Shown here: positions 1 to 53,870 of the stretch, in pieces
How the letters are laid out: each line of letters starts with the position of its first letter
Numbering within the stretch: the stretch's first letter is position 1
Virus record (IMG/VR): IMGVR_UViG_3300037842_000514
Source: a virus
Length of the DNA: 53,870 nt
Reading direction: 5' to 3' (one strand)
Position numbers and translations under genes: made by a program
The notes under the pieces: model-generated
What the model was told of the DNA's origin: nothing
Database searches by the model: none
The model's input: the letters and a program-made list of their open reading frames with translations, nothing else

Positions 1-1370
1 AATGTAAATCTCTTTCTAGGTTTCCAGTTTTTTAATGTTGAATCTATATCTCTAACAAAATTATGACACATGTGTTTTGACGACATCCCGCCATCGTCAG
101 ACAATACAAACTCTCTACCAGACAAACCTTTCGATTTTCGGAGATCATGCCCATCATCATACCATTCTTTTAAATTATCAGCTACTTCATCAAATCTACA
201 TCTATCATCAAAAATATATGGTGTTGGAACTGAGCCTTGCAATGACCTACATGAAGGCCACACTGGCTTAACCCATTCACCGCATGTTAAATCTGGGTTA
301 TTTTTCCACTTTGTATCATCATGTAATGTATGAACCCACTCATAATCATCTGACGTTAGGTATTTATCTTTAAATTTAAAACCGCATTGGTCTTGCATGC
401 CACCAGTTACGTTTACTATAATAGGTGTCCCCGCCATAAGACTTTCAGCTGTACCTAACCCAAACCCCTCATTAGAAGCCATATTGACTGTAACGTCTGC
501 TATATTATATAAGAAATTTAAATATTTTGTATCTAATTTCTGATGTGAGAAGATTACTTTACAATCTGGTGCCATTTCTCTAGCAACCTCAGGCAGGTCT
601 GTCCCATTCTTATCAATTGGTTGTGTGTGCATAATTAAAGCGCATTTGGAAGACTGTTCTGGTGTTAGTTGATCGCAGAATGATTTGTATGCTAAAATAA
701 TATCACCTGGAACTTTTCGTCGTATATTTCTATTATTATAGAACATGACAAAATCTACATCAGGGCCTAAAACATTTGTTTTATATTTCTGAAATTCATC
801 CCACTCTTCATGAACTTCATCTAAAGGGTAAAATTGATCTTCGTTGATTCCATGTGGTGAATATGTTACCTGCCACGGTTCATATTCTGATCTAACATTT
901 TTTACAATATCAACAGTTTGTTTGGATATATTGAAAAGTGAATCCACTGAATCGTAATACTCCCTATTCCACATAGGCCATGGCATTGAATCCCATATAT
1001 TATAATACATGATTGGTATATGTTGTCTAATTTCATGCTCCATCTGAAACAACCACACCCAAAAGCGGGGATCAGTGTATATTAAAATACCATCAGGTTT
1101 ATCTACGTTGATCACTTCTCTCAACATTTCTTGATTACCATACCCACTTATAGGGTATATTTTTAAAGACGCATCAGTAATTCCCGTTTCCTTTCTAATA
1201 GCGTCATTCATATCAACTATCTTACCTTCTTCTGGATGTTTTATAGCACCACCCATTTGAACCCAATCGTATTTATGTAATGTGCCCATCACAAATTCTC
1301 TAGACATAGTTCCGACGCCACTGCTCATCCTCAAATCATCAGATAATAGTAATATTTTCTTTTTTGACAT
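1..1370 (-). CDS. GT-B fold glycosyltransferase (GT4-like), truncated at the window edge
   Basis: Absent from the ORF track because there is no stop in the window. Manual translation from ATG 1370: MSKKKILLLSDDLRMSSGVGTMSRE...NRNIRRKVPGD...ASNEGFGLGTAESLMAGTPII; EGFGL-x3-E is the GT4 nucleotide-sugar motif. Confidence 0.8.
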   Translation of the reverse strand, partial: MSKKKILLLSDDLRMSSGVGTMSREFVMGTLHKYDWVQMGGAIKHPEEGKIVDMNDAIRKETGITDASLKIYPISGYGNQEMLREVINVDKPDGILIYTDPRFWVWLFQMEHEIRQHIPIMYYNIWDSMPWPMWNREYYDSVDSLFNISKQTVDIVKNVRSEYEPWQVTYSPHGINEDQFYPLDEVHEEWDEFQKYKTNVLGPDVDFVMFYNNRNIRRKVPGDIILAYKSFCDQLTPEQSSKCALIMHTQPIDKNGTDLPEVAREMAPDCKVIFSHQKLDTKYLNFLYNIADVTVNMASNEGFGLGTAESLMAGTPIIVNVTGGMQDQCGFKFKDKYLTSDDYEWVHTLHDDTKWKNNPDLTCGEWVKPVWPSCRSLQGSVPTPYIFDDRCRFDEVADNLKEWYDDGHDLRKSKGLSGREFVLSDDGGMSSKHMCHNFVRDIDSTLKNWKPRKRFT

Positions 1371-1384
1371 TTATATCCCTTGTT

Positions 1385-1579
1385 TCAAAATCCACTACCG
1401 CTCACTGAGAGTCGGTCGTATTTGTTAATTTCATCTTTAAAATCTTCATCTTCAACATATTTATCCATTGATCTATTTACCAGCTTTTGTAAACTGAAAT
1501 CGTCTTCTATCGATATAGTTTTAAATCTTTTATATAACTCTATTAATATTTTAACTGATGTTAATTTAGTGATGCTCAT
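1385..1579 (-). CDS. small protein, possible ribbon-helix-helix DNA-binding protein
   Basis: 64 aa; strand-helix-helix pattern (LTSVKI / LYKRFK / SLQKLVNRSMDKY); GGGG-type RBS upstream. Confidence 0.45.
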   Translation of the reverse strand: MSITKLTSVKILIELYKRFKTISIEDDFSLQKLVNRSMDKYVEDEDFKDEINKYDRLSVSGSGF

Positions 1580-1616
1580 AGTAACCCCTTAACTTTATAT
1601 ATATATATATATCGAA

Positions 1617-2021
1617 TTAATTTAAAATTACTACTTTTTTATTTAAATCTTCAGCGTATCCTATAGTATTCAGCGTCCCTTTAGACACCTTACCTTCAGG
1701 TATAAACGCTATAATGCAATCACTATATTCAGCGATTTCTTTATTACGTTTAGCATAATACCAAACACCATACGGCTTACCATAATATTTAGATTCATTA
1801 ACACAGTGTTGATTATATGTGTAATGTGCTGGTGGGAATTCTGAGTATTTCATATCAAACTCTAGTGCATATTTCTTAGCTAAACCATCAGCTCCGAACT
1901 TTTGACCACCACTCACTATCTCAACATCATCGCCGAACTTTTCTTTTAATTTAAAGATAAACTCCTTAATCTTCTTACGGTTAGTGTACTCTCTGCTACC
2001 AACAATGCCAACTCTTTTCAT
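1617..2021 (-). CDS. SLOG superfamily (DprA/YspA-like) nucleotide-binding protein
   Basis: RVGIVGSR, IVSGG..GADGLA, RNKEIAEYSD.IIAF and SKGTLNTI motifs. Confidence 0.7.
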   Translation of the reverse strand: MKRVGIVGSREYTNRKKIKEFIFKLKEKFGDDVEIVSGGQKFGADGLAKKYALEFDMKYSEFPPAHYTYNQHCVNESKYYGKPYGVWYYAKRNKEIAEYSDCIIAFIPEGKVSKGTLNTIGYAEDLNKKVVILN

Positions 2022-2035
2022 AACATCCCCTATTT

Positions 2036-2064
2036 AATTTACAACATTATTCTATACAATACAA
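2036..2064 (-). promoter_or_regulatory. sigma70-like promoter TTGTAT-17 nt-TAAATT
   Basis: Intergenic, upstream of the 2021 start; same -10 context (TTG-TAAATT..AAATAG) as the site before polB. Confidence 0.5.
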
Positions 2065-2072
2065 CCATTATT

Positions 2073-2519
2073 TTACACCCCATCATTTCTTTTTTGTTTT
2101 CTCACCTGTTCTTTAGGTGATAGGCAAAACGATGCGCATTTGTTAAATTCTTCTATACCGTTTAAAATCCCATATGCGCCATAAGGTTCGGGATATTTAT
2201 AATTAAATCTAAAGAAAATATTCGAATAATTACATGCATCAGATTCTACATTATACCATACGTAATCACTTCTATCTAATTCATTATTGGGTCTAATTTT
2301 TGTTTTATAATGTAACACTTTTTCATATTTTAACATAAAATCTTTTAGACTAGAATGGGGTATCACGTCATCAGAATCATACCATAAATATAACTTGAAT
2401 TGTGTACTTAAATCTGAATACGACTTGACAATATTATCCATAACAACACTTTCATATGTAGTGTCTATAAAATCAGACAAATTCAATCTTAATGATAAAT
2501 TAATATATGGTGTTTCCAT
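2073..2519 (-). CDS. hypothetical protein
   Basis: 148 aa ORF in the operon, abutting the upstream gene. Confidence 0.6.
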   Translation of the reverse strand: METPYINLSLRLNLSDFIDTTYESVVMDNIVKSYSDLSTQFKLYLWYDSDDVIPHSSLKDFMLKYEKVLHYKTKIRPNNELDRSDYVWYNVESDACNYSNIFFRFNYKYPEPYGAYGILNGIEEFNKCASFCLSPKEQVRKQKRNDGV

Positions 2520-3391
2520 TATCGTTTCCTATCACATAGTTCTGGTTTAGTTTTAAACTCACACCATTTGCAATTCTTTGCAGAAGGTTCTTTTCTGTAA
2601 GTTCCGGTTGTTTTATATTCACCATCAATAAAAGCGTCATCTAAAAAACTATTAAATTGAATCATAGTCTTGTTTATAGATGGAGTTCCATTAGCTGGGG
2701 CGAATATTTGTATTCTCTTTTGCGGAAAATCGACTTTTTCGTACAATTTACGTTTAACTATAAAGAATTCAACATCTATACTATTCAAAGGTACGTTGTA
2801 TTGTTTTGAATAAAATTGCTTATACAACAATAACTGATCGCTTTTTACTTTATCTTGCTTCATCCACTTATTCCACCCAACAGTAGATGTTTTTATATCT
2901 ATAATTTTGATACGATTTCTAAGAGTATCCTTTATAGCTATATCAATAAAACCTCTAAATGAGATGTGGTCTGATACTTGATGCTTCAACTCAATCTCAA
3001 CACCCAATAACTCATATCCTCTTTTAGAAAAATATTTATTCCTATTTTTTTTCAAGTAATCTAATATCGTAACTCCATCGTAGTAAAACTCTACCATTTC
3101 ATCTTGAGTACAAGGTTCTACCCCAGACGAGCTCTTTGTTATATCGATAAACTGCTCTTTCATACTAGCTAACAACATTGCGTTTAAGTCTAGGGCATCT
3201 GCATCTTTAGCAGTTTTAGTATACATTATAGTTAAATACTCTTGTATCACTTCATGAGCTGCACTTCCAAAAAGTGTAAATATATTCCCATGAAATTCTC
3301 GCATATCATCGACATAATTTAGTTTCCACTTCCAAGGGCACTGAACCCATTGTGAGAACTGAGAATAGCTTACAGACTTTATATCACTCAT
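2519..3391 (-). CDS. PD-(D/E)XK exonuclease, RecB/Cas4-like, with a probable Fe-S staple
   Basis: SYSQ..QCPWKW at the N-terminus; GFIDIA...IIDIKTS nuclease motif; QLLLY; C-terminal CKWCEF...C. Confidence 0.8.
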   Translation of the reverse strand: MSDIKSVSYSQFSQWVQCPWKWKLNYVDDMREFHGNIFTLFGSAAHEVIQEYLTIMYTKTAKDADALDLNAMLLASMKEQFIDITKSSSGVEPCTQDEMVEFYYDGVTILDYLKKNRNKYFSKRGYELLGVEIELKHQVSDHISFRGFIDIAIKDTLRNRIKIIDIKTSTVGWNKWMKQDKVKSDQLLLYKQFYSKQYNVPLNSIDVEFFIVKRKLYEKVDFPQKRIQIFAPANGTPSINKTMIQFNSFLDDAFIDGEYKTTGTYRKEPSAKNCKWCEFKTKPELCDRKR

Positions 3392-3801
3392 TTATGCCAT
3401 TTCCCATTCTTTACAATTTGTGCTATTATACCATATACAGCTAAATCTGCAAAAGCATCCATCACCGGTTCAGCTTCACCTTCAACATCTCGTTTGATTA
3501 TAAGATTGATTAATCTATTTACCTTATCATTAATACGTACGACTAATGCTGTGAGTGATAGTTTAACATCAGATGTATCCTTTAGATCAGTTCCCATACT
3601 AATGTTACCTGGGCCGTAATCGTGATGTTTTATCGCGAATAGGTTATATTGTTCTCGTTGAATTCTTCTGAACTCAGCCATCAATTCCGGATATTCTCGT
3701 TCTACCAACTGAATTACGTTATCACTGTCGTGGTTGATATCTGCTTCGAGGTCATCGTTCCCGTATAATATACGTTTACTACCTTCTTTCAAGTTAGTCA
3801 T
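3388..3801 (-). CDS. Nmad1/DUF1599 nucleotide-modification-associated alpha-helical protein
   Basis: LFAIKHHDYG..NI, VRINDKVNRL.NL and DAFADLAVYGII motifs. Confidence 0.7.
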   Translation of the reverse strand: MTNLKEGSKRILYGNDDLEADINHDSDNVIQLVEREYPELMAEFRRIQREQYNLFAIKHHDYGPGNISMGTDLKDTSDVKLSLTALVVRINDKVNRLINLIIKRDVEGEAEPVMDAFADLAVYGIIAQIVKNGKWHK

Positions 3802-4346
3802 TATATTATCCTATCAATTATACCATATTTCAACGATTCTTCTGCTGTTAAATATGTATCTTGTTTACTAACTTCATCCCAGAATGTATGTGATTTGGTT
3901 GTAACGTCACCTAATATTCGATTAATATTCGACTGAAGCTTTTTTAAGTGATCTGCACCCTTCAGCACATCTGACGTCTTCCCAGCTTCAAATGCTGAGC
4001 CTTCATGTATCATCACTGTAGAATTTTCAGTCATAGTTCTCTCACCAGTACCACATGCTAGTATAACTGCTGCAGCTGACATAGCTGTCCCCACAGCATG
4101 GGTATTCACTTTAACTGGTAATGACTTAAAGTAATCAATAGTCCCTAACATTGAATATACATCACCACCATATGATGATATGATAAGATTAAGATCTTCC
4201 CCTCCATTATACTGAGACATTGCATCAAATCTAGACATAATTGAATGTAACTGATCTGAATCAATATCGTATGTTAGATATACTGTATTGGATTTGAGGT
4301 TGATGCCCCATTCTATTTGTTTAAACAGATTGTCTATACTACTCAT
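3801..4346 (-). CDS. clpP: ClpP-family serine protease
   Basis: SSYGGDV, AMSAA (catalytic Ser), MIHE (His), DTYLTAEE.LKYGIID. Confidence 0.85.
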   Translation of the reverse strand: MSSIDNLFKQIEWGINLKSNTVYLTYDIDSDQLHSIMSRFDAMSQYNGGEDLNLIISSYGGDVYSMLGTIDYFKSLPVKVNTHAVGTAMSAAAVILACGTGERTMTENSTVMIHEGSAFEAGKTSDVLKGADHLKKLQSNINRILGDVTTKSHTFWDEVSKQDTYLTAEESLKYGIIDRII

Positions 4347-4355
4347 GTGTTCCCC

Positions 4356-4832
4356 CTATCTTAGATTTAGTTTTTTTAACTCTTTAGGATCAACGCCATA
4401 TTTTGCTAATAAATCGTGAAGTTCAACTTTACCACCTTCAGTCATTAAGAACACTTCTACGTATTCATATGATTGTTTGATACTAACTTCGTAATGTTTA
4501 GAGATTGCCTCTAAAACCCATTGTGGATATTTCATATTATCTTTTTCCTTTATGTATTTAATATATTGTTTACGTTTAGGTATCACGTCTATATATAATT
4601 TATATAATATTTTAGGATCTAGCGTGTACTTTTGAAATTCATTTACAATTACAACCCATTCAGGTTTCATTGATAAAAACCTATTAATCATATAATTAGA
4701 CCATGATTTCTTATCCTCTAATGATAAGGTGTCCCAGTAGTCATTCGTTTGAACCGCTGTTAGGTGGTTCAGGTGTTCGAATAACGTTTTTCTTTTTACT
4801 GAAGATTTCTTCCCAATTTTTTTCCCACTCAT
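4356..4832 (-). CDS. clamp loader small subunit (T4 gp62-like)
   Basis: LF.HLN.L...YMINRFLSM...YIKYIK pattern; lies next to the clamp and large clamp-loader genes. Confidence 0.65.
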   Translation of the reverse strand: MSGKKIGKKSSVKRKTLFEHLNHLTAVQTNDYWDTLSLEDKKSWSNYMINRFLSMKPEWVVIVNEFQKYTLDPKILYKLYIDVIPKRKQYIKYIKEKDNMKYPQWVLEAISKHYEVSIKQSYEYVEVFLMTEGGKVELHDLLAKYGVDPKELKKLNLR

Positions 4833-4885
4833 CCTGTGTTATACCTCTCCTGAGCTTATCACCCTTACCCGCTGTATTTGATTTA

Positions 4886-5143
4886 TTATTCGGCATTATC
4901 TGGAAATACTCCACTTCCCTTTAACAATTTCTCAGGTACAGCACCACAATTCCCACAGCTGTACACCTGAACCGGTATTAGCGATTCTTTCCCTGTAGGT
5001 GACATTATCGCAGAGATCTTCTTTATGATAAATGAGTGGATAAATAGATAATTTCCGCACTTATCACACGATTCTGTATCAGCTTTAGTTAAATCTAACT
5101 CCTGATGTGGTGGTTGAAATTGTTTTTGTGCTTTCATATTCAC
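4886..5143 (-). CDS. hypothetical zinc-ribbon protein
   Basis: CDKC and CGNC pairs. Confidence 0.6.
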   Translation of the reverse strand: MNMKAQKQFQPPHQELDLTKADTESCDKCGNYLFIHSFIIKKISAIMSPTGKESLIPVQVYSCGNCGAVPEKLLKGSGVFPDNAE

Positions 5144-6063
5144 GGTTTTATAACTCCTAGTATTTCTATCATCATAGCCATAGTGTTAATTTCTTTATCA
5201 ACGACCACGACATCAGATTGTTCATATTTTGCTATAATTAATATAACTTCAGCGATATACCCTTTACCATAAGTATCAACACTATCGTATAACAGTCGAA
5301 ATAAATCTGCAAAATCTGTTATCTTACTATCAGCTAATAATTGCCTTATCGTGGTAAATGCTGATTTCTTATCTTGAGTTTGAATCACTTCCAATATCTT
5401 CAACTTGTAGTCGTTTTCAACAACGCTATGTTTATCTATAGACAATAACCCATTAATAGATTGACGTTGTAGTGAATTGATAATCCGTCTTATATCAGGA
5501 TACCCTGAATTGATTATCAAAGCTACATCATCTATACTATAATTGATATTCTCACTATCTAATATATTTGTCGAATGTATAGCTACTTCCCTTTTCGATG
5601 GTGGAATTGTTTGAAATGATTGACATCTACTTTGAATGGGATCTATAATACGCTCGATATAATTACAAGTTAATATAAATCTTGTATGTTTACTGAAAGT
5701 CTCCATTAAATTTCTTAACGCCGCTAGTCCTTGTGGTGTTATAAAATCAGCTTCATCTAATATAACGACTTTTAAATCTTTAAACCCAACAGATGATGCA
5801 AAACTTTTTATTTTAGTTCGTACTACATCTACACTATTCTCATCACTAGCATTAATGTACAAATAGTCACATTCAATATTATTAACGATTAATTTAGCGA
5901 GAGTGGTCTTACCAGTTCCGGCCTTTCCGTATAATAACAAATGCGGTAAGTCACCACTCTCAAGGTAAGCAGATACTTTACTTTTGAGATGATTATTCCC
6001 AATGTAAGTATCCAGTGTATTTGGCCGATACTGTTCTACCCATAATGTATGTTCAGTAGCCAT
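5140..6063 (-). CDS. clamp loader large subunit (RFC/T4 gp44-like AAA+)
   Basis: LWVEQYRP, GKAGTGKT (Walker A), ILDEAD (Walker B), QSRC. Confidence 0.93.
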   Translation of the reverse strand: MATEHTLWVEQYRPNTLDTYIGNNHLKSKVSAYLESGDLPHLLLYGKAGTGKTTLAKLIVNNIECDYLYINASDENSVDVVRTKIKSFASSVGFKDLKVVILDEADFITPQGLAALRNLMETFSKHTRFILTCNYIERIIDPIQSRCQSFQTIPPSKREVAIHSTNILDSENINYSIDDVALIINSGYPDIRRIINSLQRQSINGLLSIDKHSVVENDYKLKILEVIQTQDKKSAFTTIRQLLADSKITDFADLFRLLYDSVDTYGKGYIAEVILIIAKYEQSDVVVVDKEINTMAMMIEILGVIKP

Positions 6064-6064
6064 A

Positions 6065-6781
6065 TTAAGAATGACCCTGCTGAGCTACTAAATAGTACTC
6101 TGATTTAAAATCTCCAAGTTGAAAACTAATATGTAATAATCCACTATTAGATATTTCCATAATCCCTCCAGTACACTCTTTGTTAGCTATTAATATTTCC
6201 TTAAACAATTCAGCGTTAAATGATATATACTCAGGCATGTGTAATTCATTTGTGGATAACGCCATAGTAACTCTATTAGTGTTTGTTGTAGAATATCCAA
6301 TAACAAACTTCAAACCACCCCTATCCATTACAGTAAAAGTTGACGCATCTGGTAATGCTGATTTACCTCGTATAAAAGTTGTAGTAAAGTTATTAGTAAT
6401 ATCAACTCTAGTTTCAAACTCAGGCATATTCTTGAGTTTGGGTGGAGTTGAAATTATAGATAAATCTGCTAATATAAAATTGCAAGTTGAATTGGTATCA
6501 GAAAATGTTAGTGAGATGGGTTTGCCATTTATATCTACCACATCAATTTCCATAGAATTGTCAACTGTATTCAACAACCGTTGTAATTGACTAGTCGAGT
6601 AGACTCCAATATCTGCGTTACAAAACTTAAAATTATCAACTGACACGTTTCCTAGTAAAGATTTACTATCAGTAATAAATGACGTCGATAAAGTGTCACC
6701 TTTACATACCCATTTAACGCTATCAACATTCCCACCTAAATTGTACTTTACGATGAATTGTTCTAATTTATTTTTATCCAC
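6065..6781 (-). CDS. DNA sliding clamp (T4 gp45-like)
   Basis: Clamp-like sequence ending SEYYLVA; next to RFC. The ORF track starts at 6835, but GTG 6781, overlapping the upstream stop, is the more likely start. Confidence 0.75.
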   Translation of the reverse strand: MDKNKLEQFIVKYNLGGNVDSVKWVCKGDTLSTSFITDSKSLLGNVSVDNFKFCNADIGVYSTSQLQRLLNTVDNSMEIDVVDINGKPISLTFSDTNSTCNFILADLSIISTPPKLKNMPEFETRVDITNNFTTTFIRGKSALPDASTFTVMDRGGLKFVIGYSTTNTNRVTMALSTNELHMPEYISFNAELFKEILIANKECTGGIMEISNSGLLHISFQLGDFKSEYYLVAQQGHS

Positions 6782-7196
6782 GTTCTCTAATCCTTTTATC
6801 TTTTGCCCACATTTGTATTCGTTTTTTATTATCATAGGCCGTTATATGTGGATATCTGTCTTTATTAAAAACAGCTTCTCCTTTTTCAGCATATTCTAAT
6901 ATAGACGTTTGTTCTAATTTTAAAACATCTGGATGTGACATCTCAGATGGTTTTACTATCCAACCAACTTCAACTTCTTGAGCTATCGGACCTCTTAAAA
7001 TTTGCCTCCACGATGTCATATTATAAGTAGCACCTCCTCTATTGTAATAAAAGTCTAAATCACCACGTCTATGTGTGTTATCTAACTGAGCTATCGTTTT
7101 TGATGACGATCCTATATACATAACATGACCGGAAATGGTATTTTTATAAGCATAAACTCCACGTTTTATATTATCGCTCATGCCACACCTCACCAT
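6774..7196 (-). CDS. GIY-YIG-like endonuclease
   Basis: GVYAYKN...MYIGSS bipartite motif, followed by Arg and LEQ..I...N. Confidence 0.55.
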   Translation of the reverse strand: MVRCGMSDNIKRGVYAYKNTISGHVMYIGSSSKTIAQLDNTHRRGDLDFYYNRGGATYNMTSWRQILRGPIAQEVEVGWIVKPSEMSHPDVLKLEQTSILEYAEKGEAVFNKDRYPHITAYDNKKRIQMWAKDKRIRERG

Positions 7197-7686
7197 CTTT
7201 CATGTTATAATCACCAGTGTAAATACCTTGTGAATCTGATTCAGCAATAATAAATTGAGCTACACAAGCATCAACTTCTAAATGAGCGGTTCCTATGTGA
7301 TTATATAACATACCGCAAACTGGACCTTCGAACCCTGAATCGTATATACCAGAATGGACAAATAATCCGTTCCGATTTAAAGTTGATCTAGTATGTAACC
7401 ATCCAACATGCCCTTCTGGAACTTTTACATATACATTACTCATAAAATCATATGACCCCGTTCCAATTTCCCAAAGGCTTGACCTACCTACATTATCATC
7501 TACCATTGTAGGTGTTAGCTCTACTCTCGATCTGTGAGTTTTTCCATCTACATTCAACACAAAAACGTCATCTTGAACTTCCCACATCCTTGTCATTGGA
7601 ATATCCACCGCGTTAGGTTGTATACATTTAGACGGTACGTATTGAAGCCAACCATTATCAATCGCTTTTTTTGGATTAATAAACAT
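7171..7686 (-). CDS. trimeric dUTPase/dCTP-deaminase-fold protein
   Basis: QPNAVD, RSTLNRNG, GIYDSGFEG, AQF and C-terminal YTGDY. Confidence 0.75.
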   Translation of the reverse strand: MFINPKKAIDNGWLQYVPSKCIQPNAVDIPMTRMWEVQDDVFVLNVDGKTHRSRVELTPTMVDDNVGRSSLWEIGTGSYDFMSNVYVKVPEGHVGWLHTRSTLNRNGLFVHSGIYDSGFEGPVCGMLYNHIGTAHLEVDACVAQFIIAESDSQGIYTGDYNMKDGEVWHER

Positions 7687-8597
7687 TATCTTAAACCTCC
7701 ATCTACACCTTTATATATAACTGATATCGCATCATGTTTATGTAACGATTCGTGATGTGCACATACTACTACAAAGTCCAAAACCCTCGAATCTCCATCT
7801 AAAGCTTCATATGCAATTCTCCCAGCATCTTCACAAAATAGTAAATTTGAACCATTCAATCTAGCAAACTCCGCTTCATCTTCTCTCTTACACATAACCA
7901 ATACCTCTGTTGGTATAGCTTTACGCATAGTGAGTATTAAATCCTCGATTAGATATGGATCGTCAGGATTCAATTGAATGGTAACTTTTGCAGTACTTCT
8001 CTGTGAATGTGATACTACAGGCTCTCCAGTCTGTTCGTGGACATATTGACCCATTTCATACGAACAAGGACATGCTGACGAATAAATGTATTCGACTGTT
8101 AGAAATAACTTGACGTCGTTATTATGATCCATCTTACCTTCTAATATACACGAGTAATATTGCCATCCTTCTAGCTTAGATCTCAACGACATCTGTTTCA
8201 TTGGATAGTCGAATCTAAACTTTATATACGAATCTCGAGATTCAAGTTTATCTTTATAATCATTCAACACATCATGTAACAACTCAATACTCAAATCTGT
8301 ACTAAGATGATCATAAAGAGTTCTAACCAACCGTGACATGTTAATTCCTTTAGTCTCTTTCGTTAACGACACATATGCTGATACTGTCGTTTTTAACTTT
8401 ATCGCTTTACCTTCTTTTGAAAAATACTTGACTGGTACTTCAACACCTTTTACTCCAACTTTCTGAATATTAGCCTCTGCCCCTCTAGTGGATAGATAAT
8501 TCTGAACATCAGGTAAGTTATCCCAATCAACGTTCTTTGGTAAATCTGATAGTTGTATAGCTGGTCCAGATGATGGACATTGTTTTTCATTACTCAT
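7686..8597 (-). CDS. folE2: GTP cyclohydrolase IB (FolE2)
   Basis: LPDVQ, IQKVG, KGINMSR, SACPCS, HSQRS, NLLFCED, HHESLHKHDA. Likely start is MSNEKQ at 8597. Confidence 0.92.
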   Translation of the reverse strand: MSNEKQCPSSGPAIQLSDLPKNVDWDNLPDVQNYLSTRGAEANIQKVGVKGVEVPVKYFSKEGKAIKLKTTVSAYVSLTKETKGINMSRLVRTLYDHLSTDLSIELLHDVLNDYKDKLESRDSYIKFRFDYPMKQMSLRSKLEGWQYYSCILEGKMDHNNDVKLFLTVEYIYSSACPCSYEMGQYVHEQTGEPVVSHSQRSTAKVTIQLNPDDPYLIEDLILTMRKAIPTEVLVMCKREDEAEFARLNGSNLLFCEDAGRIAYEALDGDSRVLDFVVVCAHHESLHKHDAISVIYKGVDGGLR

Positions 8598-9427
8598 TAT
8601 TTGTTCTCCAAATGTATAGTTTTCCACACTAAAAAGTTATGGTCGACTGTTTCTATTTCTTTTTGATTTAACTTTTTGTCAAAATTTAATTTTTCCATTA
8701 TTATTTCATCTACATATCCATCTTGGATGGAACTTCCATTATACCCATATACGAAAGGCATAGATGTGTCGTTTGATCTTATAAAATCCCAACCATTATC
8801 ATAATAATACATCAATTCATTTACACCTACATTATCAGATCCGAGTAAGTGTAATTCTTTATTAAAGATATCTGGTGTCATTTTAGCTGAAACTAAAGCA
8901 TTTAAACACTTGATACGACCACTACTACAATTTCCACTTTCGTGGTGGTTTCCTATAAAACTCTCTGGCACTGCAAGCTTAGAAAAACCTATAACATCTA
9001 CATCATCAATGCGAATCAACTCTTCATAACACTTCATCCATTCGTCTTCAGATCTACCTTGAGGTATTGCCATAAATTTTGTGTTTTCAAACCCCAACGG
9101 ATTTCGCCGTTTCCAAAACTTCAAGAAGTCTTTTACTGAATCGACAGTGTCACTACCATTAAACAATACATCTATTGCACACACTTCATCTGGATTGATT
9201 TTCATAGCTGCATCATATACTAAATCTAACGATACTCCATGACCTTGTTCTTCAAACTCAAAAGCTGAATTATCCATTATCACGTATTTATTAGACTGCT
9301 TTCCGTAGAACTCAGCATACTTATCATCTTCTAATACTTTATGTGCGAGACACAAATGCCTATCACTTAACGTCGCATGACTATTCAGATGTGGTGTACT
9401 TGTGATGTAACAAATATCAATTTTCAT
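8597..9427 (-). CDS. TIM-barrel TGT/DpdA-like protein, putative 7-deazaguanine transglycosylase or nucleotide synthase
   Basis: VIMDNSAFE (compare TGT DSGGF), MAIPQG, LHLLG and IRSNDTS match the positions of TGT catalytic motifs; located inside the folE2/queD/queE cluster. Confidence 0.6.
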   Translation of the reverse strand: MKIDICYITSTPHLNSHATLSDRHLCLAHKVLEDDKYAEFYGKQSNKYVIMDNSAFEFEEQGHGVSLDLVYDAAMKINPDEVCAIDVLFNGSDTVDSVKDFLKFWKRRNPLGFENTKFMAIPQGRSEDEWMKCYEELIRIDDVDVIGFSKLAVPESFIGNHHESGNCSSGRIKCLNALVSAKMTPDIFNKELHLLGSDNVGVNELMYYYDNGWDFIRSNDTSMPFVYGYNGSSIQDGYVDEIIMEKLNFDKKLNQKEIETVDHNFLVWKTIHLENK

Positions 9428-9806
9428 TTACTATACCTCCTTGTATATTATCTTCAAAAACAGAAACTTTCCAATTTCGTTTAACTTTTTTAAAAAACTT
9501 TTGTTTTCTATATTTTTTCTCCAACTGCTCGAGGATGACTTGTCCAATCATTTCACAACTCGAACTTCCAAACTTCTTTATATATTGGCCTGGATATGTA
9601 TTATCAATAATCTTCATCAACTCCAATCGTAACATTATGAATTCTATCTCTCTATCATCATGCGTTACATTACATTCCACATATATGTGAAAGTCGTGAT
9701 GATGTTCGTATTGTAAGAAACCCACTTCCGGAAAGAATTTATCTACATCAGGCCAATTGTGTGTCCCTAATACGATGTGCTTCACTTTAATTTGTGCACT
9801 ATTCAT
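9417..9806 (-). CDS. QueD-paralog T-fold protein, DpdL-like (putative CDG decarboxylase)
   Basis: FLQYEHHHDF resembles the LxxxHRHxF signature recalled for DpdL; also DREIEFI, SCEM and VSVFED; a canonical QueD is present separately. Confidence 0.6.
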   Translation of the reverse strand: MNSAQIKVKHIVLGTHNWPDVDKFFPEVGFLQYEHHHDFHIYVECNVTHDDREIEFIMLRLELMKIIDNTYPGQYIKKFGSSSCEMIGQVILEQLEKKYRKQKFFKKVKRNWKVSVFEDNIQGGIVNEN

Positions 9807-10377
9807 TTATAATATCCATTAAACTTTTAACATTCGACTGTAAATCTTTCAGCGTTCCTGAATTATCTAACACGTAATCTGCTTTTGTTGGTGAATTTGG
9901 ATCGTTCGATAGATGTTCAGTTATGTGGTTGATTTGATCTACATCTGTTAATGTTGATCGACCACTAATGTATATTATAAATCCACCATTTCGTTTAACG
10001 TAATCCCACTCATTCTGAAATCTAATGTCAGTTACTACTATTTTATCGTGATCATCTACCATCGATTTTACTGACAAATTTATCCAATAATCATCTCCAT
10101 GACGATTCCTCATATCCATTCCATATTCTTGTATAAAGCGTCTAATTGACAAATTGAACACCAAATGTCCGTCCATATAAGGATTGTGTTCGACTACATC
10201 TAAGTCTTTATTTTTATGTGATTCTAACGTTAATCTATCTATTTGTAAGTATCTACACAAATCATCCTTCATAACATCAGCTGATGCAGTTCTACGAAAT
10301 CCTTCAATTTTTAGTAAATCAGAAATGCTATCCTTTCCACAACCAGCTGGTCCTATTAAACCTAACAACGTTTTCAC
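9799..10377 (-). CDS. deoxynucleoside monophosphate kinase (T4 gp1/T5-like)
   Basis: GPAGCGKDS P-loop, RRFIQEYG, DYWI, VVTDIRFQNE. Confidence 0.85.
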   Translation of the reverse strand: MKTLLGLIGPAGCGKDSISDLLKIEGFRRTASADVMKDDLCRYLQIDRLTLESHKNKDLDVVEHNPYMDGHLVFNLSIRRFIQEYGMDMRNRHGDDYWINLSVKSMVDDHDKIVVTDIRFQNEWDYVKRNGGFIIYISGRSTLTDVDQINHITEHLSNDPNSPTKADYVLDNSGTLKDLQSNVKSLMDIINE

Positions 10378-11156
10378 TAAACTTCCCTATCAGTATCAAA
10401 TGCGATTATATGATCTCTACCAGTCATCCTATACCCATGTTCAGCGACCATATCGAACACCTTAGGATACATCTTGATTAATTCTTCTCTACAATCACCT
10501 GCAGGCATGATATAAGTTTTACTTTTTGGAATATTCATTCTCACTCTAAATGCCTCTATTTCTTTTAGGTTGACTATAGTACCATCCCATACTGGTTTGA
10601 AATGATAATCAGTGTGGTATTCTATTAATTCTTCAATTGCATTGTAATTTAACCTAAATCTATCATGTAAGTCAACAAATTTCTGATCGACTACTTTGCC
10701 TTTTGGTGTAATTGCTCCTATAACTGGAACTGAATTACTGAACTTAGGACTGAGACTAATAAGATCAATCGGTAAGTCAGTTATGATCGGATGAGATCCT
10801 TCAGTTTCCATTGTAACTATGATCCCACGTTCACTTGCAAAATACATTAGTTCGTTTACCAAATCAGAATGCATGCTTGGCGACCCACCAGTCAACATCA
10901 TTTCTTTTATGTGTGGATTTTCATCATAAATGTCAATTATATCTTGAAATGTATATTTCCCTTTCTCTGGATGTATAGAATTTTGCCAGCTATCACACCA
11001 CCCACCATCACCGAAGAAGCAGCGATGTGTACAGCCTAAACAACGTACTGCTATAGTAGGTATTCCAAATCTACTACCTTCCGACTGAACGCATCGATAT
11101 AGCTCATTAACTGGTAGCACTTTATCATAATTTGGTATTCTTCCTATTTTTTCCAT
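10377..11156 (-). CDS. queE: 7-carboxy-7-deazaguanine synthase (radical SAM)
   Basis: CVQSEG, GCTHRC-FFGDGGW-CD, LTGGSP, METEG, SLSPK. Confidence 0.88.
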   Translation of the reverse strand: MEKIGRIPNYDKVLPVNELYRCVQSEGSRFGIPTIAVRCLGCTHRCFFGDGGWCDSWQNSIHPEKGKYTFQDIIDIYDENPHIKEMMLTGGSPSMHSDLVNELMYFASERGIIVTMETEGSHPIITDLPIDLISLSPKFSNSVPVIGAITPKGKVVDQKFVDLHDRFRLNYNAIEELIEYHTDYHFKPVWDGTIVNLKEIEAFRVRMNIPKSKTYIMPAGDCREELIKMYPKVFDMVAEHGYRMTGRDHIIAFDTDREV

Positions 11157-11195
11157 TATATAACTCCTTGTTTTTTCAACATATTCACCTGCACG

Positions 11196-11726
11196 TTATA
11201 GTACATCCTCGAATAGATTTTCATTCCATTCTCTATGCCCTTCACGATAAGCCATGTTAGTTTGCGTTTCACGTACTTCTACTCTAAAACACCAAAGTCT
11301 TTCCGCCTCACCTGGCCCCCACATATCTGGAATAAATACTCCATTTACATATTTGTATAATTGATCAGCTATAGATTCACACCCTAAATTTGGTAATATA
11401 CAAAGTCTTGCCAAACCTCGCTTTTCTAATTCTTTATACAGATCCATTTCAGGTTCATCTTCAGCTACTAATAGTGTATGGTCGAATTGATCATCAAGGA
11501 GTTGTTTGAGTTCTCCAAGTCCACCATAATCAGCGGCCCAATTTCTAACATCCAAATCATTTGTACCGAAGTAGAATTTCATACTGAGACTATACCCATG
11601 AATAACATTACAATGACTATCTGCTCTCCATTGCCTATATGCTACTGGGAACTTATCTACGTATTCTTTCGTACTAACATATTTGTATGTTACTGGTGTT
11701 TTATTTTCAATTTGCATATTCTTCAT
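11196..11726 (-). CDS. queD: 6-carboxy-5,6,7,8-tetrahydropterin synthase
   Basis: HCNVIHGY, DYGGL, QFDHTLL, GCE, VEVRET. Confidence 0.88.
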   Translation of the reverse strand: MKNMQIENKTPVTYKYVSTKEYVDKFPVAYRQWRADSHCNVIHGYSLSMKFYFGTNDLDVRNWAADYGGLGELKQLLDDQFDHTLLVAEDEPEMDLYKELEKRGLARLCILPNLGCESIADQLYKYVNGVFIPDMWGPGEAERLWCFRVEVRETQTNMAYREGHREWNENLFEDVL

Positions 11727-11837
11727 TTTAACCTTTCATCTTAGTTCGTTTTTTAGTGTTACATTTAGGTTTTGGATTTATACCCACCACCCATCCTACA
11801 ATTTCTTCACACACTTTTAGTATATCTTTCATTATCA

Positions 11838-14351
11838 TTAGAAGAACCGCTCTAATGAAACTTTAGTATCAATTGGCTCAGTCCACGATAACGCTTCATA
11901 AATAATTTTTACTTTTTTATATAACGCGTTATCAAATATAGTATCATAATCAATATACGTTTTTATAAAATCTAAGATTTCGATCGGATCATCGTATCCT
12001 TTAAAAGCTATAGACTTGTAATTTAAACTATTAGGTTTAAGATATATCCACTTCACTTTTTCTCCACTATTAATCGGTGTATATTCATCGCTGACTTTTA
12101 AATATTTTAACAGATCGTTATATCTCACTGATGATTTTACATGAATCGGTGTTCCTTTATTAAATTCAGTTGCTATGCTATCACTTTTCCTTATAAATTT
12201 CTTTATATTTGATATGCCAGTTGGTGAAGCAATCTCATCTATAGGAAGAGTTTTCATGTGAGATTTAAAACTCATTATATCATTATCTATTTTGGATTTA
12301 TCCACATCTCCCAATATATCAACAAGCACTCCCATCATTAATTTTTGAAAAGATGGAGCAAACGAACTTTTAATAACATCCAAACCTTTAATATCTAACC
12401 TATCACACGCGATACCATTATCATTGATAATTTTTTGAGCATATCGTTTCTTAGTAACCCAAAAAGCTCGTTTAGCTATAACTTCTTGTTTAATATCAAA
12501 TTTATGTGGTCCTTTAATATTTAAAAATCTCTGTGCAAATAGATCATACGAATCATTTAAAAACTTTTGAACATATGATGTGATTCCTAACACTTGACTA
12601 GTCATAAACTGCTCATCTTCATAATCAGCTTTAGGGTATCTGTGCTTAATTATCGGAAGAGCACTTGCAAAAATAGAATCAGTATCTATATACACTACAT
12701 GGTCTTTATCTACATTCAATTCTTTATTATAAATATAATTTACCATCTTCTGTGAATATTTAATTAAATGCTGTCCTGTAAGTGTAATAGCTTCAGAATT
12801 ATCTGTATCGTAAAATCTGAATATCGGTAAACCGAATACTCCATATACTGTATTGAGAAGAATCTTCTGAATATATTGTCTACGATTAAAGTACTCTGAT
12901 TTTGATTGATCGCCAGCATCGTGATATTTTTTAGATAGCTTTCTATATTCTTTTCGTTCATTGAACCATTTTGAGAGAATTGCAGGTATTAATCCAGTTT
13001 TCTCTTGGTTATACATAACTCCAGTTACTGCAATGGATATTTTATTTATGTCTAATAGGGTTTTAACTTCACTTGTATTATACTGTCGTTTAATTTTCCC
13101 ATCGACTATAAAATCATATACTTTATCAGTCCCTTTAAGATATTCATCAATATCCCAACCGTCTAACTTTCCCAATTTCATCTCTGGTGATATATTCATT
13201 GACATTATAATTGACGGATACATTGACGTAATATCTAGATCATATATCCATTTATGTTTACCCGGAATTGGATCTTTTACGTAAGCTCCAACATATTTAA
13301 TGTTAGTAGGGACGTTTGATTTTGGTGCTTTGTTTGGTGCCACTACACCTATTCGTCTCATATACGTTAACATAGCACCTTCAATATATCGACTAGAATA
13401 TACTACATCTTCATATGATATATGACCGAGATGACTAACACCCATAGCTAATGTTATGAAGTCTAACTTCTCGTTCAATTTCACGATCAACTTAACATCT
13501 TGTAAGTTATATTCTATAAATTTATTAATCTCATTTAAATACAAATCAGTTAAGCTTCCATCATAAGACACCTTCTTCTGCCCAACCTCAAGTTCACCAA
13601 TATAGTCTAACCTATAAGATGGTTGTTGTTTAAATGTAAATTTTTTATATAACGTGAGATAATCTAAAACTGAAACACCAGCTATTTTAAATCGTTCTTG
13701 TCTATCGTTGAAATTTACTATACTAATTGGAGATAATGCGTTTGCAATTTCCGATCCCAACACCACCACCGTTCTATTATATAAATACGGTATATCAAAT
13801 CCATCAACATTCCACCCACTTAACACGGTTGGTGCGATTTCAATGTATTTTTGAAAAAACCGTTGCAATAACTCTCCCTCATCAGTAAATAGTTCAACTG
13901 ATACGTTATCTTTAGTGTAAGCAATAGCTTCTGAAGATTGAGTGCAGGTGTATACAAAATAATCATCAGTGGTCTTATCATATAAAGCTATAGATGTTAT
14001 TGGTTGATCTGCAAGTCTCCAATCTGGAAACCCTGCTGATGATTCAGTTTCAATATCAAAGTATAATTCTCTATGCCCTGTAGCAATATCATCAGAATCG
14101 CCGTATTTATCGATTAAGATTCTCGTTTCAATTGGTACGTCACTTTCAAATATCTTGTTTTTTTCGACATCATCATGTGTCCAAAACTGAACTCTCTTTA
14201 AATTATCACCATATAATGATTTATAAGTACCTGCTCCATACTTTTTATAAGCATAACTCTTAACATTAAATTTAGTATATCCAGTCTTATCATCCCAGAG
14301 ATGTACTTCATTGAATTTTTTATGCCGTCTACAGTATATATTCTGATACAA
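11838..14351 (-). CDS. family B DNA polymerase (T4 gp43-like), TTG start
   Basis: ExoI FDIET, ExoII GWNVDGFDIPY, motif A DITSMYPSII, motif B KILLNTVYG, motif C YIDTDS. Confidence 0.96.
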   Translation of the reverse strand: MYQNIYCRRHKKFNEVHLWDDKTGYTKFNVKSYAYKKYGAGTYKSLYGDNLKRVQFWTHDDVEKNKIFESDVPIETRILIDKYGDSDDIATGHRELYFDIETESSAGFPDWRLADQPITSIALYDKTTDDYFVYTCTQSSEAIAYTKDNVSVELFTDEGELLQRFFQKYIEIAPTVLSGWNVDGFDIPYLYNRTVVVLGSEIANALSPISIVNFNDRQERFKIAGVSVLDYLTLYKKFTFKQQPSYRLDYIGELEVGQKKVSYDGSLTDLYLNEINKFIEYNLQDVKLIVKLNEKLDFITLAMGVSHLGHISYEDVVYSSRYIEGAMLTYMRRIGVVAPNKAPKSNVPTNIKYVGAYVKDPIPGKHKWIYDLDITSMYPSIIMSMNISPEMKLGKLDGWDIDEYLKGTDKVYDFIVDGKIKRQYNTSEVKTLLDINKISIAVTGVMYNQEKTGLIPAILSKWFNERKEYRKLSKKYHDAGDQSKSEYFNRRQYIQKILLNTVYGVFGLPIFRFYDTDNSEAITLTGQHLIKYSQKMVNYIYNKELNVDKDHVVYIDTDSIFASALPIIKHRYPKADYEDEQFMTSQVLGITSYVQKFLNDSYDLFAQRFLNIKGPHKFDIKQEVIAKRAFWVTKKRYAQKIINDNGIACDRLDIKGLDVIKSSFAPSFQKLMMGVLVDILGDVDKSKIDNDIMSFKSHMKTLPIDEIASPTGISNIKKFIRKSDSIATEFNKGTPIHVKSSVRYNDLLKYLKVSDEYTPINSGEKVKWIYLKPNSLNYKSIAFKGYDDPIEILDFIKTYIDYDTIFDNALYKKVKIIYEALSWTEPIDTKVSLERFF

Positions 14352-14378
14352 TATGTTAACCTATTTAATTTCTATTTA

Positions 14379-14407
14379 AATTTACAAACATTTATCACTA
14401 AAGTCAA
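14379..14407 (-). promoter_or_regulatory. sigma70-like promoter TTGACT-17 nt-TAAATT upstream of polB
   Basis: Near-consensus -35 element with exact 17 nt spacing in the intergenic gap. Confidence 0.6.
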
Positions 14408-14416
14408 CTATTATTT

Positions 14417-15347
14417 TTAATTAGCGTAATCTTGATCATCGTTATCCCCAGCGATTGGTATTATCTCACAAGTGTCGTTATTACAAAACTTGTCGGGTTC
14501 AGCTTCTTCACCTTCAATACCGGCGAAGCTTAACTTTCCTAATTTCGAAAGCATTTTATTGTATTTTTTTTCATCAATTTCCTCATATGGCATTTGTCTA
14601 TAAGCCCCATACTCATGTCTCGGTAATAATGATATCCCTTTTAACTTGTATTGAAAATATTCAAGTACATGTGGTAGTTGTGTAGATTCAACTGCAGGAT
14701 TAAATGTTGCTGTACAACTTACTTGATTGTCTGCCCAATGTCTCTGTAAGAATGCTGCTAGGCTGAATTGTTCCCATATAGATAGTTCTCCTACAGTTCG
14801 AATTCCTTCACCAATATCAATTGGAACCTCAACAACTACTGTCGAATCTTCACTACCAAATGCTGGTTCTAAATTGTAGTTTGCTTTCTTTAACGACTCT
14901 ATCAATTCTGATTGTTTAGATAATCTCATTCGTCGTATATAAAATCTACTTTCCGGATAGTGCATTCCTGGAGTAGCTCCTACTAATAAACTAACAGTTC
15001 CAGAAGGTTTAATGCTACTCAACTTTATACTTCTTGGTACAGCTAACCAATCTGAGTACATCTTATCCCATTTCGTTAGCTCATTATACCCTTCTTCACA
15101 CCACGTTTTTAAAGAATCCAATCCCCTATTAGTAACAAATTGTGCTATACCACTCATCGATGTACCAATTCTTCTATTTCTCAGCATAACTCGATTGGTG
15201 TCAGGCCAGTGTGTTTTTCCTAATGTAACTGTTTTTGCATATAAGTATGCATACTTTAATGTCTTCTTATAATCTTCTAAGTCGTCGTGGTGGTGTGGGA
15301 AAGTTTCCACAAGACAACATAATTCATAAGATTCTAAACTTTGTTCG
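14417..15347 (-). CDS. nrdJ: class II ribonucleotide reductase, 3' exon (C-terminal part)
   Basis: Frame reads EQSLESYELCCLVETFP...RNRRIGTS...IKPSGTVSLL...C-terminal FCNNDTC; joins to 15523-15635 after intron removal. Confidence 0.9.
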
Positions 15348-15522
15348 CTTTTTACGGATTGTATCAGTAAACTTTCAATCTATAAGGTGGACTGTCGCAT
15401 CTTCATTAGAAGTTTCTCCGCTCAGTCTCTCACGCTGGCTTTACCCTTGCGCCCTGTCGGCGTTTCACTCGCCTTCCAAGTCAATCAGGAGAAATTTATA
15501 CTACCCCGGGACTTGTTAGTTA
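15348..15522 (-). mobile_element. 175-nt group I intron without an ORF
   Basis: The 5' exon ends in U (ACTGCCT) and pairs with IGS GGGTAGT (15500-15506) with a U.G wobble. P3 TTTCTCC/GGAGAAA; P7 GAGACTG/ACAGTC; P8 CTTC-TAAT-GAAG; terminal G. Removal restores the frame TGC CTC GAA CAA (C-L-E-Q). Confidence 0.85.
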
Positions 15523-15635
15523 AGGCAGTTGTGGATTAATATATTATTAGCCACAAAATTGTGATTATTTTCTACACTCAAATCGTATACGTCTTGATTT
15601 TTATCATGTAATATTGTTTTAAGCAATCTTCCCAT
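15523..15635 (-). CDS. split intein C-fragment (36 aa) plus the first extein codons of NrdJ
   Basis: MGRLLKTILHDKNQDVYDLSVENNHNFVANNILIHN/C with blocks F and G; GGAG RBS upstream; too short for the ORF track. Confidence 0.88.
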
Positions 15636-16668
15636 AAGATTTAATCTCCGTTAAATAATTGTTAATTGAACTAAAGTATTTTTCGATACTTTTTTTAGTA
15701 ATCCCAAAGGTTTTTGGAACAGCTTCAGTTTTATTTTTTCTCTCTATTATGATATTATTAATATCAGTAATCTCTTTTATGTTGTATAATTCAAGTAAAA
15801 CCCCATACTTTAACATTTTAGTTTTATATGAATTAATTGAACTATTTTTTGGTAATGGTTTTCGTGGTTTACCAATCAAATTATTGTATCTATTAGTGCA
15901 TCCATTCTTTTTACACGTTTTTCTATCGATATCGCTTACAATCCTGTATTCGAATACATCTCCACAAATAATACAATTAGATACTTTTATTGGATCAGTT
16001 ATATCCTTTCCTTCCCAAAATAATTTACTCTCTTCCTTGCGTTGTGCTGATATTATCTCCCGCCTTTTCATACCATCTGGTGTATTATAAAAAGCACGTA
16101 TAGATTTGCTAAGTCTATCAGTATATTTTTTATCAGATGCCCGTTCGGCTGTTTTTTTTCCAATTTTAAGTTTAGTTTCATCTGAAGATGTCGTGCCGTA
16201 TCTTGGATTGTTTTTACCTCTCATATCCACAGTTTTATGGTTTTTAATAGAAGCTTCAATCCATTCTTTAACACCATTTTCAAGTTTATATTTTTTAACT
16301 ATTTTGCTAATGTGTTTATCCCACACTACCAAATACCGTATTCCGATATTTCCAAACAATTTATTGTATTTATAATAATAATCCATAGCTTCTTTTTTAG
16401 AGCTTTTGACTTCTATAATTGTTCTAATTTTATCATTAACAATATGAAAAAAATCAGGCTTGTAACTTTTACCATCAAATTCGTATATTTTACTTTCATA
16501 TAAAAATGACATATTAGCTATATCCAACCATTTAGCAATAACAAATTCACATTTACTGCGTAAATAATATTTTTTATTATCTTTTGTTGTATAATACCCG
16601 ACATAACTTCTATGATTAGTATCACCTCTCTTAATTTTCCCATGTTTTTGTTCACAATATGTTTTCAT
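15619..16668 (-). mobile_element. free-standing homing endonuclease (TnsA-like PD-(D/E)XK with NUMOD3 and Zn-finger) between the intein halves
   Basis: LRSKCE...YE...YKPDF...IIEVKS; GKNNPRYG..SDETKLKIG; CIICG...C...C. Confidence 0.75.
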
Positions 16669-16701
16669 AATTCATCTCTTTTTAGTGGTTGTTTATCTAA
16701 T

Positions 16702-16710
16702 AATAAATAT
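16702..16710 (-). promoter_or_regulatory. putative late-promoter motif ATATTTATT before the endonuclease gene
   Basis: Same motif recurs 15-45 nt before starts at 22138, 37008, 40611 and 48317. Confidence 0.45.
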
Positions 16711-16746
16711 AATAGAATTAAAAAATAAACACTAAAATTAAAAGAA

Positions 16747-18141
16747 TTATGTTATTATTTTAATATTATCATCTTCAGTTAAATCTTTAGCTTCTACATA
16801 CCCCTTATTGGTTGTATAGACTTTATGGTCAGGGGTACAAGTAAGTTTATAGATATTTCCATCTTCTTCAATCTCTAACGTCATGATAGAAACATCCTTT
16901 CTGCTTAACCAAGCGTTAGTAATAACATTGTATTCTAATGATAGAGTATTTTCATTAAAAGTTAATGCTTTAATTTCTTCACCGTTTTTTACCAGTTCTA
17001 CAACTTCTTCAACGGTTAATTTACCTTTATCAGTATTAACTAATGTATCACCAACTACACATGGATTTCCACCAGCTACCCTATGGTCTTTATTATCACC
17101 ACCATTTTTCATACGAGAATACTTTCTCATATTATCTAACCACGCAATTCCAGGTTCACCATTATCTACTATTCGTTTACATATATCAGTATAATCCATT
17201 CCTAATTCAGCGAATACTGAGTTATTGGAAGTCCATCCGTAATCTTCCCTATGAGGGTTTTTCTTGTAATTCTTTAGATCTAAATATTCTTCTGAGTGTG
17301 GATCTCCAAATACAATCTCAGCTGTGCGCCTTACATTACCGGCCACTACACACTTACCAATCAAATTCATGATGTCCACAATTGTAGTTACTGTAATTGG
17401 TTGTCCTATATTGATGTCTAATATTTTTTTAATTTTATTATTAATTTCCTCTAATGGATCAGGACCACTACTAATTCCCCCAAATCCTTTAATGGGTTCT
17501 CCCAACCCTCTGATTAACGAGTAATCAAATTCTACATCTACAGTTCCTACGAAGTAGCTATCCAACACCATCTTTACAGATTCTACCCAACCTTCTCGTG
17601 TATCTGGAATCCGAAATACATTGGATGTTTGTGATAAGTTTAATTTGGGACCTTTAATAACAATCTCACCAGCACCTTTTGTATCGAAACCGACACCCAC
17701 TCCTAACATAGAAGCGTCCATTAGGAATGTGAATGGTTTAGATAAATCTTCCTTAATAGTCTTAGTTGAAACGAACGCACAATTGTTAAGTGCTGCGTAT
17801 AATTTCTTTTCTTCTGTTATAGCAGTTCCCATTGCCCATAACCCACGACCGGGTGGAAGGAATTTCATACTCCACATTCTCTCGTACATTTCTTGAGCTG
17901 AGTTTTGAGCTTGCCATGGATTCCAACCTAATTGGTGCTGTTCAATCCACTGCTTTTGCATATTGTAAGTACCTTCTACAACTCGTCTAATAGTTTCCCA
18001 CCATCTCTCATTTTTACCATTATCTTTGATACGGGAATATGTTCTCATATAAACTAACTCACCAAGACCATTGAAACCGAATGGTGGTTTTTTTCTTTTA
18101 TATTTATTTATAAATGATTCCGTTAAAACAAACTTATCCAT
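16747..18141 (-). CDS. nrdJ: class II (AdoCbl) ribonucleotide reductase N-terminal part fused to a split intein N-fragment (104 aa, 16750-17061)
   Basis: RTYSR, FLPPGRGLW, LNNCAF, GNVRRTAEI, GGNP|CVVGDT (block A), TCTPDHKVYT (block B), then a stop. Confidence 0.92.
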   Translation of the reverse strand: MDKFVLTESFINKYKRKKPPFGFNGLGELVYMRTYSRIKDNGKNERWWETIRRVVEGTYNMQKQWIEQHQLGWNPWQAQNSAQEMYERMWSMKFLPPGRGLWAMGTAITEEKKLYAALNNCAFVSTKTIKEDLSKPFTFLMDASMLGVGVGFDTKGAGEIVIKGPKLNLSQTSNVFRIPDTREGWVESVKMVLDSYFVGTVDVEFDYSLIRGLGEPIKGFGGISSGPDPLEEINNKIKKILDINIGQPITVTTIVDIMNLIGKCVVAGNVRRTAEIVFGDPHSEEYLDLKNYKKNPHREDYGWTSNNSVFAELGMDYTDICKRIVDNGEPGIAWLDNMRKYSRMKNGGDNKDHRVAGGNPCVVGDTLVNTDKGKLTVEEVVELVKNGEEIKALTFNENTLSLEYNVITNAWLSRKDVSIMTLEIEEDGNIYKLTCTPDHKVYTTNKGYVEAKDLTEDDNIKIIT

Positions 18142-18165
18142 GATTTACGTTCTCCATTAATTTAA

Positions 18166-19536
18166 TTATTCAAATCCAGTTGTAGTTTTAAAGTCTTTAT
18201 ATTTAGTCGCCAACGTCTTTCTAATAACATCATCTCTACTATCCATCTTTTTTTGTGCTATCTTACCACCGGCTGATAAATCCTCATATATATCTATCTT
18301 TCCAATATTAGTGTTCATATTCATCGGATATGTGATACCATCTAGGCCAAATCTATTTTTTATAACGTGTGCTCTTGCAGTATTGCTGATTTTATCATCA
18401 ACTTTTCTACTAATAGATATTATAAAATCCGCCGTCATGACTTTACTATAAGCTTCAGCTACTTTACTTGCATCGATAACATCTTCGTCGAGGGAGCTCC
18501 TGTTTGCTTGAGATGCTGTCCATATAGGACAGTCAATCTCTCCCGCTAATCCTCGTAAATCTTCATATATACTACCCAGTTGATGTCGCATTTCCTTATA
18601 ATTGCTAGTGTCTCTGAGTATGTCAGCATAATCTACTAACACTAAATCAGGATCAATACCTTGTAACTCCATCTGCTTTAAATGTGCTGCTAAAGTTGGT
18701 ACAGTTGCAGATCTAGTTGGATAGTATTTTATTACTAATTTTCCTGATATTGTGTTTATTTTCCGTTCAACTTCTTCTTTATGAAATTTAATATTCGCTG
18801 TTGGAATGCCTGATATTATAGTATCAAATCTCAAACCCACATAATTTTGATTCAATTCCAAAGTATAATAAACTACAGTTAATCCTTTTTTAATCCCATG
18901 AGCTCCTATCGACTGCAATAACCAAGACTTACCTATACCTGCAGGTGCTACTACAACTCCGAGTTCACCCTTACCTAAACCACCATCCATCAATTCATTA
19001 ATAGGATCCCAAGGAGTTTCTACAACATCTCTAGCAGAATTTGCTAATCTCTCATCCAACCCTTCAGTGTAATCGTGCCCTAAATCCCTCTCAGTTCCAG
19101 CCTTCATAGCTTCATCTATTATTTTTTTAATATCATCATATTTTCTGAGCTCTAATAAATTTACAGATTCTAGTATGGCATTTTTCAATACCTGATTCTT
19201 ACAGAATTCTATAGTTTCAGTCTTTACAAATTCTAAATCTGTAGACTCTATATATTTCCAAGCTTCCTTTAAATTCTCAATTACAGACACTTGTAGTATA
19301 TCATCATCCATTGCATTGATTTTAACTTTTAACACTTCAAGCGTTGGAGTTGTTTTATATTCGTGAAAATAATCTCTAATATTTGTAACTAAAAATCTAT
19401 TTGCATCTGAGTCGAAGTATTTTGATTCTAATATGTCAGATATAGTCTGAAAAAACTTCTTATCTAACAATAGAGATGTGATAATTTTAGATTGGAATGT
19501 TGGACCAAATTGTGTTAATGTTGTATTATTCCCCAT
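18166..19536 (-). CDS. DnaB-like replicative helicase (T4 gp41-like)
   Basis: APAGIGKS, VLVDYAD, WTASQANR, KNRFG. Likely start MGNN at 19536. Confidence 0.92.
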   Translation of the reverse strand: MGNNTTLTQFGPTFQSKIITSLLLDKKFFQTISDILESKYFDSDANRFLVTNIRDYFHEYKTTPTLEVLKVKINAMDDDILQVSVIENLKEAWKYIESTDLEFVKTETIEFCKNQVLKNAILESVNLLELRKYDDIKKIIDEAMKAGTERDLGHDYTEGLDERLANSARDVVETPWDPINELMDGGLGKGELGVVVAPAGIGKSWLLQSIGAHGIKKGLTVVYYTLELNQNYVGLRFDTIISGIPTANIKFHKEEVERKINTISGKLVIKYYPTRSATVPTLAAHLKQMELQGIDPDLVLVDYADILRDTSNYKEMRHQLGSIYEDLRGLAGEIDCPIWTASQANRSSLDEDVIDASKVAEAYSKVMTADFIISISRKVDDKISNTARAHVIKNRFGLDGITYPMNMNTNIGKIDIYEDLSAGGKIAQKKMDSRDDVIRKTLATKYKDFKTTTGFE

Positions 19537-19705
19537 ACAATAATCGTCCTCTCTCACTCTTTATTTTTTCCATTTTATTTTTTCTATAACGTGCAATCGC
19601 TTTGGCTCTAATTGTTTTTTTATTGCGCTCGTAATATTCCATTTGCCACTTTAATTGAGCTTCTTTCTTTTCTTCTTTAGTAATATATTTTCGTTTACGA
19701 CCCAT
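19526..19705 (-). CDS. 59-aa highly basic protein
   Basis: Manual translation MGRKRKYITKEEKKEAQLKWQMEYYERNKKTIRAK...; fills the gap and overlaps both neighbours. Confidence 0.6.
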   Translation of the reverse strand: MGRKRKYITKEEKKEAQLKWQMEYYERNKKTIRAKAIARYRKNKMEKIKSERGRLLYGE

Positions 19706-20762
19706 TATATTCTTTAGCTAATCTATTTAACTTAGACCACGATTGATTTAACCAAGATTCGAAATTGGGTATACCATTAAACATTCTATCCTTCATGAAT
19801 TCTAATTGGAAATGTGGTTTATTTAAGATAGGAACCTTCCCTCTAACTATATCATTGATCTTCAATTTTGCATTATTTGATATGTCAACTTCATGTAACT
19901 GCATTAATTTGTAATTTAGTTCTAATTGATCTTTAGAAGCTACAACATTTCTAAATATTTTCAATAAATCTTTATTCTTTTCTGAAAACTCTAAGAGGTC
20001 TTTGATATTAAATGCATTATTCTCATCTAAAATACCCGGAAATCTTTTCTTAATTGTTTTAAATCCTGCACCTTGTACTCCAGGAATATTATCTGATTTA
20101 TCACCTTCCATCACTCTACCCATCAGAAAATTTATGCATGGGATGCCATACTCTTCAAATAAATTGTCAGGCTTATATAACTTTTTCTTAGTAGGGCTCC
20201 ATACACTAATTCTATCATCTACCAATTGTAAAAAATCTTTATCTGAAGACATTAATATAATATTATTATTTGATTTGTTTAAAATTTGTTTAGTGATGTA
20301 AGCCATAGTATCGTCAGCTTCTATATTATCGATAGCTATAGTGCTTATAGGTAAAAACTCTAAATACTTTGATACCATCGATAATTGCATCATCATATTT
20401 TGGCGCTCATCAGCATGAGAATTAAAATTTGATACTCTATTGAGTCTAGATTTAACTTTTCTGTTAGCTTTATAATCTGGATACAATTTACGGCGACGGA
20501 CGGACCCACCCTTACCATCAAATACGATGATACATCGAGTGGGTCCTAATAATTTCACAGCATAACCAACTGATTTTAAAAAACCTACTATTCCCCCAAT
20601 GTGAACTCCATCTTCATTGAGAGTAGGTATAACGCTAAATACTCGTATAAAAGTATTTAATCCATCTATAATCAGTACTTTATCATTAATGTCCCCTGTG
20701 TCGGACTTCCCGCCATGTTTTTTTATTTCTTCTAATATCGATAAATATTTATCATTACTCAT
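19695..20762 (-). CDS. 5'-3' exonuclease/flap endonuclease (T4 RNase H-like)
   Basis: IIDGLN, FDGKGG, YKANR, EADD, SSDKDF, GDKSDNIPGV.G.G.KT. Confidence 0.92.
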   Translation of the reverse strand: MSNDKYLSILEEIKKHGGKSDTGDINDKVLIIDGLNTFIRVFSVIPTLNEDGVHIGGIVGFLKSVGYAVKLLGPTRCIIVFDGKGGSVRRRKLYPDYKANRKVKSRLNRVSNFNSHADERQNMMMQLSMVSKYLEFLPISTIAIDNIEADDTMAYITKQILNKSNNNIILMSSDKDFLQLVDDRISVWSPTKKKLYKPDNLFEEYGIPCINFLMGRVMEGDKSDNIPGVQGAGFKTIKKRFPGILDENNAFNIKDLLEFSEKNKDLLKIFRNVVASKDQLELNYKLMQLHEVDISNNAKLKINDIVRGKVPILNKPHFQLEFMKDRMFNGIPNFESWLNQSWSKLNRLAKEYNGS

Positions 20763-21186
20763 CGCCGGTCACATCTTCAGTAAATTGAACATCATCTATA
20801 CCCAAATTTGCAGTTTTATATTGCAACACCATTTTATCACATATCAAATCATAGAGATAGTTTTTTAGTCCATCAACTTCAGCTAGTTTTAATTCAAACT
20901 CCTTTGATAGAAATTTCACATCTTTACCATTGTAGTTTACAGTATACCACGCTCCACCTTGTTTGATCAAATTATGCTCTTTTAGCACTGTCAACCATCC
21001 ACCGTAATTATCAATTCCTTTATCAAAGTACATATCATAATCTGCATGACGTAGTGGTGGGCCTAATCTATTTTTAATAACTTGAGCTCGACATTTCATT
21101 CCTAGTACGTTCTTCTTAGCGGTATCTTTAATTTGACCCATATTTTTTAATCTAAGTCTAGTAGATGCGTGGAATGGTAATGCTTT
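20755..21186 (-). CDS. recA: RecA/UvsX recombinase, 3' exon
   Basis: KALPFHASTRLRL...KNRLGPP...GAWY; the upstream ATG in the ORF track (21237) lies inside the intron. Confidence 0.88.
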   Translation of the reverse strand, partial: KALPFHASTRLRLKNMGQIKDTAKKNVLGMKCRAQVIKNRLGPPLRHADYDMYFDKGIDNYGGWLTVLKEHNLIKQGGAWYTVNYNGKDVKFLSKEFELKLAEVDGLKNYLYDLICDKMVLQYKTANLGIDDVQFTEDVTGDE

Positions 21187-22379
21187 CAATTTTGTTATCG
21201 TATAATCATTTAAATTATACATCTTATAATTTCTCATAAGTTCGGACTATATCTTTACCAAAATTTTGAATTAATTTTAATACATTCTTCTCTGTTATAT
21301 CAGATCCAAATATACGACATACGTTATATCCACATTCTTTTATTTCATTCAAACGAATATTATCTTTATCCCATACTGATTGAGCTGTTACTACTCTATT
21401 TCCTGGATATTTAATTAATTCATCTGAATCGTATTTCTTTGGATTTGCATGCCAATAATCACCATCCACTTCAAATACTAAATTGAAGTCTGGTAAATAA
21501 AAATCGACATAATATGCTTTTATTTTATCGTATTGATGTATATAGTTTATACCGCTATCTTCCAAAATACTTTTTACTTTTAATTCAATTTTAGTATTTC
21601 TAGAACCGCCAGGTATTTTATTTTTATATTTCCAATTCTGTAATCTTAGATCAGCTTCATCTTTTCCATATTTTTCAAACCACCTTTGCCAATTAGATTT
21701 TCCATAATGGTGATGAGCTGAACCTGTAATTGAACTCCACATTATACTTTCTGGATGATCGTTTACGTATTCTTTCATCACTTTACTGTGATTTTTTCTA
21801 TATTCAGCACTTTGAACTGCTTTTTTTACAGCATCCTTTCTTTTCTGAGAATGTCTACTTATGTCGTTCATTTTACGGCAATGGTTTTTATTACCATCAG
21901 AATAAATCCATTTTGCAAATTTATCGAAATGTGCGTTGGAAATCATTTTTGAATTTGGAAATGATAACTTATATTCATCAGTTGTCATTTTATGTTTAGT
22001 TTTTAAATGTGTATTTGTGATTGATTTAAAATCTGTATTACACAATTCACACTTTATTAATTCACTATTTTGGTATTCAGCGCTCGTGTTATTTTCATCT
22101 TCGTTATACATTTTACTCTCCATTATATCTTTATACATATAAATATAATGAAATGGGAAAACTTTACCCAATTTTTGTATATTAGTTTGAAGATTACTCA
22201 TATTAGTCTCTGAACCTTATTCTCATCACTGAGAGTCTTGGCTGCTGATTGTCCAATCCTACTTTTTTCAAACCGTCACGATTGTCATTACTAACTGCGT
22301 TGTGGTAAGTTAGGCTATCAGGAGTTTCCAGCAATTCACCGAATGTTTTATAGTGGAGGCAAAACATTACTTACGCAAT
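21187..22379 (-). mobile_element. group I intron (1193 nt) in recA carrying a homing endonuclease gene
   Basis: Exon AGTGGTGGT pairs with IGS GCCTCCACT (22352-22360). P GAATTGCTGGAAA, Q AATCAGCAGCCAAG, R GGTTCAGAGACTA (22204-22216), S AAGATATAGTCC (21244-21255), terminal G at 21187. Splicing yields TTSGG|KALPFH. Confidence 0.92.
21224..22111 (-). CDS. intron-encoded Vsr-like (EDxHD) homing endonuclease with an N-terminal C2H2-like finger
   Basis: CELC...H...H; YYVDFY...FEVDGDYWH...DKD. GGAG RBS before ATG 22111 (the ORF stays open up to 22201). Confidence 0.8.
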   Translation of the reverse strand: MYNEDENNTSAEYQNSELIKCELCNTDFKSITNTHLKTKHKMTTDEYKLSFPNSKMISNAHFDKFAKWIYSDGNKNHCRKMNDISRHSQKRKDAVKKAVQSAEYRKNHSKVMKEYVNDHPESIMWSSITGSAHHHYGKSNWQRWFEKYGKDEADLRLQNWKYKNKIPGGSRNTKIELKVKSILEDSGINYIHQYDKIKAYYVDFYLPDFNLVFEVDGDYWHANPKKYDSDELIKYPGNRVVTAQSVWDKDNIRLNEIKECGYNVCRIFGSDITEKNVLKLIQNFGKDIVRTYEKL

Positions 22380-22751
22380 ACCACCACTCGTTGTGTTATG
22401 ATTTACATATCCATTTGCAATATAATTTTCATTATCTTCTACGGATATATCAACAACATTTATTTCATCGTCCACTTTTTTAGCATCTGGATGATTTTTT
22501 AGATGCATGTAGCTATTATCACTACATTTTACTCTATGATTTCCTGTACCTTTTAAATCTCCCAATTTATAATGAGATTTAACTTTAGGTTTAACAAGAA
22601 AATCAAGAATTTGTTTATACTCAACATCACCATCATTATTGACTGATTCTACTTCCAATCCCATACCACTTAAATCTAATGATTCTGGATTATTGTAGTT
22701 CATATCAAATAATTCAGTAAGTTGAGCCATACTAACTGTTTTTTCTATCAT
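22380..22751 (-). CDS. atypically split intein C-fragment (119 aa, 22395-22751) plus a 5-codon RecA exon TTSGG
   Basis: Block B TGNH, block F VVDISVEDNENYIANG, block G HN/T. Confidence 0.87.
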
Positions 22752-23514
22752 TGGTATTCTCCTGTGTCATTTGTTGTAATTTATTATGATATTCACCAAA
22801 AAAAGGTGAATCTTCATCGTATCGTATCTTAATATTAGTTGTTTCAGGATCAACACACCATGGATCTCCAAAGGACACACCTAATTTCTGACGTAGTTGA
22901 TTAGTAAACACTAAAGCTATTTTCTGCCGTCCTATCATTTGAGTAATCTTTCTTAACGCTTTTGAGATAATAATAGCCTTTGCTGTAGCCCAACCATCTT
23001 TATCAAAATCTGCTTCTAATTCTACTTTAGTAGTTGCTGCCGCTAACGAATCCACTAAAATTGTAACTAATCTATCTTTATCGGATTCTCTAACTTTAGT
23101 AACGATTTCTTCAATAGCACTAAATATATCTTCTACAGTTTCCAAATGTAGATAGAGCATATTAGACACATCTACCCCAATAGCTTCCAAAAACTGTTTG
23201 CTAACTGACGTTTCAGTATCCACATAAACTGCCACTCCACCCTTTTTCTGCGTTTCAGTTAGAATATGTGCTCCTAATAGAGATTTTCCACTGGATTCTA
23301 ATCCAGTAATTTCAGTGATTCTACCTACTGCAATACCACCATCTTTCCGATTCGATATTGCTAAATCTAACATCGATGATCCTGTTGAGATAAAATCGCT
23401 AATATCTGTAGGTGTACTATCTGTTCCATCTAGAAAGTATGCAACTTTCATATCTTTAAATTGTTTATTTATATTATCAGCCAAGACATTAGCTAATTCG
23501 TCTCTTATAGACAT
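22732..23514 (-). CDS. recA: RecA/UvsX N-terminal part fused to a short intein N-fragment (41 aa, 22735-22857)
   Basis: GLESSGKS, ILVDSLA, FTNQLRQK.GV.FGDPW|CVDPETT (intein block A), then a stop. Confidence 0.92.
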   Translation of the reverse strand: MSIRDELANVLADNINKQFKDMKVAYFLDGTDSTPTDISDFISTGSSMLDLAISNRKDGGIAVGRITEITGLESSGKSLLGAHILTETQKKGGVAVYVDTETSVSKQFLEAIGVDVSNMLYLHLETVEDIFSAIEEIVTKVRESDKDRLVTILVDSLAAATTKVELEADFDKDGWATAKAIIISKALRKITQMIGRQKIALVFTNQLRQKLGVSFGDPWCVDPETTNIKIRYDEDSPFFGEYHNKLQQMTQENTNDRKNS

Positions 23515-23530
23515 GTAATTCTCCTATAAC

Positions 23531-23558
23531 TAAAATGGGGGGTTATAAAACCCCCCAT
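23531..23558 (-). terminator. intrinsic terminator downstream of ssb
   Basis: 10-bp perfect stem ATGGGGGGTT-ttat-AACCCCCCAT followed by TTTT on the minus strand. Confidence 0.75.
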
Positions 23559-23567
23559 GACTATTGA

Positions 23568-24317
23568 TTATTTATTGAACAAGTCGTCGAACGCTGCAGT
23601 TGCATCTGATGTAGTAGGTGTTGTTGAAGCAATACTTGATTTAGCATCACCAACTTCTTCCTTCTCATCACCACCAGATAACCAAGTCTGTAGAGCTTCA
23701 GCTAGATCGTCGTATGAAAGCTCTTGATAAACATCCATAATGTCCTTTTGATTCTCGATCAAATTCTCAAGAATAGCAACATCATCAGTGATTGGTGATT
23801 GGTTCGGTTTAACTCGAACTGATGTAGATGGAAAATTCTTTCCAGTTTCTTCTGCTGTTTTAAACTCAACGGCAATATCACGACCGTTAATAGGATCTGT
23901 AATATCACCGTAGTCTGGATCCGCCATCACACCAAGTAACTCTTGATATACTAGCTTACCAAAACCCCAAAACTTTACACCTTGAGCTTCCTCACCTCGA
24001 ACTACCATCGGAGCAAAAGTTCTCATTTTAGCTTCTAACTTTTTACCAAGTTTCCAATCATCACGATTCCCTGAAGATTTTAGTTTATTAGCAAATTCTT
24101 CAATTGGGTCTGGACGGCCGAATGATGTTGGTGATAAATAAGTTTTCCCACCCAAATCATAATGAAAGAATAATTCAATAAACGGAATATCCTTACTATA
24201 TTTATTTGGTACTATACGTATTTGAGTCTTTCCTGGTTGAGGTTTCCACAAGTTTGATGTTCTTGTATTGGTTGTTTGTAACTGATTGAGTCGTTTCCTA
24301 ATTGCATCTAAGTCCAT
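23568..24317 (-). CDS. single-stranded DNA-binding protein (T4 gp32-like)
   Basis: WKPQPG...IRIVP, FWGFGK, ITDPINGRDI; acidic C-terminal tail ending AFDDLF. Confidence 0.82.
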   Translation of the reverse strand: MDLDAIRKRLNQLQTTNTRTSNLWKPQPGKTQIRIVPNKYSKDIPFIELFFHYDLGGKTYLSPTSFGRPDPIEEFANKLKSSGNRDDWKLGKKLEAKMRTFAPMVVRGEEAQGVKFWGFGKLVYQELLGVMADPDYGDITDPINGRDIAVEFKTAEETGKNFPSTSVRVKPNQSPITDDVAILENLIENQKDIMDVYQELSYDDLAEALQTWLSGGDEKEEVGDAKSSIASTTPTTSDATAAFDDLFNK

Positions 24318-24419
24318 TAGTTAATCTCCTATATGTTTATTTGTTATTTTGTATTTTTTAGTTACTCCATGTAACCGCTTCTAATATATATATATACTAG
24401 TTTTTTTAAAACAATCGAT

Positions 24420-24818
24420 TTATTTTCCGACGTTTACTATTTTATATAATTTTGTTGCAACTATATGCAATCCACCATCATTCGTTAAAAGTAAACTATT
24501 TGTGTACTTGCTCCAATCTAAAGGAAACGATTTATCTAACTCACCACCATTTGCACTTCTGATAGCTTCATTTAATGCATTAATGGTGTATAGCGTATTC
24601 GTTTGTTTTTTACGGTGTAGTGAAATAGTATCTGTAGTCTCTGCATAATGGTCTTTATCTTCTTCAATATTATAAGTACATATCATTTGATTAGAATCGT
24701 GTTTATTCGAAAATATGTATATTTTATCAAATATGATATCATGACATGCTATTATCAAATCGACTATATCGTCTACCTTATCTTCAGTAGTAAATGTGCA
24801 AAGGAGTTGAGTTTTCAT
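24420..24818 (-). CDS. hypothetical protein
   Basis: 132 aa ORF, QLLCTFT...HRKKQTNTLYTINALN. Confidence 0.6.
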   Translation of the reverse strand: MKTQLLCTFTTEDKVDDIVDLIIACHDIIFDKIYIFSNKHDSNQMICTYNIEEDKDHYAETTDTISLHRKKQTNTLYTINALNEAIRSANGGELDKSFPLDWSKYTNSLLLTNDGGLHIVATKLYKIVNVGK

Positions 24819-24821
24819 ACT

Positions 24822-26075
24822 TTATATTTTTATCTGAAATACTGCACCTTGAGTGCTAGCTTTTGATGTAAAACTAGGTGCAGCTGATATTGATACTTTA
24901 CTTAAAATATTTTGTACATCCTTGTTTTGCACTACAGCCAACTTACCACTTCTATCTAATATTATAATCGTATCGAAACCTTCACCGTCCATATAATGTT
25001 GCATGTTAGCTGATAGTAAATTTGATTTAAATTTTCCATTAGTAGCTTTATCTTTCACAATTCCATCAGATCCCACTTGGTCTATAGCTTTCTTCAAAAA
25101 CCCCAAAGCTTTTCCTTTAATGCCAACGTACATTTGTTCGAGTCCAACCTGCCATATTCGTTTGATATCCTTAGACGTTATGTTTCCCGAACTATTTTTT
25201 ATCAAAAAACTACCAATTTTATCTATAGCCCAATTACCTTTAGTCATATTATACTCAGTTCCACCAGCTTTTGGGATTGCAATACTCTTAGCGTTTTTTG
25301 GATACTTCTTAGCGATGAGAGATTCTAACTCTTTCTGAAAAATACGACCAGCTGTCAATCCTTCTTGAAAACCGTGTTGCCCTCTAAGTCTACCACCAGA
25401 ACCTTTAACTTCAACTGGCTTTCCATGTACTGTAATATCTCCTGCACCAGTAGCCATAGACCCTCCATCTAACAGTATAGCTAATGCAGCTTCCCCTGAA
25501 CCTACTGCAGGTGACCCCACCCATTGATAATTAATCAACCACTTCAAAAAGTCTAAATTTATTCCAGTCGATTTTAATGCTGATTGTAATGTTTTTCCGT
25601 GAAGTGAGCTGATTTTTAAAGATCTATTGTCTATATAAGTTACGAACTTTTCGGGATTTGGAAAAGAAAATGCAGCGTCAGCTACCTCTACAGCATATTT
25701 CTTATCTATATTGACATCGCTGATTTTGTCTATTAATTTATAATATGCTACTTGATCGCGTTGCACTAAACTAAGCATTTGATCTATAATGTTTTGGTCG
25801 AAAATATTATTACTAGTTAAATAATTAATGATATTTTCTATATCTTTACTGCGAGCTTTTTGTATGGGTGATTTTTTATTAGGAGCTTTTGATGATTCTA
25901 CAAATAAGTCTCTAGTTTGCAACGTAGCCACCACTTCTTCAACTACGACAAGGTTCATTCCCATACCAGTCATTACTTTTCGTAAAACGTTAAGATGTAC
26001 TTGATTATCAACATCTGGGGTTCCATCTAGTATTCTATAAGACCATTCGTTTAATATTTTATCTAAAATGTTCAT
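24822..26075 (-). CDS. hypothetical protein with a probable PD-(D/E)XK nuclease domain
   Basis: GSGE...GDITVHGKPVEVKG. Likely start MNILDKILNEW at 26075. Confidence 0.5.
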   Translation of the reverse strand: MNILDKILNEWSYRILDGTPDVDNQVHLNVLRKVMTGMGMNLVVVEEVVATLQTRDLFVESSKAPNKKSPIQKARSKDIENIINYLTSNNIFDQNIIDQMLSLVQRDQVAYYKLIDKISDVNIDKKYAVEVADAAFSFPNPEKFVTYIDNRSLKISSLHGKTLQSALKSTGINLDFLKWLINYQWVGSPAVGSGEAALAILLDGGSMATGAGDITVHGKPVEVKGSGGRLRGQHGFQEGLTAGRIFQKELESLIAKKYPKNAKSIAIPKAGGTEYNMTKGNWAIDKIGSFLIKNSSGNITSKDIKRIWQVGLEQMYVGIKGKALGFLKKAIDQVGSDGIVKDKATNGKFKSNLLSANMQHYMDGEGFDTIIILDRSGKLAVVQNKDVQNILSKVSISAAPSFTSKASTQGAVFQIKI

Positions 26076-26079
26076 ATGT

Positions 26080-26886
26080 TTATTTCCCCAGGAAATGACT
26101 ACTACCCATGAACGTTCCACCAACTTTAGTATATTTCAATACATCTTTTGATGTAAACTTGTTGCCATAATACATATAATCCCCTTTAACAGTTTTAGGT
26201 CCATTTTTACAACTTAAAGTTCCATCACCAGGTGCGAAGTTTCCGTTTATAATACTTGGAACTCCAGTTAAGTCTTTTATTTTAGGTTCAAATGCTACGT
26301 AATAATCATTCCCAACTGACGTAGGACCCCCAACCAATGATGTTAAAACGCGACTTGCGGCGTTGAATGATCCACCAACTTTACTAGTACATCCAGCTAA
26401 CGTTTTATATGATCCAAATACATCCCAATCACCCGGTACCGATTTAGGTGAACCTTTCAATGATGTGATTGACTTATTATGTATACCAAATTTTCCTTTT
26501 ACTTTAACATTAGATAACCCTTCAAGTGATGTTAAACTTTCACAGTATCTGATGTTTAGGGGGCCTTTTATAGTAGTAGGCATACCTTTAAGACTTTTCA
26601 GATTATTATTATCGATGATATTAACATGTCCAGCTGTTTTTGGACTTCCTTCTAAAGTCGTTAATTTATTACACCCATCTATTGTGTACTCTTTTGGGGC
26701 TGCACTCGGAAAATCTGGAATGTCAGTAAGTTTTCCTACATTCTTGTTAATCAGTACCAAGTTTCTTTTTTTCTTCCACTCTGCTGATGAAGGATTCCAG
26801 TAGATTGGCGTTTTAGCTTCATTCAGATTCTGAATTTGAATTTCTTCTCTAATAATTTGTCTCAATTGTGTTTTAGTTATTTTCAT
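26080..26886 (-). CDS. LRR-like solenoid repeat protein with the shared MKITKTQLR leader
   Basis: About 9 repeats of LxSLxGxPxxVxG with ~22-aa period. Confidence 0.65.
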   Translation of the reverse strand: MKITKTQLRQIIREEIQIQNLNEAKTPIYWNPSSAEWKKKRNLVLINKNVGKLTDIPDFPSAAPKEYTIDGCNKLTTLEGSPKTAGHVNIIDNNNLKSLKGMPTTIKGPLNIRYCESLTSLEGLSNVKVKGKFGIHNKSITSLKGSPKSVPGDWDVFGSYKTLAGCTSKVGGSFNAASRVLTSLVGGPTSVGNDYYVAFEPKIKDLTGVPSIINGNFAPGDGTLSCKNGPKTVKGDYMYYGNKFTSKDVLKYTKVGGTFMGSSHFLGK

Positions 26887-26915
26887 AGTTTTAGTTCTCC
26901 GTGATTTAGTTATTT

Positions 26916-27191
26916 TTATAATGATTTCTTTAAAGCTTTGATTAAAGCATTCATCATTCCATCGGTAACTTGTCCTTCAAGTTTTTCAAAGTCACCATCA
27001 GAAAGTCCAGAATCTTCGAAAGGAAACCCTTCCCATAAGAATTCTGTCAAATTATTATGAATATCGTTTGCCCATTGTTTTACAGACTTATTCTTTAATG
27101 GTACCGTACCTTCTTTCACTCGACGTTTAGAGTGTGATTTTGATAGTTCTTCTTTGATCATTTTTCTTAATTGTGTTTTAGTTATTTTCAT
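26916..27191 (-). CDS. hypothetical protein with the MKITKTQLR leader
   Basis: 91 aa; GGAG RBS. Confidence 0.65.
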   Translation of the reverse strand: MKITKTQLRKMIKEELSKSHSKRRVKEGTVPLKNKSVKQWANDIHNNLTEFLWEGFPFEDSGLSDGDFEKLEGQVTDGMMNALIKALKKSL

Positions 27192-28456
27192 AGTATTCTC
27201 TCCATATTATTATAATTAATCCCACGTGATATCTTCACTGGAAATTTACCTGATACTTCTATGATACGTCTAATGTTATTTATAAAATCACTACCATCAG
27301 ATAAATCAACATCAAATAAAAAAGCATCATAATTATATAATACTAATTTACTTCTATAATTATCTAATATAGGAATAAGTTTACTTAACGTCAACATATT
27401 TTGTTCAGTTTCTAAATTCTGAATAATATAATTAAATAATTTATTCTTATTCATGTCAGTTAAATTGTCTTTAAATATCTTCTTACTATAAATATAAGAT
27501 TTTATAAAATCTGACCCTTTTTGGTCGATCCATAGTTGTGCTATATAGTCGTTAACTTTTCCAAAAAATGGTATCTCTTTGGCGATTTTATTAGGAATTC
27601 CTCCATAAAGATACTTGAAAGACATTACTTTACTCTCATCATAACTAACGCCGTAATGTGCTCCCAAATATTCATGAACAGATCCTTCTGGAAAATCATA
27701 TCCTACAACATCAGCTATCAATCTCAAATGGTATGCGTCATAATCCATCTCAACTAACACTCCATCCTTCCCAAATCTACTAATAAATTGTTCACGAGTT
27801 CCGTCTTTTTTATTTAAAGCTGCATAATTAACTCCACCGAACCTGTTGGAAGGTCTGCCTGTTGATGTGTATGGGTTGTATTCGGTATATTTCATTCCGT
27901 TGATTGTGTATATACCATTCTTTTCTATATATGATAGCACGTCAATTACATCGTTATTATATGATGTATGTACTGGTAATGTAGTATACCGTTCTAACCT
28001 ATCAACTAGTTTTCTACAATATTCGAGATGTTTTAATATTGGAATAATTTTATTTACATTACCCACATTATAATACTTATAATTAAAGTACTTATGGGCT
28101 TGTGTGGTTATATCCTCAACTTCTAACGGTTGATTGTACATTATATAATGTTGTAGGTTTACATCAATTACGTTTTCTAAACTAACTAGTTGATTTAACT
28201 GCTTTTTATTATAAGTGTATTTACGCATCTTAGAATGTAATTTATATAAATTCACTAATGGAAGATTCAATGCTTCAGAATGGTTGAATGGTAGAATATA
28301 CTCAGTGCTATCGATAATCTTAACATATAATATACATAGTTCAGTTTCAGATGGATGTTTGCTTTCATCTAACTGCACTGGGATTATAATACTATCGCTC
28401 TTTTTAAATTGAGCTATGAACTCACTAAACTGTTTTTGATTTTCTACTATAACCAT
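27188..28456 (-). CDS. divergent family A DNA polymerase-like protein
   Basis: TSTGRPS, motif A EMDYDAYHLRLIA, motif B KVMSFKYLYG, IQ...E, motif C YNYDAFLFD. Confidence 0.7.
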   Translation of the reverse strand: MVIVENQKQFSEFIAQFKKSDSIIIPVQLDESKHPSETELCILYVKIIDSTEYILPFNHSEALNLPLVNLYKLHSKMRKYTYNKKQLNQLVSLENVIDVNLQHYIMYNQPLEVEDITTQAHKYFNYKYYNVGNVNKIIPILKHLEYCRKLVDRLERYTTLPVHTSYNNDVIDVLSYIEKNGIYTINGMKYTEYNPYTSTGRPSNRFGGVNYAALNKKDGTREQFISRFGKDGVLVEMDYDAYHLRLIADVVGYDFPEGSVHEYLGAHYGVSYDESKVMSFKYLYGGIPNKIAKEIPFFGKVNDYIAQLWIDQKGSDFIKSYIYSKKIFKDNLTDMNKNKLFNYIIQNLETEQNMLTLSKLIPILDNYRSKLVLYNYDAFLFDVDLSDGSDFINNIRRIIEVSGKFPVKISRGINYNNMERIL

Positions 28457-28664
28457 TTTTACGTAACCTTCTCCTAATTATTCTATGGCGTATGAACCCT
28501 ACGACCCAACCAACCAATAACAATATAGCAATTGAAAAACCAACGATACTAAATGATGGTGCTTCTATCACTTTATACATAAATAATACAGCAGTTAGTA
28601 ATTGAATATAAAATTGAATTGCATCTAACCTCCGAAGTTTATGATTCATGCCAATATACCTCAC
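28425..28664 (-). CDS. small membrane protein
   Basis: Two hydrophobic segments and a basic tail. Confidence 0.45.
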   Translation of the reverse strand: MRYIGMNHKLRRLDAIQFYIQLLTAVLFMYKVIEAPSFSIVGFSIAILLLVGWVVGFIRHRIIRRRLRKNGYSRKSKTV

Positions 28665-29343
28665 TCCATATTTTCACAGTTTCGGGATAAATGTCCAACA
28701 TTATTCCCTTTAACACTTCAGCATATTGTTGAATTTCCCACTGCGACGATGGCTCCGCTCTAAGTTCTATAAAATTCATTATAGCTTGAAATGAAGCTGT
28801 CCAATACACTTCAGTATATTGTGATAGTGGTAATAGGATACGAGCTTGCTCTTTAGCGACACCTTTACTTAACAGTGCATCATAGTGTTGTAACGTTAAT
28901 CTCATATGTTCTTCATATATCATGTGAGAATTACTTTGATGAAATCCAGTTAAGTCACCATCACTCGCTTGTTTATTATCATCTGATTGCTTTCTCCAAA
29001 ATTCTGGATAGTAATATTCTTCAACTGGCACATATCTACCTGATATTTCATTCCAAGCGTGATCTTTAGTTGCGCTACTAGATGTAGTTTCAATTCCCAC
29101 TACATGTTTATACCACTGTCGCATAACGAACTCAGGAGCTTTAATGTGAAATTGTACTTGCAAATGTCTAAATGGGCTGAAGTGTTTATGTTTAGCTAAA
29201 TACCTAACTAACTTTTCATCACTAACGTCCCACTTATCTTTTCGTTTACCAAACGATACACGAGCAGAATTAACTACTGTTAAATCATTCCCAAGTGAAT
29301 CTACAACCTCAATGAAGCCTTTGTCAAGGACTTTTTCTTTCAT
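28639..29343 (-). CDS. thyX: flavin-dependent thymidylate synthase
   Basis: VNSARVSF, HFSPF, NEISGRY, EQARILLP, FIELR, QWEI. Confidence 0.92.
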   Translation of the reverse strand: MKEKVLDKGFIEVVDSLGNDLTVVNSARVSFGKRKDKWDVSDEKLVRYLAKHKHFSPFRHLQVQFHIKAPEFVMRQWYKHVVGIETTSSSATKDHAWNEISGRYVPVEEYYYPEFWRKQSDDNKQASDGDLTGFHQSNSHMIYEEHMRLTLQHYDALLSKGVAKEQARILLPLSQYTEVYWTASFQAIMNFIELRAEPSSQWEIQQYAEVLKGIMLDIYPETVKIWSEVYWHES

Positions 29344-29383
29344 AATTTTATAACCTTATTGATGTATATATATAACAAATTTA

Positions 29384-29983
29384 CTATAACATTCCAAGTT
29401 TTTTTAACACGTCATTTTTTGCGGACGGTTTAGGTTTCCAATAACTCAAAGGATCTATTTGATATTTTATACCTACCATTAGTCTATCAGCGTTTTTTAG
29501 TTGTTCTAAATTATACTCGATTGAAGATTCTTTATCACCGTAGATGCTCCACTTTATCTGTAGTTTAGTGTAGAAAGGTGTTATTAGTTTAAAGTGTTTG
29601 TTAGTTATTTCTATGATTTTACCTAAATTGTTATTGGATTGTCGCGCGAAATATCTATTAACAATACCTCTTTCATAATCTTTCTTTTTTAAGTTTAACA
29701 GTGTGTGTTTAAGAAATTTAGTCTTAAATATATTATCATGTTTTGCAGTTGTGTATTCCCCAAAAGAAGTGTATCCTTTTTTTCTGTTTATAATATCAGA
29801 TGTTACATTATAATTATCACCAGTAACATAATATTCCTTTAGACCCTTAGTATATCTAATATGATACACCATATTTTCATCAACATAAGCTCCAGTATCA
29901 TTATACGTAAATTCACCTGTTAGAGTTATACCTGCTCTAGGTATAATTCTATTAGTACGTTTTAGTAGATCTTTCATATTCAT
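29384..29983 (-). CDS. hypothetical protein, distal end of the tail module
   Basis: 199 aa ORF in the tail operon. Confidence 0.55.
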   Translation of the reverse strand: MNMKDLLKRTNRIIPRAGITLTGEFTYNDTGAYVDENMVYHIRYTKGLKEYYVTGDNYNVTSDIINRKKGYTSFGEYTTAKHDNIFKTKFLKHTLLNLKKKDYERGIVNRYFARQSNNNLGKIIEITNKHFKLITPFYTKLQIKWSIYGDKESSIEYNLEQLKNADRLMVGIKYQIDPLSYWKPKPSAKNDVLKKLGML

Positions 29984-29989
29984 GTTATA

Positions 29990-32452
29990 TTAGTCCCTGG
30001 GAATGTTCATCAACACAGGATACAGTAACATCCCGACATTATCGGATGTTTCATCTTGAGACATGGGACCATCTCCAGGTTTACGACTCATTCCGGATTT
30101 CTCCAGGGTTTCTAGTACTTCTTCTTCAGATGGGATGTGTGGTGGCCCGTAAACTTCAGCGCCAGATGTTGTATTATCCCAATTATCATCCAGTATAGCA
30201 CGTACTGTTTGGGATGTACTTAAACCTACTCTCAGCATACCTTTAATTGTAGTAACCCATTCGGATGAGTTTATTGCGTGGGATATATTAGATACTTGAA
30301 ACAATGAATTTCCTTCTAAATGTGTTGGTAAATAATCACTAGTGAAAGTATTACCTGGAAATATTCCTCCTATGCCATCTACCGCAATTTCTAGATCTAT
30401 AGGTATTATGGGGTCTGATGATGCCCACACTGCAGTATCAGGAAGCATTGTTAATATATGCTTCATAGTTTTCAAGTGTTCAGGTTTAATTTTACCATTA
30501 TTGTTATACAATATTCTAGCTTTGTCCGCGAATCCCGCCGAAGTATTATTATTTGCTCTTATTATCGACCCCCATTGCATCTTTTGGCCCCTCTGTTTAG
30601 CTACCAACTCGGCAGATGTTTTAGAGACGTGTGTATTCGATTTCACAGAGCCCTGATCATCAGTATCTAGCTTCATTGTAGTATCTGGTGATATTTTTAC
30701 ATCATATCCCTTATTGGGTCCAAAGTTTTCCCATGTTAAATCTATAGAACCAAAAGCATTAACATCATATGCCATAGTCAACCCATGTAACGACTCATCA
30801 TTTTTAACACTCCTCTGATGTGAGTATGCTGATATTGTAGGGTCTCCAGTGTTTGGTTCAATTGGTGCTGAGCTATTCCCACCATACATTGCAGTAACAG
30901 CCATTGCTGATGGTATCTTAGACGTCATAGTTTGCGATTTAACAATGCCGTCTACATTCCATACGGGGAATGTGTATACTTCGCGAATTGGGTTTGGTTG
31001 TAATGCAGATTCTCGTATCAAAGTGTCTATAGATTTATAGGTCACATTATCATCCACAACTTTCATAATACCGGTGTTGTTATCATCAAATGTTAATCTA
31101 AAGTTCCATATAGGTACTTCTGAATTCAAAGCTCTAAATAGCTTTTGCAATCCAGCTTCTATTGTAGTAGCGTCCTTGAACGAATCTCTCACTAACTCCC
31201 AATGCAAATATATATTCCTCAAAAACCCTTTAGTTTTATCAGACGGCTTTGCGAATTTGGGGAGTTGGATGACATCTGCATTCATATTAGTCAAACCTTC
31301 ATGTGTGGTTTGATTTAAAGGTAATTGTCCTGGAAGTATAAATTTATTAGCGTCAGGGGTAACTAAATATTCATGGTTTGATATTAAGGTTGATTTTCGT
31401 TCAGTCTTATTAGAGTCGTTTGTTGGATATTCATCAAAACTCCTAATAGCTGATATAATAGTATCATCTTTAACTTTCCCTAAAAATTTACTCAAAATAT
31501 TATCTTCCATAAATCCCCAAGATATATAAGGGCCATAAGTTGAATCACCCCAAAGCCAATCACCCTTATGCCTAAAATAAATACCACCATCTACTTGTAA
31601 TTTATCTTTTTTATTACTAAATAAATCATCAGTATCAATTCCGCTGAACGTATCCTTCATCCATTTATCAATCTGACTTACAAAACCCCCTAAAGTTAAA
31701 ACTGGAATTACTTTCTTAGGATCATCTGGTTTTTTCTTAATACCTATATCAGAGTGTGGCTTTGCCTGTTGACTTATAATAGAGACTCCCATTGATGTAA
31801 TATCTGTAGTGCAATCAAATCCACCATCATCTCTATTGGACCATGAAAAATTAGTAATTATACCAGCCATAGCATCATAGTTACCACCATTATTGAAAAT
31901 CCTATCTTGTATACTATTATAAGCCTTGCCATTTTTTATTTCATCAGAACCGAACAATGATAAACTACCATCAATACCTATTAACTGATCTAAAGTGGAC
32001 CACCCATATTCCAATACGACCCCTTTTCCTATAGTCAGAAAATATTTCTCCATATCAGATATATCTAATTTGTCCCAGCATGTCCAATTTATTGTAGCTT
32101 TCCTCAAAGCACTCATAGGGCCTTTATATTCACACGATGCGTCTTTGATACCTGCTATTGGTCTATATGCGTTAGATGAAGCGCCTTGACTAGTAGGCTG
32201 GTGATATAAGTCTCTGAATTTTGATATAAATCCATCACTCTCAGTTAATTCCCCTCCCATCATAACCTTACCTTCACCTACTACAGAAGACATTCTTATC
32301 CACGTTGAAAATGTATGTGAACTTGCCATTGGAGCTATCGATGAATCCGACATGGTCTCGTTTATAGACACATTCCCGCTCTTTGATAGAGCCTGAACCC
32401 TTCCATGTAACGTCTCACGGATCCGTCTATCTATAGGTGATAAATTAATCAT
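29990..32452 (-). CDS. baseplate hub-like tail protein
   Basis: Follows the LysM-like gene; LEYGWS, YDAMAGIITNFSW..DGGFDC, DGIGGIFPGN.F..D.LP. Confidence 0.55.
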   Translation of the reverse strand: MINLSPIDRRIRETLHGRVQALSKSGNVSINETMSDSSIAPMASSHTFSTWIRMSSVVGEGKVMMGGELTESDGFISKFRDLYHQPTSQGASSNAYRPIAGIKDASCEYKGPMSALRKATINWTCWDKLDISDMEKYFLTIGKGVVLEYGWSTLDQLIGIDGSLSLFGSDEIKNGKAYNSIQDRIFNNGGNYDAMAGIITNFSWSNRDDGGFDCTTDITSMGVSIISQQAKPHSDIGIKKKPDDPKKVIPVLTLGGFVSQIDKWMKDTFSGIDTDDLFSNKKDKLQVDGGIYFRHKGDWLWGDSTYGPYISWGFMEDNILSKFLGKVKDDTIISAIRSFDEYPTNDSNKTERKSTLISNHEYLVTPDANKFILPGQLPLNQTTHEGLTNMNADVIQLPKFAKPSDKTKGFLRNIYLHWELVRDSFKDATTIEAGLQKLFRALNSEVPIWNFRLTFDDNNTGIMKVVDDNVTYKSIDTLIRESALQPNPIREVYTFPVWNVDGIVKSQTMTSKIPSAMAVTAMYGGNSSAPIEPNTGDPTISAYSHQRSVKNDESLHGLTMAYDVNAFGSIDLTWENFGPNKGYDVKISPDTTMKLDTDDQGSVKSNTHVSKTSAELVAKQRGQKMQWGSIIRANNNTSAGFADKARILYNNNGKIKPEHLKTMKHILTMLPDTAVWASSDPIIPIDLEIAVDGIGGIFPGNTFTSDYLPTHLEGNSLFQVSNISHAINSSEWVTTIKGMLRVGLSTSQTVRAILDDNWDNTTSGAEVYGPPHIPSEEEVLETLEKSGMSRKPGDGPMSQDETSDNVGMLLYPVLMNIPRD

Positions 32453-32455
32453 ATA

Positions 32456-32758
32456 CTACCAACTACGATTTGAAATTTCTAAAGACTTAATTATTTTTCC
32501 AGTGTGGGATGGAATGCGTAATGTAGTTCCAGCTTTGATACCTAAAGTACCTCCAGGAAGATCATTAGCTTTTGATATAATCCACCATAACGATGAATTT
32601 TTATAATATTTATGTGCTAGTAAATCTGGCCTGTCTCCATTTTTACTTACAATATACACATCGCCATTTTCAACTGGAATTTGTGGGTATACACTTGGGA
32701 CAAATACCCTGTTTCCGTCATCATTACGTTTTACTCTTAAAAATTTATATCTGCTCAT
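32456..32758 (-). CDS. LysM/gp53-like baseplate protein
   Basis: GDRPDLLAHKYY...LWWII..AN...GTTLRIP. Confidence 0.7.
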   Translation of the reverse strand: MSRYKFLRVKRNDDGNRVFVPSVYPQIPVENGDVYIVSKNGDRPDLLAHKYYKNSSLWWIISKANDLPGGTLGIKAGTTLRIPSHTGKIIKSLEISNRSW

Positions 32759-32763
32759 TTTAT

Positions 32764-34512
32764 CTACCCTTGGATTTCGTTAAACATATTCTTGTACTTA
32801 GTGCGGTATGGTTTAGTTTGAGTATGATCTGTTGATGGGTTTTTTGCAAATGTTCCATTACCGTTAGACTCAGTATCACTGAGCCAGTTTAGATCGTAAT
32901 GTTTACCAATACTTGATGGTTGATAATTCCCAATATATGTAAACTCACATGATGCTTTAATATATTTAGGCAACATTAACCCTTTATCCATTTCCCATGT
33001 AGTACCATCTTCGATTGAAATGCTTATACTGTTCAAAAATCCCGGTGTATTTACAAACATATCCCCTATAGTTAAATTTATAAAAGGTGATATCATTCGC
33101 ACGGATTCGGTACCTCCTAGATTTGAATACGATGGATAACATAACCCTACTAAATAATTTAATTTTTCCCATAAGATTGGCAGTTCTTGCTTTGTCTTAG
33201 GGTACACATCAAAACTAAAACTCAATGACCTATTAACTCCTTGATATACGTATACTTTATCAGGGCGGCCCACGTATCTCTCATCACTCCAATCAGCTGT
33301 TACGCTATCAGATATCCCACTGATGAGTGCTCTGAATATGATCCATTTACCGTTAACAATATCTCTAATTTTAAACGGTATCATATCATCATTATTATCA
33401 TTAACTGTAATATCCCCATATATACCACCGTAAGGGTGCATGTTTAATTTATCAGTGAGTTCATTATTATATTTATCGCTAGTTCCTTTATTTATTGTAC
33501 CCAATTCTTTATCAACTAATATACCCTGTACACCTTTACCTTGATCGCCGATTTTATATACAACATTAGATGCTTTCTTCCTCACAGACTGAATATCATT
33601 CGGCGTTGATGATGTGAGCCCACCACCATTTAATTCACTAGGTGATAATAATTCATCACCATATTTTGCAGTTCCGTGTAAACGGCCATATGATAATGTA
33701 GAATAATTTTTTATAGTTTGATCTTTCACTTCATGTGGTAGCGACCTAGGTCCATTTTCAAACGCCTCTAGTATAACAGCATCTACACCCATCTTACCAT
33801 TATATCCAGGCACCATATATGATTTATGAGCTATTGTCGTTCTAAAATCATTATGAGCTTTTACTAAGTTTTCTTCATTTAATTTGTTATCCTTTATTCT
33901 AGCCAAAAGATCTGCTGATTTAGTTAATATTGATACTGGTGCTTTAGTATCGTCCGCATTCCATTCGATGTCATTCAAAGAATCAGCTATCACACTACTA
34001 TACGTTCCCTTTCCGACTGGTCGGCCTAATGCTGTGTATGATGTCAGCCCTGGAGTAGTAAGTATCCTATCAATATGTACCATAGGTGCTATAGATCCCA
34101 ATGATAATGGATTCCAAAGTCTAGTTTCAGGTCTTGCGTTTAATAATTGTAACCCTAACTGCTTAACACCAAAAACTAATCCTTTTGGTGATTTTATAAA
34201 TTTTCCTATTGTAATAACATCTGATACTGTTCTCGATGCTGCAGTTACTACACCACCTCTAACGATACCAGCATCAATTGACCCTAATCCGCCAGGTCCC
34301 CAATTGTCCCCTATTTTTCTAATTATAAAAGGTTGATCATCTTCATTGGTTTTGTATTTTAATTTGGTCCATTGTGCTTTATAATTTGATATCTTTAATG
34401 GCTTTTTAATGATTTTTCTCAAAACCACTGTCGATTTAACGTTACCCTTTGGTTTGTTTTTATTGACACCTGCACCGTATGCTAAATCACTTGTCATTGT
34501 TACTAAAGACAT
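32764..34512 (-). CDS. baseplate/tail-tube initiator-like protein
   Basis: C-terminal FRALISGISDS..W...YVGRPDKVYVY.G..RSLSFSF tube-fold domain. Confidence 0.6.
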   Translation of the reverse strand: MSLVTMTSDLAYGAGVNKNKPKGNVKSTVVLRKIIKKPLKISNYKAQWTKLKYKTNEDDQPFIIRKIGDNWGPGGLGSIDAGIVRGGVVTAASRTVSDVITIGKFIKSPKGLVFGVKQLGLQLLNARPETRLWNPLSLGSIAPMVHIDRILTTPGLTSYTALGRPVGKGTYSSVIADSLNDIEWNADDTKAPVSILTKSADLLARIKDNKLNEENLVKAHNDFRTTIAHKSYMVPGYNGKMGVDAVILEAFENGPRSLPHEVKDQTIKNYSTLSYGRLHGTAKYGDELLSPSELNGGGLTSSTPNDIQSVRKKASNVVYKIGDQGKGVQGILVDKELGTINKGTSDKYNNELTDKLNMHPYGGIYGDITVNDNNDDMIPFKIRDIVNGKWIIFRALISGISDSVTADWSDERYVGRPDKVYVYQGVNRSLSFSFDVYPKTKQELPILWEKLNYLVGLCYPSYSNLGGTESVRMISPFINLTIGDMFVNTPGFLNSISISIEDGTTWEMDKGLMLPKYIKASCEFTYIGNYQPSSIGKHYDLNWLSDTESNGNGTFAKNPSTDHTQTKPYRTKYKNMFNEIQG

Positions 34513-34524
34513 TACATTCTCCTA

Positions 34525-36687
34525 TTAATTTTGACCTTGGCTAACCATTGCGCCATATAATGTTTGATTACCAGCTCCCTGACCACCTATACGTTTTGCT
34601 AATGCTCCATTTGGGCCTAGTGCTGTTAGAAGTGCATCTAATTTTTTATTAGTAGTTTCAAGATCAAACGTACCCACAGTTTCACCTTTATGAACTTTTG
34701 CTAAGCCAGTCTCCTCTATAGTACCCCCACCAGATAATGATGGCGTGGAAGTTGGAATTGGTGTGGTTTCGACATCAGATCCACCCCCAAATCCTAAAAA
34801 CGATCCAACTGAAGATATAGTTTCTTTAATAGCTTTTATAGCTTCCCACGCTAAGAATAATGGCCAAAATGCTAGCATTAATGCTTTTTTAGCTAAATTC
34901 CCAAATCCTCCGAAGTGTTTAGCGAGTAACACCACACCCGCTATTAAAGCCCCAACCCCTTCTTTAATAGCTTTTATAGCTTCCCACGCTAAGACTAATG
35001 GCCAAAATGCTAGCATTAATGCTTTTTTAGCTAAATTCCCAAATCCTCCTAAGTGTTTAGCGAGTAACACCACACCCGCTATTAAAGCCACAACCCCTAA
35101 TACAATCCATGTTATTGGATTTGCTAGAAGTGAAGCTGTAAGCCCCCACGATGCTGCAACCAAGCCCCCCATTGTACTCAGTAATGCCCACGCCCCTGCC
35201 ACCATCATAGGTCCAAATACAACAGCTAATATTGCACCAATCATAGGTAAATATGATACTATTACAGACAGTGCATCTGCTATATATTCCCATAATAATT
35301 GACTTGCCTTTTGTCCAGCATTCATGTTGTTCAATTTTTCCTGATTAGCAACCATCTTAGATAATTCACCTACACCAACACCTATCGATTCAGCTAACGC
35401 TCTTTTTTGGAGTACATTGAGTCTATTAAATTCTTCCACACTACCCATCTGACTCAAAATATCAGCAACTGCACCTTCTATATCGTCATTTAACGCTAAC
35501 CTACGAGCTGCATCATAATTTAAATTTCTACCAATCAACATTGAAGCTTCCATTTGTTTCTCTATTGAAGATTCGAAATCCAACAATGAATCTGCGATTT
35601 TAGTTGAAGTGCCTAGATTCACTCCTAACATTCTTGCTTGAACAGCAGCTCGTGCCATATTTTCACCACCATCTTTAGCGTAAGATGCAAAGGTGTCCAT
35701 ATCACCTGCCATATCTTCTAATACAGCTGCAGGAGCAACACCATTAGCTCGGGCTAATTCACTAGTCATTCTAATAGTACTAAATACTGCTTCATCACTA
35801 CTAGCGCCCATTGCACCCATACTAGCAAGTAATTTTGCACTCGTATCCGCTGACACTCCATACTGAAAGCTTAACATCTTCATGGATATTAAATTTTTAG
35901 TAGTTGCTTTTTCTAACGAACCAACATTATCTAATATGGCCTTAGCTTCGTCTCCAAATAATGCTATACCAGTACCCATTTGATTAAACGCTAATCCAGT
36001 CGACTGCGCGAAATCAAATGCGTTCTTAGCAAGTAATGCAAAGGCGCCTGCTATAGCTAATCCAGCACCACGCATTAGTACCATACGACCTTCACTCGTT
36101 TCTAATAAGTCCCCCCATCTTTTTACTTTGTTCTTTATTTTTTCAATGGCACCAAACATTGATTTATAAGCGTCATCATATTCATCCAAGATATCTTTAT
36201 TATTGCTTTGAAATTCGTTAATGTCGCCCATAACATTTAATTGTTCTTTTAATGGATTTAATTGTTCCGCTAATTGTAACCCTTTAAAACCTTCTGCAGC
36301 TGCTATCGCGTCTTCTATGGCTACTCTTTGTTGCAACTGATCTGTTAAACTAAGCTCACCTGATATAGCGTCGTGTTGAAGCTTTAATTGTTGTTGTTGA
36401 ATTTCAGCTGCAGCTACTCGACTTTTATCACCTAATAATAAATTCTCAGTTATTTGACGTTCTAGATTTCTTTGATTGAAAGTACTTTCTACATCGGATT
36501 GTTGGCGGTCTGATAAACTTCTTTTGGCTTTTAATTGATTTCTATACATGCCAAGCAGTTCTTTATTTGAGTTGGACAGTTTACCTTCTTCCATCGCTAC
36601 TTGTTTAATAGCTGCTACTCTATCTTGTAAAGATTTAATTATCTCTTTATTAGTTTTTATATGATCTTTATCTGATTTTGTAGGCAT
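34525..36687 (-). CDS. tail tape measure protein
   Basis: 720 aa, helical, Ala/Gln-rich, hydrophobic C-terminal segments; located between the chaperone and baseplate genes. Confidence 0.75.
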   Translation of the reverse strand: MPTKSDKDHIKTNKEIIKSLQDRVAAIKQVAMEEGKLSNSNKELLGMYRNQLKAKRSLSDRQQSDVESTFNQRNLERQITENLLLGDKSRVAAAEIQQQQLKLQHDAISGELSLTDQLQQRVAIEDAIAAAEGFKGLQLAEQLNPLKEQLNVMGDINEFQSNNKDILDEYDDAYKSMFGAIEKIKNKVKRWGDLLETSEGRMVLMRGAGLAIAGAFALLAKNAFDFAQSTGLAFNQMGTGIALFGDEAKAILDNVGSLEKATTKNLISMKMLSFQYGVSADTSAKLLASMGAMGASSDEAVFSTIRMTSELARANGVAPAAVLEDMAGDMDTFASYAKDGGENMARAAVQARMLGVNLGTSTKIADSLLDFESSIEKQMEASMLIGRNLNYDAARRLALNDDIEGAVADILSQMGSVEEFNRLNVLQKRALAESIGVGVGELSKMVANQEKLNNMNAGQKASQLLWEYIADALSVIVSYLPMIGAILAVVFGPMMVAGAWALLSTMGGLVAASWGLTASLLANPITWIVLGVVALIAGVVLLAKHLGGFGNLAKKALMLAFWPLVLAWEAIKAIKEGVGALIAGVVLLAKHFGGFGNLAKKALMLAFWPLFLAWEAIKAIKETISSVGSFLGFGGGSDVETTPIPTSTPSLSGGGTIEETGLAKVHKGETVGTFDLETTNKKLDALLTALGPNGALAKRIGGQGAGNQTLYGAMVSQGQN
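34823..35098. repeat. near-perfect tandem duplication, 2 x 138 nt (46 aa), in the tape measure gene
   Basis: GV.ALIAGVVLLAKH.GGFGNLAKKALMLAFWPL.LAWEAIKAIKE occurs twice, with DNA nearly identical. Confidence 0.92.
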
Positions 36688-36703
36688 TTTTAAGTAATCT
36701 TAA

Positions 36704-36964
36704 TTATAAATTTACTAAGGTTTGTAATAATTTATTATTCGATTGAGCTGCTCGGTTCTTAACATCATTTCCTAACCTCTCCATATCACTCGCGGTTTTT
36801 TCAGCTTCTTTCTCTATCCGCAGTACCTGAGCAAGCATATCTTTATCACCAGTCGCTTTTATAGCCTTATATAATTGAGTATGTTGCTTCTTATTGTTTC
36901 CTTTAACAAAAAAATTGAACAATTTCTTCCCCACACCTTCATTGATACTTATTTTTTTAGACAT
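36704..36964 (-). CDS. hypothetical protein
   Basis: Likely start MSKKISINEG with a GAGG RBS; promoter-like motif at 37008-37016. Confidence 0.6.
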   Translation of the reverse strand: MSKKISINEGVGKKLFNFFVKGNNKKQHTQLYKAIKATGDKDMLAQVLRIEKEAEKTASDMERLGNDVKNRAAQSNNKLLQTLVNL

Positions 36965-37023
36965 AATGTGTTCCTCTACTAATTTAAATTGAATATAATA
37001 ACTCAATAATAAATATCAAATTA

Positions 37024-37251
37024 TTAAGTTTTTCGCGATGATGGTGGCCTACTTAACCCCTTATTTTGCTTAGTAGACTTTTCCATTTGCTTCGCCTCTT
37101 CTTTATAACTAAGTTCGAGTTGTTTCAAATAGAACATACGTAAGTATGTGGGCATCATATAAACTTCATTAAATGTGAATCCACCTTTACCGTGGAAGCA
37201 TAGTTGATAGATTTGTTTGTGTATGTTAGGTTTATCTTCTGGTTTTAGGCC
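37024..37251 (-). CDS. frameshift extension of the tail assembly chaperone (GT-like)
   Basis: 75-codon open frame (GLKPEDKPNIHKQIYQLCFHGKGGFTFNEVYMMPTYLRMFY...) starting right at the T7 run and lacking its own upstream start. Confidence 0.6.
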   Translation of the reverse strand, partial: GLKPEDKPNIHKQIYQLCFHGKGGFTFNEVYMMPTYLRMFYLKQLELSYKEEAKQMEKSTKQNKGLSRPPSSRKT

Positions 37252-38017
37252 AAAAAAACTGGACCGTCATTGGGACAGTCACCTCCTCTTCGTACCCACA
37301 AAGGGAGCATTCGAAGTTATAAGACATGTCAATATCAGGAGTCATACATTGTATATATTCTCTAAATGCAAATGAATCTCTTGATAGAAAATCATTATCG
37401 ACAAATTGATTAATTTTTTGTTGGTTAACTTCACCATCAACAGATACTATGATCTTTTTCATACGTGTAGTAACCTCAGAATCTATTCGAGATCCTTTCA
37501 TTATCTTTTTTAACGCGTTCAATTCTTGACTAATTTCACGCTCATCTGCTTGAGTTAAAAACTTAAATTTAATATTACGTTTAGAGTGTGGAAGATTGAA
37601 TTCAAATTCATTTCTACCTTTTTCTAAATCATCAAATTTAACATTTTTATCTTCTAAACTAGTTAGATCAATAGAATCTCGGTTATGCTCAGCACAAGCT
37701 GAACAATTAGTCTCAAAAGCGTATTCTTTACCATAAGCTAATATACGAGCAGCGACCATTATAGCATTCTTATCACCTATAATAATATCATTTAAATTGA
37801 TATCTTTATTCACTACTAATGACTCTAATAATTTATCAATAACGATACCCTTCTTTATCAAATTCTGAGATGTTAGAATATCCTCATCTTTTGCTGTTGG
37901 GTATCTTAGTTCAATTTCCCCACTTACTAATGGACTATCACTGGAATAGAAATACCCTTTAGATGGTAAACTAACAACTTCAGTAGGAAACTGAGGTTTA
38001 TTACTTTGTTCAGACAT
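37232..38017 (-). CDS. tail assembly chaperone / baseplate hub assembly protein (gp26-like)
   Basis: LPSKG.FY, PTAKDEDILT, GDKNAIM.AARI, C..C, ending QFFWP; upstream of the tape measure gene. Confidence 0.7.
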   Translation of the reverse strand: MSEQSNKPQFPTEVVSLPSKGYFYSSDSPLVSGEIELRYPTAKDEDILTSQNLIKKGIVIDKLLESLVVNKDINLNDIIIGDKNAIMVAARILAYGKEYAFETNCSACAEHNRDSIDLTSLEDKNVKFDDLEKGRNEFEFNLPHSKRNIKFKFLTQADEREISQELNALKKIMKGSRIDSEVTTRMKKIIVSVDGEVNQQKINQFVDNDFLSRDSFAFREYIQCMTPDIDMSYNFECSLCGYEEEVTVPMTVQFFWPKTRR

Positions 38018-38103
38018 ATTAATGTCTCCTTATGTTTGGTTGTTTTGGTTAATAACTATTTTCTGTAACTATTAATTACAGTGTACTAAAACTATATGTA
38101 GTT

Positions 38104-38349
38104 TTATTTAATATATTTTTTTATAGCTTTAATAAAATCGTTTTTTGCACCTGGTCCAAATTCAGTTTTAATTAGGAAACCTACAGCACGTGCTGTTTCG
38201 TCCAAATTAGCACCATCTTTCTTATCAGCTTTTTCAAATCCAGCTTTAAGGCCTTTATATATCCAAGTCCAAGTTGATTCATTTTCTTCATTCAGAGTTT
38301 TAATCTCTTCTTTTATCATATTTCGTAATTGTGTTTTAGTTATTTTCAT
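38104..38349 (-). CDS. hypothetical protein with the MKITKTQLR leader
   Basis: Leader followed by TLNE. Confidence 0.65.
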   Translation of the reverse strand: MKITKTQLRNMIKEEIKTLNEENESTWTWIYKGLKAGFEKADKKDGANLDETARAVGFLIKTEFGPGAKNDFIKAIKKYIK

Positions 38350-38380
38350 TTTATTTCATAGTTTTGTAACTAAATACTAA

Positions 38381-38710
38381 TTACATGTTATCGAAATCGA
38401 TTATTTTTGATGCTGGCTGTGCCACCTTAACATATGCTGCTATTTCTTTTTTAAATGATTCGTATGATTTTTCAAGCTTTCCATATTGTTTTAATGCTTT
38501 ATCTATAGGGCCCACACTTTTCCCCTTAATGATAGCTTTTTGTTCTTTTGCATATTCAAAAGTATACCCATCTATATATTCGTCACTTAGAAATGCATCC
38601 AAATCATTCCATATTGAATTAGATATACTTGATACTTTATCTTCATTTAATAGTTCTTCTCTGATAATTTGTTTTAATTTTGTTTTAGTTAATTCCAATA
38701 ATGTCTTCAT
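38381..38710 (-). CDS. hypothetical protein with a leader variant
   Basis: LTKTKLKQIIREELLNE. Confidence 0.65.
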   Translation of the reverse strand: MKTLLELTKTKLKQIIREELLNEDKVSSISNSIWNDLDAFLSDEYIDGYTFEYAKEQKAIIKGKSVGPIDKALKQYGKLEKSYESFKKEIAAYVKVAQPASKIIDFDNM

Positions 38711-38949
38711 TTTATTCTCCCTATTATTTTAGTCAGCCGAGATATCATATCCAACATCCCAGGTACAGTTCTATAGTATTTTTCAGCCCATCCTTCTACT
38801 TTACCTTTATATTTAGTTGCATTGAAAATCTCATTTCTCAACGTATTCAACCCATCAACTAACATCTTAGGTGCATCATCGGGATCTATATAAGCTTCAG
38901 TTACTTCTTCTTTGATTATTTGTCTTAATTGTGTTTTAGTTATTTTCAT
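38707..38949 (-). CDS. hypothetical protein with the MKITKTQLR leader
   Basis: Leader followed by VTE. Confidence 0.65.
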   Translation of the reverse strand: MKITKTQLRQIIKEEVTEAYIDPDDAPKMLVDGLNTLRNEIFNATKYKGKVEGWAEKYYRTVPGMLDMISRLTKIIGRIK

Positions 38950-39134
38950 TTTGATTTCCCCATCATTATTTCATGTCTTAACTTTTCAAGTTTCTTAATC
39001 CACTTATTTAGTGAATCAATCATATAATTCTTATTTATATCTTTGTTTTGTATTTCGGTGTGCCATCGTTTTAATAAAGTAGAAATACTAAACAAAGAGT
39101 CCAAATAGGACTTTTTATTTTCTGTAAAGGGCAT
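38946..39134 (-). CDS. hypothetical protein
   Basis: 62 aa; stop overlaps the next start (ATGA). Confidence 0.55.
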   Translation of the reverse strand: MPFTENKKSYLDSLFSISTLLKRWHTEIQNKDINKNYMIDSLNKWIKKLEKLRHEIMMGKSK

Positions 39135-39142
39135 TTTAGGCC

Positions 39143-39739
39143 TTAATACAGTTTCCCAATTTTATTGGATAATTTCACCAATTTTTCACTAATCTTGCCC
39201 ATGGCTTTGTGAGTGTTTTTCCAGTAGCTTCTGGAATCAATGGACAGCTCGGTTTTTAGTTTGACATTCATCTTAACTAACTTATCTAACTCATTTAGTT
39301 TATCACGGACTTCTCTCATTGACTGACCAATTTTTTGTTTAGCACTCATCGATTCATCATTTCTGTAATCATGATACTTTCCCTCTCTTACTTTTGATTT
39401 GTGATTTTTCATGATACCAGCTAAAGTTGGAAGTGGATCACCGAATTTCCTGTTGGTAAATCCTGGAGTTTTTGATTCGTTTATAGACTCTTTTCTCAAT
39501 TTTGGGTTCTTTGTGACATATAAACCAGTTCCACGAGTTGGTTCTTCGTGACCTTTCGTGTATCCAGCCTTTCCTTTTTTAGTACCCTTTTTATTACTAC
39601 CACTGAAAGCGTGTGGTGTATTATAACTACCACCTACACTTGCAGTTGAATTTGCCTCATCTAATTCTTGTTTAATAAGTTCACGGACGAGTTTTCGTAT
39701 TAGACTTTCCCTATTTAACGACATTTCTAAGTTCTCCAA
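39143..39739 (-). CDS. putative prohead core/internal head protein
   Basis: Downstream of the portal; several (I/L/V)xE sites; LIRKLVRELIKQELDE. Confidence 0.45.
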   Translation of the reverse strand: MENLEMSLNRESLIRKLVRELIKQELDEANSTASVGGSYNTPHAFSGSNKKGTKKGKAGYTKGHEEPTRGTGLYVTKNPKLRKESINESKTPGFTNRKFGDPLPTLAGIMKNHKSKVREGKYHDYRNDESMSAKQKIGQSMREVRDKLNELDKLVKMNVKLKTELSIDSRSYWKNTHKAMGKISEKLVKLSNKIGKLY

Positions 39740-40577
39740 TAAGTGAATAATATCTCATTAGTGATACAACCTGCTTATCTCTAACAATTTTACCTTTTGT
39801 TAGAGTATCAGCTTGTGCTATAGATTCTTTTAACTTAATTTTAGTAATTTTATCAGTAATCTTTGGTAGTGATTTAGTCAAAATCTCTTTTACCTTTTTA
39901 ACTTCACCGTTGATAAATTCTCTTAATGAATTTGTATTAGAAATGTTATTTACATATTCTTTTAATAGATTTCGTTGCATTGAATTAAGAGTTTTATATT
40001 TACCATTAAAATTATCCACCATTAACTGATAAGACAACAATCGTAAATCTGTATCTTCTTTTTTGAATTTAGCAAGAGTTTTATTGTCTGTATTTCTCGG
40101 TTTTGTTTTATTTCGTGTGATGTGTTCCATTATAGTAAATGTACTATTTACTTCATCTGCTGGATCAAATACCGGAGTAGTTTCTGCAAGAAATGACTTA
40201 TATATTGAAGCATATACCTTGTAATTAGGTATTCTCACATTAAAAAAATCTTCTACTTTATAATTTTCTTTAATTTTCTTAATTAAATTATATTTTTCAG
40301 TTCGTAATTTTTTGTTCTGTAGTTTTTCCCTTGACTTTAAAACTACTTCAAGTAATTTTTCAGCTTTCCGTGGTGAATTATAATTTTCCTTTAATAAAAC
40401 TTGATAGAGTTGATTCTCTTTACCTAACTCCGTTCCCTCATTGAAAAATTTCTTTAAAATTTCAACTGATTTGCTTTTCGCATTATCATTCATCACGTCT
40501 ACTGTGATCTGACGAGATAGTAATTCGAAAAGTATCCCAGTATTCTTAATTTTACTATGACGTACTCTTTGACTCAT
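39711..40577 (-). CDS. head-module protein (putative prohead core)
   Basis: Directly after the portal; RHSKIKNTGILFELL.RQIT. Confidence 0.5.
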   Translation of the reverse strand: MSQRVRHSKIKNTGILFELLSRQITVDVMNDNAKSKSVEILKKFFNEGTELGKENQLYQVLLKENYNSPRKAEKLLEVVLKSREKLQNKKLRTEKYNLIKKIKENYKVEDFFNVRIPNYKVYASIYKSFLAETTPVFDPADEVNSTFTIMEHITRNKTKPRNTDNKTLAKFKKEDTDLRLLSYQLMVDNFNGKYKTLNSMQRNLLKEYVNNISNTNSLREFINGEVKKVKEILTKSLPKITDKITKIKLKESIAQADTLTKGKIVRDKQVVSLMRYYSLIGELRNVVK

Positions 40578-40634
40578 AATTTAACTCCTAAATAAGTATA
40601 TTTCTTCATCTATAAATATAAAAACTTCTAATAA

Positions 40635-42494
40635 TCAATCATTTATTTCGTTACTTAACGATGATGATAATTCATTTTTATATTCTTCTTCTACATCACT
40701 AGCTTCAAATAAAATCTTCCTATCTTCTTTACCAATTTTACCTAAACTTTTCTTTAATGTATCGTAGTGTGCTAATGCGAGTCCATATTTCGGACTACCA
40801 CTACTTGCCTTTCTTTTATCATGTGACCCTAATGGATCACGACCTCTGATACTCGAATCTTTACCATATTTTGGACCTTCTTTTGGACGACCACTTCCTG
40901 GCCAACCGTCGTCTGGCATTTCCATATCTAATTCTTTTCCGGTTCTCCCAAATGGACTACCACCACCTTGTTGATCTTGACCTGCCATAGCACCTTGAGT
41001 TCCAACTGCTTCCTCACTTTGAACTGGGTCATTTCCCTCTTGTTCTATCTGATCCCATCTGAATTTACGTTTTTGGTCTTTAATAATACCGAGTCTAACA
41101 TTCTTCTTCTCTTCTTCTGTAAACTTGAAAATGTTATTGTAAATCCATTCTGTATCTGCTATTTTGGAGTCCATCATACTTGACGCAAGACTTTGTTTGT
41201 TGTTCCATAACTCTATCTTTTCTTCTTCGTATATTGTGGATGGGTTTGTAAGTTTCAATTCAAAATTGACTAGGTCAGCGTCAGTATAACCTTGTGCATA
41301 TAAATGAACGATACCAATTTTAGTTAATTCACTTGTTACTATTCGTTGGAGTCGTTCTATTGTTCTTGCGAAACGAACATCTTCGGCTGCAAGAGTAGCT
41401 TTTCCACTTACGTTTTCATCATAACCAAGAAATGGTTTTGGGATTTTTAATGCTGCTAGGAGTTTATTTCTCAAATACTCTATATCGTCCACAGCTTCGT
41501 ATGTAAGACCACTTAAAGTTTCTATTGACGTTCCACTATCGCCACCACGAACAGGGATAAAAAAGTCCTCTGTAAGATTTTGGATGTTGTATTTTAAATT
41601 GTAATCACCAGTTGCTGTATCCATAACTGGAGCTTTCTTCATTTTATTTGTAACTTTTTGCATGAAGTTATCAACTTCTGCAGGTGGGATGTTTCCAATG
41701 TCAAATTTGAAAATTCTCTTTTCTGGTGCTCTCATAATACGATGGATTAACATAGCGTCTTCCATAAGTGAAAGTTGTTTCCAGATTTTACGACCACCTT
41801 CAATCATACTTTTACCATAAGGTAGGAAATTTGAATCTGATAGTAATCTGAAATGTGCCATTTCATAATTTTCCAATTCTTTGTTGCCATTCATATTTGA
41901 ACTATGTCTCGCGTCACCGTGCTCCACTACGAACTGTGTCATGTATGGATTATCTGGATCTTCACCCTCTATACGAGTAACATCATACGCTGAAAGTGGT
42001 ACTATATTTGTAATGCCATATTTTTCCTTAATATCCAAATAAAGATAGAAGTCACCGTATTTGCACATATTACGAACCCATGGCCAGAGATTGAATTCTA
42101 TATTCAAAACATCGTAATATAAATTATGTAATATATCATGAATATTTTCATTTTCAGATCTAATTTCTAACACTTTACCATATTCGGATCGTAACGTACT
42201 TTCATCAGCATAAATATCCAATGCACTTGACAGGATTGCGTCATTATCCATTTCTTCATAATCTTTGAATAATCCAAGACGTTGTGCTTGGAAACTAATT
42301 GCTTGAGCGTGTCCATATCCACCAGTTGTTAAATTGGTGTGTATTCTGGACCATCTGTCCACAAGACTGTTTCTTGTAGCGTTCTGAACTTGGTTTGTAT
42401 CAGCAATTTTTAACTTTTTACCACCAGCGTGTCTAACGATAGCATTTGTGCTGAATAATCGGCGGAGACGGCTCCGTAAACTTTTATCTGCCAT
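40635..42494 (-). CDS. portal protein (T4 gp20-like)
   Basis: CKYGDF, LMEDAMLIHRIMRAPEKRIF.FDIGN, EDFFIP.RG, LAALKIPK, EDVRFA. Confidence 0.95.
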   Translation of the reverse strand: MADKSLRSRLRRLFSTNAIVRHAGGKKLKIADTNQVQNATRNSLVDRWSRIHTNLTTGGYGHAQAISFQAQRLGLFKDYEEMDNDAILSSALDIYADESTLRSEYGKVLEIRSENENIHDILHNLYYDVLNIEFNLWPWVRNMCKYGDFYLYLDIKEKYGITNIVPLSAYDVTRIEGEDPDNPYMTQFVVEHGDARHSSNMNGNKELENYEMAHFRLLSDSNFLPYGKSMIEGGRKIWKQLSLMEDAMLIHRIMRAPEKRIFKFDIGNIPPAEVDNFMQKVTNKMKKAPVMDTATGDYNLKYNIQNLTEDFFIPVRGGDSGTSIETLSGLTYEAVDDIEYLRNKLLAALKIPKPFLGYDENVSGKATLAAEDVRFARTIERLQRIVTSELTKIGIVHLYAQGYTDADLVNFELKLTNPSTIYEEEKIELWNNKQSLASSMMDSKIADTEWIYNNIFKFTEEEKKNVRLGIIKDQKRKFRWDQIEQEGNDPVQSEEAVGTQGAMAGQDQQGGGSPFGRTGKELDMEMPDDGWPGSGRPKEGPKYGKDSSIRGRDPLGSHDKRKASSGSPKYGLALAHYDTLKKSLGKIGKEDRKILFEASDVEEEYKNELSSSLSNEIND

Positions 42495-43275
42495 AACTTA
42501 TATTACTCCTATTTAATTTAATTCGTATAACATCATATCCTAAACTTTCAAGATATGTTTGTCGTTTTATATCCTTCTTTCTTAATTCACCATTCTTAAA
42601 ATGATGACTTTCATCAACTTCTATAATTGTTTTTCTATTTTCATCTAATCCATCTGGATAATATCCACCTATTCTTACTTCACCACCATTTTCTGCGTGT
42701 TGGAAGTTGTAGCCGTTTTCTTTTCCGTAGTTTTCTATTATTTTACAGGCGTCTGGGTTGTAGTTTGGTATCAATTGACCTCCATTTAATTCAGTTCGTT
42801 CAATTCTTCTTATGGCAGATATTCTTTGTTTTTTCTTTGTTTTTTCTGTATGAATGTTTCCAGTATTTGCAATACTTAATTTTTTTCTTGTTTCGTTACT
42901 CACTTCATGACCCATTCTTAATTTACTAAATTCTGGACGTTTCTTTCCATAAAATGGATTATTTTTTCCAGACATTGATATACTTATATTTTTTATATGA
43001 TCTTCAGATAAAATTCTACCTTTCTGTGAGCAACTCCTACACAAACTTTCATTTTTGATTGCTAAGTCTCGTCTATATTTGGTAGTATGTAAAACTTCCA
43101 CAATACATTTTGGACAAAATCTCTCATATTTTTTTTCATTTAAAATTTTCATTTTTCCAATGTGAGAACACGAATTGCAATTAGAATTTATTTTATTTGA
43201 ATAAGTATATCCAGACGTACTTGTATAAGTTAATTTTTTATTACAAGTTGGACAATTTCTTTTATATTCTGCCAT
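42484..43275 (-). mobile_element. free-standing homing endonuclease (Zn-finger, NUMOD3, Vsr/EDxHD-like) between terminase and portal
   Basis: CxxC pairs; GKNNPFYGK; ETRKKLS; YYPDG...IIEVDESHH...KD..RQ. Confidence 0.72.
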
Positions 43276-43287
43276 TTTACCCTCTTA

Positions 43288-44865
43288 TTATTTTATTAAC
43301 CATGTTAAATTTTCTTTTTCTCCAGCAACTTCCATTTCCCAAGAATCATTTCTATTATCCATTGGTTGGTAAACTGCTTCGTAATCTAATGTTCTACTTA
43401 ATACATCTTTCTGTAATGCTATTCCTTCTGATTTTAATCTTAATGCTGTATCTCTAACCCACATACCTATTGCAAGACTGATTGAAAGATCATCATTATA
43501 TCCTTCCATTGCCTGTGCCTTAAAATTGTGGTAAATAAATACAAACAATTCTTCTATCAATCTAGATGAATGAACTATTACAGTTTTTTCTCTAAAATAC
43601 TCTTCTAATTTTGCTATTACTAATGGTCGTGTTTTCATGGTCATACTGAAACCCGGGACCATCTTTTGATCCATATTTCTATATTTATTTGATATTTGAC
43701 GCTGAACATCCACGTAGTGTAAATCCTTACTCGTATAAAACAAATTATCATAATCTCTGTCTATAACTTGCTGTATTGCTGCCCAACCTATTGATGCATT
43801 TTCAATAACGAGTAACGCGTTGTTATATTCTACTGCAGTATTCATACATAAATTACCAAAATCTTTTGTGGATATTTTTCCTTTATATTCCGCTACTTGT
43901 TCCATTTTCTGTACATCTATTACGTGGAATGCTGAAAAGTCATTACCATCACCACGGGCAACGTCAGCACTCAATACATAATCTTGTGTGTAATCTGGTG
44001 GTCTCCATATCCATAAATTACTATCAAATCCCCTTTTTTCCATTGGTTCTTCAATGTGGGTATTTTTATATTCTTCAAGTATAACACCATCAATTACAGT
44101 TTGACCAGATGTGATGAATGAGCAATCACATTCTTGTGCTGCCATTGAAGGACCTAATAGTTTATCTTGGTCATCTCTCCAATCTTGTTCCCTATCTGGG
44201 TGTACTGTCCAATGGAGTTTAATGAAATTCCAATCATTTTTCCCTTCTTCAGCTCCAGCCCATGTTTTATGAAACCAATTTCCTACTCCATTGGGTGTGC
44301 TTAATGCAATACATTGACCACCAGTAGATAAGGTACTTTGTGCCGCTGTCCATATTGCATCAATTTTTGGAATAAATGAGGCTTCATCGAGTATCAATAA
44401 TGATAATGCTTCTGATCTACCACTATCTTCACCACTGGAAATTGCCTTTACTTGTGAACCATTTGAATATTTTAAAGATAATTTATTATCCTCCGTACAA
44501 CTGGATTTTACCCAATTTGGAAGATTAGCATGCATAACTCGTATTTTTGTTACGAGATTTTTTGCTGTATCCTGTTTGGTAGCAATAACCAATATATTCT
44601 TGTCTGTTTGAAAGGTCATCATCCATAATGAATAACCAGCTACGAGAGTGGATATTCCTAACTGACGAGCTTTGAGAATAATATTATAATTGTGCTTATT
44701 AAAATCTTCTAATGTTTTTTCTTGGAAATCATATAAGGAAAATGGAATTTTACCGTCTATTGGATGTTGAATGACAGCATACTTTTTTAGAAAGTATATT
44801 GGGTCTTTAGCACACTTTATGTATTCGGCTTTTATTATTTCTTTTATGTTTTGGCTATTACTCAT
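43288..44865 (-). CDS. terminase large subunit (T4 gp17-like)
   Basis: LKARQLGIST, LILDEA, STPNG, SADVARG.G.D, NDDL. Confidence 0.95.
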   Translation of the reverse strand: MSNSQNIKEIIKAEYIKCAKDPIYFLKKYAVIQHPIDGKIPFSLYDFQEKTLEDFNKHNYNIILKARQLGISTLVAGYSLWMMTFQTDKNILVIATKQDTAKNLVTKIRVMHANLPNWVKSSCTEDNKLSLKYSNGSQVKAISSGEDSGRSEALSLLILDEASFIPKIDAIWTAAQSTLSTGGQCIALSTPNGVGNWFHKTWAGAEEGKNDWNFIKLHWTVHPDREQDWRDDQDKLLGPSMAAQECDCSFITSGQTVIDGVILEEYKNTHIEEPMEKRGFDSNLWIWRPPDYTQDYVLSADVARGDGNDFSAFHVIDVQKMEQVAEYKGKISTKDFGNLCMNTAVEYNNALLVIENASIGWAAIQQVIDRDYDNLFYTSKDLHYVDVQRQISNKYRNMDQKMVPGFSMTMKTRPLVIAKLEEYFREKTVIVHSSRLIEELFVFIYHNFKAQAMEGYNDDLSISLAIGMWVRDTALRLKSEGIALQKDVLSRTLDYEAVYQPMDNRNDSWEMEVAGEKENLTWLIK

Positions 44866-45240
44866 TTACTTTGATACTTCCACAATTTTTATTCCAAAAT
44901 ACGTAGGTATAATTATAGATGCTGCTCCGTATGTGAAATATAGCCATTTATTTTCATACCACGAAGGCTTGGAAAGTTTCACTTGTTTTTCCAATAAATC
45001 ATTACGTTCTTCTAATAATCCAATCTGTTCATCTTTCTTTAATAATAAAGTAGAATCGGTTTTAGCCTGTTCATTATAACCAACCAGTAATTCTTCGTAT
45101 ATTCCAAGTTGCACAGATTTAGTGCTATCAGAATACTGAAGTTCTTTTATTTGATTTGCTATAGCCACTACCTGTTCGTCTGTAAAAGTCTGTTGCCCGA
45201 ACAGAACAGTGGATAATAATACTATCCAAATATATTTCAT
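44866..45240 (-). CDS. protein with signal peptide, coiled coil and C-terminal TM (spanin-like?)
   Basis: Hydrophobic N-terminus; C-terminal WLYFTYGAASIII. Confidence 0.4.
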   Translation of the reverse strand: MKYIWIVLLSTVLFGQQTFTDEQVVAIANQIKELQYSDSTKSVQLGIYEELLVGYNEQAKTDSTLLLKKDEQIGLLEERNDLLEKQVKLSKPSWYENKWLYFTYGAASIIIPTYFGIKIVEVSK

Positions 45241-45241
45241 A

Positions 45242-45520
45242 TTATCTATGTAATACGTAGACTACGCCGGTTTCACCAATTACTACTTTGTTTACTCCAA
45301 TTGGATATAGTGTTTTCGTGTTTAATACTGTCGATGGTAGTGTTCCACCACCTGATCCGTGAACAACCACGTTTGTAGTATTTTCAACTATAAATGCAGC
45401 TCCAGCGTTTGATCCAGTGAATTCTACTGTTGTACTCGATAGTACTTTTGTTATACCATTGTAATCACCAAGCTTTTGGTCTGTTGGTAATGATCTGAAC
45501 ATTGTCCCTGCATCTGCCAT
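45242..45520 (-). CDS. hypothetical protein, beta-rich
   Basis: 92 aa; GGAG RBS. Confidence 0.6.
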   Translation of the reverse strand: MADAGTMFRSLPTDQKLGDYNGITKVLSSTTVEFTGSNAGAAFIVENTTNVVVHGSGGGTLPSTVLNTKTLYPIGVNKVVIGETGVVYVLHR

Positions 45521-45541
45521 TTAATTTCTCCTTATATATAA

Positions 45542-45856
45542 TTATTTACTTTTGGAAAATTTCCTTAAAAATTCTGCTGCATCATCTGCGTCATCATTTT
45601 CAAAGGCTGTTTCCATTTTCTGGACATCTTTTTTAGTTTTAGTCAATTTCCGTTTTAATTTTGTTATTTCTTTCTTGTTTTTCTTCTTATTTTTCTGTAA
45701 AGTTTTTATTTCTTTTAGTACCACTTCTTCTTTTTTCTTGTTCTCTTTAATAACCCTCTTCAACTCTTTGGCTTCTTTTGATTTTTTTGCACTCAGTAAT
45801 GTGCTCAACCCGAAAAGTCCTAAAATCGCAATAATTAACTTCTTTAACCATTCCAT
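45542..45856 (-). CDS. membrane-anchored coiled-coil protein
   Basis: N-terminal TM followed by a Lys-rich coiled coil. Confidence 0.5.
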   Translation of the reverse strand: MEWLKKLIIAILGLFGLSTLLSAKKSKEAKELKRVIKENKKKEEVVLKEIKTLQKNKKKNKKEITKLKRKLTKTKKDVQKMETAFENDDADDAAEFLRKFSKSK

Positions 45857-46164
45857 TATTCCATCTCCATTATTTTTTTATAAGTAGACTTACCTTCTAA
45901 CTTCTTAGTTTTTGACGGTTCATCAAATTCACTATCCATTGGTTCTTTATATTTACCATATCCTTCACTATCACGTTTTATGTCCTCAGTAAAACCTTTG
46001 TCGAAAATATTTACAGTTTTAAAAAGTCTAAATTTAAGTGCTGGGCGATCATTTATCAATAAATCCCCCTTTTCATTCCATTTAATAGATTTAATTACTA
46101 CTGGCTTATTCTTAAATTTACCCATTTTTACAGTGTCGCCTTTTTTAATCGGTAATTCAATCAT
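45856..46164 (-). CDS. hypothetical protein (GDTVKMGKFKN family)
   Basis: 102 aa; start overlaps the endonuclease stop. Confidence 0.6.
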   Translation of the reverse strand: MIELPIKKGDTVKMGKFKNKPVVIKSIKWNEKGDLLINDRPALKFRLFKTVNIFDKGFTEDIKRDSEGYGKYKEPMDSEFDEPSKTKKLEGKSTYKKIMEME

Positions 46165-46952
46165 TTTTTGCTCCTACAATTATTGAAATGATATCGTTTC
46201 ATATTAGTTACTCCTCCAGTTTTATCACAGTTAGGACAAGTATCTATTTTTTGTTTATGTATCCGTCCACAATTTTCAAAATGATATCGATGCATCAAAT
46301 TTATTCCACCAACTACACCACATGATGGGCATTCAACTCTTGAAAATTTCATACCTGTTCTGCCAATGCTCATATTTCGACATCGTTCTTTAGATAATGG
46401 TATGCCCATTAACGCATCACTAATACTTTTACGATGAGATTCTGTTAATTTTTTTTCAGTAAGACCTTTGCTAATATTATTACAATGTTCTTCAGATTTA
46501 GTTACTCCAAACATTGTCTTACTAATATTTTTACGATGTTCATCAGATAAATTTCTACCCAGCAAGCCTTTACTAATATTCATAGAATGTTCTTTAGAAC
46601 GAATTCTTCCTTTTAATGATTTGCCTTTTTTCTTATTTGATTCTTCCGAAAAAATATGATTAAATCCACCATTAGTCATATTATATCCGGTTCCCTCATC
46701 CATAAAAGTATTATATTCTTTAATATAATATGATTCCATTTTATTTAACTCATCCATAGAATTACACTCACATATAATACCCCACTTAAAATTTTCTATG
46801 CCATATTTACGAAGTGCATTATGAAAATAAAAATTTGAATTTCCATTAAATGCGCTCTGGCAATGACCTTTTTTTCTATCTTCCAATGTCTTAATCGTCT
46901 GACCAATATAAGATTTATCATTTATTTCATTGTGTGCTCGATAAATAATCAT
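46161..46952 (-). mobile_element. free-standing GIY-YIG homing endonuclease with NUMOD3 repeats (Seg-like)
   Basis: IIYRAHN..NDKSYIGQT, LNKMESYYI, GYNMT.GG; repeated HxxxISxxL.G units. Confidence 0.85.
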
Positions 46953-46953
46953 T

Positions 46954-47037
46954 TTAATTTCTCCAGCTTATCATGAGATTTTTGAACTTCCCCGTTTTGA
47001 TCACATCTCCCACGGAAACATCTATTGTAATTGCCAT
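46954..47037 (-). pseudogene. 27-codon truncated paralog of the N-terminus of 45856-46164
   Basis: MAITIDVSVGDVIKTGKFKN-LMISWRN* versus MIELPIKKGDTVKMGKFKN. Confidence 0.65.
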
Positions 47038-47717
47038 TATTTTTTCCCCTTTGGTAATAAATCAACTAATTTATTTCCTTTCCATTCTCTACTATCTACT
47101 CTACCACCTATTCTATGGTCTATCCATTTTCCCCATAATTTTTCATTTTTAGCAAATATAGACTGACCACCTTTTTGAACTTGTCTATATCCACTTGCAC
47201 TTCCCATTTCCTTAGAACCCGGTTCTGGTGTTGGATCGATTCCACCACTTTTAGTTCCCTCTGGAGGTGTAGTTGGTTTAATCAAAGTTTCCGACGTTGA
47301 ATGGAAGTTTGAGGTTTCTGGTGGAATTGTATATTCTTGTTTTCTATGAAATCCGTGGATTCCATACATTCTCTGTTTTGGTGCTAATGGTGGAGTGTCG
47401 TCTCGTAATTCATTTGCCATTATTGATGCGTATTCTTCTGGACCACTTAAATAACGATATACCATTGCTTTATCTCGTTCTGCCCGTTTTAAATTATTTA
47501 GACTTCCGTTACCACCGTAAATATTGTCCGATGCTGGAAAATCAATTTGTGTCATACCACGAGTTAAACTTGCAGGTCCCACTACTCGTCTCTCTCCACG
47601 TTTAGTGTAAAGACCGTCTGGCCATCCATCTCCAATTTCACCTAAACCTGTACCATGTCCGCCAGCTGATGACCCTTCATTTATAAGTTTTAACATTTTC
47701 GTTTCAAATTTATTCAT
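47037..47717 (-). CDS. hypothetical protein
   Basis: 226 aa, Gly/Pro-rich; starts ...KLINE. Confidence 0.6.
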   Translation of the reverse strand: MNKFETKMLKLINEGSSAGGHGTGLGEIGDGWPDGLYTKRGERRVVGPASLTRGMTQIDFPASDNIYGGNGSLNNLKRAERDKAMVYRYLSGPEEYASIMANELRDDTPPLAPKQRMYGIHGFHRKQEYTIPPETSNFHSTSETLIKPTTPPEGTKSGGIDPTPEPGSKEMGSASGYRQVQKGGQSIFAKNEKLWGKWIDHRIGGRVDSREWKGNKLVDLLPKGKK

Positions 47718-48287
47718 TCAATCTTCCAATAAGTTAGTCTTCCACCATTCAGGTGATAAATTCTCTACATGAAGTCGCGGTCTACCTCCACTAAATTTTG
47801 GTGATTTCTTTGCGGGGTCTGATGTATTACGTATGTTATCTTCTATACGACCTTCAGCGTCAATTCCAGATGCTACAGGTGGACCAGCAAATAATACATT
47901 CTTATCATCTACTCCCAACCATTTAATTACACTCCAACCTAAATTTTCTATCACATCACGTAATCTGTTTTTATATTTTTTCTTAGCTCCGTATGAAATT
48001 GCTGGAACTTCTCTGTAGTCCATAGTATAATCTTCTTCTGGATCCATTGCACCGTCACTTAAAATATATCCAATTACCTTATATCCTAAATCATTCTGTA
48101 ATTGCTTAACCCAGTCTTTGGTTTCTTGTTTATATTGATCCAATGATTTGTAAAATGTTCCTGGACCGTCATCTACTGGTGCTTTTCTGGTACCTGCACC
48201 TTCTTTTATGATAGAAATTATATCATTTTCTACTATAAAATCTCCTATTTTATCACCACTAAACTCATTTAAAATCTTTTTATGCAA
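47718..48287 (-). CDS. hypothetical protein
   Basis: 189 aa; TTG start after a GGAG RBS and a promoter-like motif. Confidence 0.55.
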   Translation of the reverse strand: MHKKILNEFSGDKIGDFIVENDIISIIKEGAGTRKAPVDDGPGTFYKSLDQYKQETKDWVKQLQNDLGYKVIGYILSDGAMDPEEDYTMDYREVPAISYGAKKKYKNRLRDVIENLGWSVIKWLGVDDKNVLFAGPPVASGIDAEGRIEDNIRNTSDPAKKSPKFSGGRPRLHVENLSPEWWKTNLLED

Positions 48288-48333
48288 TAATCTTCTCCAA
48301 GATATACTTTATCACTTATAAATATCAATTTAC

Positions 48334-48891
48334 TTAACTATTAGACAATTCTTCCTCAACTTCTATTTTCATTTTGAGTAAATCTTTGAGTGCGTCATCT
48401 GCCATTTCTTTTACTTTCTCGTCACTTTGAGTCCATTTCTCTTTCTCTATTTCTACTGACTGGACTCCAACTTGATTGTAAAATTCGGGTGTGGTCTGTG
48501 TTTTCCAATCTTCTACACTTTCTATTTGTTCGTTTAACCATGAAAGTTTATTTTTCAACACTTTTTGATTTTCCCAATCTTCAAATGTTCCATCTACCCG
48601 AAGTTTATTCTCAAATTTTACTTGACAATCAAAACATTGATTGTATAATCTATACATCTTATCATCAAGTTTCAATTTCATTATTTTATCACACTTTGGA
48701 CAAAACCATGGCATCTTTGCTTCTTGTAATACCTCCATTCTTCCATTTATTCTGTCTCTTTCGTCTTGTATCTCTTTTTTACGAGCTTTCTTTTCTTTTT
48801 TATCTTCCGTGACCACCATTATTCTTTTATTTGGCGTTTCATTTCGTAAAATGGATTCTCTTGCCTCTACGTGTCTTTGATGTTCTCCCAT
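48334..48891 (-). CDS. hypothetical protein with a Zn-finger
   Basis: CPKC...CFDC. Confidence 0.6.
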   Translation of the reverse strand: MGEHQRHVEARESILRNETPNKRIMVVTEDKKEKKARKKEIQDERDRINGRMEVLQEAKMPWFCPKCDKIMKLKLDDKMYRLYNQCFDCQVKFENKLRVDGTFEDWENQKVLKNKLSWLNEQIESVEDWKTQTTPEFYNQVGVQSVEIEKEKWTQSDEKVKEMADDALKDLLKMKIEVEEELSNS

Positions 48892-48896
48892 AACCG

Positions 48897-49931
48897 TTAC
48901 CTCAAATGTTTGTTTACTATTTTAACTGCCTCTAAAGCATGTTTTCGTGTTTGCTTTATCATTTCAAATGACTCTGGCGTTTCTGCTTTCTTAAATTTTG
49001 AATTCGATAATTGTTTCTTTGTTTGTTTTGCGTAATTACTTCTAACATTCTTTATGAATTCCTTTGAGTTTTTCATATTACTCAATCCACCTTTACCAAG
49101 AACTCCATTTTGTTCTAATGTCTTTGCCATTCCTATAATTCCAATACAGAAACTTTTTATGGATACATTTTCGGTATCTATTCCCTTATACTTAATAAGT
49201 AGTGGGTCAATCTTTATTTCTTTAATATTTATTTTTGGGTCGTTTAGTTTAACTAAAAAACGAGTTGCGTGATACATAAACTTACCAATATCTGTTGAAA
49301 TTAACTTAAACTCTATTCCTTTTCTATTTCTTGACGTAACTAAAATGTTATTCTTGAATCTTCCCAAAACACCCTCTGTTCCAAATGACATTGTTACTGT
49401 ATTTCCAAGAGCACTATATAAATTTCCAATAGTAAACCCCTTTAATCCATATTGTGGCTTATATCTTCCACTCATCCAGTCTGTATATGGTTTGAATGTC
49501 AATATCAAATCAACTTGACTATAAACTTCCTCTCCCAAATTGAAAATTACTGAATTTCCTTTGGTGTGTAATGTATCAGTAATCTCTACGTTTTTTGGAG
49601 CCTTTGTTTTTACATAAGTAAGAAAAGTTTCAAGATATTTTCGTCTTATTGCATTTTCCTTCTTTCTAAAATCTTTTTGGTCTATAACTGAAATTGGTAT
49701 TTCTACCAACATATCAATATCACCATATATTTTATCAACTTTATGTTTCAAATCATGCTTATAGTAACTTGTAGATCCAACTGGAGTTAATTTACCAAGT
49801 GGTTGTAGTCCACTCGTTTTCAAAAAAACATTAAAATTTTTAACAAACCTCTCAAACTCTTTTACTGACGCCTTCACTATCATTGGAGTTAATTTAGTTT
49901 TCTGGGTTTTTACTGTTTCCCATCCGCCCAT
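48897..49931 (-). CDS. Pol-beta superfamily nucleotidyltransferase-like protein
   Basis: VGST...YGDIDMLV and a third acidic strand SQVDLI. Confidence 0.6.
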   Translation of the reverse strand: MGGWETVKTQKTKLTPMIVKASVKEFERFVKNFNVFLKTSGLQPLGKLTPVGSTSYYKHDLKHKVDKIYGDIDMLVEIPISVIDQKDFRKKENAIRRKYLETFLTYVKTKAPKNVEITDTLHTKGNSVIFNLGEEVYSQVDLILTFKPYTDWMSGRYKPQYGLKGFTIGNLYSALGNTVTMSFGTEGVLGRFKNNILVTSRNRKGIEFKLISTDIGKFMYHATRFLVKLNDPKINIKEIKIDPLLIKYKGIDTENVSIKSFCIGIIGMAKTLEQNGVLGKGGLSNMKNSKEFIKNVRSNYAKQTKKQLSNSKFKKAETPESFEMIKQTRKHALEAVKIVNKHLR

Positions 49932-49934
49932 TTT

Positions 49935-50834
49935 TTATAACTCCTTTGGAATTGGGAATTTATATCTTGTTAGTGTAGTTTTGTATGCATCAAATATTTT
50001 CCTATTCAACTTTTTAAATAAAAAGTCCTTTGACTTCATCAACTTATATAATTTTTCAAATGAATCAATATCTTTAAACGTGCGTTTTGATCCGAATAAA
50101 AATTTTGCTAACTTATCCATATCCCCAATTACTTTTCTTATTTTTAGTTTAACTCGTTTTCCCTTTTCGTTTGTGGTAAAATCAACTAACTCTACACCAT
50201 TTTTCCAATTCATTTGAAATTTTCTCTTAACGTCAGGATCTTTTGTTTTTAATATCGTTTGAGAAAAAATATCTGCAATTAATAAATTACGATATACTGC
50301 TTTGTATTTACTTCTATAATCTGATGCAGAAAGTGCTTTTTTCATGAATTCTAAATCACCAATCATAACATCAATCTGAACATATCCAGGATCACCTAAA
50401 TCATTTCCATCTTTATCTACAGCGTTTAGTTGAGTACCACTTTTATCTACAAGTGGGGTGATGAAGTGAGCCTGTTTTAATCCCTTATTAATTTTATGAT
50501 CCTTAATTTTAGTTCTACCTAAAAACTTATCTAACTCTCCCCAAAATTCAGTTGCTTCACCGTTAAACTTCATAATTTTAGCCATGACTGATACATCTAC
50601 TGCAATATCAATATCCCCTAAAAATGGTTTTTTATAGTTTCCTATGATTGTGTATTTTAATTTTTTTAGACCAGCATCTACGAGAGATTTTTTGATTGTA
50701 GCATCCAGATGTTCACTTGGGACTACTGAATTTACATCACTAAAAACATTACCACCTTCAAGTAATAAACGTTTAAAATGTCTCTTTATTTCTTCTCGTA
50801 TTAATTTTCTTACACTATTTTCCGTTATCATCAA
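49935..50834 (-). CDS. Pol-beta superfamily nucleotidyltransferase-like protein with leader
   Basis: IIGN...LGDIDIAVD and VQIDVM; leader ends LLLE|GGN. Confidence 0.6.
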   Translation of the reverse strand: MMITENSVRKLIREEIKRHFKRLLLEGGNVFSDVNSVVPSEHLDATIKKSLVDAGLKKLKYTIIGNYKKPFLGDIDIAVDVSVMAKIMKFNGEATEFWGELDKFLGRTKIKDHKINKGLKQAHFITPLVDKSGTQLNAVDKDGNDLGDPGYVQIDVMIGDLEFMKKALSASDYRSKYKAVYRNLLIADIFSQTILKTKDPDVKRKFQMNWKNGVELVDFTTNEKGKRVKLKIRKVIGDMDKLAKFLFGSKRTFKDIDSFEKLYKLMKSKDFLFKKLNRKIFDAYKTTLTRYKFPIPKEL

Positions 50835-50842
50835 TTCTCTCC

Positions 50843-52546
50843 CTAATCTACATTACGGTCTAAATACATTTGAGATACAACTTCTGGAGTATTTTTCTTT
50901 AATAAGTTTTTCATATTCTTAATTCTATTAATTGTCAATATTATACTTTTTCGTGTATCTTCACGTTTCTTTGGAATGGTTACTAATTCATCACCATCAC
51001 TTTTAAATTCAGCGGCTATTGATTTAACACTTGCTTCAAGTTTAACCAAATAACCTTCAAGTCCAGTTGGGTCTACCTTAATGCGTTTAACCAACTCTTT
51101 TTCTGCGTTCTGTAAATCATTCATGTATTTCCAATTGCGTTCTTTACGAGCAGTAAACTGATTTTTATCTACTATCTTGACCACATTTCCATCAGGAACA
51201 TATAATACAAGTCCTTCATCTTCTTCACCAAATGCACGTTGAAAATCTACTTTCAATACTTTACCTTTCATCTTTTTACCAATCAAATTTGCTATTCTCT
51301 GTATTTGATATTTGATTTTTTTATGGTGTGGTTTTCTTGCTGGGGTATTTAATAAATTTCCATATTTTTCAATCATCTTACTTAACAAAATTTCATAACT
51401 TTCTTCAAAATGAACTTGTTTTAAATTTACTTTTGGATTTGAAAAGAATTTAATGGTAGTTTTCTTATTTGCTTCTTTAGCAAATACATCGTGAAATGCT
51501 ATTGGAGTTTCTACACCATCAACTATTATTTTAAATAATACTACTATACCATCACCAATTTTTTCTGGATCATATAATACTATATTGTAATCCCATGATG
51601 GTATTGCCTCACATTCAATAGATATGTTTTTAGTATTACCTTCAATGCCAAATTTCTTTGCATATTTATCTACTATTTTCTTATATGGAATTTTCTTTAA
51701 TAATTTATGATACTTTACGAAATCTTCATAAAAATATAATGAAGGATAATCTTTTTCGTGTTTAACAGTTTTAGTTTTTGATCCTGAATAAAACCCTCCA
51801 CCCCTTATTCCAAATTGGAAAAAGTGACCATCTACCTTTTCATTAACTTCAAATTTTGTATTGTCGGCATTCCACAGTTTTAAGAAGTTTAATAAATCCT
51901 TTGGTTTCATATCCTCTATATGTTTAATACCTTCTGTTAAAACTCCCTCTGTGATACCAAATTTCGTCTTAAAGATACCATATACGGACTTATTAACTTT
52001 ACCGTATAGAGTTTTAAATGCATCCTTTGGATTATCACCTTTGAATGCATTTCTAACAACAGTTCCACTAATAGTTTTTCCATCAATTTTCATTTGAAGT
52101 TGTGGGACAGTAATTACATATCCTTTTGTTTCAAAACTTTCCATATCTTTACCTGTATATGGGTTATAATACTTTCCACTTAATCTACCAGCATCCTTTT
52201 CACCGAGACCAACTACCAACGCAGTAGTTTTCTCATCAAACTTAGACTTTATCTCTACAGTATTATATGGATTTTTAACTTGAATGATGTTAGATTTTGG
52301 AACTTTAAACATTTTAGATATTATAGCTTCTTTTTCCTTAAAATCAAATGGTGATTTACCATCAGTTTTATTTGAAGTTCCTATAAATACATTTTTCTTA
52401 CCGAATTTTTTAACTAAGAATTCGTATGCGTGATGATGTCCTTTATGATATGGTTGGAATCTACCGGAGTATACTGCTATGGTTTTTTTTATTTCACCAG
52501 TATCTTCCAATAATTCTTGTATTAACTGTGTTGCTAATTTACTCAT
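50843..52546 (-). CDS. HxGH cytidylyl/adenylyltransferase (NMNAT-like) fused to an ATP-dependent ligase-like nucleotidyltransferase domain
   Basis: YSGRFQPYHKGH and ISGTVVR in the N-domain; NEKVDG (KxDG), EDEGLVL and VVKIV in the C-domain. Confidence 0.65.
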   Translation of the reverse strand: MSKLATQLIQELLEDTGEIKKTIAVYSGRFQPYHKGHHHAYEFLVKKFGKKNVFIGTSNKTDGKSPFDFKEKEAIISKMFKVPKSNIIQVKNPYNTVEIKSKFDEKTTALVVGLGEKDAGRLSGKYYNPYTGKDMESFETKGYVITVPQLQMKIDGKTISGTVVRNAFKGDNPKDAFKTLYGKVNKSVYGIFKTKFGITEGVLTEGIKHIEDMKPKDLLNFLKLWNADNTKFEVNEKVDGHFFQFGIRGGGFYSGSKTKTVKHEKDYPSLYFYEDFVKYHKLLKKIPYKKIVDKYAKKFGIEGNTKNISIECEAIPSWDYNIVLYDPEKIGDGIVVLFKIIVDGVETPIAFHDVFAKEANKKTTIKFFSNPKVNLKQVHFEESYEILLSKMIEKYGNLLNTPARKPHHKKIKYQIQRIANLIGKKMKGKVLKVDFQRAFGEEDEGLVLYVPDGNVVKIVDKNQFTARKERNWKYMNDLQNAEKELVKRIKVDPTGLEGYLVKLEASVKSIAAEFKSDGDELVTIPKKREDTRKSIILTINRIKNMKNLLKKNTPEVVSQMYLDRNVD

Positions 52547-52695
52547 CTTCGTCCACCTTTATCAAAGTCCTTTGAAAACTTCTGTAATTTACCAAATGCT
52601 CTAAACTTTTTCATTTTCTCTTGTTTACTCCATTTCATTTTATCAAATACTTTCATTCTCTCCGTTAGTGGAAGTAGTGATGACAATTTAATCAT
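52543..52695 (-). CDS. 50-aa protein with an MIKLxxLL leader
   Basis: Manual translation MIKLSSLLPLTERMKVFDKMKW...; overlaps both neighbours. Confidence 0.5.
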   Translation of the reverse strand: MIKLSSLLPLTERMKVFDKMKWSKQEKMKKFRAFGKLQKFSKDFDKGGRR

Positions 52696-53212
52696 ATTTT
52701 ACCAACTGTGACTTCATTTTTATATGTGGATATTTCCGTTTTAATTTCTTTACTGCATTTACATTTTTATTGGAATCATCGAAAAATGCTATATCATCGT
52801 ATCCTTTTTTGATTTGGCCTTCTACCCAATCCGCTTTCTTTTGTGGATTTGCATCTGCAAGTGCTACTACAAATACATCTCCGTGGCCACTATCCTTAAA
52901 AAATTGTCTGACTGGTTTATATTTTGATCTGGCTGTAAGTATAGTTAGACGACGATTTCCAACTGCACTATGTATTCTCTTAAATACCTTAAACATACTT
53001 TTTATTTTTTTAGGGTCTATTACTTTATCAAATTCTGAAAAATCTATTTCATCACCTGGTTCTGGTTTATATACTGCGTATAGTCCTGGTGTCATTGTTA
53101 TTTTCTTTCCATTACGCATTAAATAAACTTTAGAATTAGATTTTACTAGTGTATCATCAAAATCAAATACTCGGAGTTTTTTTTCTATTAATAAATCTTT
53201 AAGTTTTATCAC
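52688..53212 (-). CDS. HAD-superfamily phosphatase (PseT 3'-phosphatase-like)
   Basis: VFDFDDTLV, ILTAR, K, FFDDS..N. Confidence 0.8.
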   Translation of the reverse strand: MIKLKDLLIEKKLRVFDFDDTLVKSNSKVYLMRNGKKITMTPGLYAVYKPEPGDEIDFSEFDKVIDPKKIKSMFKVFKRIHSAVGNRRLTILTARSKYKPVRQFFKDSGHGDVFVVALADANPQKKADWVEGQIKKGYDDIAFFDDSNKNVNAVKKLKRKYPHIKMKSQLVKYD

Positions 53213-53302
53213 TACCTAATTCCATCACATAATATAGTATTACAAACACCACCGCACTCAATAATAAAAAATCAAATTTTGCTACTATGAAATCACTAAA
53301 CA

Positions 53303-53665
53303 TTACTTATCTAGCTTCCAACGTTTATCTGCTATTTTCTTCATACTTTTAAGAATAGTTTCTAATGCAACTACACTCTGATAATTATGTTTCCAATTTG
53401 GTTTAACAAAATCTTTATTTGTCCTGTTGGCCGTATTAAATATTTTATTAGCATGACCAAGAACTGTTTTAGCATATATTCTAAATTTTTTAGTTAGTTC
53501 TTCCCTTCCACTTTCACTAATAATCTCTCTAATCTTTTTTCGTAATACTCGTTCTTGTAATTCATCTTTTGCCATCATCATCTCCCGTTTAGATATTTTA
53601 ACTTTTTGTTTTCCGATTTCTCTCGGTTTGTCTATGTGAAATTGTGCTATTATTTTATATCCCAA
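53303..53665 (-). CDS. hypothetical protein
   Basis: Leader-like VLRKKIREIISE; the true start is probably internal. Confidence 0.45.
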   Translation of the reverse strand: MGYKIIAQFHIDKPREIGKQKVKISKREMMMAKDELQERVLRKKIREIISESGREELTKKFRIYAKTVLGHANKIFNTANRTNKDFVKPNWKHNYQSVVALETILKSMKKIADKRWKLDK

Positions 53666-53870
53666 GTTTTAATAGATTTTAAAACATAAGTAAGCGTTCC
53701 AACCTCATAATTAAATGCCTTTGCTAATTTATCATTTTTAAGATGTAAAATCATTGAGTATTTCTTAAATGTTTCTATTGAAGATTTAAGTGTTTTTACT
53801 ATAGCCATTTTATTTCCAGCACCTGCATATTCATTCAAAAGTTCTTCTCTGATGAGTTCTCTTAGTTGTG
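53650..53870 (-). CDS. hypothetical protein with leader, truncated at the window edge
   Basis: The frame is open to the edge: QLRELIREELLNE|YAG. Confidence 0.55.
   Translation of the reverse strand, partial: QLRELIREELLNEYAGAGNKMAIVKTLKSSIETFKKYSMILHLKNDKLAKAFNYEVGTLTYVLKSIKTWDIK

Follow-up and report, generated by a model that had tools for sequence, protein, structure and literature searches.

A recurrent N-terminal leader in an uncultured marine T4-like phage resembles T4 capsid-targeting propeptides

Introduction

Why should a single phage begin about 15 otherwise unrelated proteins with versions of one short peptide? The question is posed by a 53,870-nt fragment from an uncultured marine T4-like phage (the window, meaning the whole stretch of DNA analyzed here), in which all genes lie on the – strand. 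Proteins that enter a cell with phage DNA are the first to act against host defenses, and only in a few model phages is it known which proteins travel in the capsid and enter the host. An initial annotation proposed that the leader is a portable, T4-like tag for packaging effectors into the head. We found no paper that names the leader.

Results

One leader motif opens unrelated genes in the window

Exact copies of MKITKTQLR open four ORFs (26886, 27191, 38349, and 38949, all –), whose full shared leader is MKITKTQLRxxI(K/R)EE (type 1). A degenerate codon pattern for this leader matched 4 times in the window and 0 times in 100 shuffles. The four starts are members of a 62-nt repeat family, and mean pairwise DNA identity among these genes is 0.38 over the 30 nt upstream, 0.98 over nt 1–24, 0.76 over nt 25–48, and ~0.3 beyond. 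Because identity drops to background by about codon 16, the repeated unit comprises only the first ~16 codons. These values bear out the near-identical DNA initially reported for the four starts, and the variants listed at 38710, 39739, 50834, 53303–53665, and the edge ORF are all present, although the real start of the ORF listed at 39739 is probably ATG 39724. The genes starting at 26075, 47717, 48287, and 52546 have leader-like starts beyond that list. The gene at 24822..26075 lies outside the coordinates covered by the initial annotation.

In all, 11 further window genes carry type-1 variants or the 10-residue form MIKLKDLLxE (type 2). Both types share the core hydrophobic, K/R, x, hydrophobic, hydrophobic, x, Glu. 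The second form had been described as a distinct type opening 53212 and 52695; it does open both, but at the sequence level the two types are a single motif. Of the 37 genes at 24.8–53.9 kb, 15 have a leader, whereas none of the 33 genes in the replication half does (Fisher p = 1.4e-5). Only the full motif discriminates, since non-leader genes, too, often have a bare hydrophobic-x-Glu among their first 30 residues. As originally claimed, the cargoes are unrelated: the mature parts of the 15 show no significant mutual similarity (all E > 0.005, 15-sequence database).

Table 1. Leader-bearing genes and anchor genes of the window, in order of coordinates. A raised dot marks a leader-cargo junction.
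Coordinates	Strand	Feature	Basis
24822..26075	–	10-residue leader-like N-terminus (MNILDKILNE), 407-aa protein of an unnamed viral family	
26080..26886	–	type-1 leader MKITKTQLRQIIREEIQIQNLNE, 245-aa LRR-like cargo	repeat and identity data
26916..27191	–	type-1 leader, 64-aa acidic cargo	exact MKITKTQLR start
38104..38349	–	type-1 leader (..IKTLNE), 60-aa cargo	exact MKITKTQLR start
38381..38710	–	type-1 variant leader MKTLLELTKTKLKQIIREELLNE (variant segment ..KLKQIIREELLNE), 86-aa cargo	motif, repeat
38707..38949	–	type-1 leader (..IIKEEVTE), AYIDPDD-family cargo	exact MKITKTQLR start
39143..39724	–	conserved 193-aa head-module protein beside portal, type-1-like N-terminus (..LIRKLVRELIKQELDE·ANSTAS)	
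40635..42494	–	portal protein, gp20-like, head-module anchor	PHROG 213, E 1.4e-62
43288..44865	–	large terminase, gp17-like	54% identical to Microcystis phage Mel-JY01 TerL
47037..47717	–	leader-like N-terminus (..MLKLINE), GD.WPDGL-family cargo	
47718..48287	–	short leader-like N-terminus (MHKKILNE), 181-aa module	
49935..50831	–	type-1-like leader (residues 1–25, ..VRKLIREEI..LLLE), Pol-beta-fold nucleotidyltransferase	ATG 50831
50843..52546	–	leader-like N-terminus MSKLATQLIQELLE (..LIQELLE), cytidylyltransferase/NMNAT-like domain, KxDG ligase-like part	
52543..52695	–	type-2-like leader MIKLSSLLPLTE, 38-aa remnant	
52688..53212	–	type-2 leader MIKLKDLLIE (GTG start), HAD phosphatase, Pnk-phosphatase-like	PHROG 415
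53303..53665	–	small conserved FHID.PREIGK module, then leader-like stretch ..VLRKKIREIISE, then 69-aa cargo	
53650..53868	–	5'-open ORF at window edge with QLRELIREELLNE	repeat family D3

The N-terminus of the large terminase, QLKDVIKQEY, was considered as a leader and rejected as belonging to the enzyme itself; it is conserved in relatives' TerL and is without the hydrophobic-x-Glu register.

Cargoes change leaders at a fixed junction

Comparison with related loci showed that the same cargo can follow a type-1 leader, a type-2 leader, no leader, or another domain, with the junction always directly after hydrophobic-x-Glu. The AYIDPDD-family cargo, for example, stands behind a type-2 leader in L043 (MIKLKDIVKE·AYIDPAD) and a longer propeptide in L135 (..DTVKE·AYIDPDD), and is internal in L014. 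Homologs of the cargo of 26080..26886 form at least nine tandem paralogs in L155, a 295-kb contig, where they carry a type-2 leader instead; homologs of the 47717 cargo (L007, L012) have MKKLK(N/D)L(L/I)KE at the identical junction; and the 38349 cargo homolog in L108/L111 has another N-terminal stretch with the same ..KLNE end ahead of ENES.WTW. The 64-aa cargo at 27191 had no homolog among the fetched loci. Other counterparts are parts of long proteins: the 181-aa module of 48287 is N-terminal within a 1111-residue reading frame (L112/L205) and internal in L013, L053, and others, the 38-aa cargo of 52695 is the C-terminal end of 540–1140-aa proteins, and the protein at 50843..52546 (Pfam PF01467; PHROG 3041/395) corresponds to a module within 780–1470-aa multi-domain proteins. 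The start of 53303..53665 is uncertain (TTG 53665 or ATG 53581), and its leader-like stretch follows internal ATGs at 53581.

The enzyme labels fared unevenly. The HAD assignment of 53212 held (PHROG 415, E 1.9e-8, DFDDT motif); this protein has the highest score in the window (24.6) under the leader matrix described below, and its orthologs keep the leader in L105, L119, and L194, have none in L202, and in L203 place the domain behind ..VNE·ADTN. The nucleotidyltransferase also held: its AlphaFold model matched Pol beta/lambda/mu (Foldseek E 4e-6), with the domain above pLDDT 90 and residues 4–25 forming a lone helix (pLDDT 62–66). In alignments, the domain begins at an invariant GGN behind a near-invariant Glu; what precedes the domain among homologs is a type-1 or a type-2-like leader, another domain, or no leader at all. 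A second Pol-beta-fold nucleotidyltransferase in this phage is without a leader. For the 26080..26886 cargo, the LRR label is just a lead, with an atlas score of 0.95 and no Pfam match.

The 193-aa protein at 39143..39724 was found in ~40 related loci, after the portal gene and a 288-aa gene and always with ..E(L/I/M)xE·A(S/N/T), and is probably a prohead core component. The portal itself has 599 related loci.

The leader is widespread, N-terminal, and conserved as a peptide

Codon-pattern scans of public viral contigs for the two leader forms identified ≥118 and ≥114 stretches, with leaders at the ORF starts of at least 85 and at least 97 distinct proteins (more than 180 together). A profile search, which the initial annotation had suggested as a check, matched 6,963 protein-cluster representatives with type 1 (E ≤ 0.001); a copy lay at residue 1–4 in 100 of the best 150 of these matches. 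Those same best 150 also contained 95 internal copies within long proteins, which a strictly N-terminal signal would not require and which count against the reading favored below. Across 1152 ORFs, the type-2 core occurred 67 times in the first 13 residues versus 36 times elsewhere, a 32-fold enrichment, and 44 of the 67 N-terminal matches were exactly at residue 3, as against 1 in shuffled proteins.

In 98% of type-1 proteins a hydrophobic-x-Glu ended at residue 14, a site not imposed by the search, and a second site fell at 17–27 in 70 of 89 (79%) versus 20 of 89 (22%) in a control window, followed most often by Gly or Ala. Thus, the leader does lead into an LNE-type site as first described (at ~18–23), but in type 1 the residue-14 site is conserved as well. 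Synonymous codons of the leader follow background usage across contigs; they vary while the peptide is fixed, supporting conservation at the peptide level.

In relatives, leaders crowd the portal-protease-scaffold-capsid module; in G001, for instance, 3 of 13 head-module genes carry one versus 1 of 253 others (p = 4e-4). The scaffold protein begins MDDLLKE, resembling the leader's end, and leader-bearing cargoes in relatives include NUDIX hydrolases and P-loop kinases. Neither leader pattern, with up to 2 mismatches, was found in the cultured S77-bearing phages Syn9, S-PM2, and HTVC008M, indicating that the tag is clade-limited. A cultured carrier does exist: gp231 of Flavobacterium phage immuto, whose gene adjoins a phosphoesterase gene. 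The literature searched yielded no virion proteome of a leader carrier.

A gp21-type protease co-occurs with the leader in other leader-bearing contigs

By tblastn, protease, scaffold, and major capsid genes were absent from the 53.9-kb window and found only in relatives. The gp21-type prohead protease family (Peptidase_S77, PF03420), the only candidate partner gene tested for co-occurrence, was found in 12 of the 24 type-2 records and 19 of the 29 type-1 records (31 of 53 in total), and in 7 of 8 leader-bearing records of at least 90% completeness. Our own sums of CheckV completeness, assuming one copy per phage, predict ~12.0 and ~12.6 matches, and the protease is thus about as frequent in leader contigs as completeness allows. 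It was also present in 5 of 5 relatives tested through the portal, and the protease of a close relative keeps the T4 His85 and Ser140 motifs. Both S77 and a gp23-type capsid gene are missing from G013 (207 kb, rated 100% complete), which may itself be part of a larger genome.

The leader follows the layout of T4 propeptides

Such peptides in T4 depend on residues 4 and 7 for targeting and on residues 8 and 10 for processing, with gp21 cleaving behind L/I-x-E (PMC9026906); from gp24, gp21 removes precisely the 10 N-terminal residues (PMC9958956). T4 leaders read from NC_000866 are MAKINELLRE (gp24), MELITELFDE (Alt), and MKTYQEFIAE (IPII/III), and MIKLKDLLxE shares their layout: positions 4, 7, and 8 are hydrophobic, and position 10 is Glu. 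We scored a matrix (PSSM) of 38 marine leaders against 999 ATG windows in 104 kb of T4. Gp24 ranked 2 of 999, and IPII and IPIII fell outside the top 20. Given the poor score of MKTYQEFIAE, likeness to the internal-protein leader is one of pattern, not sequence.

Discussion

By analogy, the leaders are likely to be T4-type capsid-targeting propeptides. Since they are built like the T4 head-loading tag, the ~15 unrelated proteins behind them, several of them enzymes, are probably packed into the virion. As in T4, the N-terminal amphipathic peptide would co-assemble with the prohead scaffolding core; a gp21-type (Peptidase_S77) prohead protease would then cut after hydrophobic-x-Glu, following residue 10 in the 10-residue form and following residue 14 and again at ~18–23 in the MKITK(T/S)QL form; and the mature protein would stay in the head, whether it belongs to the core or the internal proteins or is cargo that leaves with the DNA. 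Core binding, cleavage, virion presence, and injection are what we infer from the T4 precedent. Besides the internal copies, several results count against this reading: protease, scaffold, and major capsid genes are absent from the window, MKTYQEFIAE scores poorly with the marine matrix, the patterns are missing from Syn9, S-PM2, and HTVC008M, and G013 has no S77. Not every leader protein need be an injected effector: the conserved 193-aa protein next to the portal looks more like part of the prohead core, as do several families of small head-module proteins. To that extent the original proposal of a portable effector tag may be too broad. Each sequence-level expectation of a T4-type tag that could be checked was borne out, namely the N-terminal position, peptide-level conservation, 4/7/8/10 grammar, protease co-occurrence, swaps or losses at hydrophobic-x-Glu, and a lone low-confidence helix ahead of a confident domain.

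The leader might instead be a permanent amphipathic helix, never removed and no mark of injection, by which many small head or core proteins oligomerize or dock onto scaffold or DNA. The predicted helix in the model, the many bearers that are small, basic head-module proteins, the scaffold's leader-like start, and the internal copies would all suit such a role, which we nevertheless regard as unlikely: the cargo junction always falls directly after hydrophobic-x-Glu, homologous enzymes do without the leader in P0034, P0020, and L202, the nearest T4 counterparts are all removed by gp21 (PMC9026906, PMC9958956), and it is hard to see what structural part a helix would play if kept on HAD, nucleotidyltransferase, NUDIX, and kinase domains. 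Recognition by a machine other than the prohead (a modifying enzyme, as for RiPPs, or a membrane or secretion route) seems improbable. Common leaders on unrelated proteins are also typical of maturase-recognition sequences, and several bearers lie outside the head module (26–27 kb and 47–53 kb; immuto gp231), but S77, the sole partner tested, occurs at about the frequency that contig completeness permits, the motif ends in the known cutting motif of that protease, and the leader's polarity is too high for a Sec or Tat signal. That the shared 5' ends are a nucleic-acid feature without peptide function (a translation-initiation cassette or recombination hot spot) is highly improbable and already largely refuted by the codon data. 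In its favor, the 98% identity of the first 24 nt in the window, synonymous sites included, points to recent copying or gene conversion, and the codons are A-rich, as favored near start codons. Against it, synonymous codons differ between contigs at the background rate with the peptide fixed, the conserved unit begins at the ATG rather than at the ribosome-binding site (identity upstream is 0.38), and the motif recurs in frame within long proteins.

If the leaders are capsid-targeting propeptides, one tentative extension is that they may mark a virion-delivered enzyme kit, preloaded in the head and set free together with the DNA, for RNA repair or nucleotide/NAD-type counter-defense before phage gene expression. 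The predicted members in this phage would be the Pnk-like HAD phosphatase, two Pol-beta-fold nucleotidyltransferases (one of them leaderless), the NMNAT-like/ligase-like protein, and the LRR protein; in relatives, NUDIX hydrolases and P-loop kinases would join them. The two leader profiles would then list thousands of candidate injected-protein families of uncultured T4-like phages from sequence alone (6,963 clusters for type 1), and whole enzymes, not just small inhibitors, would be routinely loaded. For the T4-like phages of marine and fresh waters, a very large uncultured group, leaders that work as in T4 would provide a cheap, sequence-only label for such proteins. The T4 tag is already used for loading foreign proteins into heads, and these tags could do so in non-model phages. 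Because a cultured carrier, Flavobacterium phage immuto, exists, the idea is directly testable.

Comparison with known systems

The closest T4 sequence match is the gp24 propeptide, which shares K3, a hydrophobic residue at 4, an acidic residue at 6, L7, L8, a basic residue at 9, and E10; gp24, however, is a shell protein and not cargo, whereas the marine leader stands on dozens of non-shell proteins. The T4 capsid-targeting sequences (CTS) of IPI, IPII, IPIII, and Alt (Mullaney & Black 1996) are likewise N-terminal and 10–20 residues long, end in L/I-x-E, and precede proteins that are not otherwise related, one of them an enzyme (Alt). The CTS is the sole conserved part of a hypervariable protein set in T-even phages (PMC9026906, PMC3012670). 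The marine system differs in its sequences (MIKLKDLLxE and MKITK(T/S)QLKQIIKEE..LxE, as against MKTYQEFIAE in T4), in a long form with two conserved sites, in copies that also occur within long multi-module proteins, and in a candidate cargo set that is far larger and rich in nucleotide-handling enzymes.

Many of the head proteins of phiKZ, 201phi2-1, and SPN3US (Thomas, Black and co-workers) are cut after Glu by a divergent homolog of gp21, and their propeptides, with several sites each, are inferred to target the prohead (PMC5694885, PMC7411985). Paralogs with identical N-termini are a shared feature, but these phages belong to another lineage, with an S/A/G-x-E motif and propeptides mostly longer than 100 residues, unlike the short, T4-like marine leaders. 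Encapsulin cargo-loading peptides are similar by analogy only: they too are short and portable and bring diverse enzymes into an HK97-fold shell, but they are usually C-terminal, uncleaved, and non-viral, and bind the shell protein itself.

Genome context of the leader-bearing genes

All genes of the window lie on the minus strand (GC ~32%). The large terminase is gp17-like and shares 54% identity with its counterpart in Microcystis phage Mel-JY01 and 53% with that in Flavobacterium phage immuto; the portal matched PHROG 213 (E 1.4e-62). These matches identify the window as part of the genome of a distant T4-like myovirus. Close cultured relatives were not found, and a megablast search with 24 kb of the window gave no match among cultured phages. 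Protease, scaffold, and capsid genes were absent from the entire 53.9-kb window; in relatives, they lie within 2-3.5 kb after the portal. Here the baseplate hub comes directly after the portal and three leader genes, so that in this phage or contig the head module is split.

Several other features of the window are listed in the table. Terminase and portal genes are adjacent in relatives (e.g., L005, L007, and L012), and the 263-aa ORF that separates them here therefore looks like a homing-endonuclease-type insertion. The T4 late-promoter consensus TATAAATA matched the coding strand six times and the opposite strand seven times and thus was not enriched and says nothing on timing; two of the six coding-strand sites are tabulated.

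Coordinates of leader-bearing genes and other features of the window
Position	Feature	Description
1-24.8 kb	Replication half	Replication and nucleotide-metabolism genes
24.8-53.9 kb	Structural half	Terminase, portal, baseplate/tail, and leader-bearing genes
26075	Leader-like N-terminus	MNILDKILNE
26080-26886	LRR-like gene	Long leader at ORF start 26886
27191	ORF start	Long leader
27284	TATAAATA site	~90 nt upstream of leader gene 27191, inside the preceding gene
34822-35097	Tandem duplication	138 nt twice, perfect register, 98% identical; within a 720-aa tape-measure-like gene, doubling a 46-residue hydrophobic segment
37232-40577	Interval after portal	288-aa and 193-aa conserved genes, 62-aa gene, three leader genes, then baseplate hub
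37232-38017	Baseplate hub	Directly after three leader genes; tail genes follow
38349	ORF start	Long leader
38949	ORF start	Long leader (..EEVTE), AYIDPDD cargo
39039	TATAAATA site	~90 nt upstream of leader gene 38949, inside the preceding gene
40635-42494	Portal
42484-43275	263-aa ORF	Cys-rich N-terminal repeats, endonuclease-like C-terminus
43288-44865	Large terminase (TerL)
46161-46952	GIY-YIG-like ORF
48897-50831	Two neighboring Pol-beta-type NTase genes	299 aa, then 344 aa
49935-50831	NTase	298 aa
52543-52695	50-aa ORF	Leader-like peptide plus last 38 residues of 540-1140-aa proteins of relatives (L007, L113, L119, L194)
53303-53665	Fusion gene	FHID.PREIGK module in frame with leader-like stretch and 69-aa cargo

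A leader in two lengths

The initial annotation had proposed that MKITKTQLR..I(K/R)EE begins a set of unrelated proteins. We confirmed this long (type-1) leader at four ORF starts. A degenerate codon pattern for it matched the window four times but gave no match in 100 shuffles, and a repeat search also recovered the family. Mean pairwise DNA identity among the four genes was 0.38 in the 30 nt upstream of the ATG, 0.98 over nt 1-24, 0.76 over nt 25-48, and ~0.3 beyond nt 48, so the sharing is limited to the first ~16 codons; the mature parts, as claimed, show no kinship to one another. All leader variants in the earlier list were present, some with adjusted start codons, and we added four further leader-like N-termini, one of them (MNILDKILNE) just outside the region that had been assigned to the system. 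Leader genes accounted for 15 of 37 genes in the structural half versus 0 of 33 in the replication half (p = 1.4e-5).

The long form can be written as a four-residue extension, MKIT, followed by the decapeptide KTQLRQIIRE, which aligns residue for residue with the short (type-2) form MIKLKDLLKE. Both contain the core hydrophobic, K/R, x, hydrophobic, hydrophobic, x, Glu; judged by this alignment, the two leader types are one motif in two lengths. The TerL N-terminus also matches the type-1 regular expression, but it is conserved among TerL proteins and has no hydrophobic-x-Glu register, and on these grounds it was rejected as a leader; simple leader patterns falsely pick up this mimic (..NIKEIIKAEY.. 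in the window, ..QLKDVIKQEY.. in relatives L016-L054).

Leaders in viral contigs and cultured phages

A portal search identified 599 related stretches in viral contigs; 80 of them were retained. Between the portal and major capsid protein, these relatives encode a gp21-type protease (PF03420), a scaffold-like protein, the capsid protein, and many small ORFs starting MIKLK(D/N)LLxE, MKKLKDLLKE, or MKITKTQL... Among 1152 distinct ORFs, the short core occurred 67 times in the first 13 residues versus 36 times elsewhere, a 32-fold enrichment, with 44 matches exactly at residue 3; shuffled proteins yielded 1. In G001, a complete 216-kb relative, the leader was found on 3 of 13 head-module genes versus 1 of 253 others. 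Exact codon patterns in IMG/VR matched at least 118 stretches for MIKLKDLLxE and at least 114 for MK(I/L)TK(T/S)QL(K/R), at ORF starts and usually behind a GGAG-like site, corresponding to at least 85 (short) and at least 97 (long) distinct proteins. Synonymous codons inside the short and type-1 leaders match the background usage of the same genes, so it is the peptide rather than the RNA that is under selection.

Searched against 1.84 billion proteins, a 30-column type-1 profile matched 6,963 cluster representatives (E <= 0.001). Two to four leader copies were present in 56 of the 150 best matches, where the Met was kept in 60 of 95 internal copies; many internal copies are preceded by hydrophobic-x-Glu two or three residues upstream. 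Cultured carriers were immuto (vB_FspM_immuto, host Flavobacterium sp. LMO8), through gp231 (NC_055915 24569-24994; MIKLIDLLTE), and Mel-JY01, through an unannotated ORF (MIKLKQLLNE). Immuto has further, weaker leader candidates at 115572, 116612, 109868, 111711, and 103366. The Mel-JY01 ORF (PP395634 62733-63102) lies in an annotation gap between two annotated genes; it probably represents either a gene missed by the annotation or the true start of the gene that follows. Neither leader was found in Syn9, S-PM2, or HTVC008M, though the protease is present; a tblastn search of cultured phages with a 22-residue leader gave a single match (E = 2) and was uninformative. In text searches of the literature, these leader strings appeared in no paper.

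Co-occurrence with the prohead protease

PF03420 was detected in 12 of 24 short-leader records, in 19 of 29 long-leader records, and in 7 of 8 leader-bearing records rated at least 90% complete. Summed CheckV completeness, with a single copy per phage, predicts 12.0 (short) and 12.6 (long) hits; the counts are therefore compatible with all carriers being S77 phages. G013, the one leader-bearing record labeled complete but devoid of S77, also has no gp23-type capsid gene; it was regarded as a probable fragment and not taken as a counter-example. One relative encodes its S77 protease at L006:4818-5435. Compared with T4 gp21, the protease of a close relative shows 29% identity and retains GEL(N/D)HP and G(V/I)SSRG motifs, which we take to hold His85 and Ser140 (T4 numbering).

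Exchange of cargo behind the leaders

The same cargo occurs behind different leaders. First, the AYIDPDD cargo follows the long leader in the window, MIKLKDIVKE in L043, and, in L135, a longer propeptide whose last residues are ..DTVKE. Second, an alignment of the NTase family (A1) places the domain start at an invariant GGN behind a near-invariant Glu, preceded by a type-1 leader, by a type-2-like leader (MIKLLPLLE|GGN), by none (M|GGNVF, MINE|GGN), or by another NTase domain (..LITE|GGN). In P0026, P0027, and P0033 of other phages, the two NTases are fused in the reverse of the window order, with the 344-aa type first and ..LITE|GGN joining it to the 299-aa type. Third, the HAD family has one leaderless member (L202) and one fused member (..VNE|ADTN..). 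Finally, several window genes that stand alone here (189 aa, 102 aa, NMNAT-like, and the 50-aa remnant) form modules of larger proteins (780-1470 aa) in relatives. The 50-aa ORF beside the HAD gene looks like a rearrangement remnant. The FHID.PREIGK module also occurs as a free-standing ~50-codon frame before large multi-domain genes of relatives (L112, L127, L141, L156).

Leader cargo in relatives includes an ortholog of the window HAD phosphatase (L119), P-loop kinases (L097, G001), NUDIX hydrolases (L169, L171), and, in L155, tandemly arrayed LRR paralogs that share homology with the window LRR-like gene. Pfam and PHROGs assigned no families to the small cargoes and most leader-bearing proteins. 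A first single-linkage clustering of cargo joined 271 proteins via lysine-rich low-complexity matches into one cluster, which was kept out of family counts.

In an AlphaFold model of the 298-aa NTase (mean pLDDT 91), residues 4-25 form a lone helix (pLDDT 62-66) and a confident domain begins at about residue 30; Foldseek matched this domain to Pol beta, lambda, and mu (E ~4e-6, TM 0.35-0.40). NCBI lists an identical protein with a 'Candidatus Woesearchaeota archaeon' MAG; a second entry, 86% identical, is assigned to a 'Pelagibacteraceae bacterium' MAG (P0001, P0002). Both come from phage contigs that were binned with cellular MAGs; the Pelagibacteraceae label could point to the host but does not count as evidence. 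Complex prediction for a leader N-terminus (residues 1-40, A3) with conserved N- and C-terminal parts of the scaffold protein of relative L021 (A2) returned no verdict (score 0.00) and weighs neither way on binding.

Relation to T4 propeptides

Taken at the level of sequence, the leaders likely constitute a T4-type capsid-targeting propeptide family of two lengths, carried by a large and changeable set of proteins. The initial annotation had gone further, reading them as a portable tag that loads diverse effectors into the head for injection. By analogy with T4-type propeptides, the bearers would be packaged into the head and cleaved there. Some of them probably belong to the prohead core and would not be injected effectors; among these are the conserved 193-aa protein beside the portal and recurrent small head-module families.

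In T4, gp21 cleaves after L/I-x-E, the 10 N-terminal residues of IPIII are enough for packaging, and residues 4 and 7 of the capsid targeting sequence (CTS) serve targeting and 8 and 10 processing (PMC9026906); the first 10 residues of gp24 are also removed (PMC9958956), and the CTS is the sole part common to T-even internal proteins (PMC3012670). The N-termini in NC_000866 are MKTYQEFIAE|A (IPII, IPIII), MELITELFDE|D (Alt), MAKINELLRE|S (gp24), MNEPQLLIE|T (gp21), MLKEQLIAE|A (gp22), and ..FLTE|AEIGG (gp23). In the marine decapeptide, as in the CTS, positions 4, 7, and 8 are hydrophobic and position 10 is Glu. Among 999 ATG windows from 104 kb of T4, the gp24 propeptide ranked second with a PSSM built from 38 leaders of relatives, the window left out. 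Only gp24 and the uncharacterized gp61.1 scored well; the internal-protein leaders failed to rank, so the relation to them is one of grammar only. The 54-aa gp61.1 (NC_000866 18966-19130; rank fifth of 999) starts with MKTFKEFIKE, which closely copies the IPI/IPII/IPIII leader and has its Glu at position 10.

In type-1 proteins, hydrophobic-x-Glu ends at residue 14 in 98%, and a further one ends at residues 17-27 in 79% versus 22% in a control window, most often followed by Gly or Ala. Both sites lie outside what the search pattern required and fit the protease motif. Cleavage would be predicted after E10 in MIKLKDLLKE and after E14 and E22 in the long form MKITKSQLKQIIKEELEKVLNE. Capsid-targeting leaders are already established as a concept for T-even phages; what is new here is their scale, the enzyme cargo, and a second leader with two sites.
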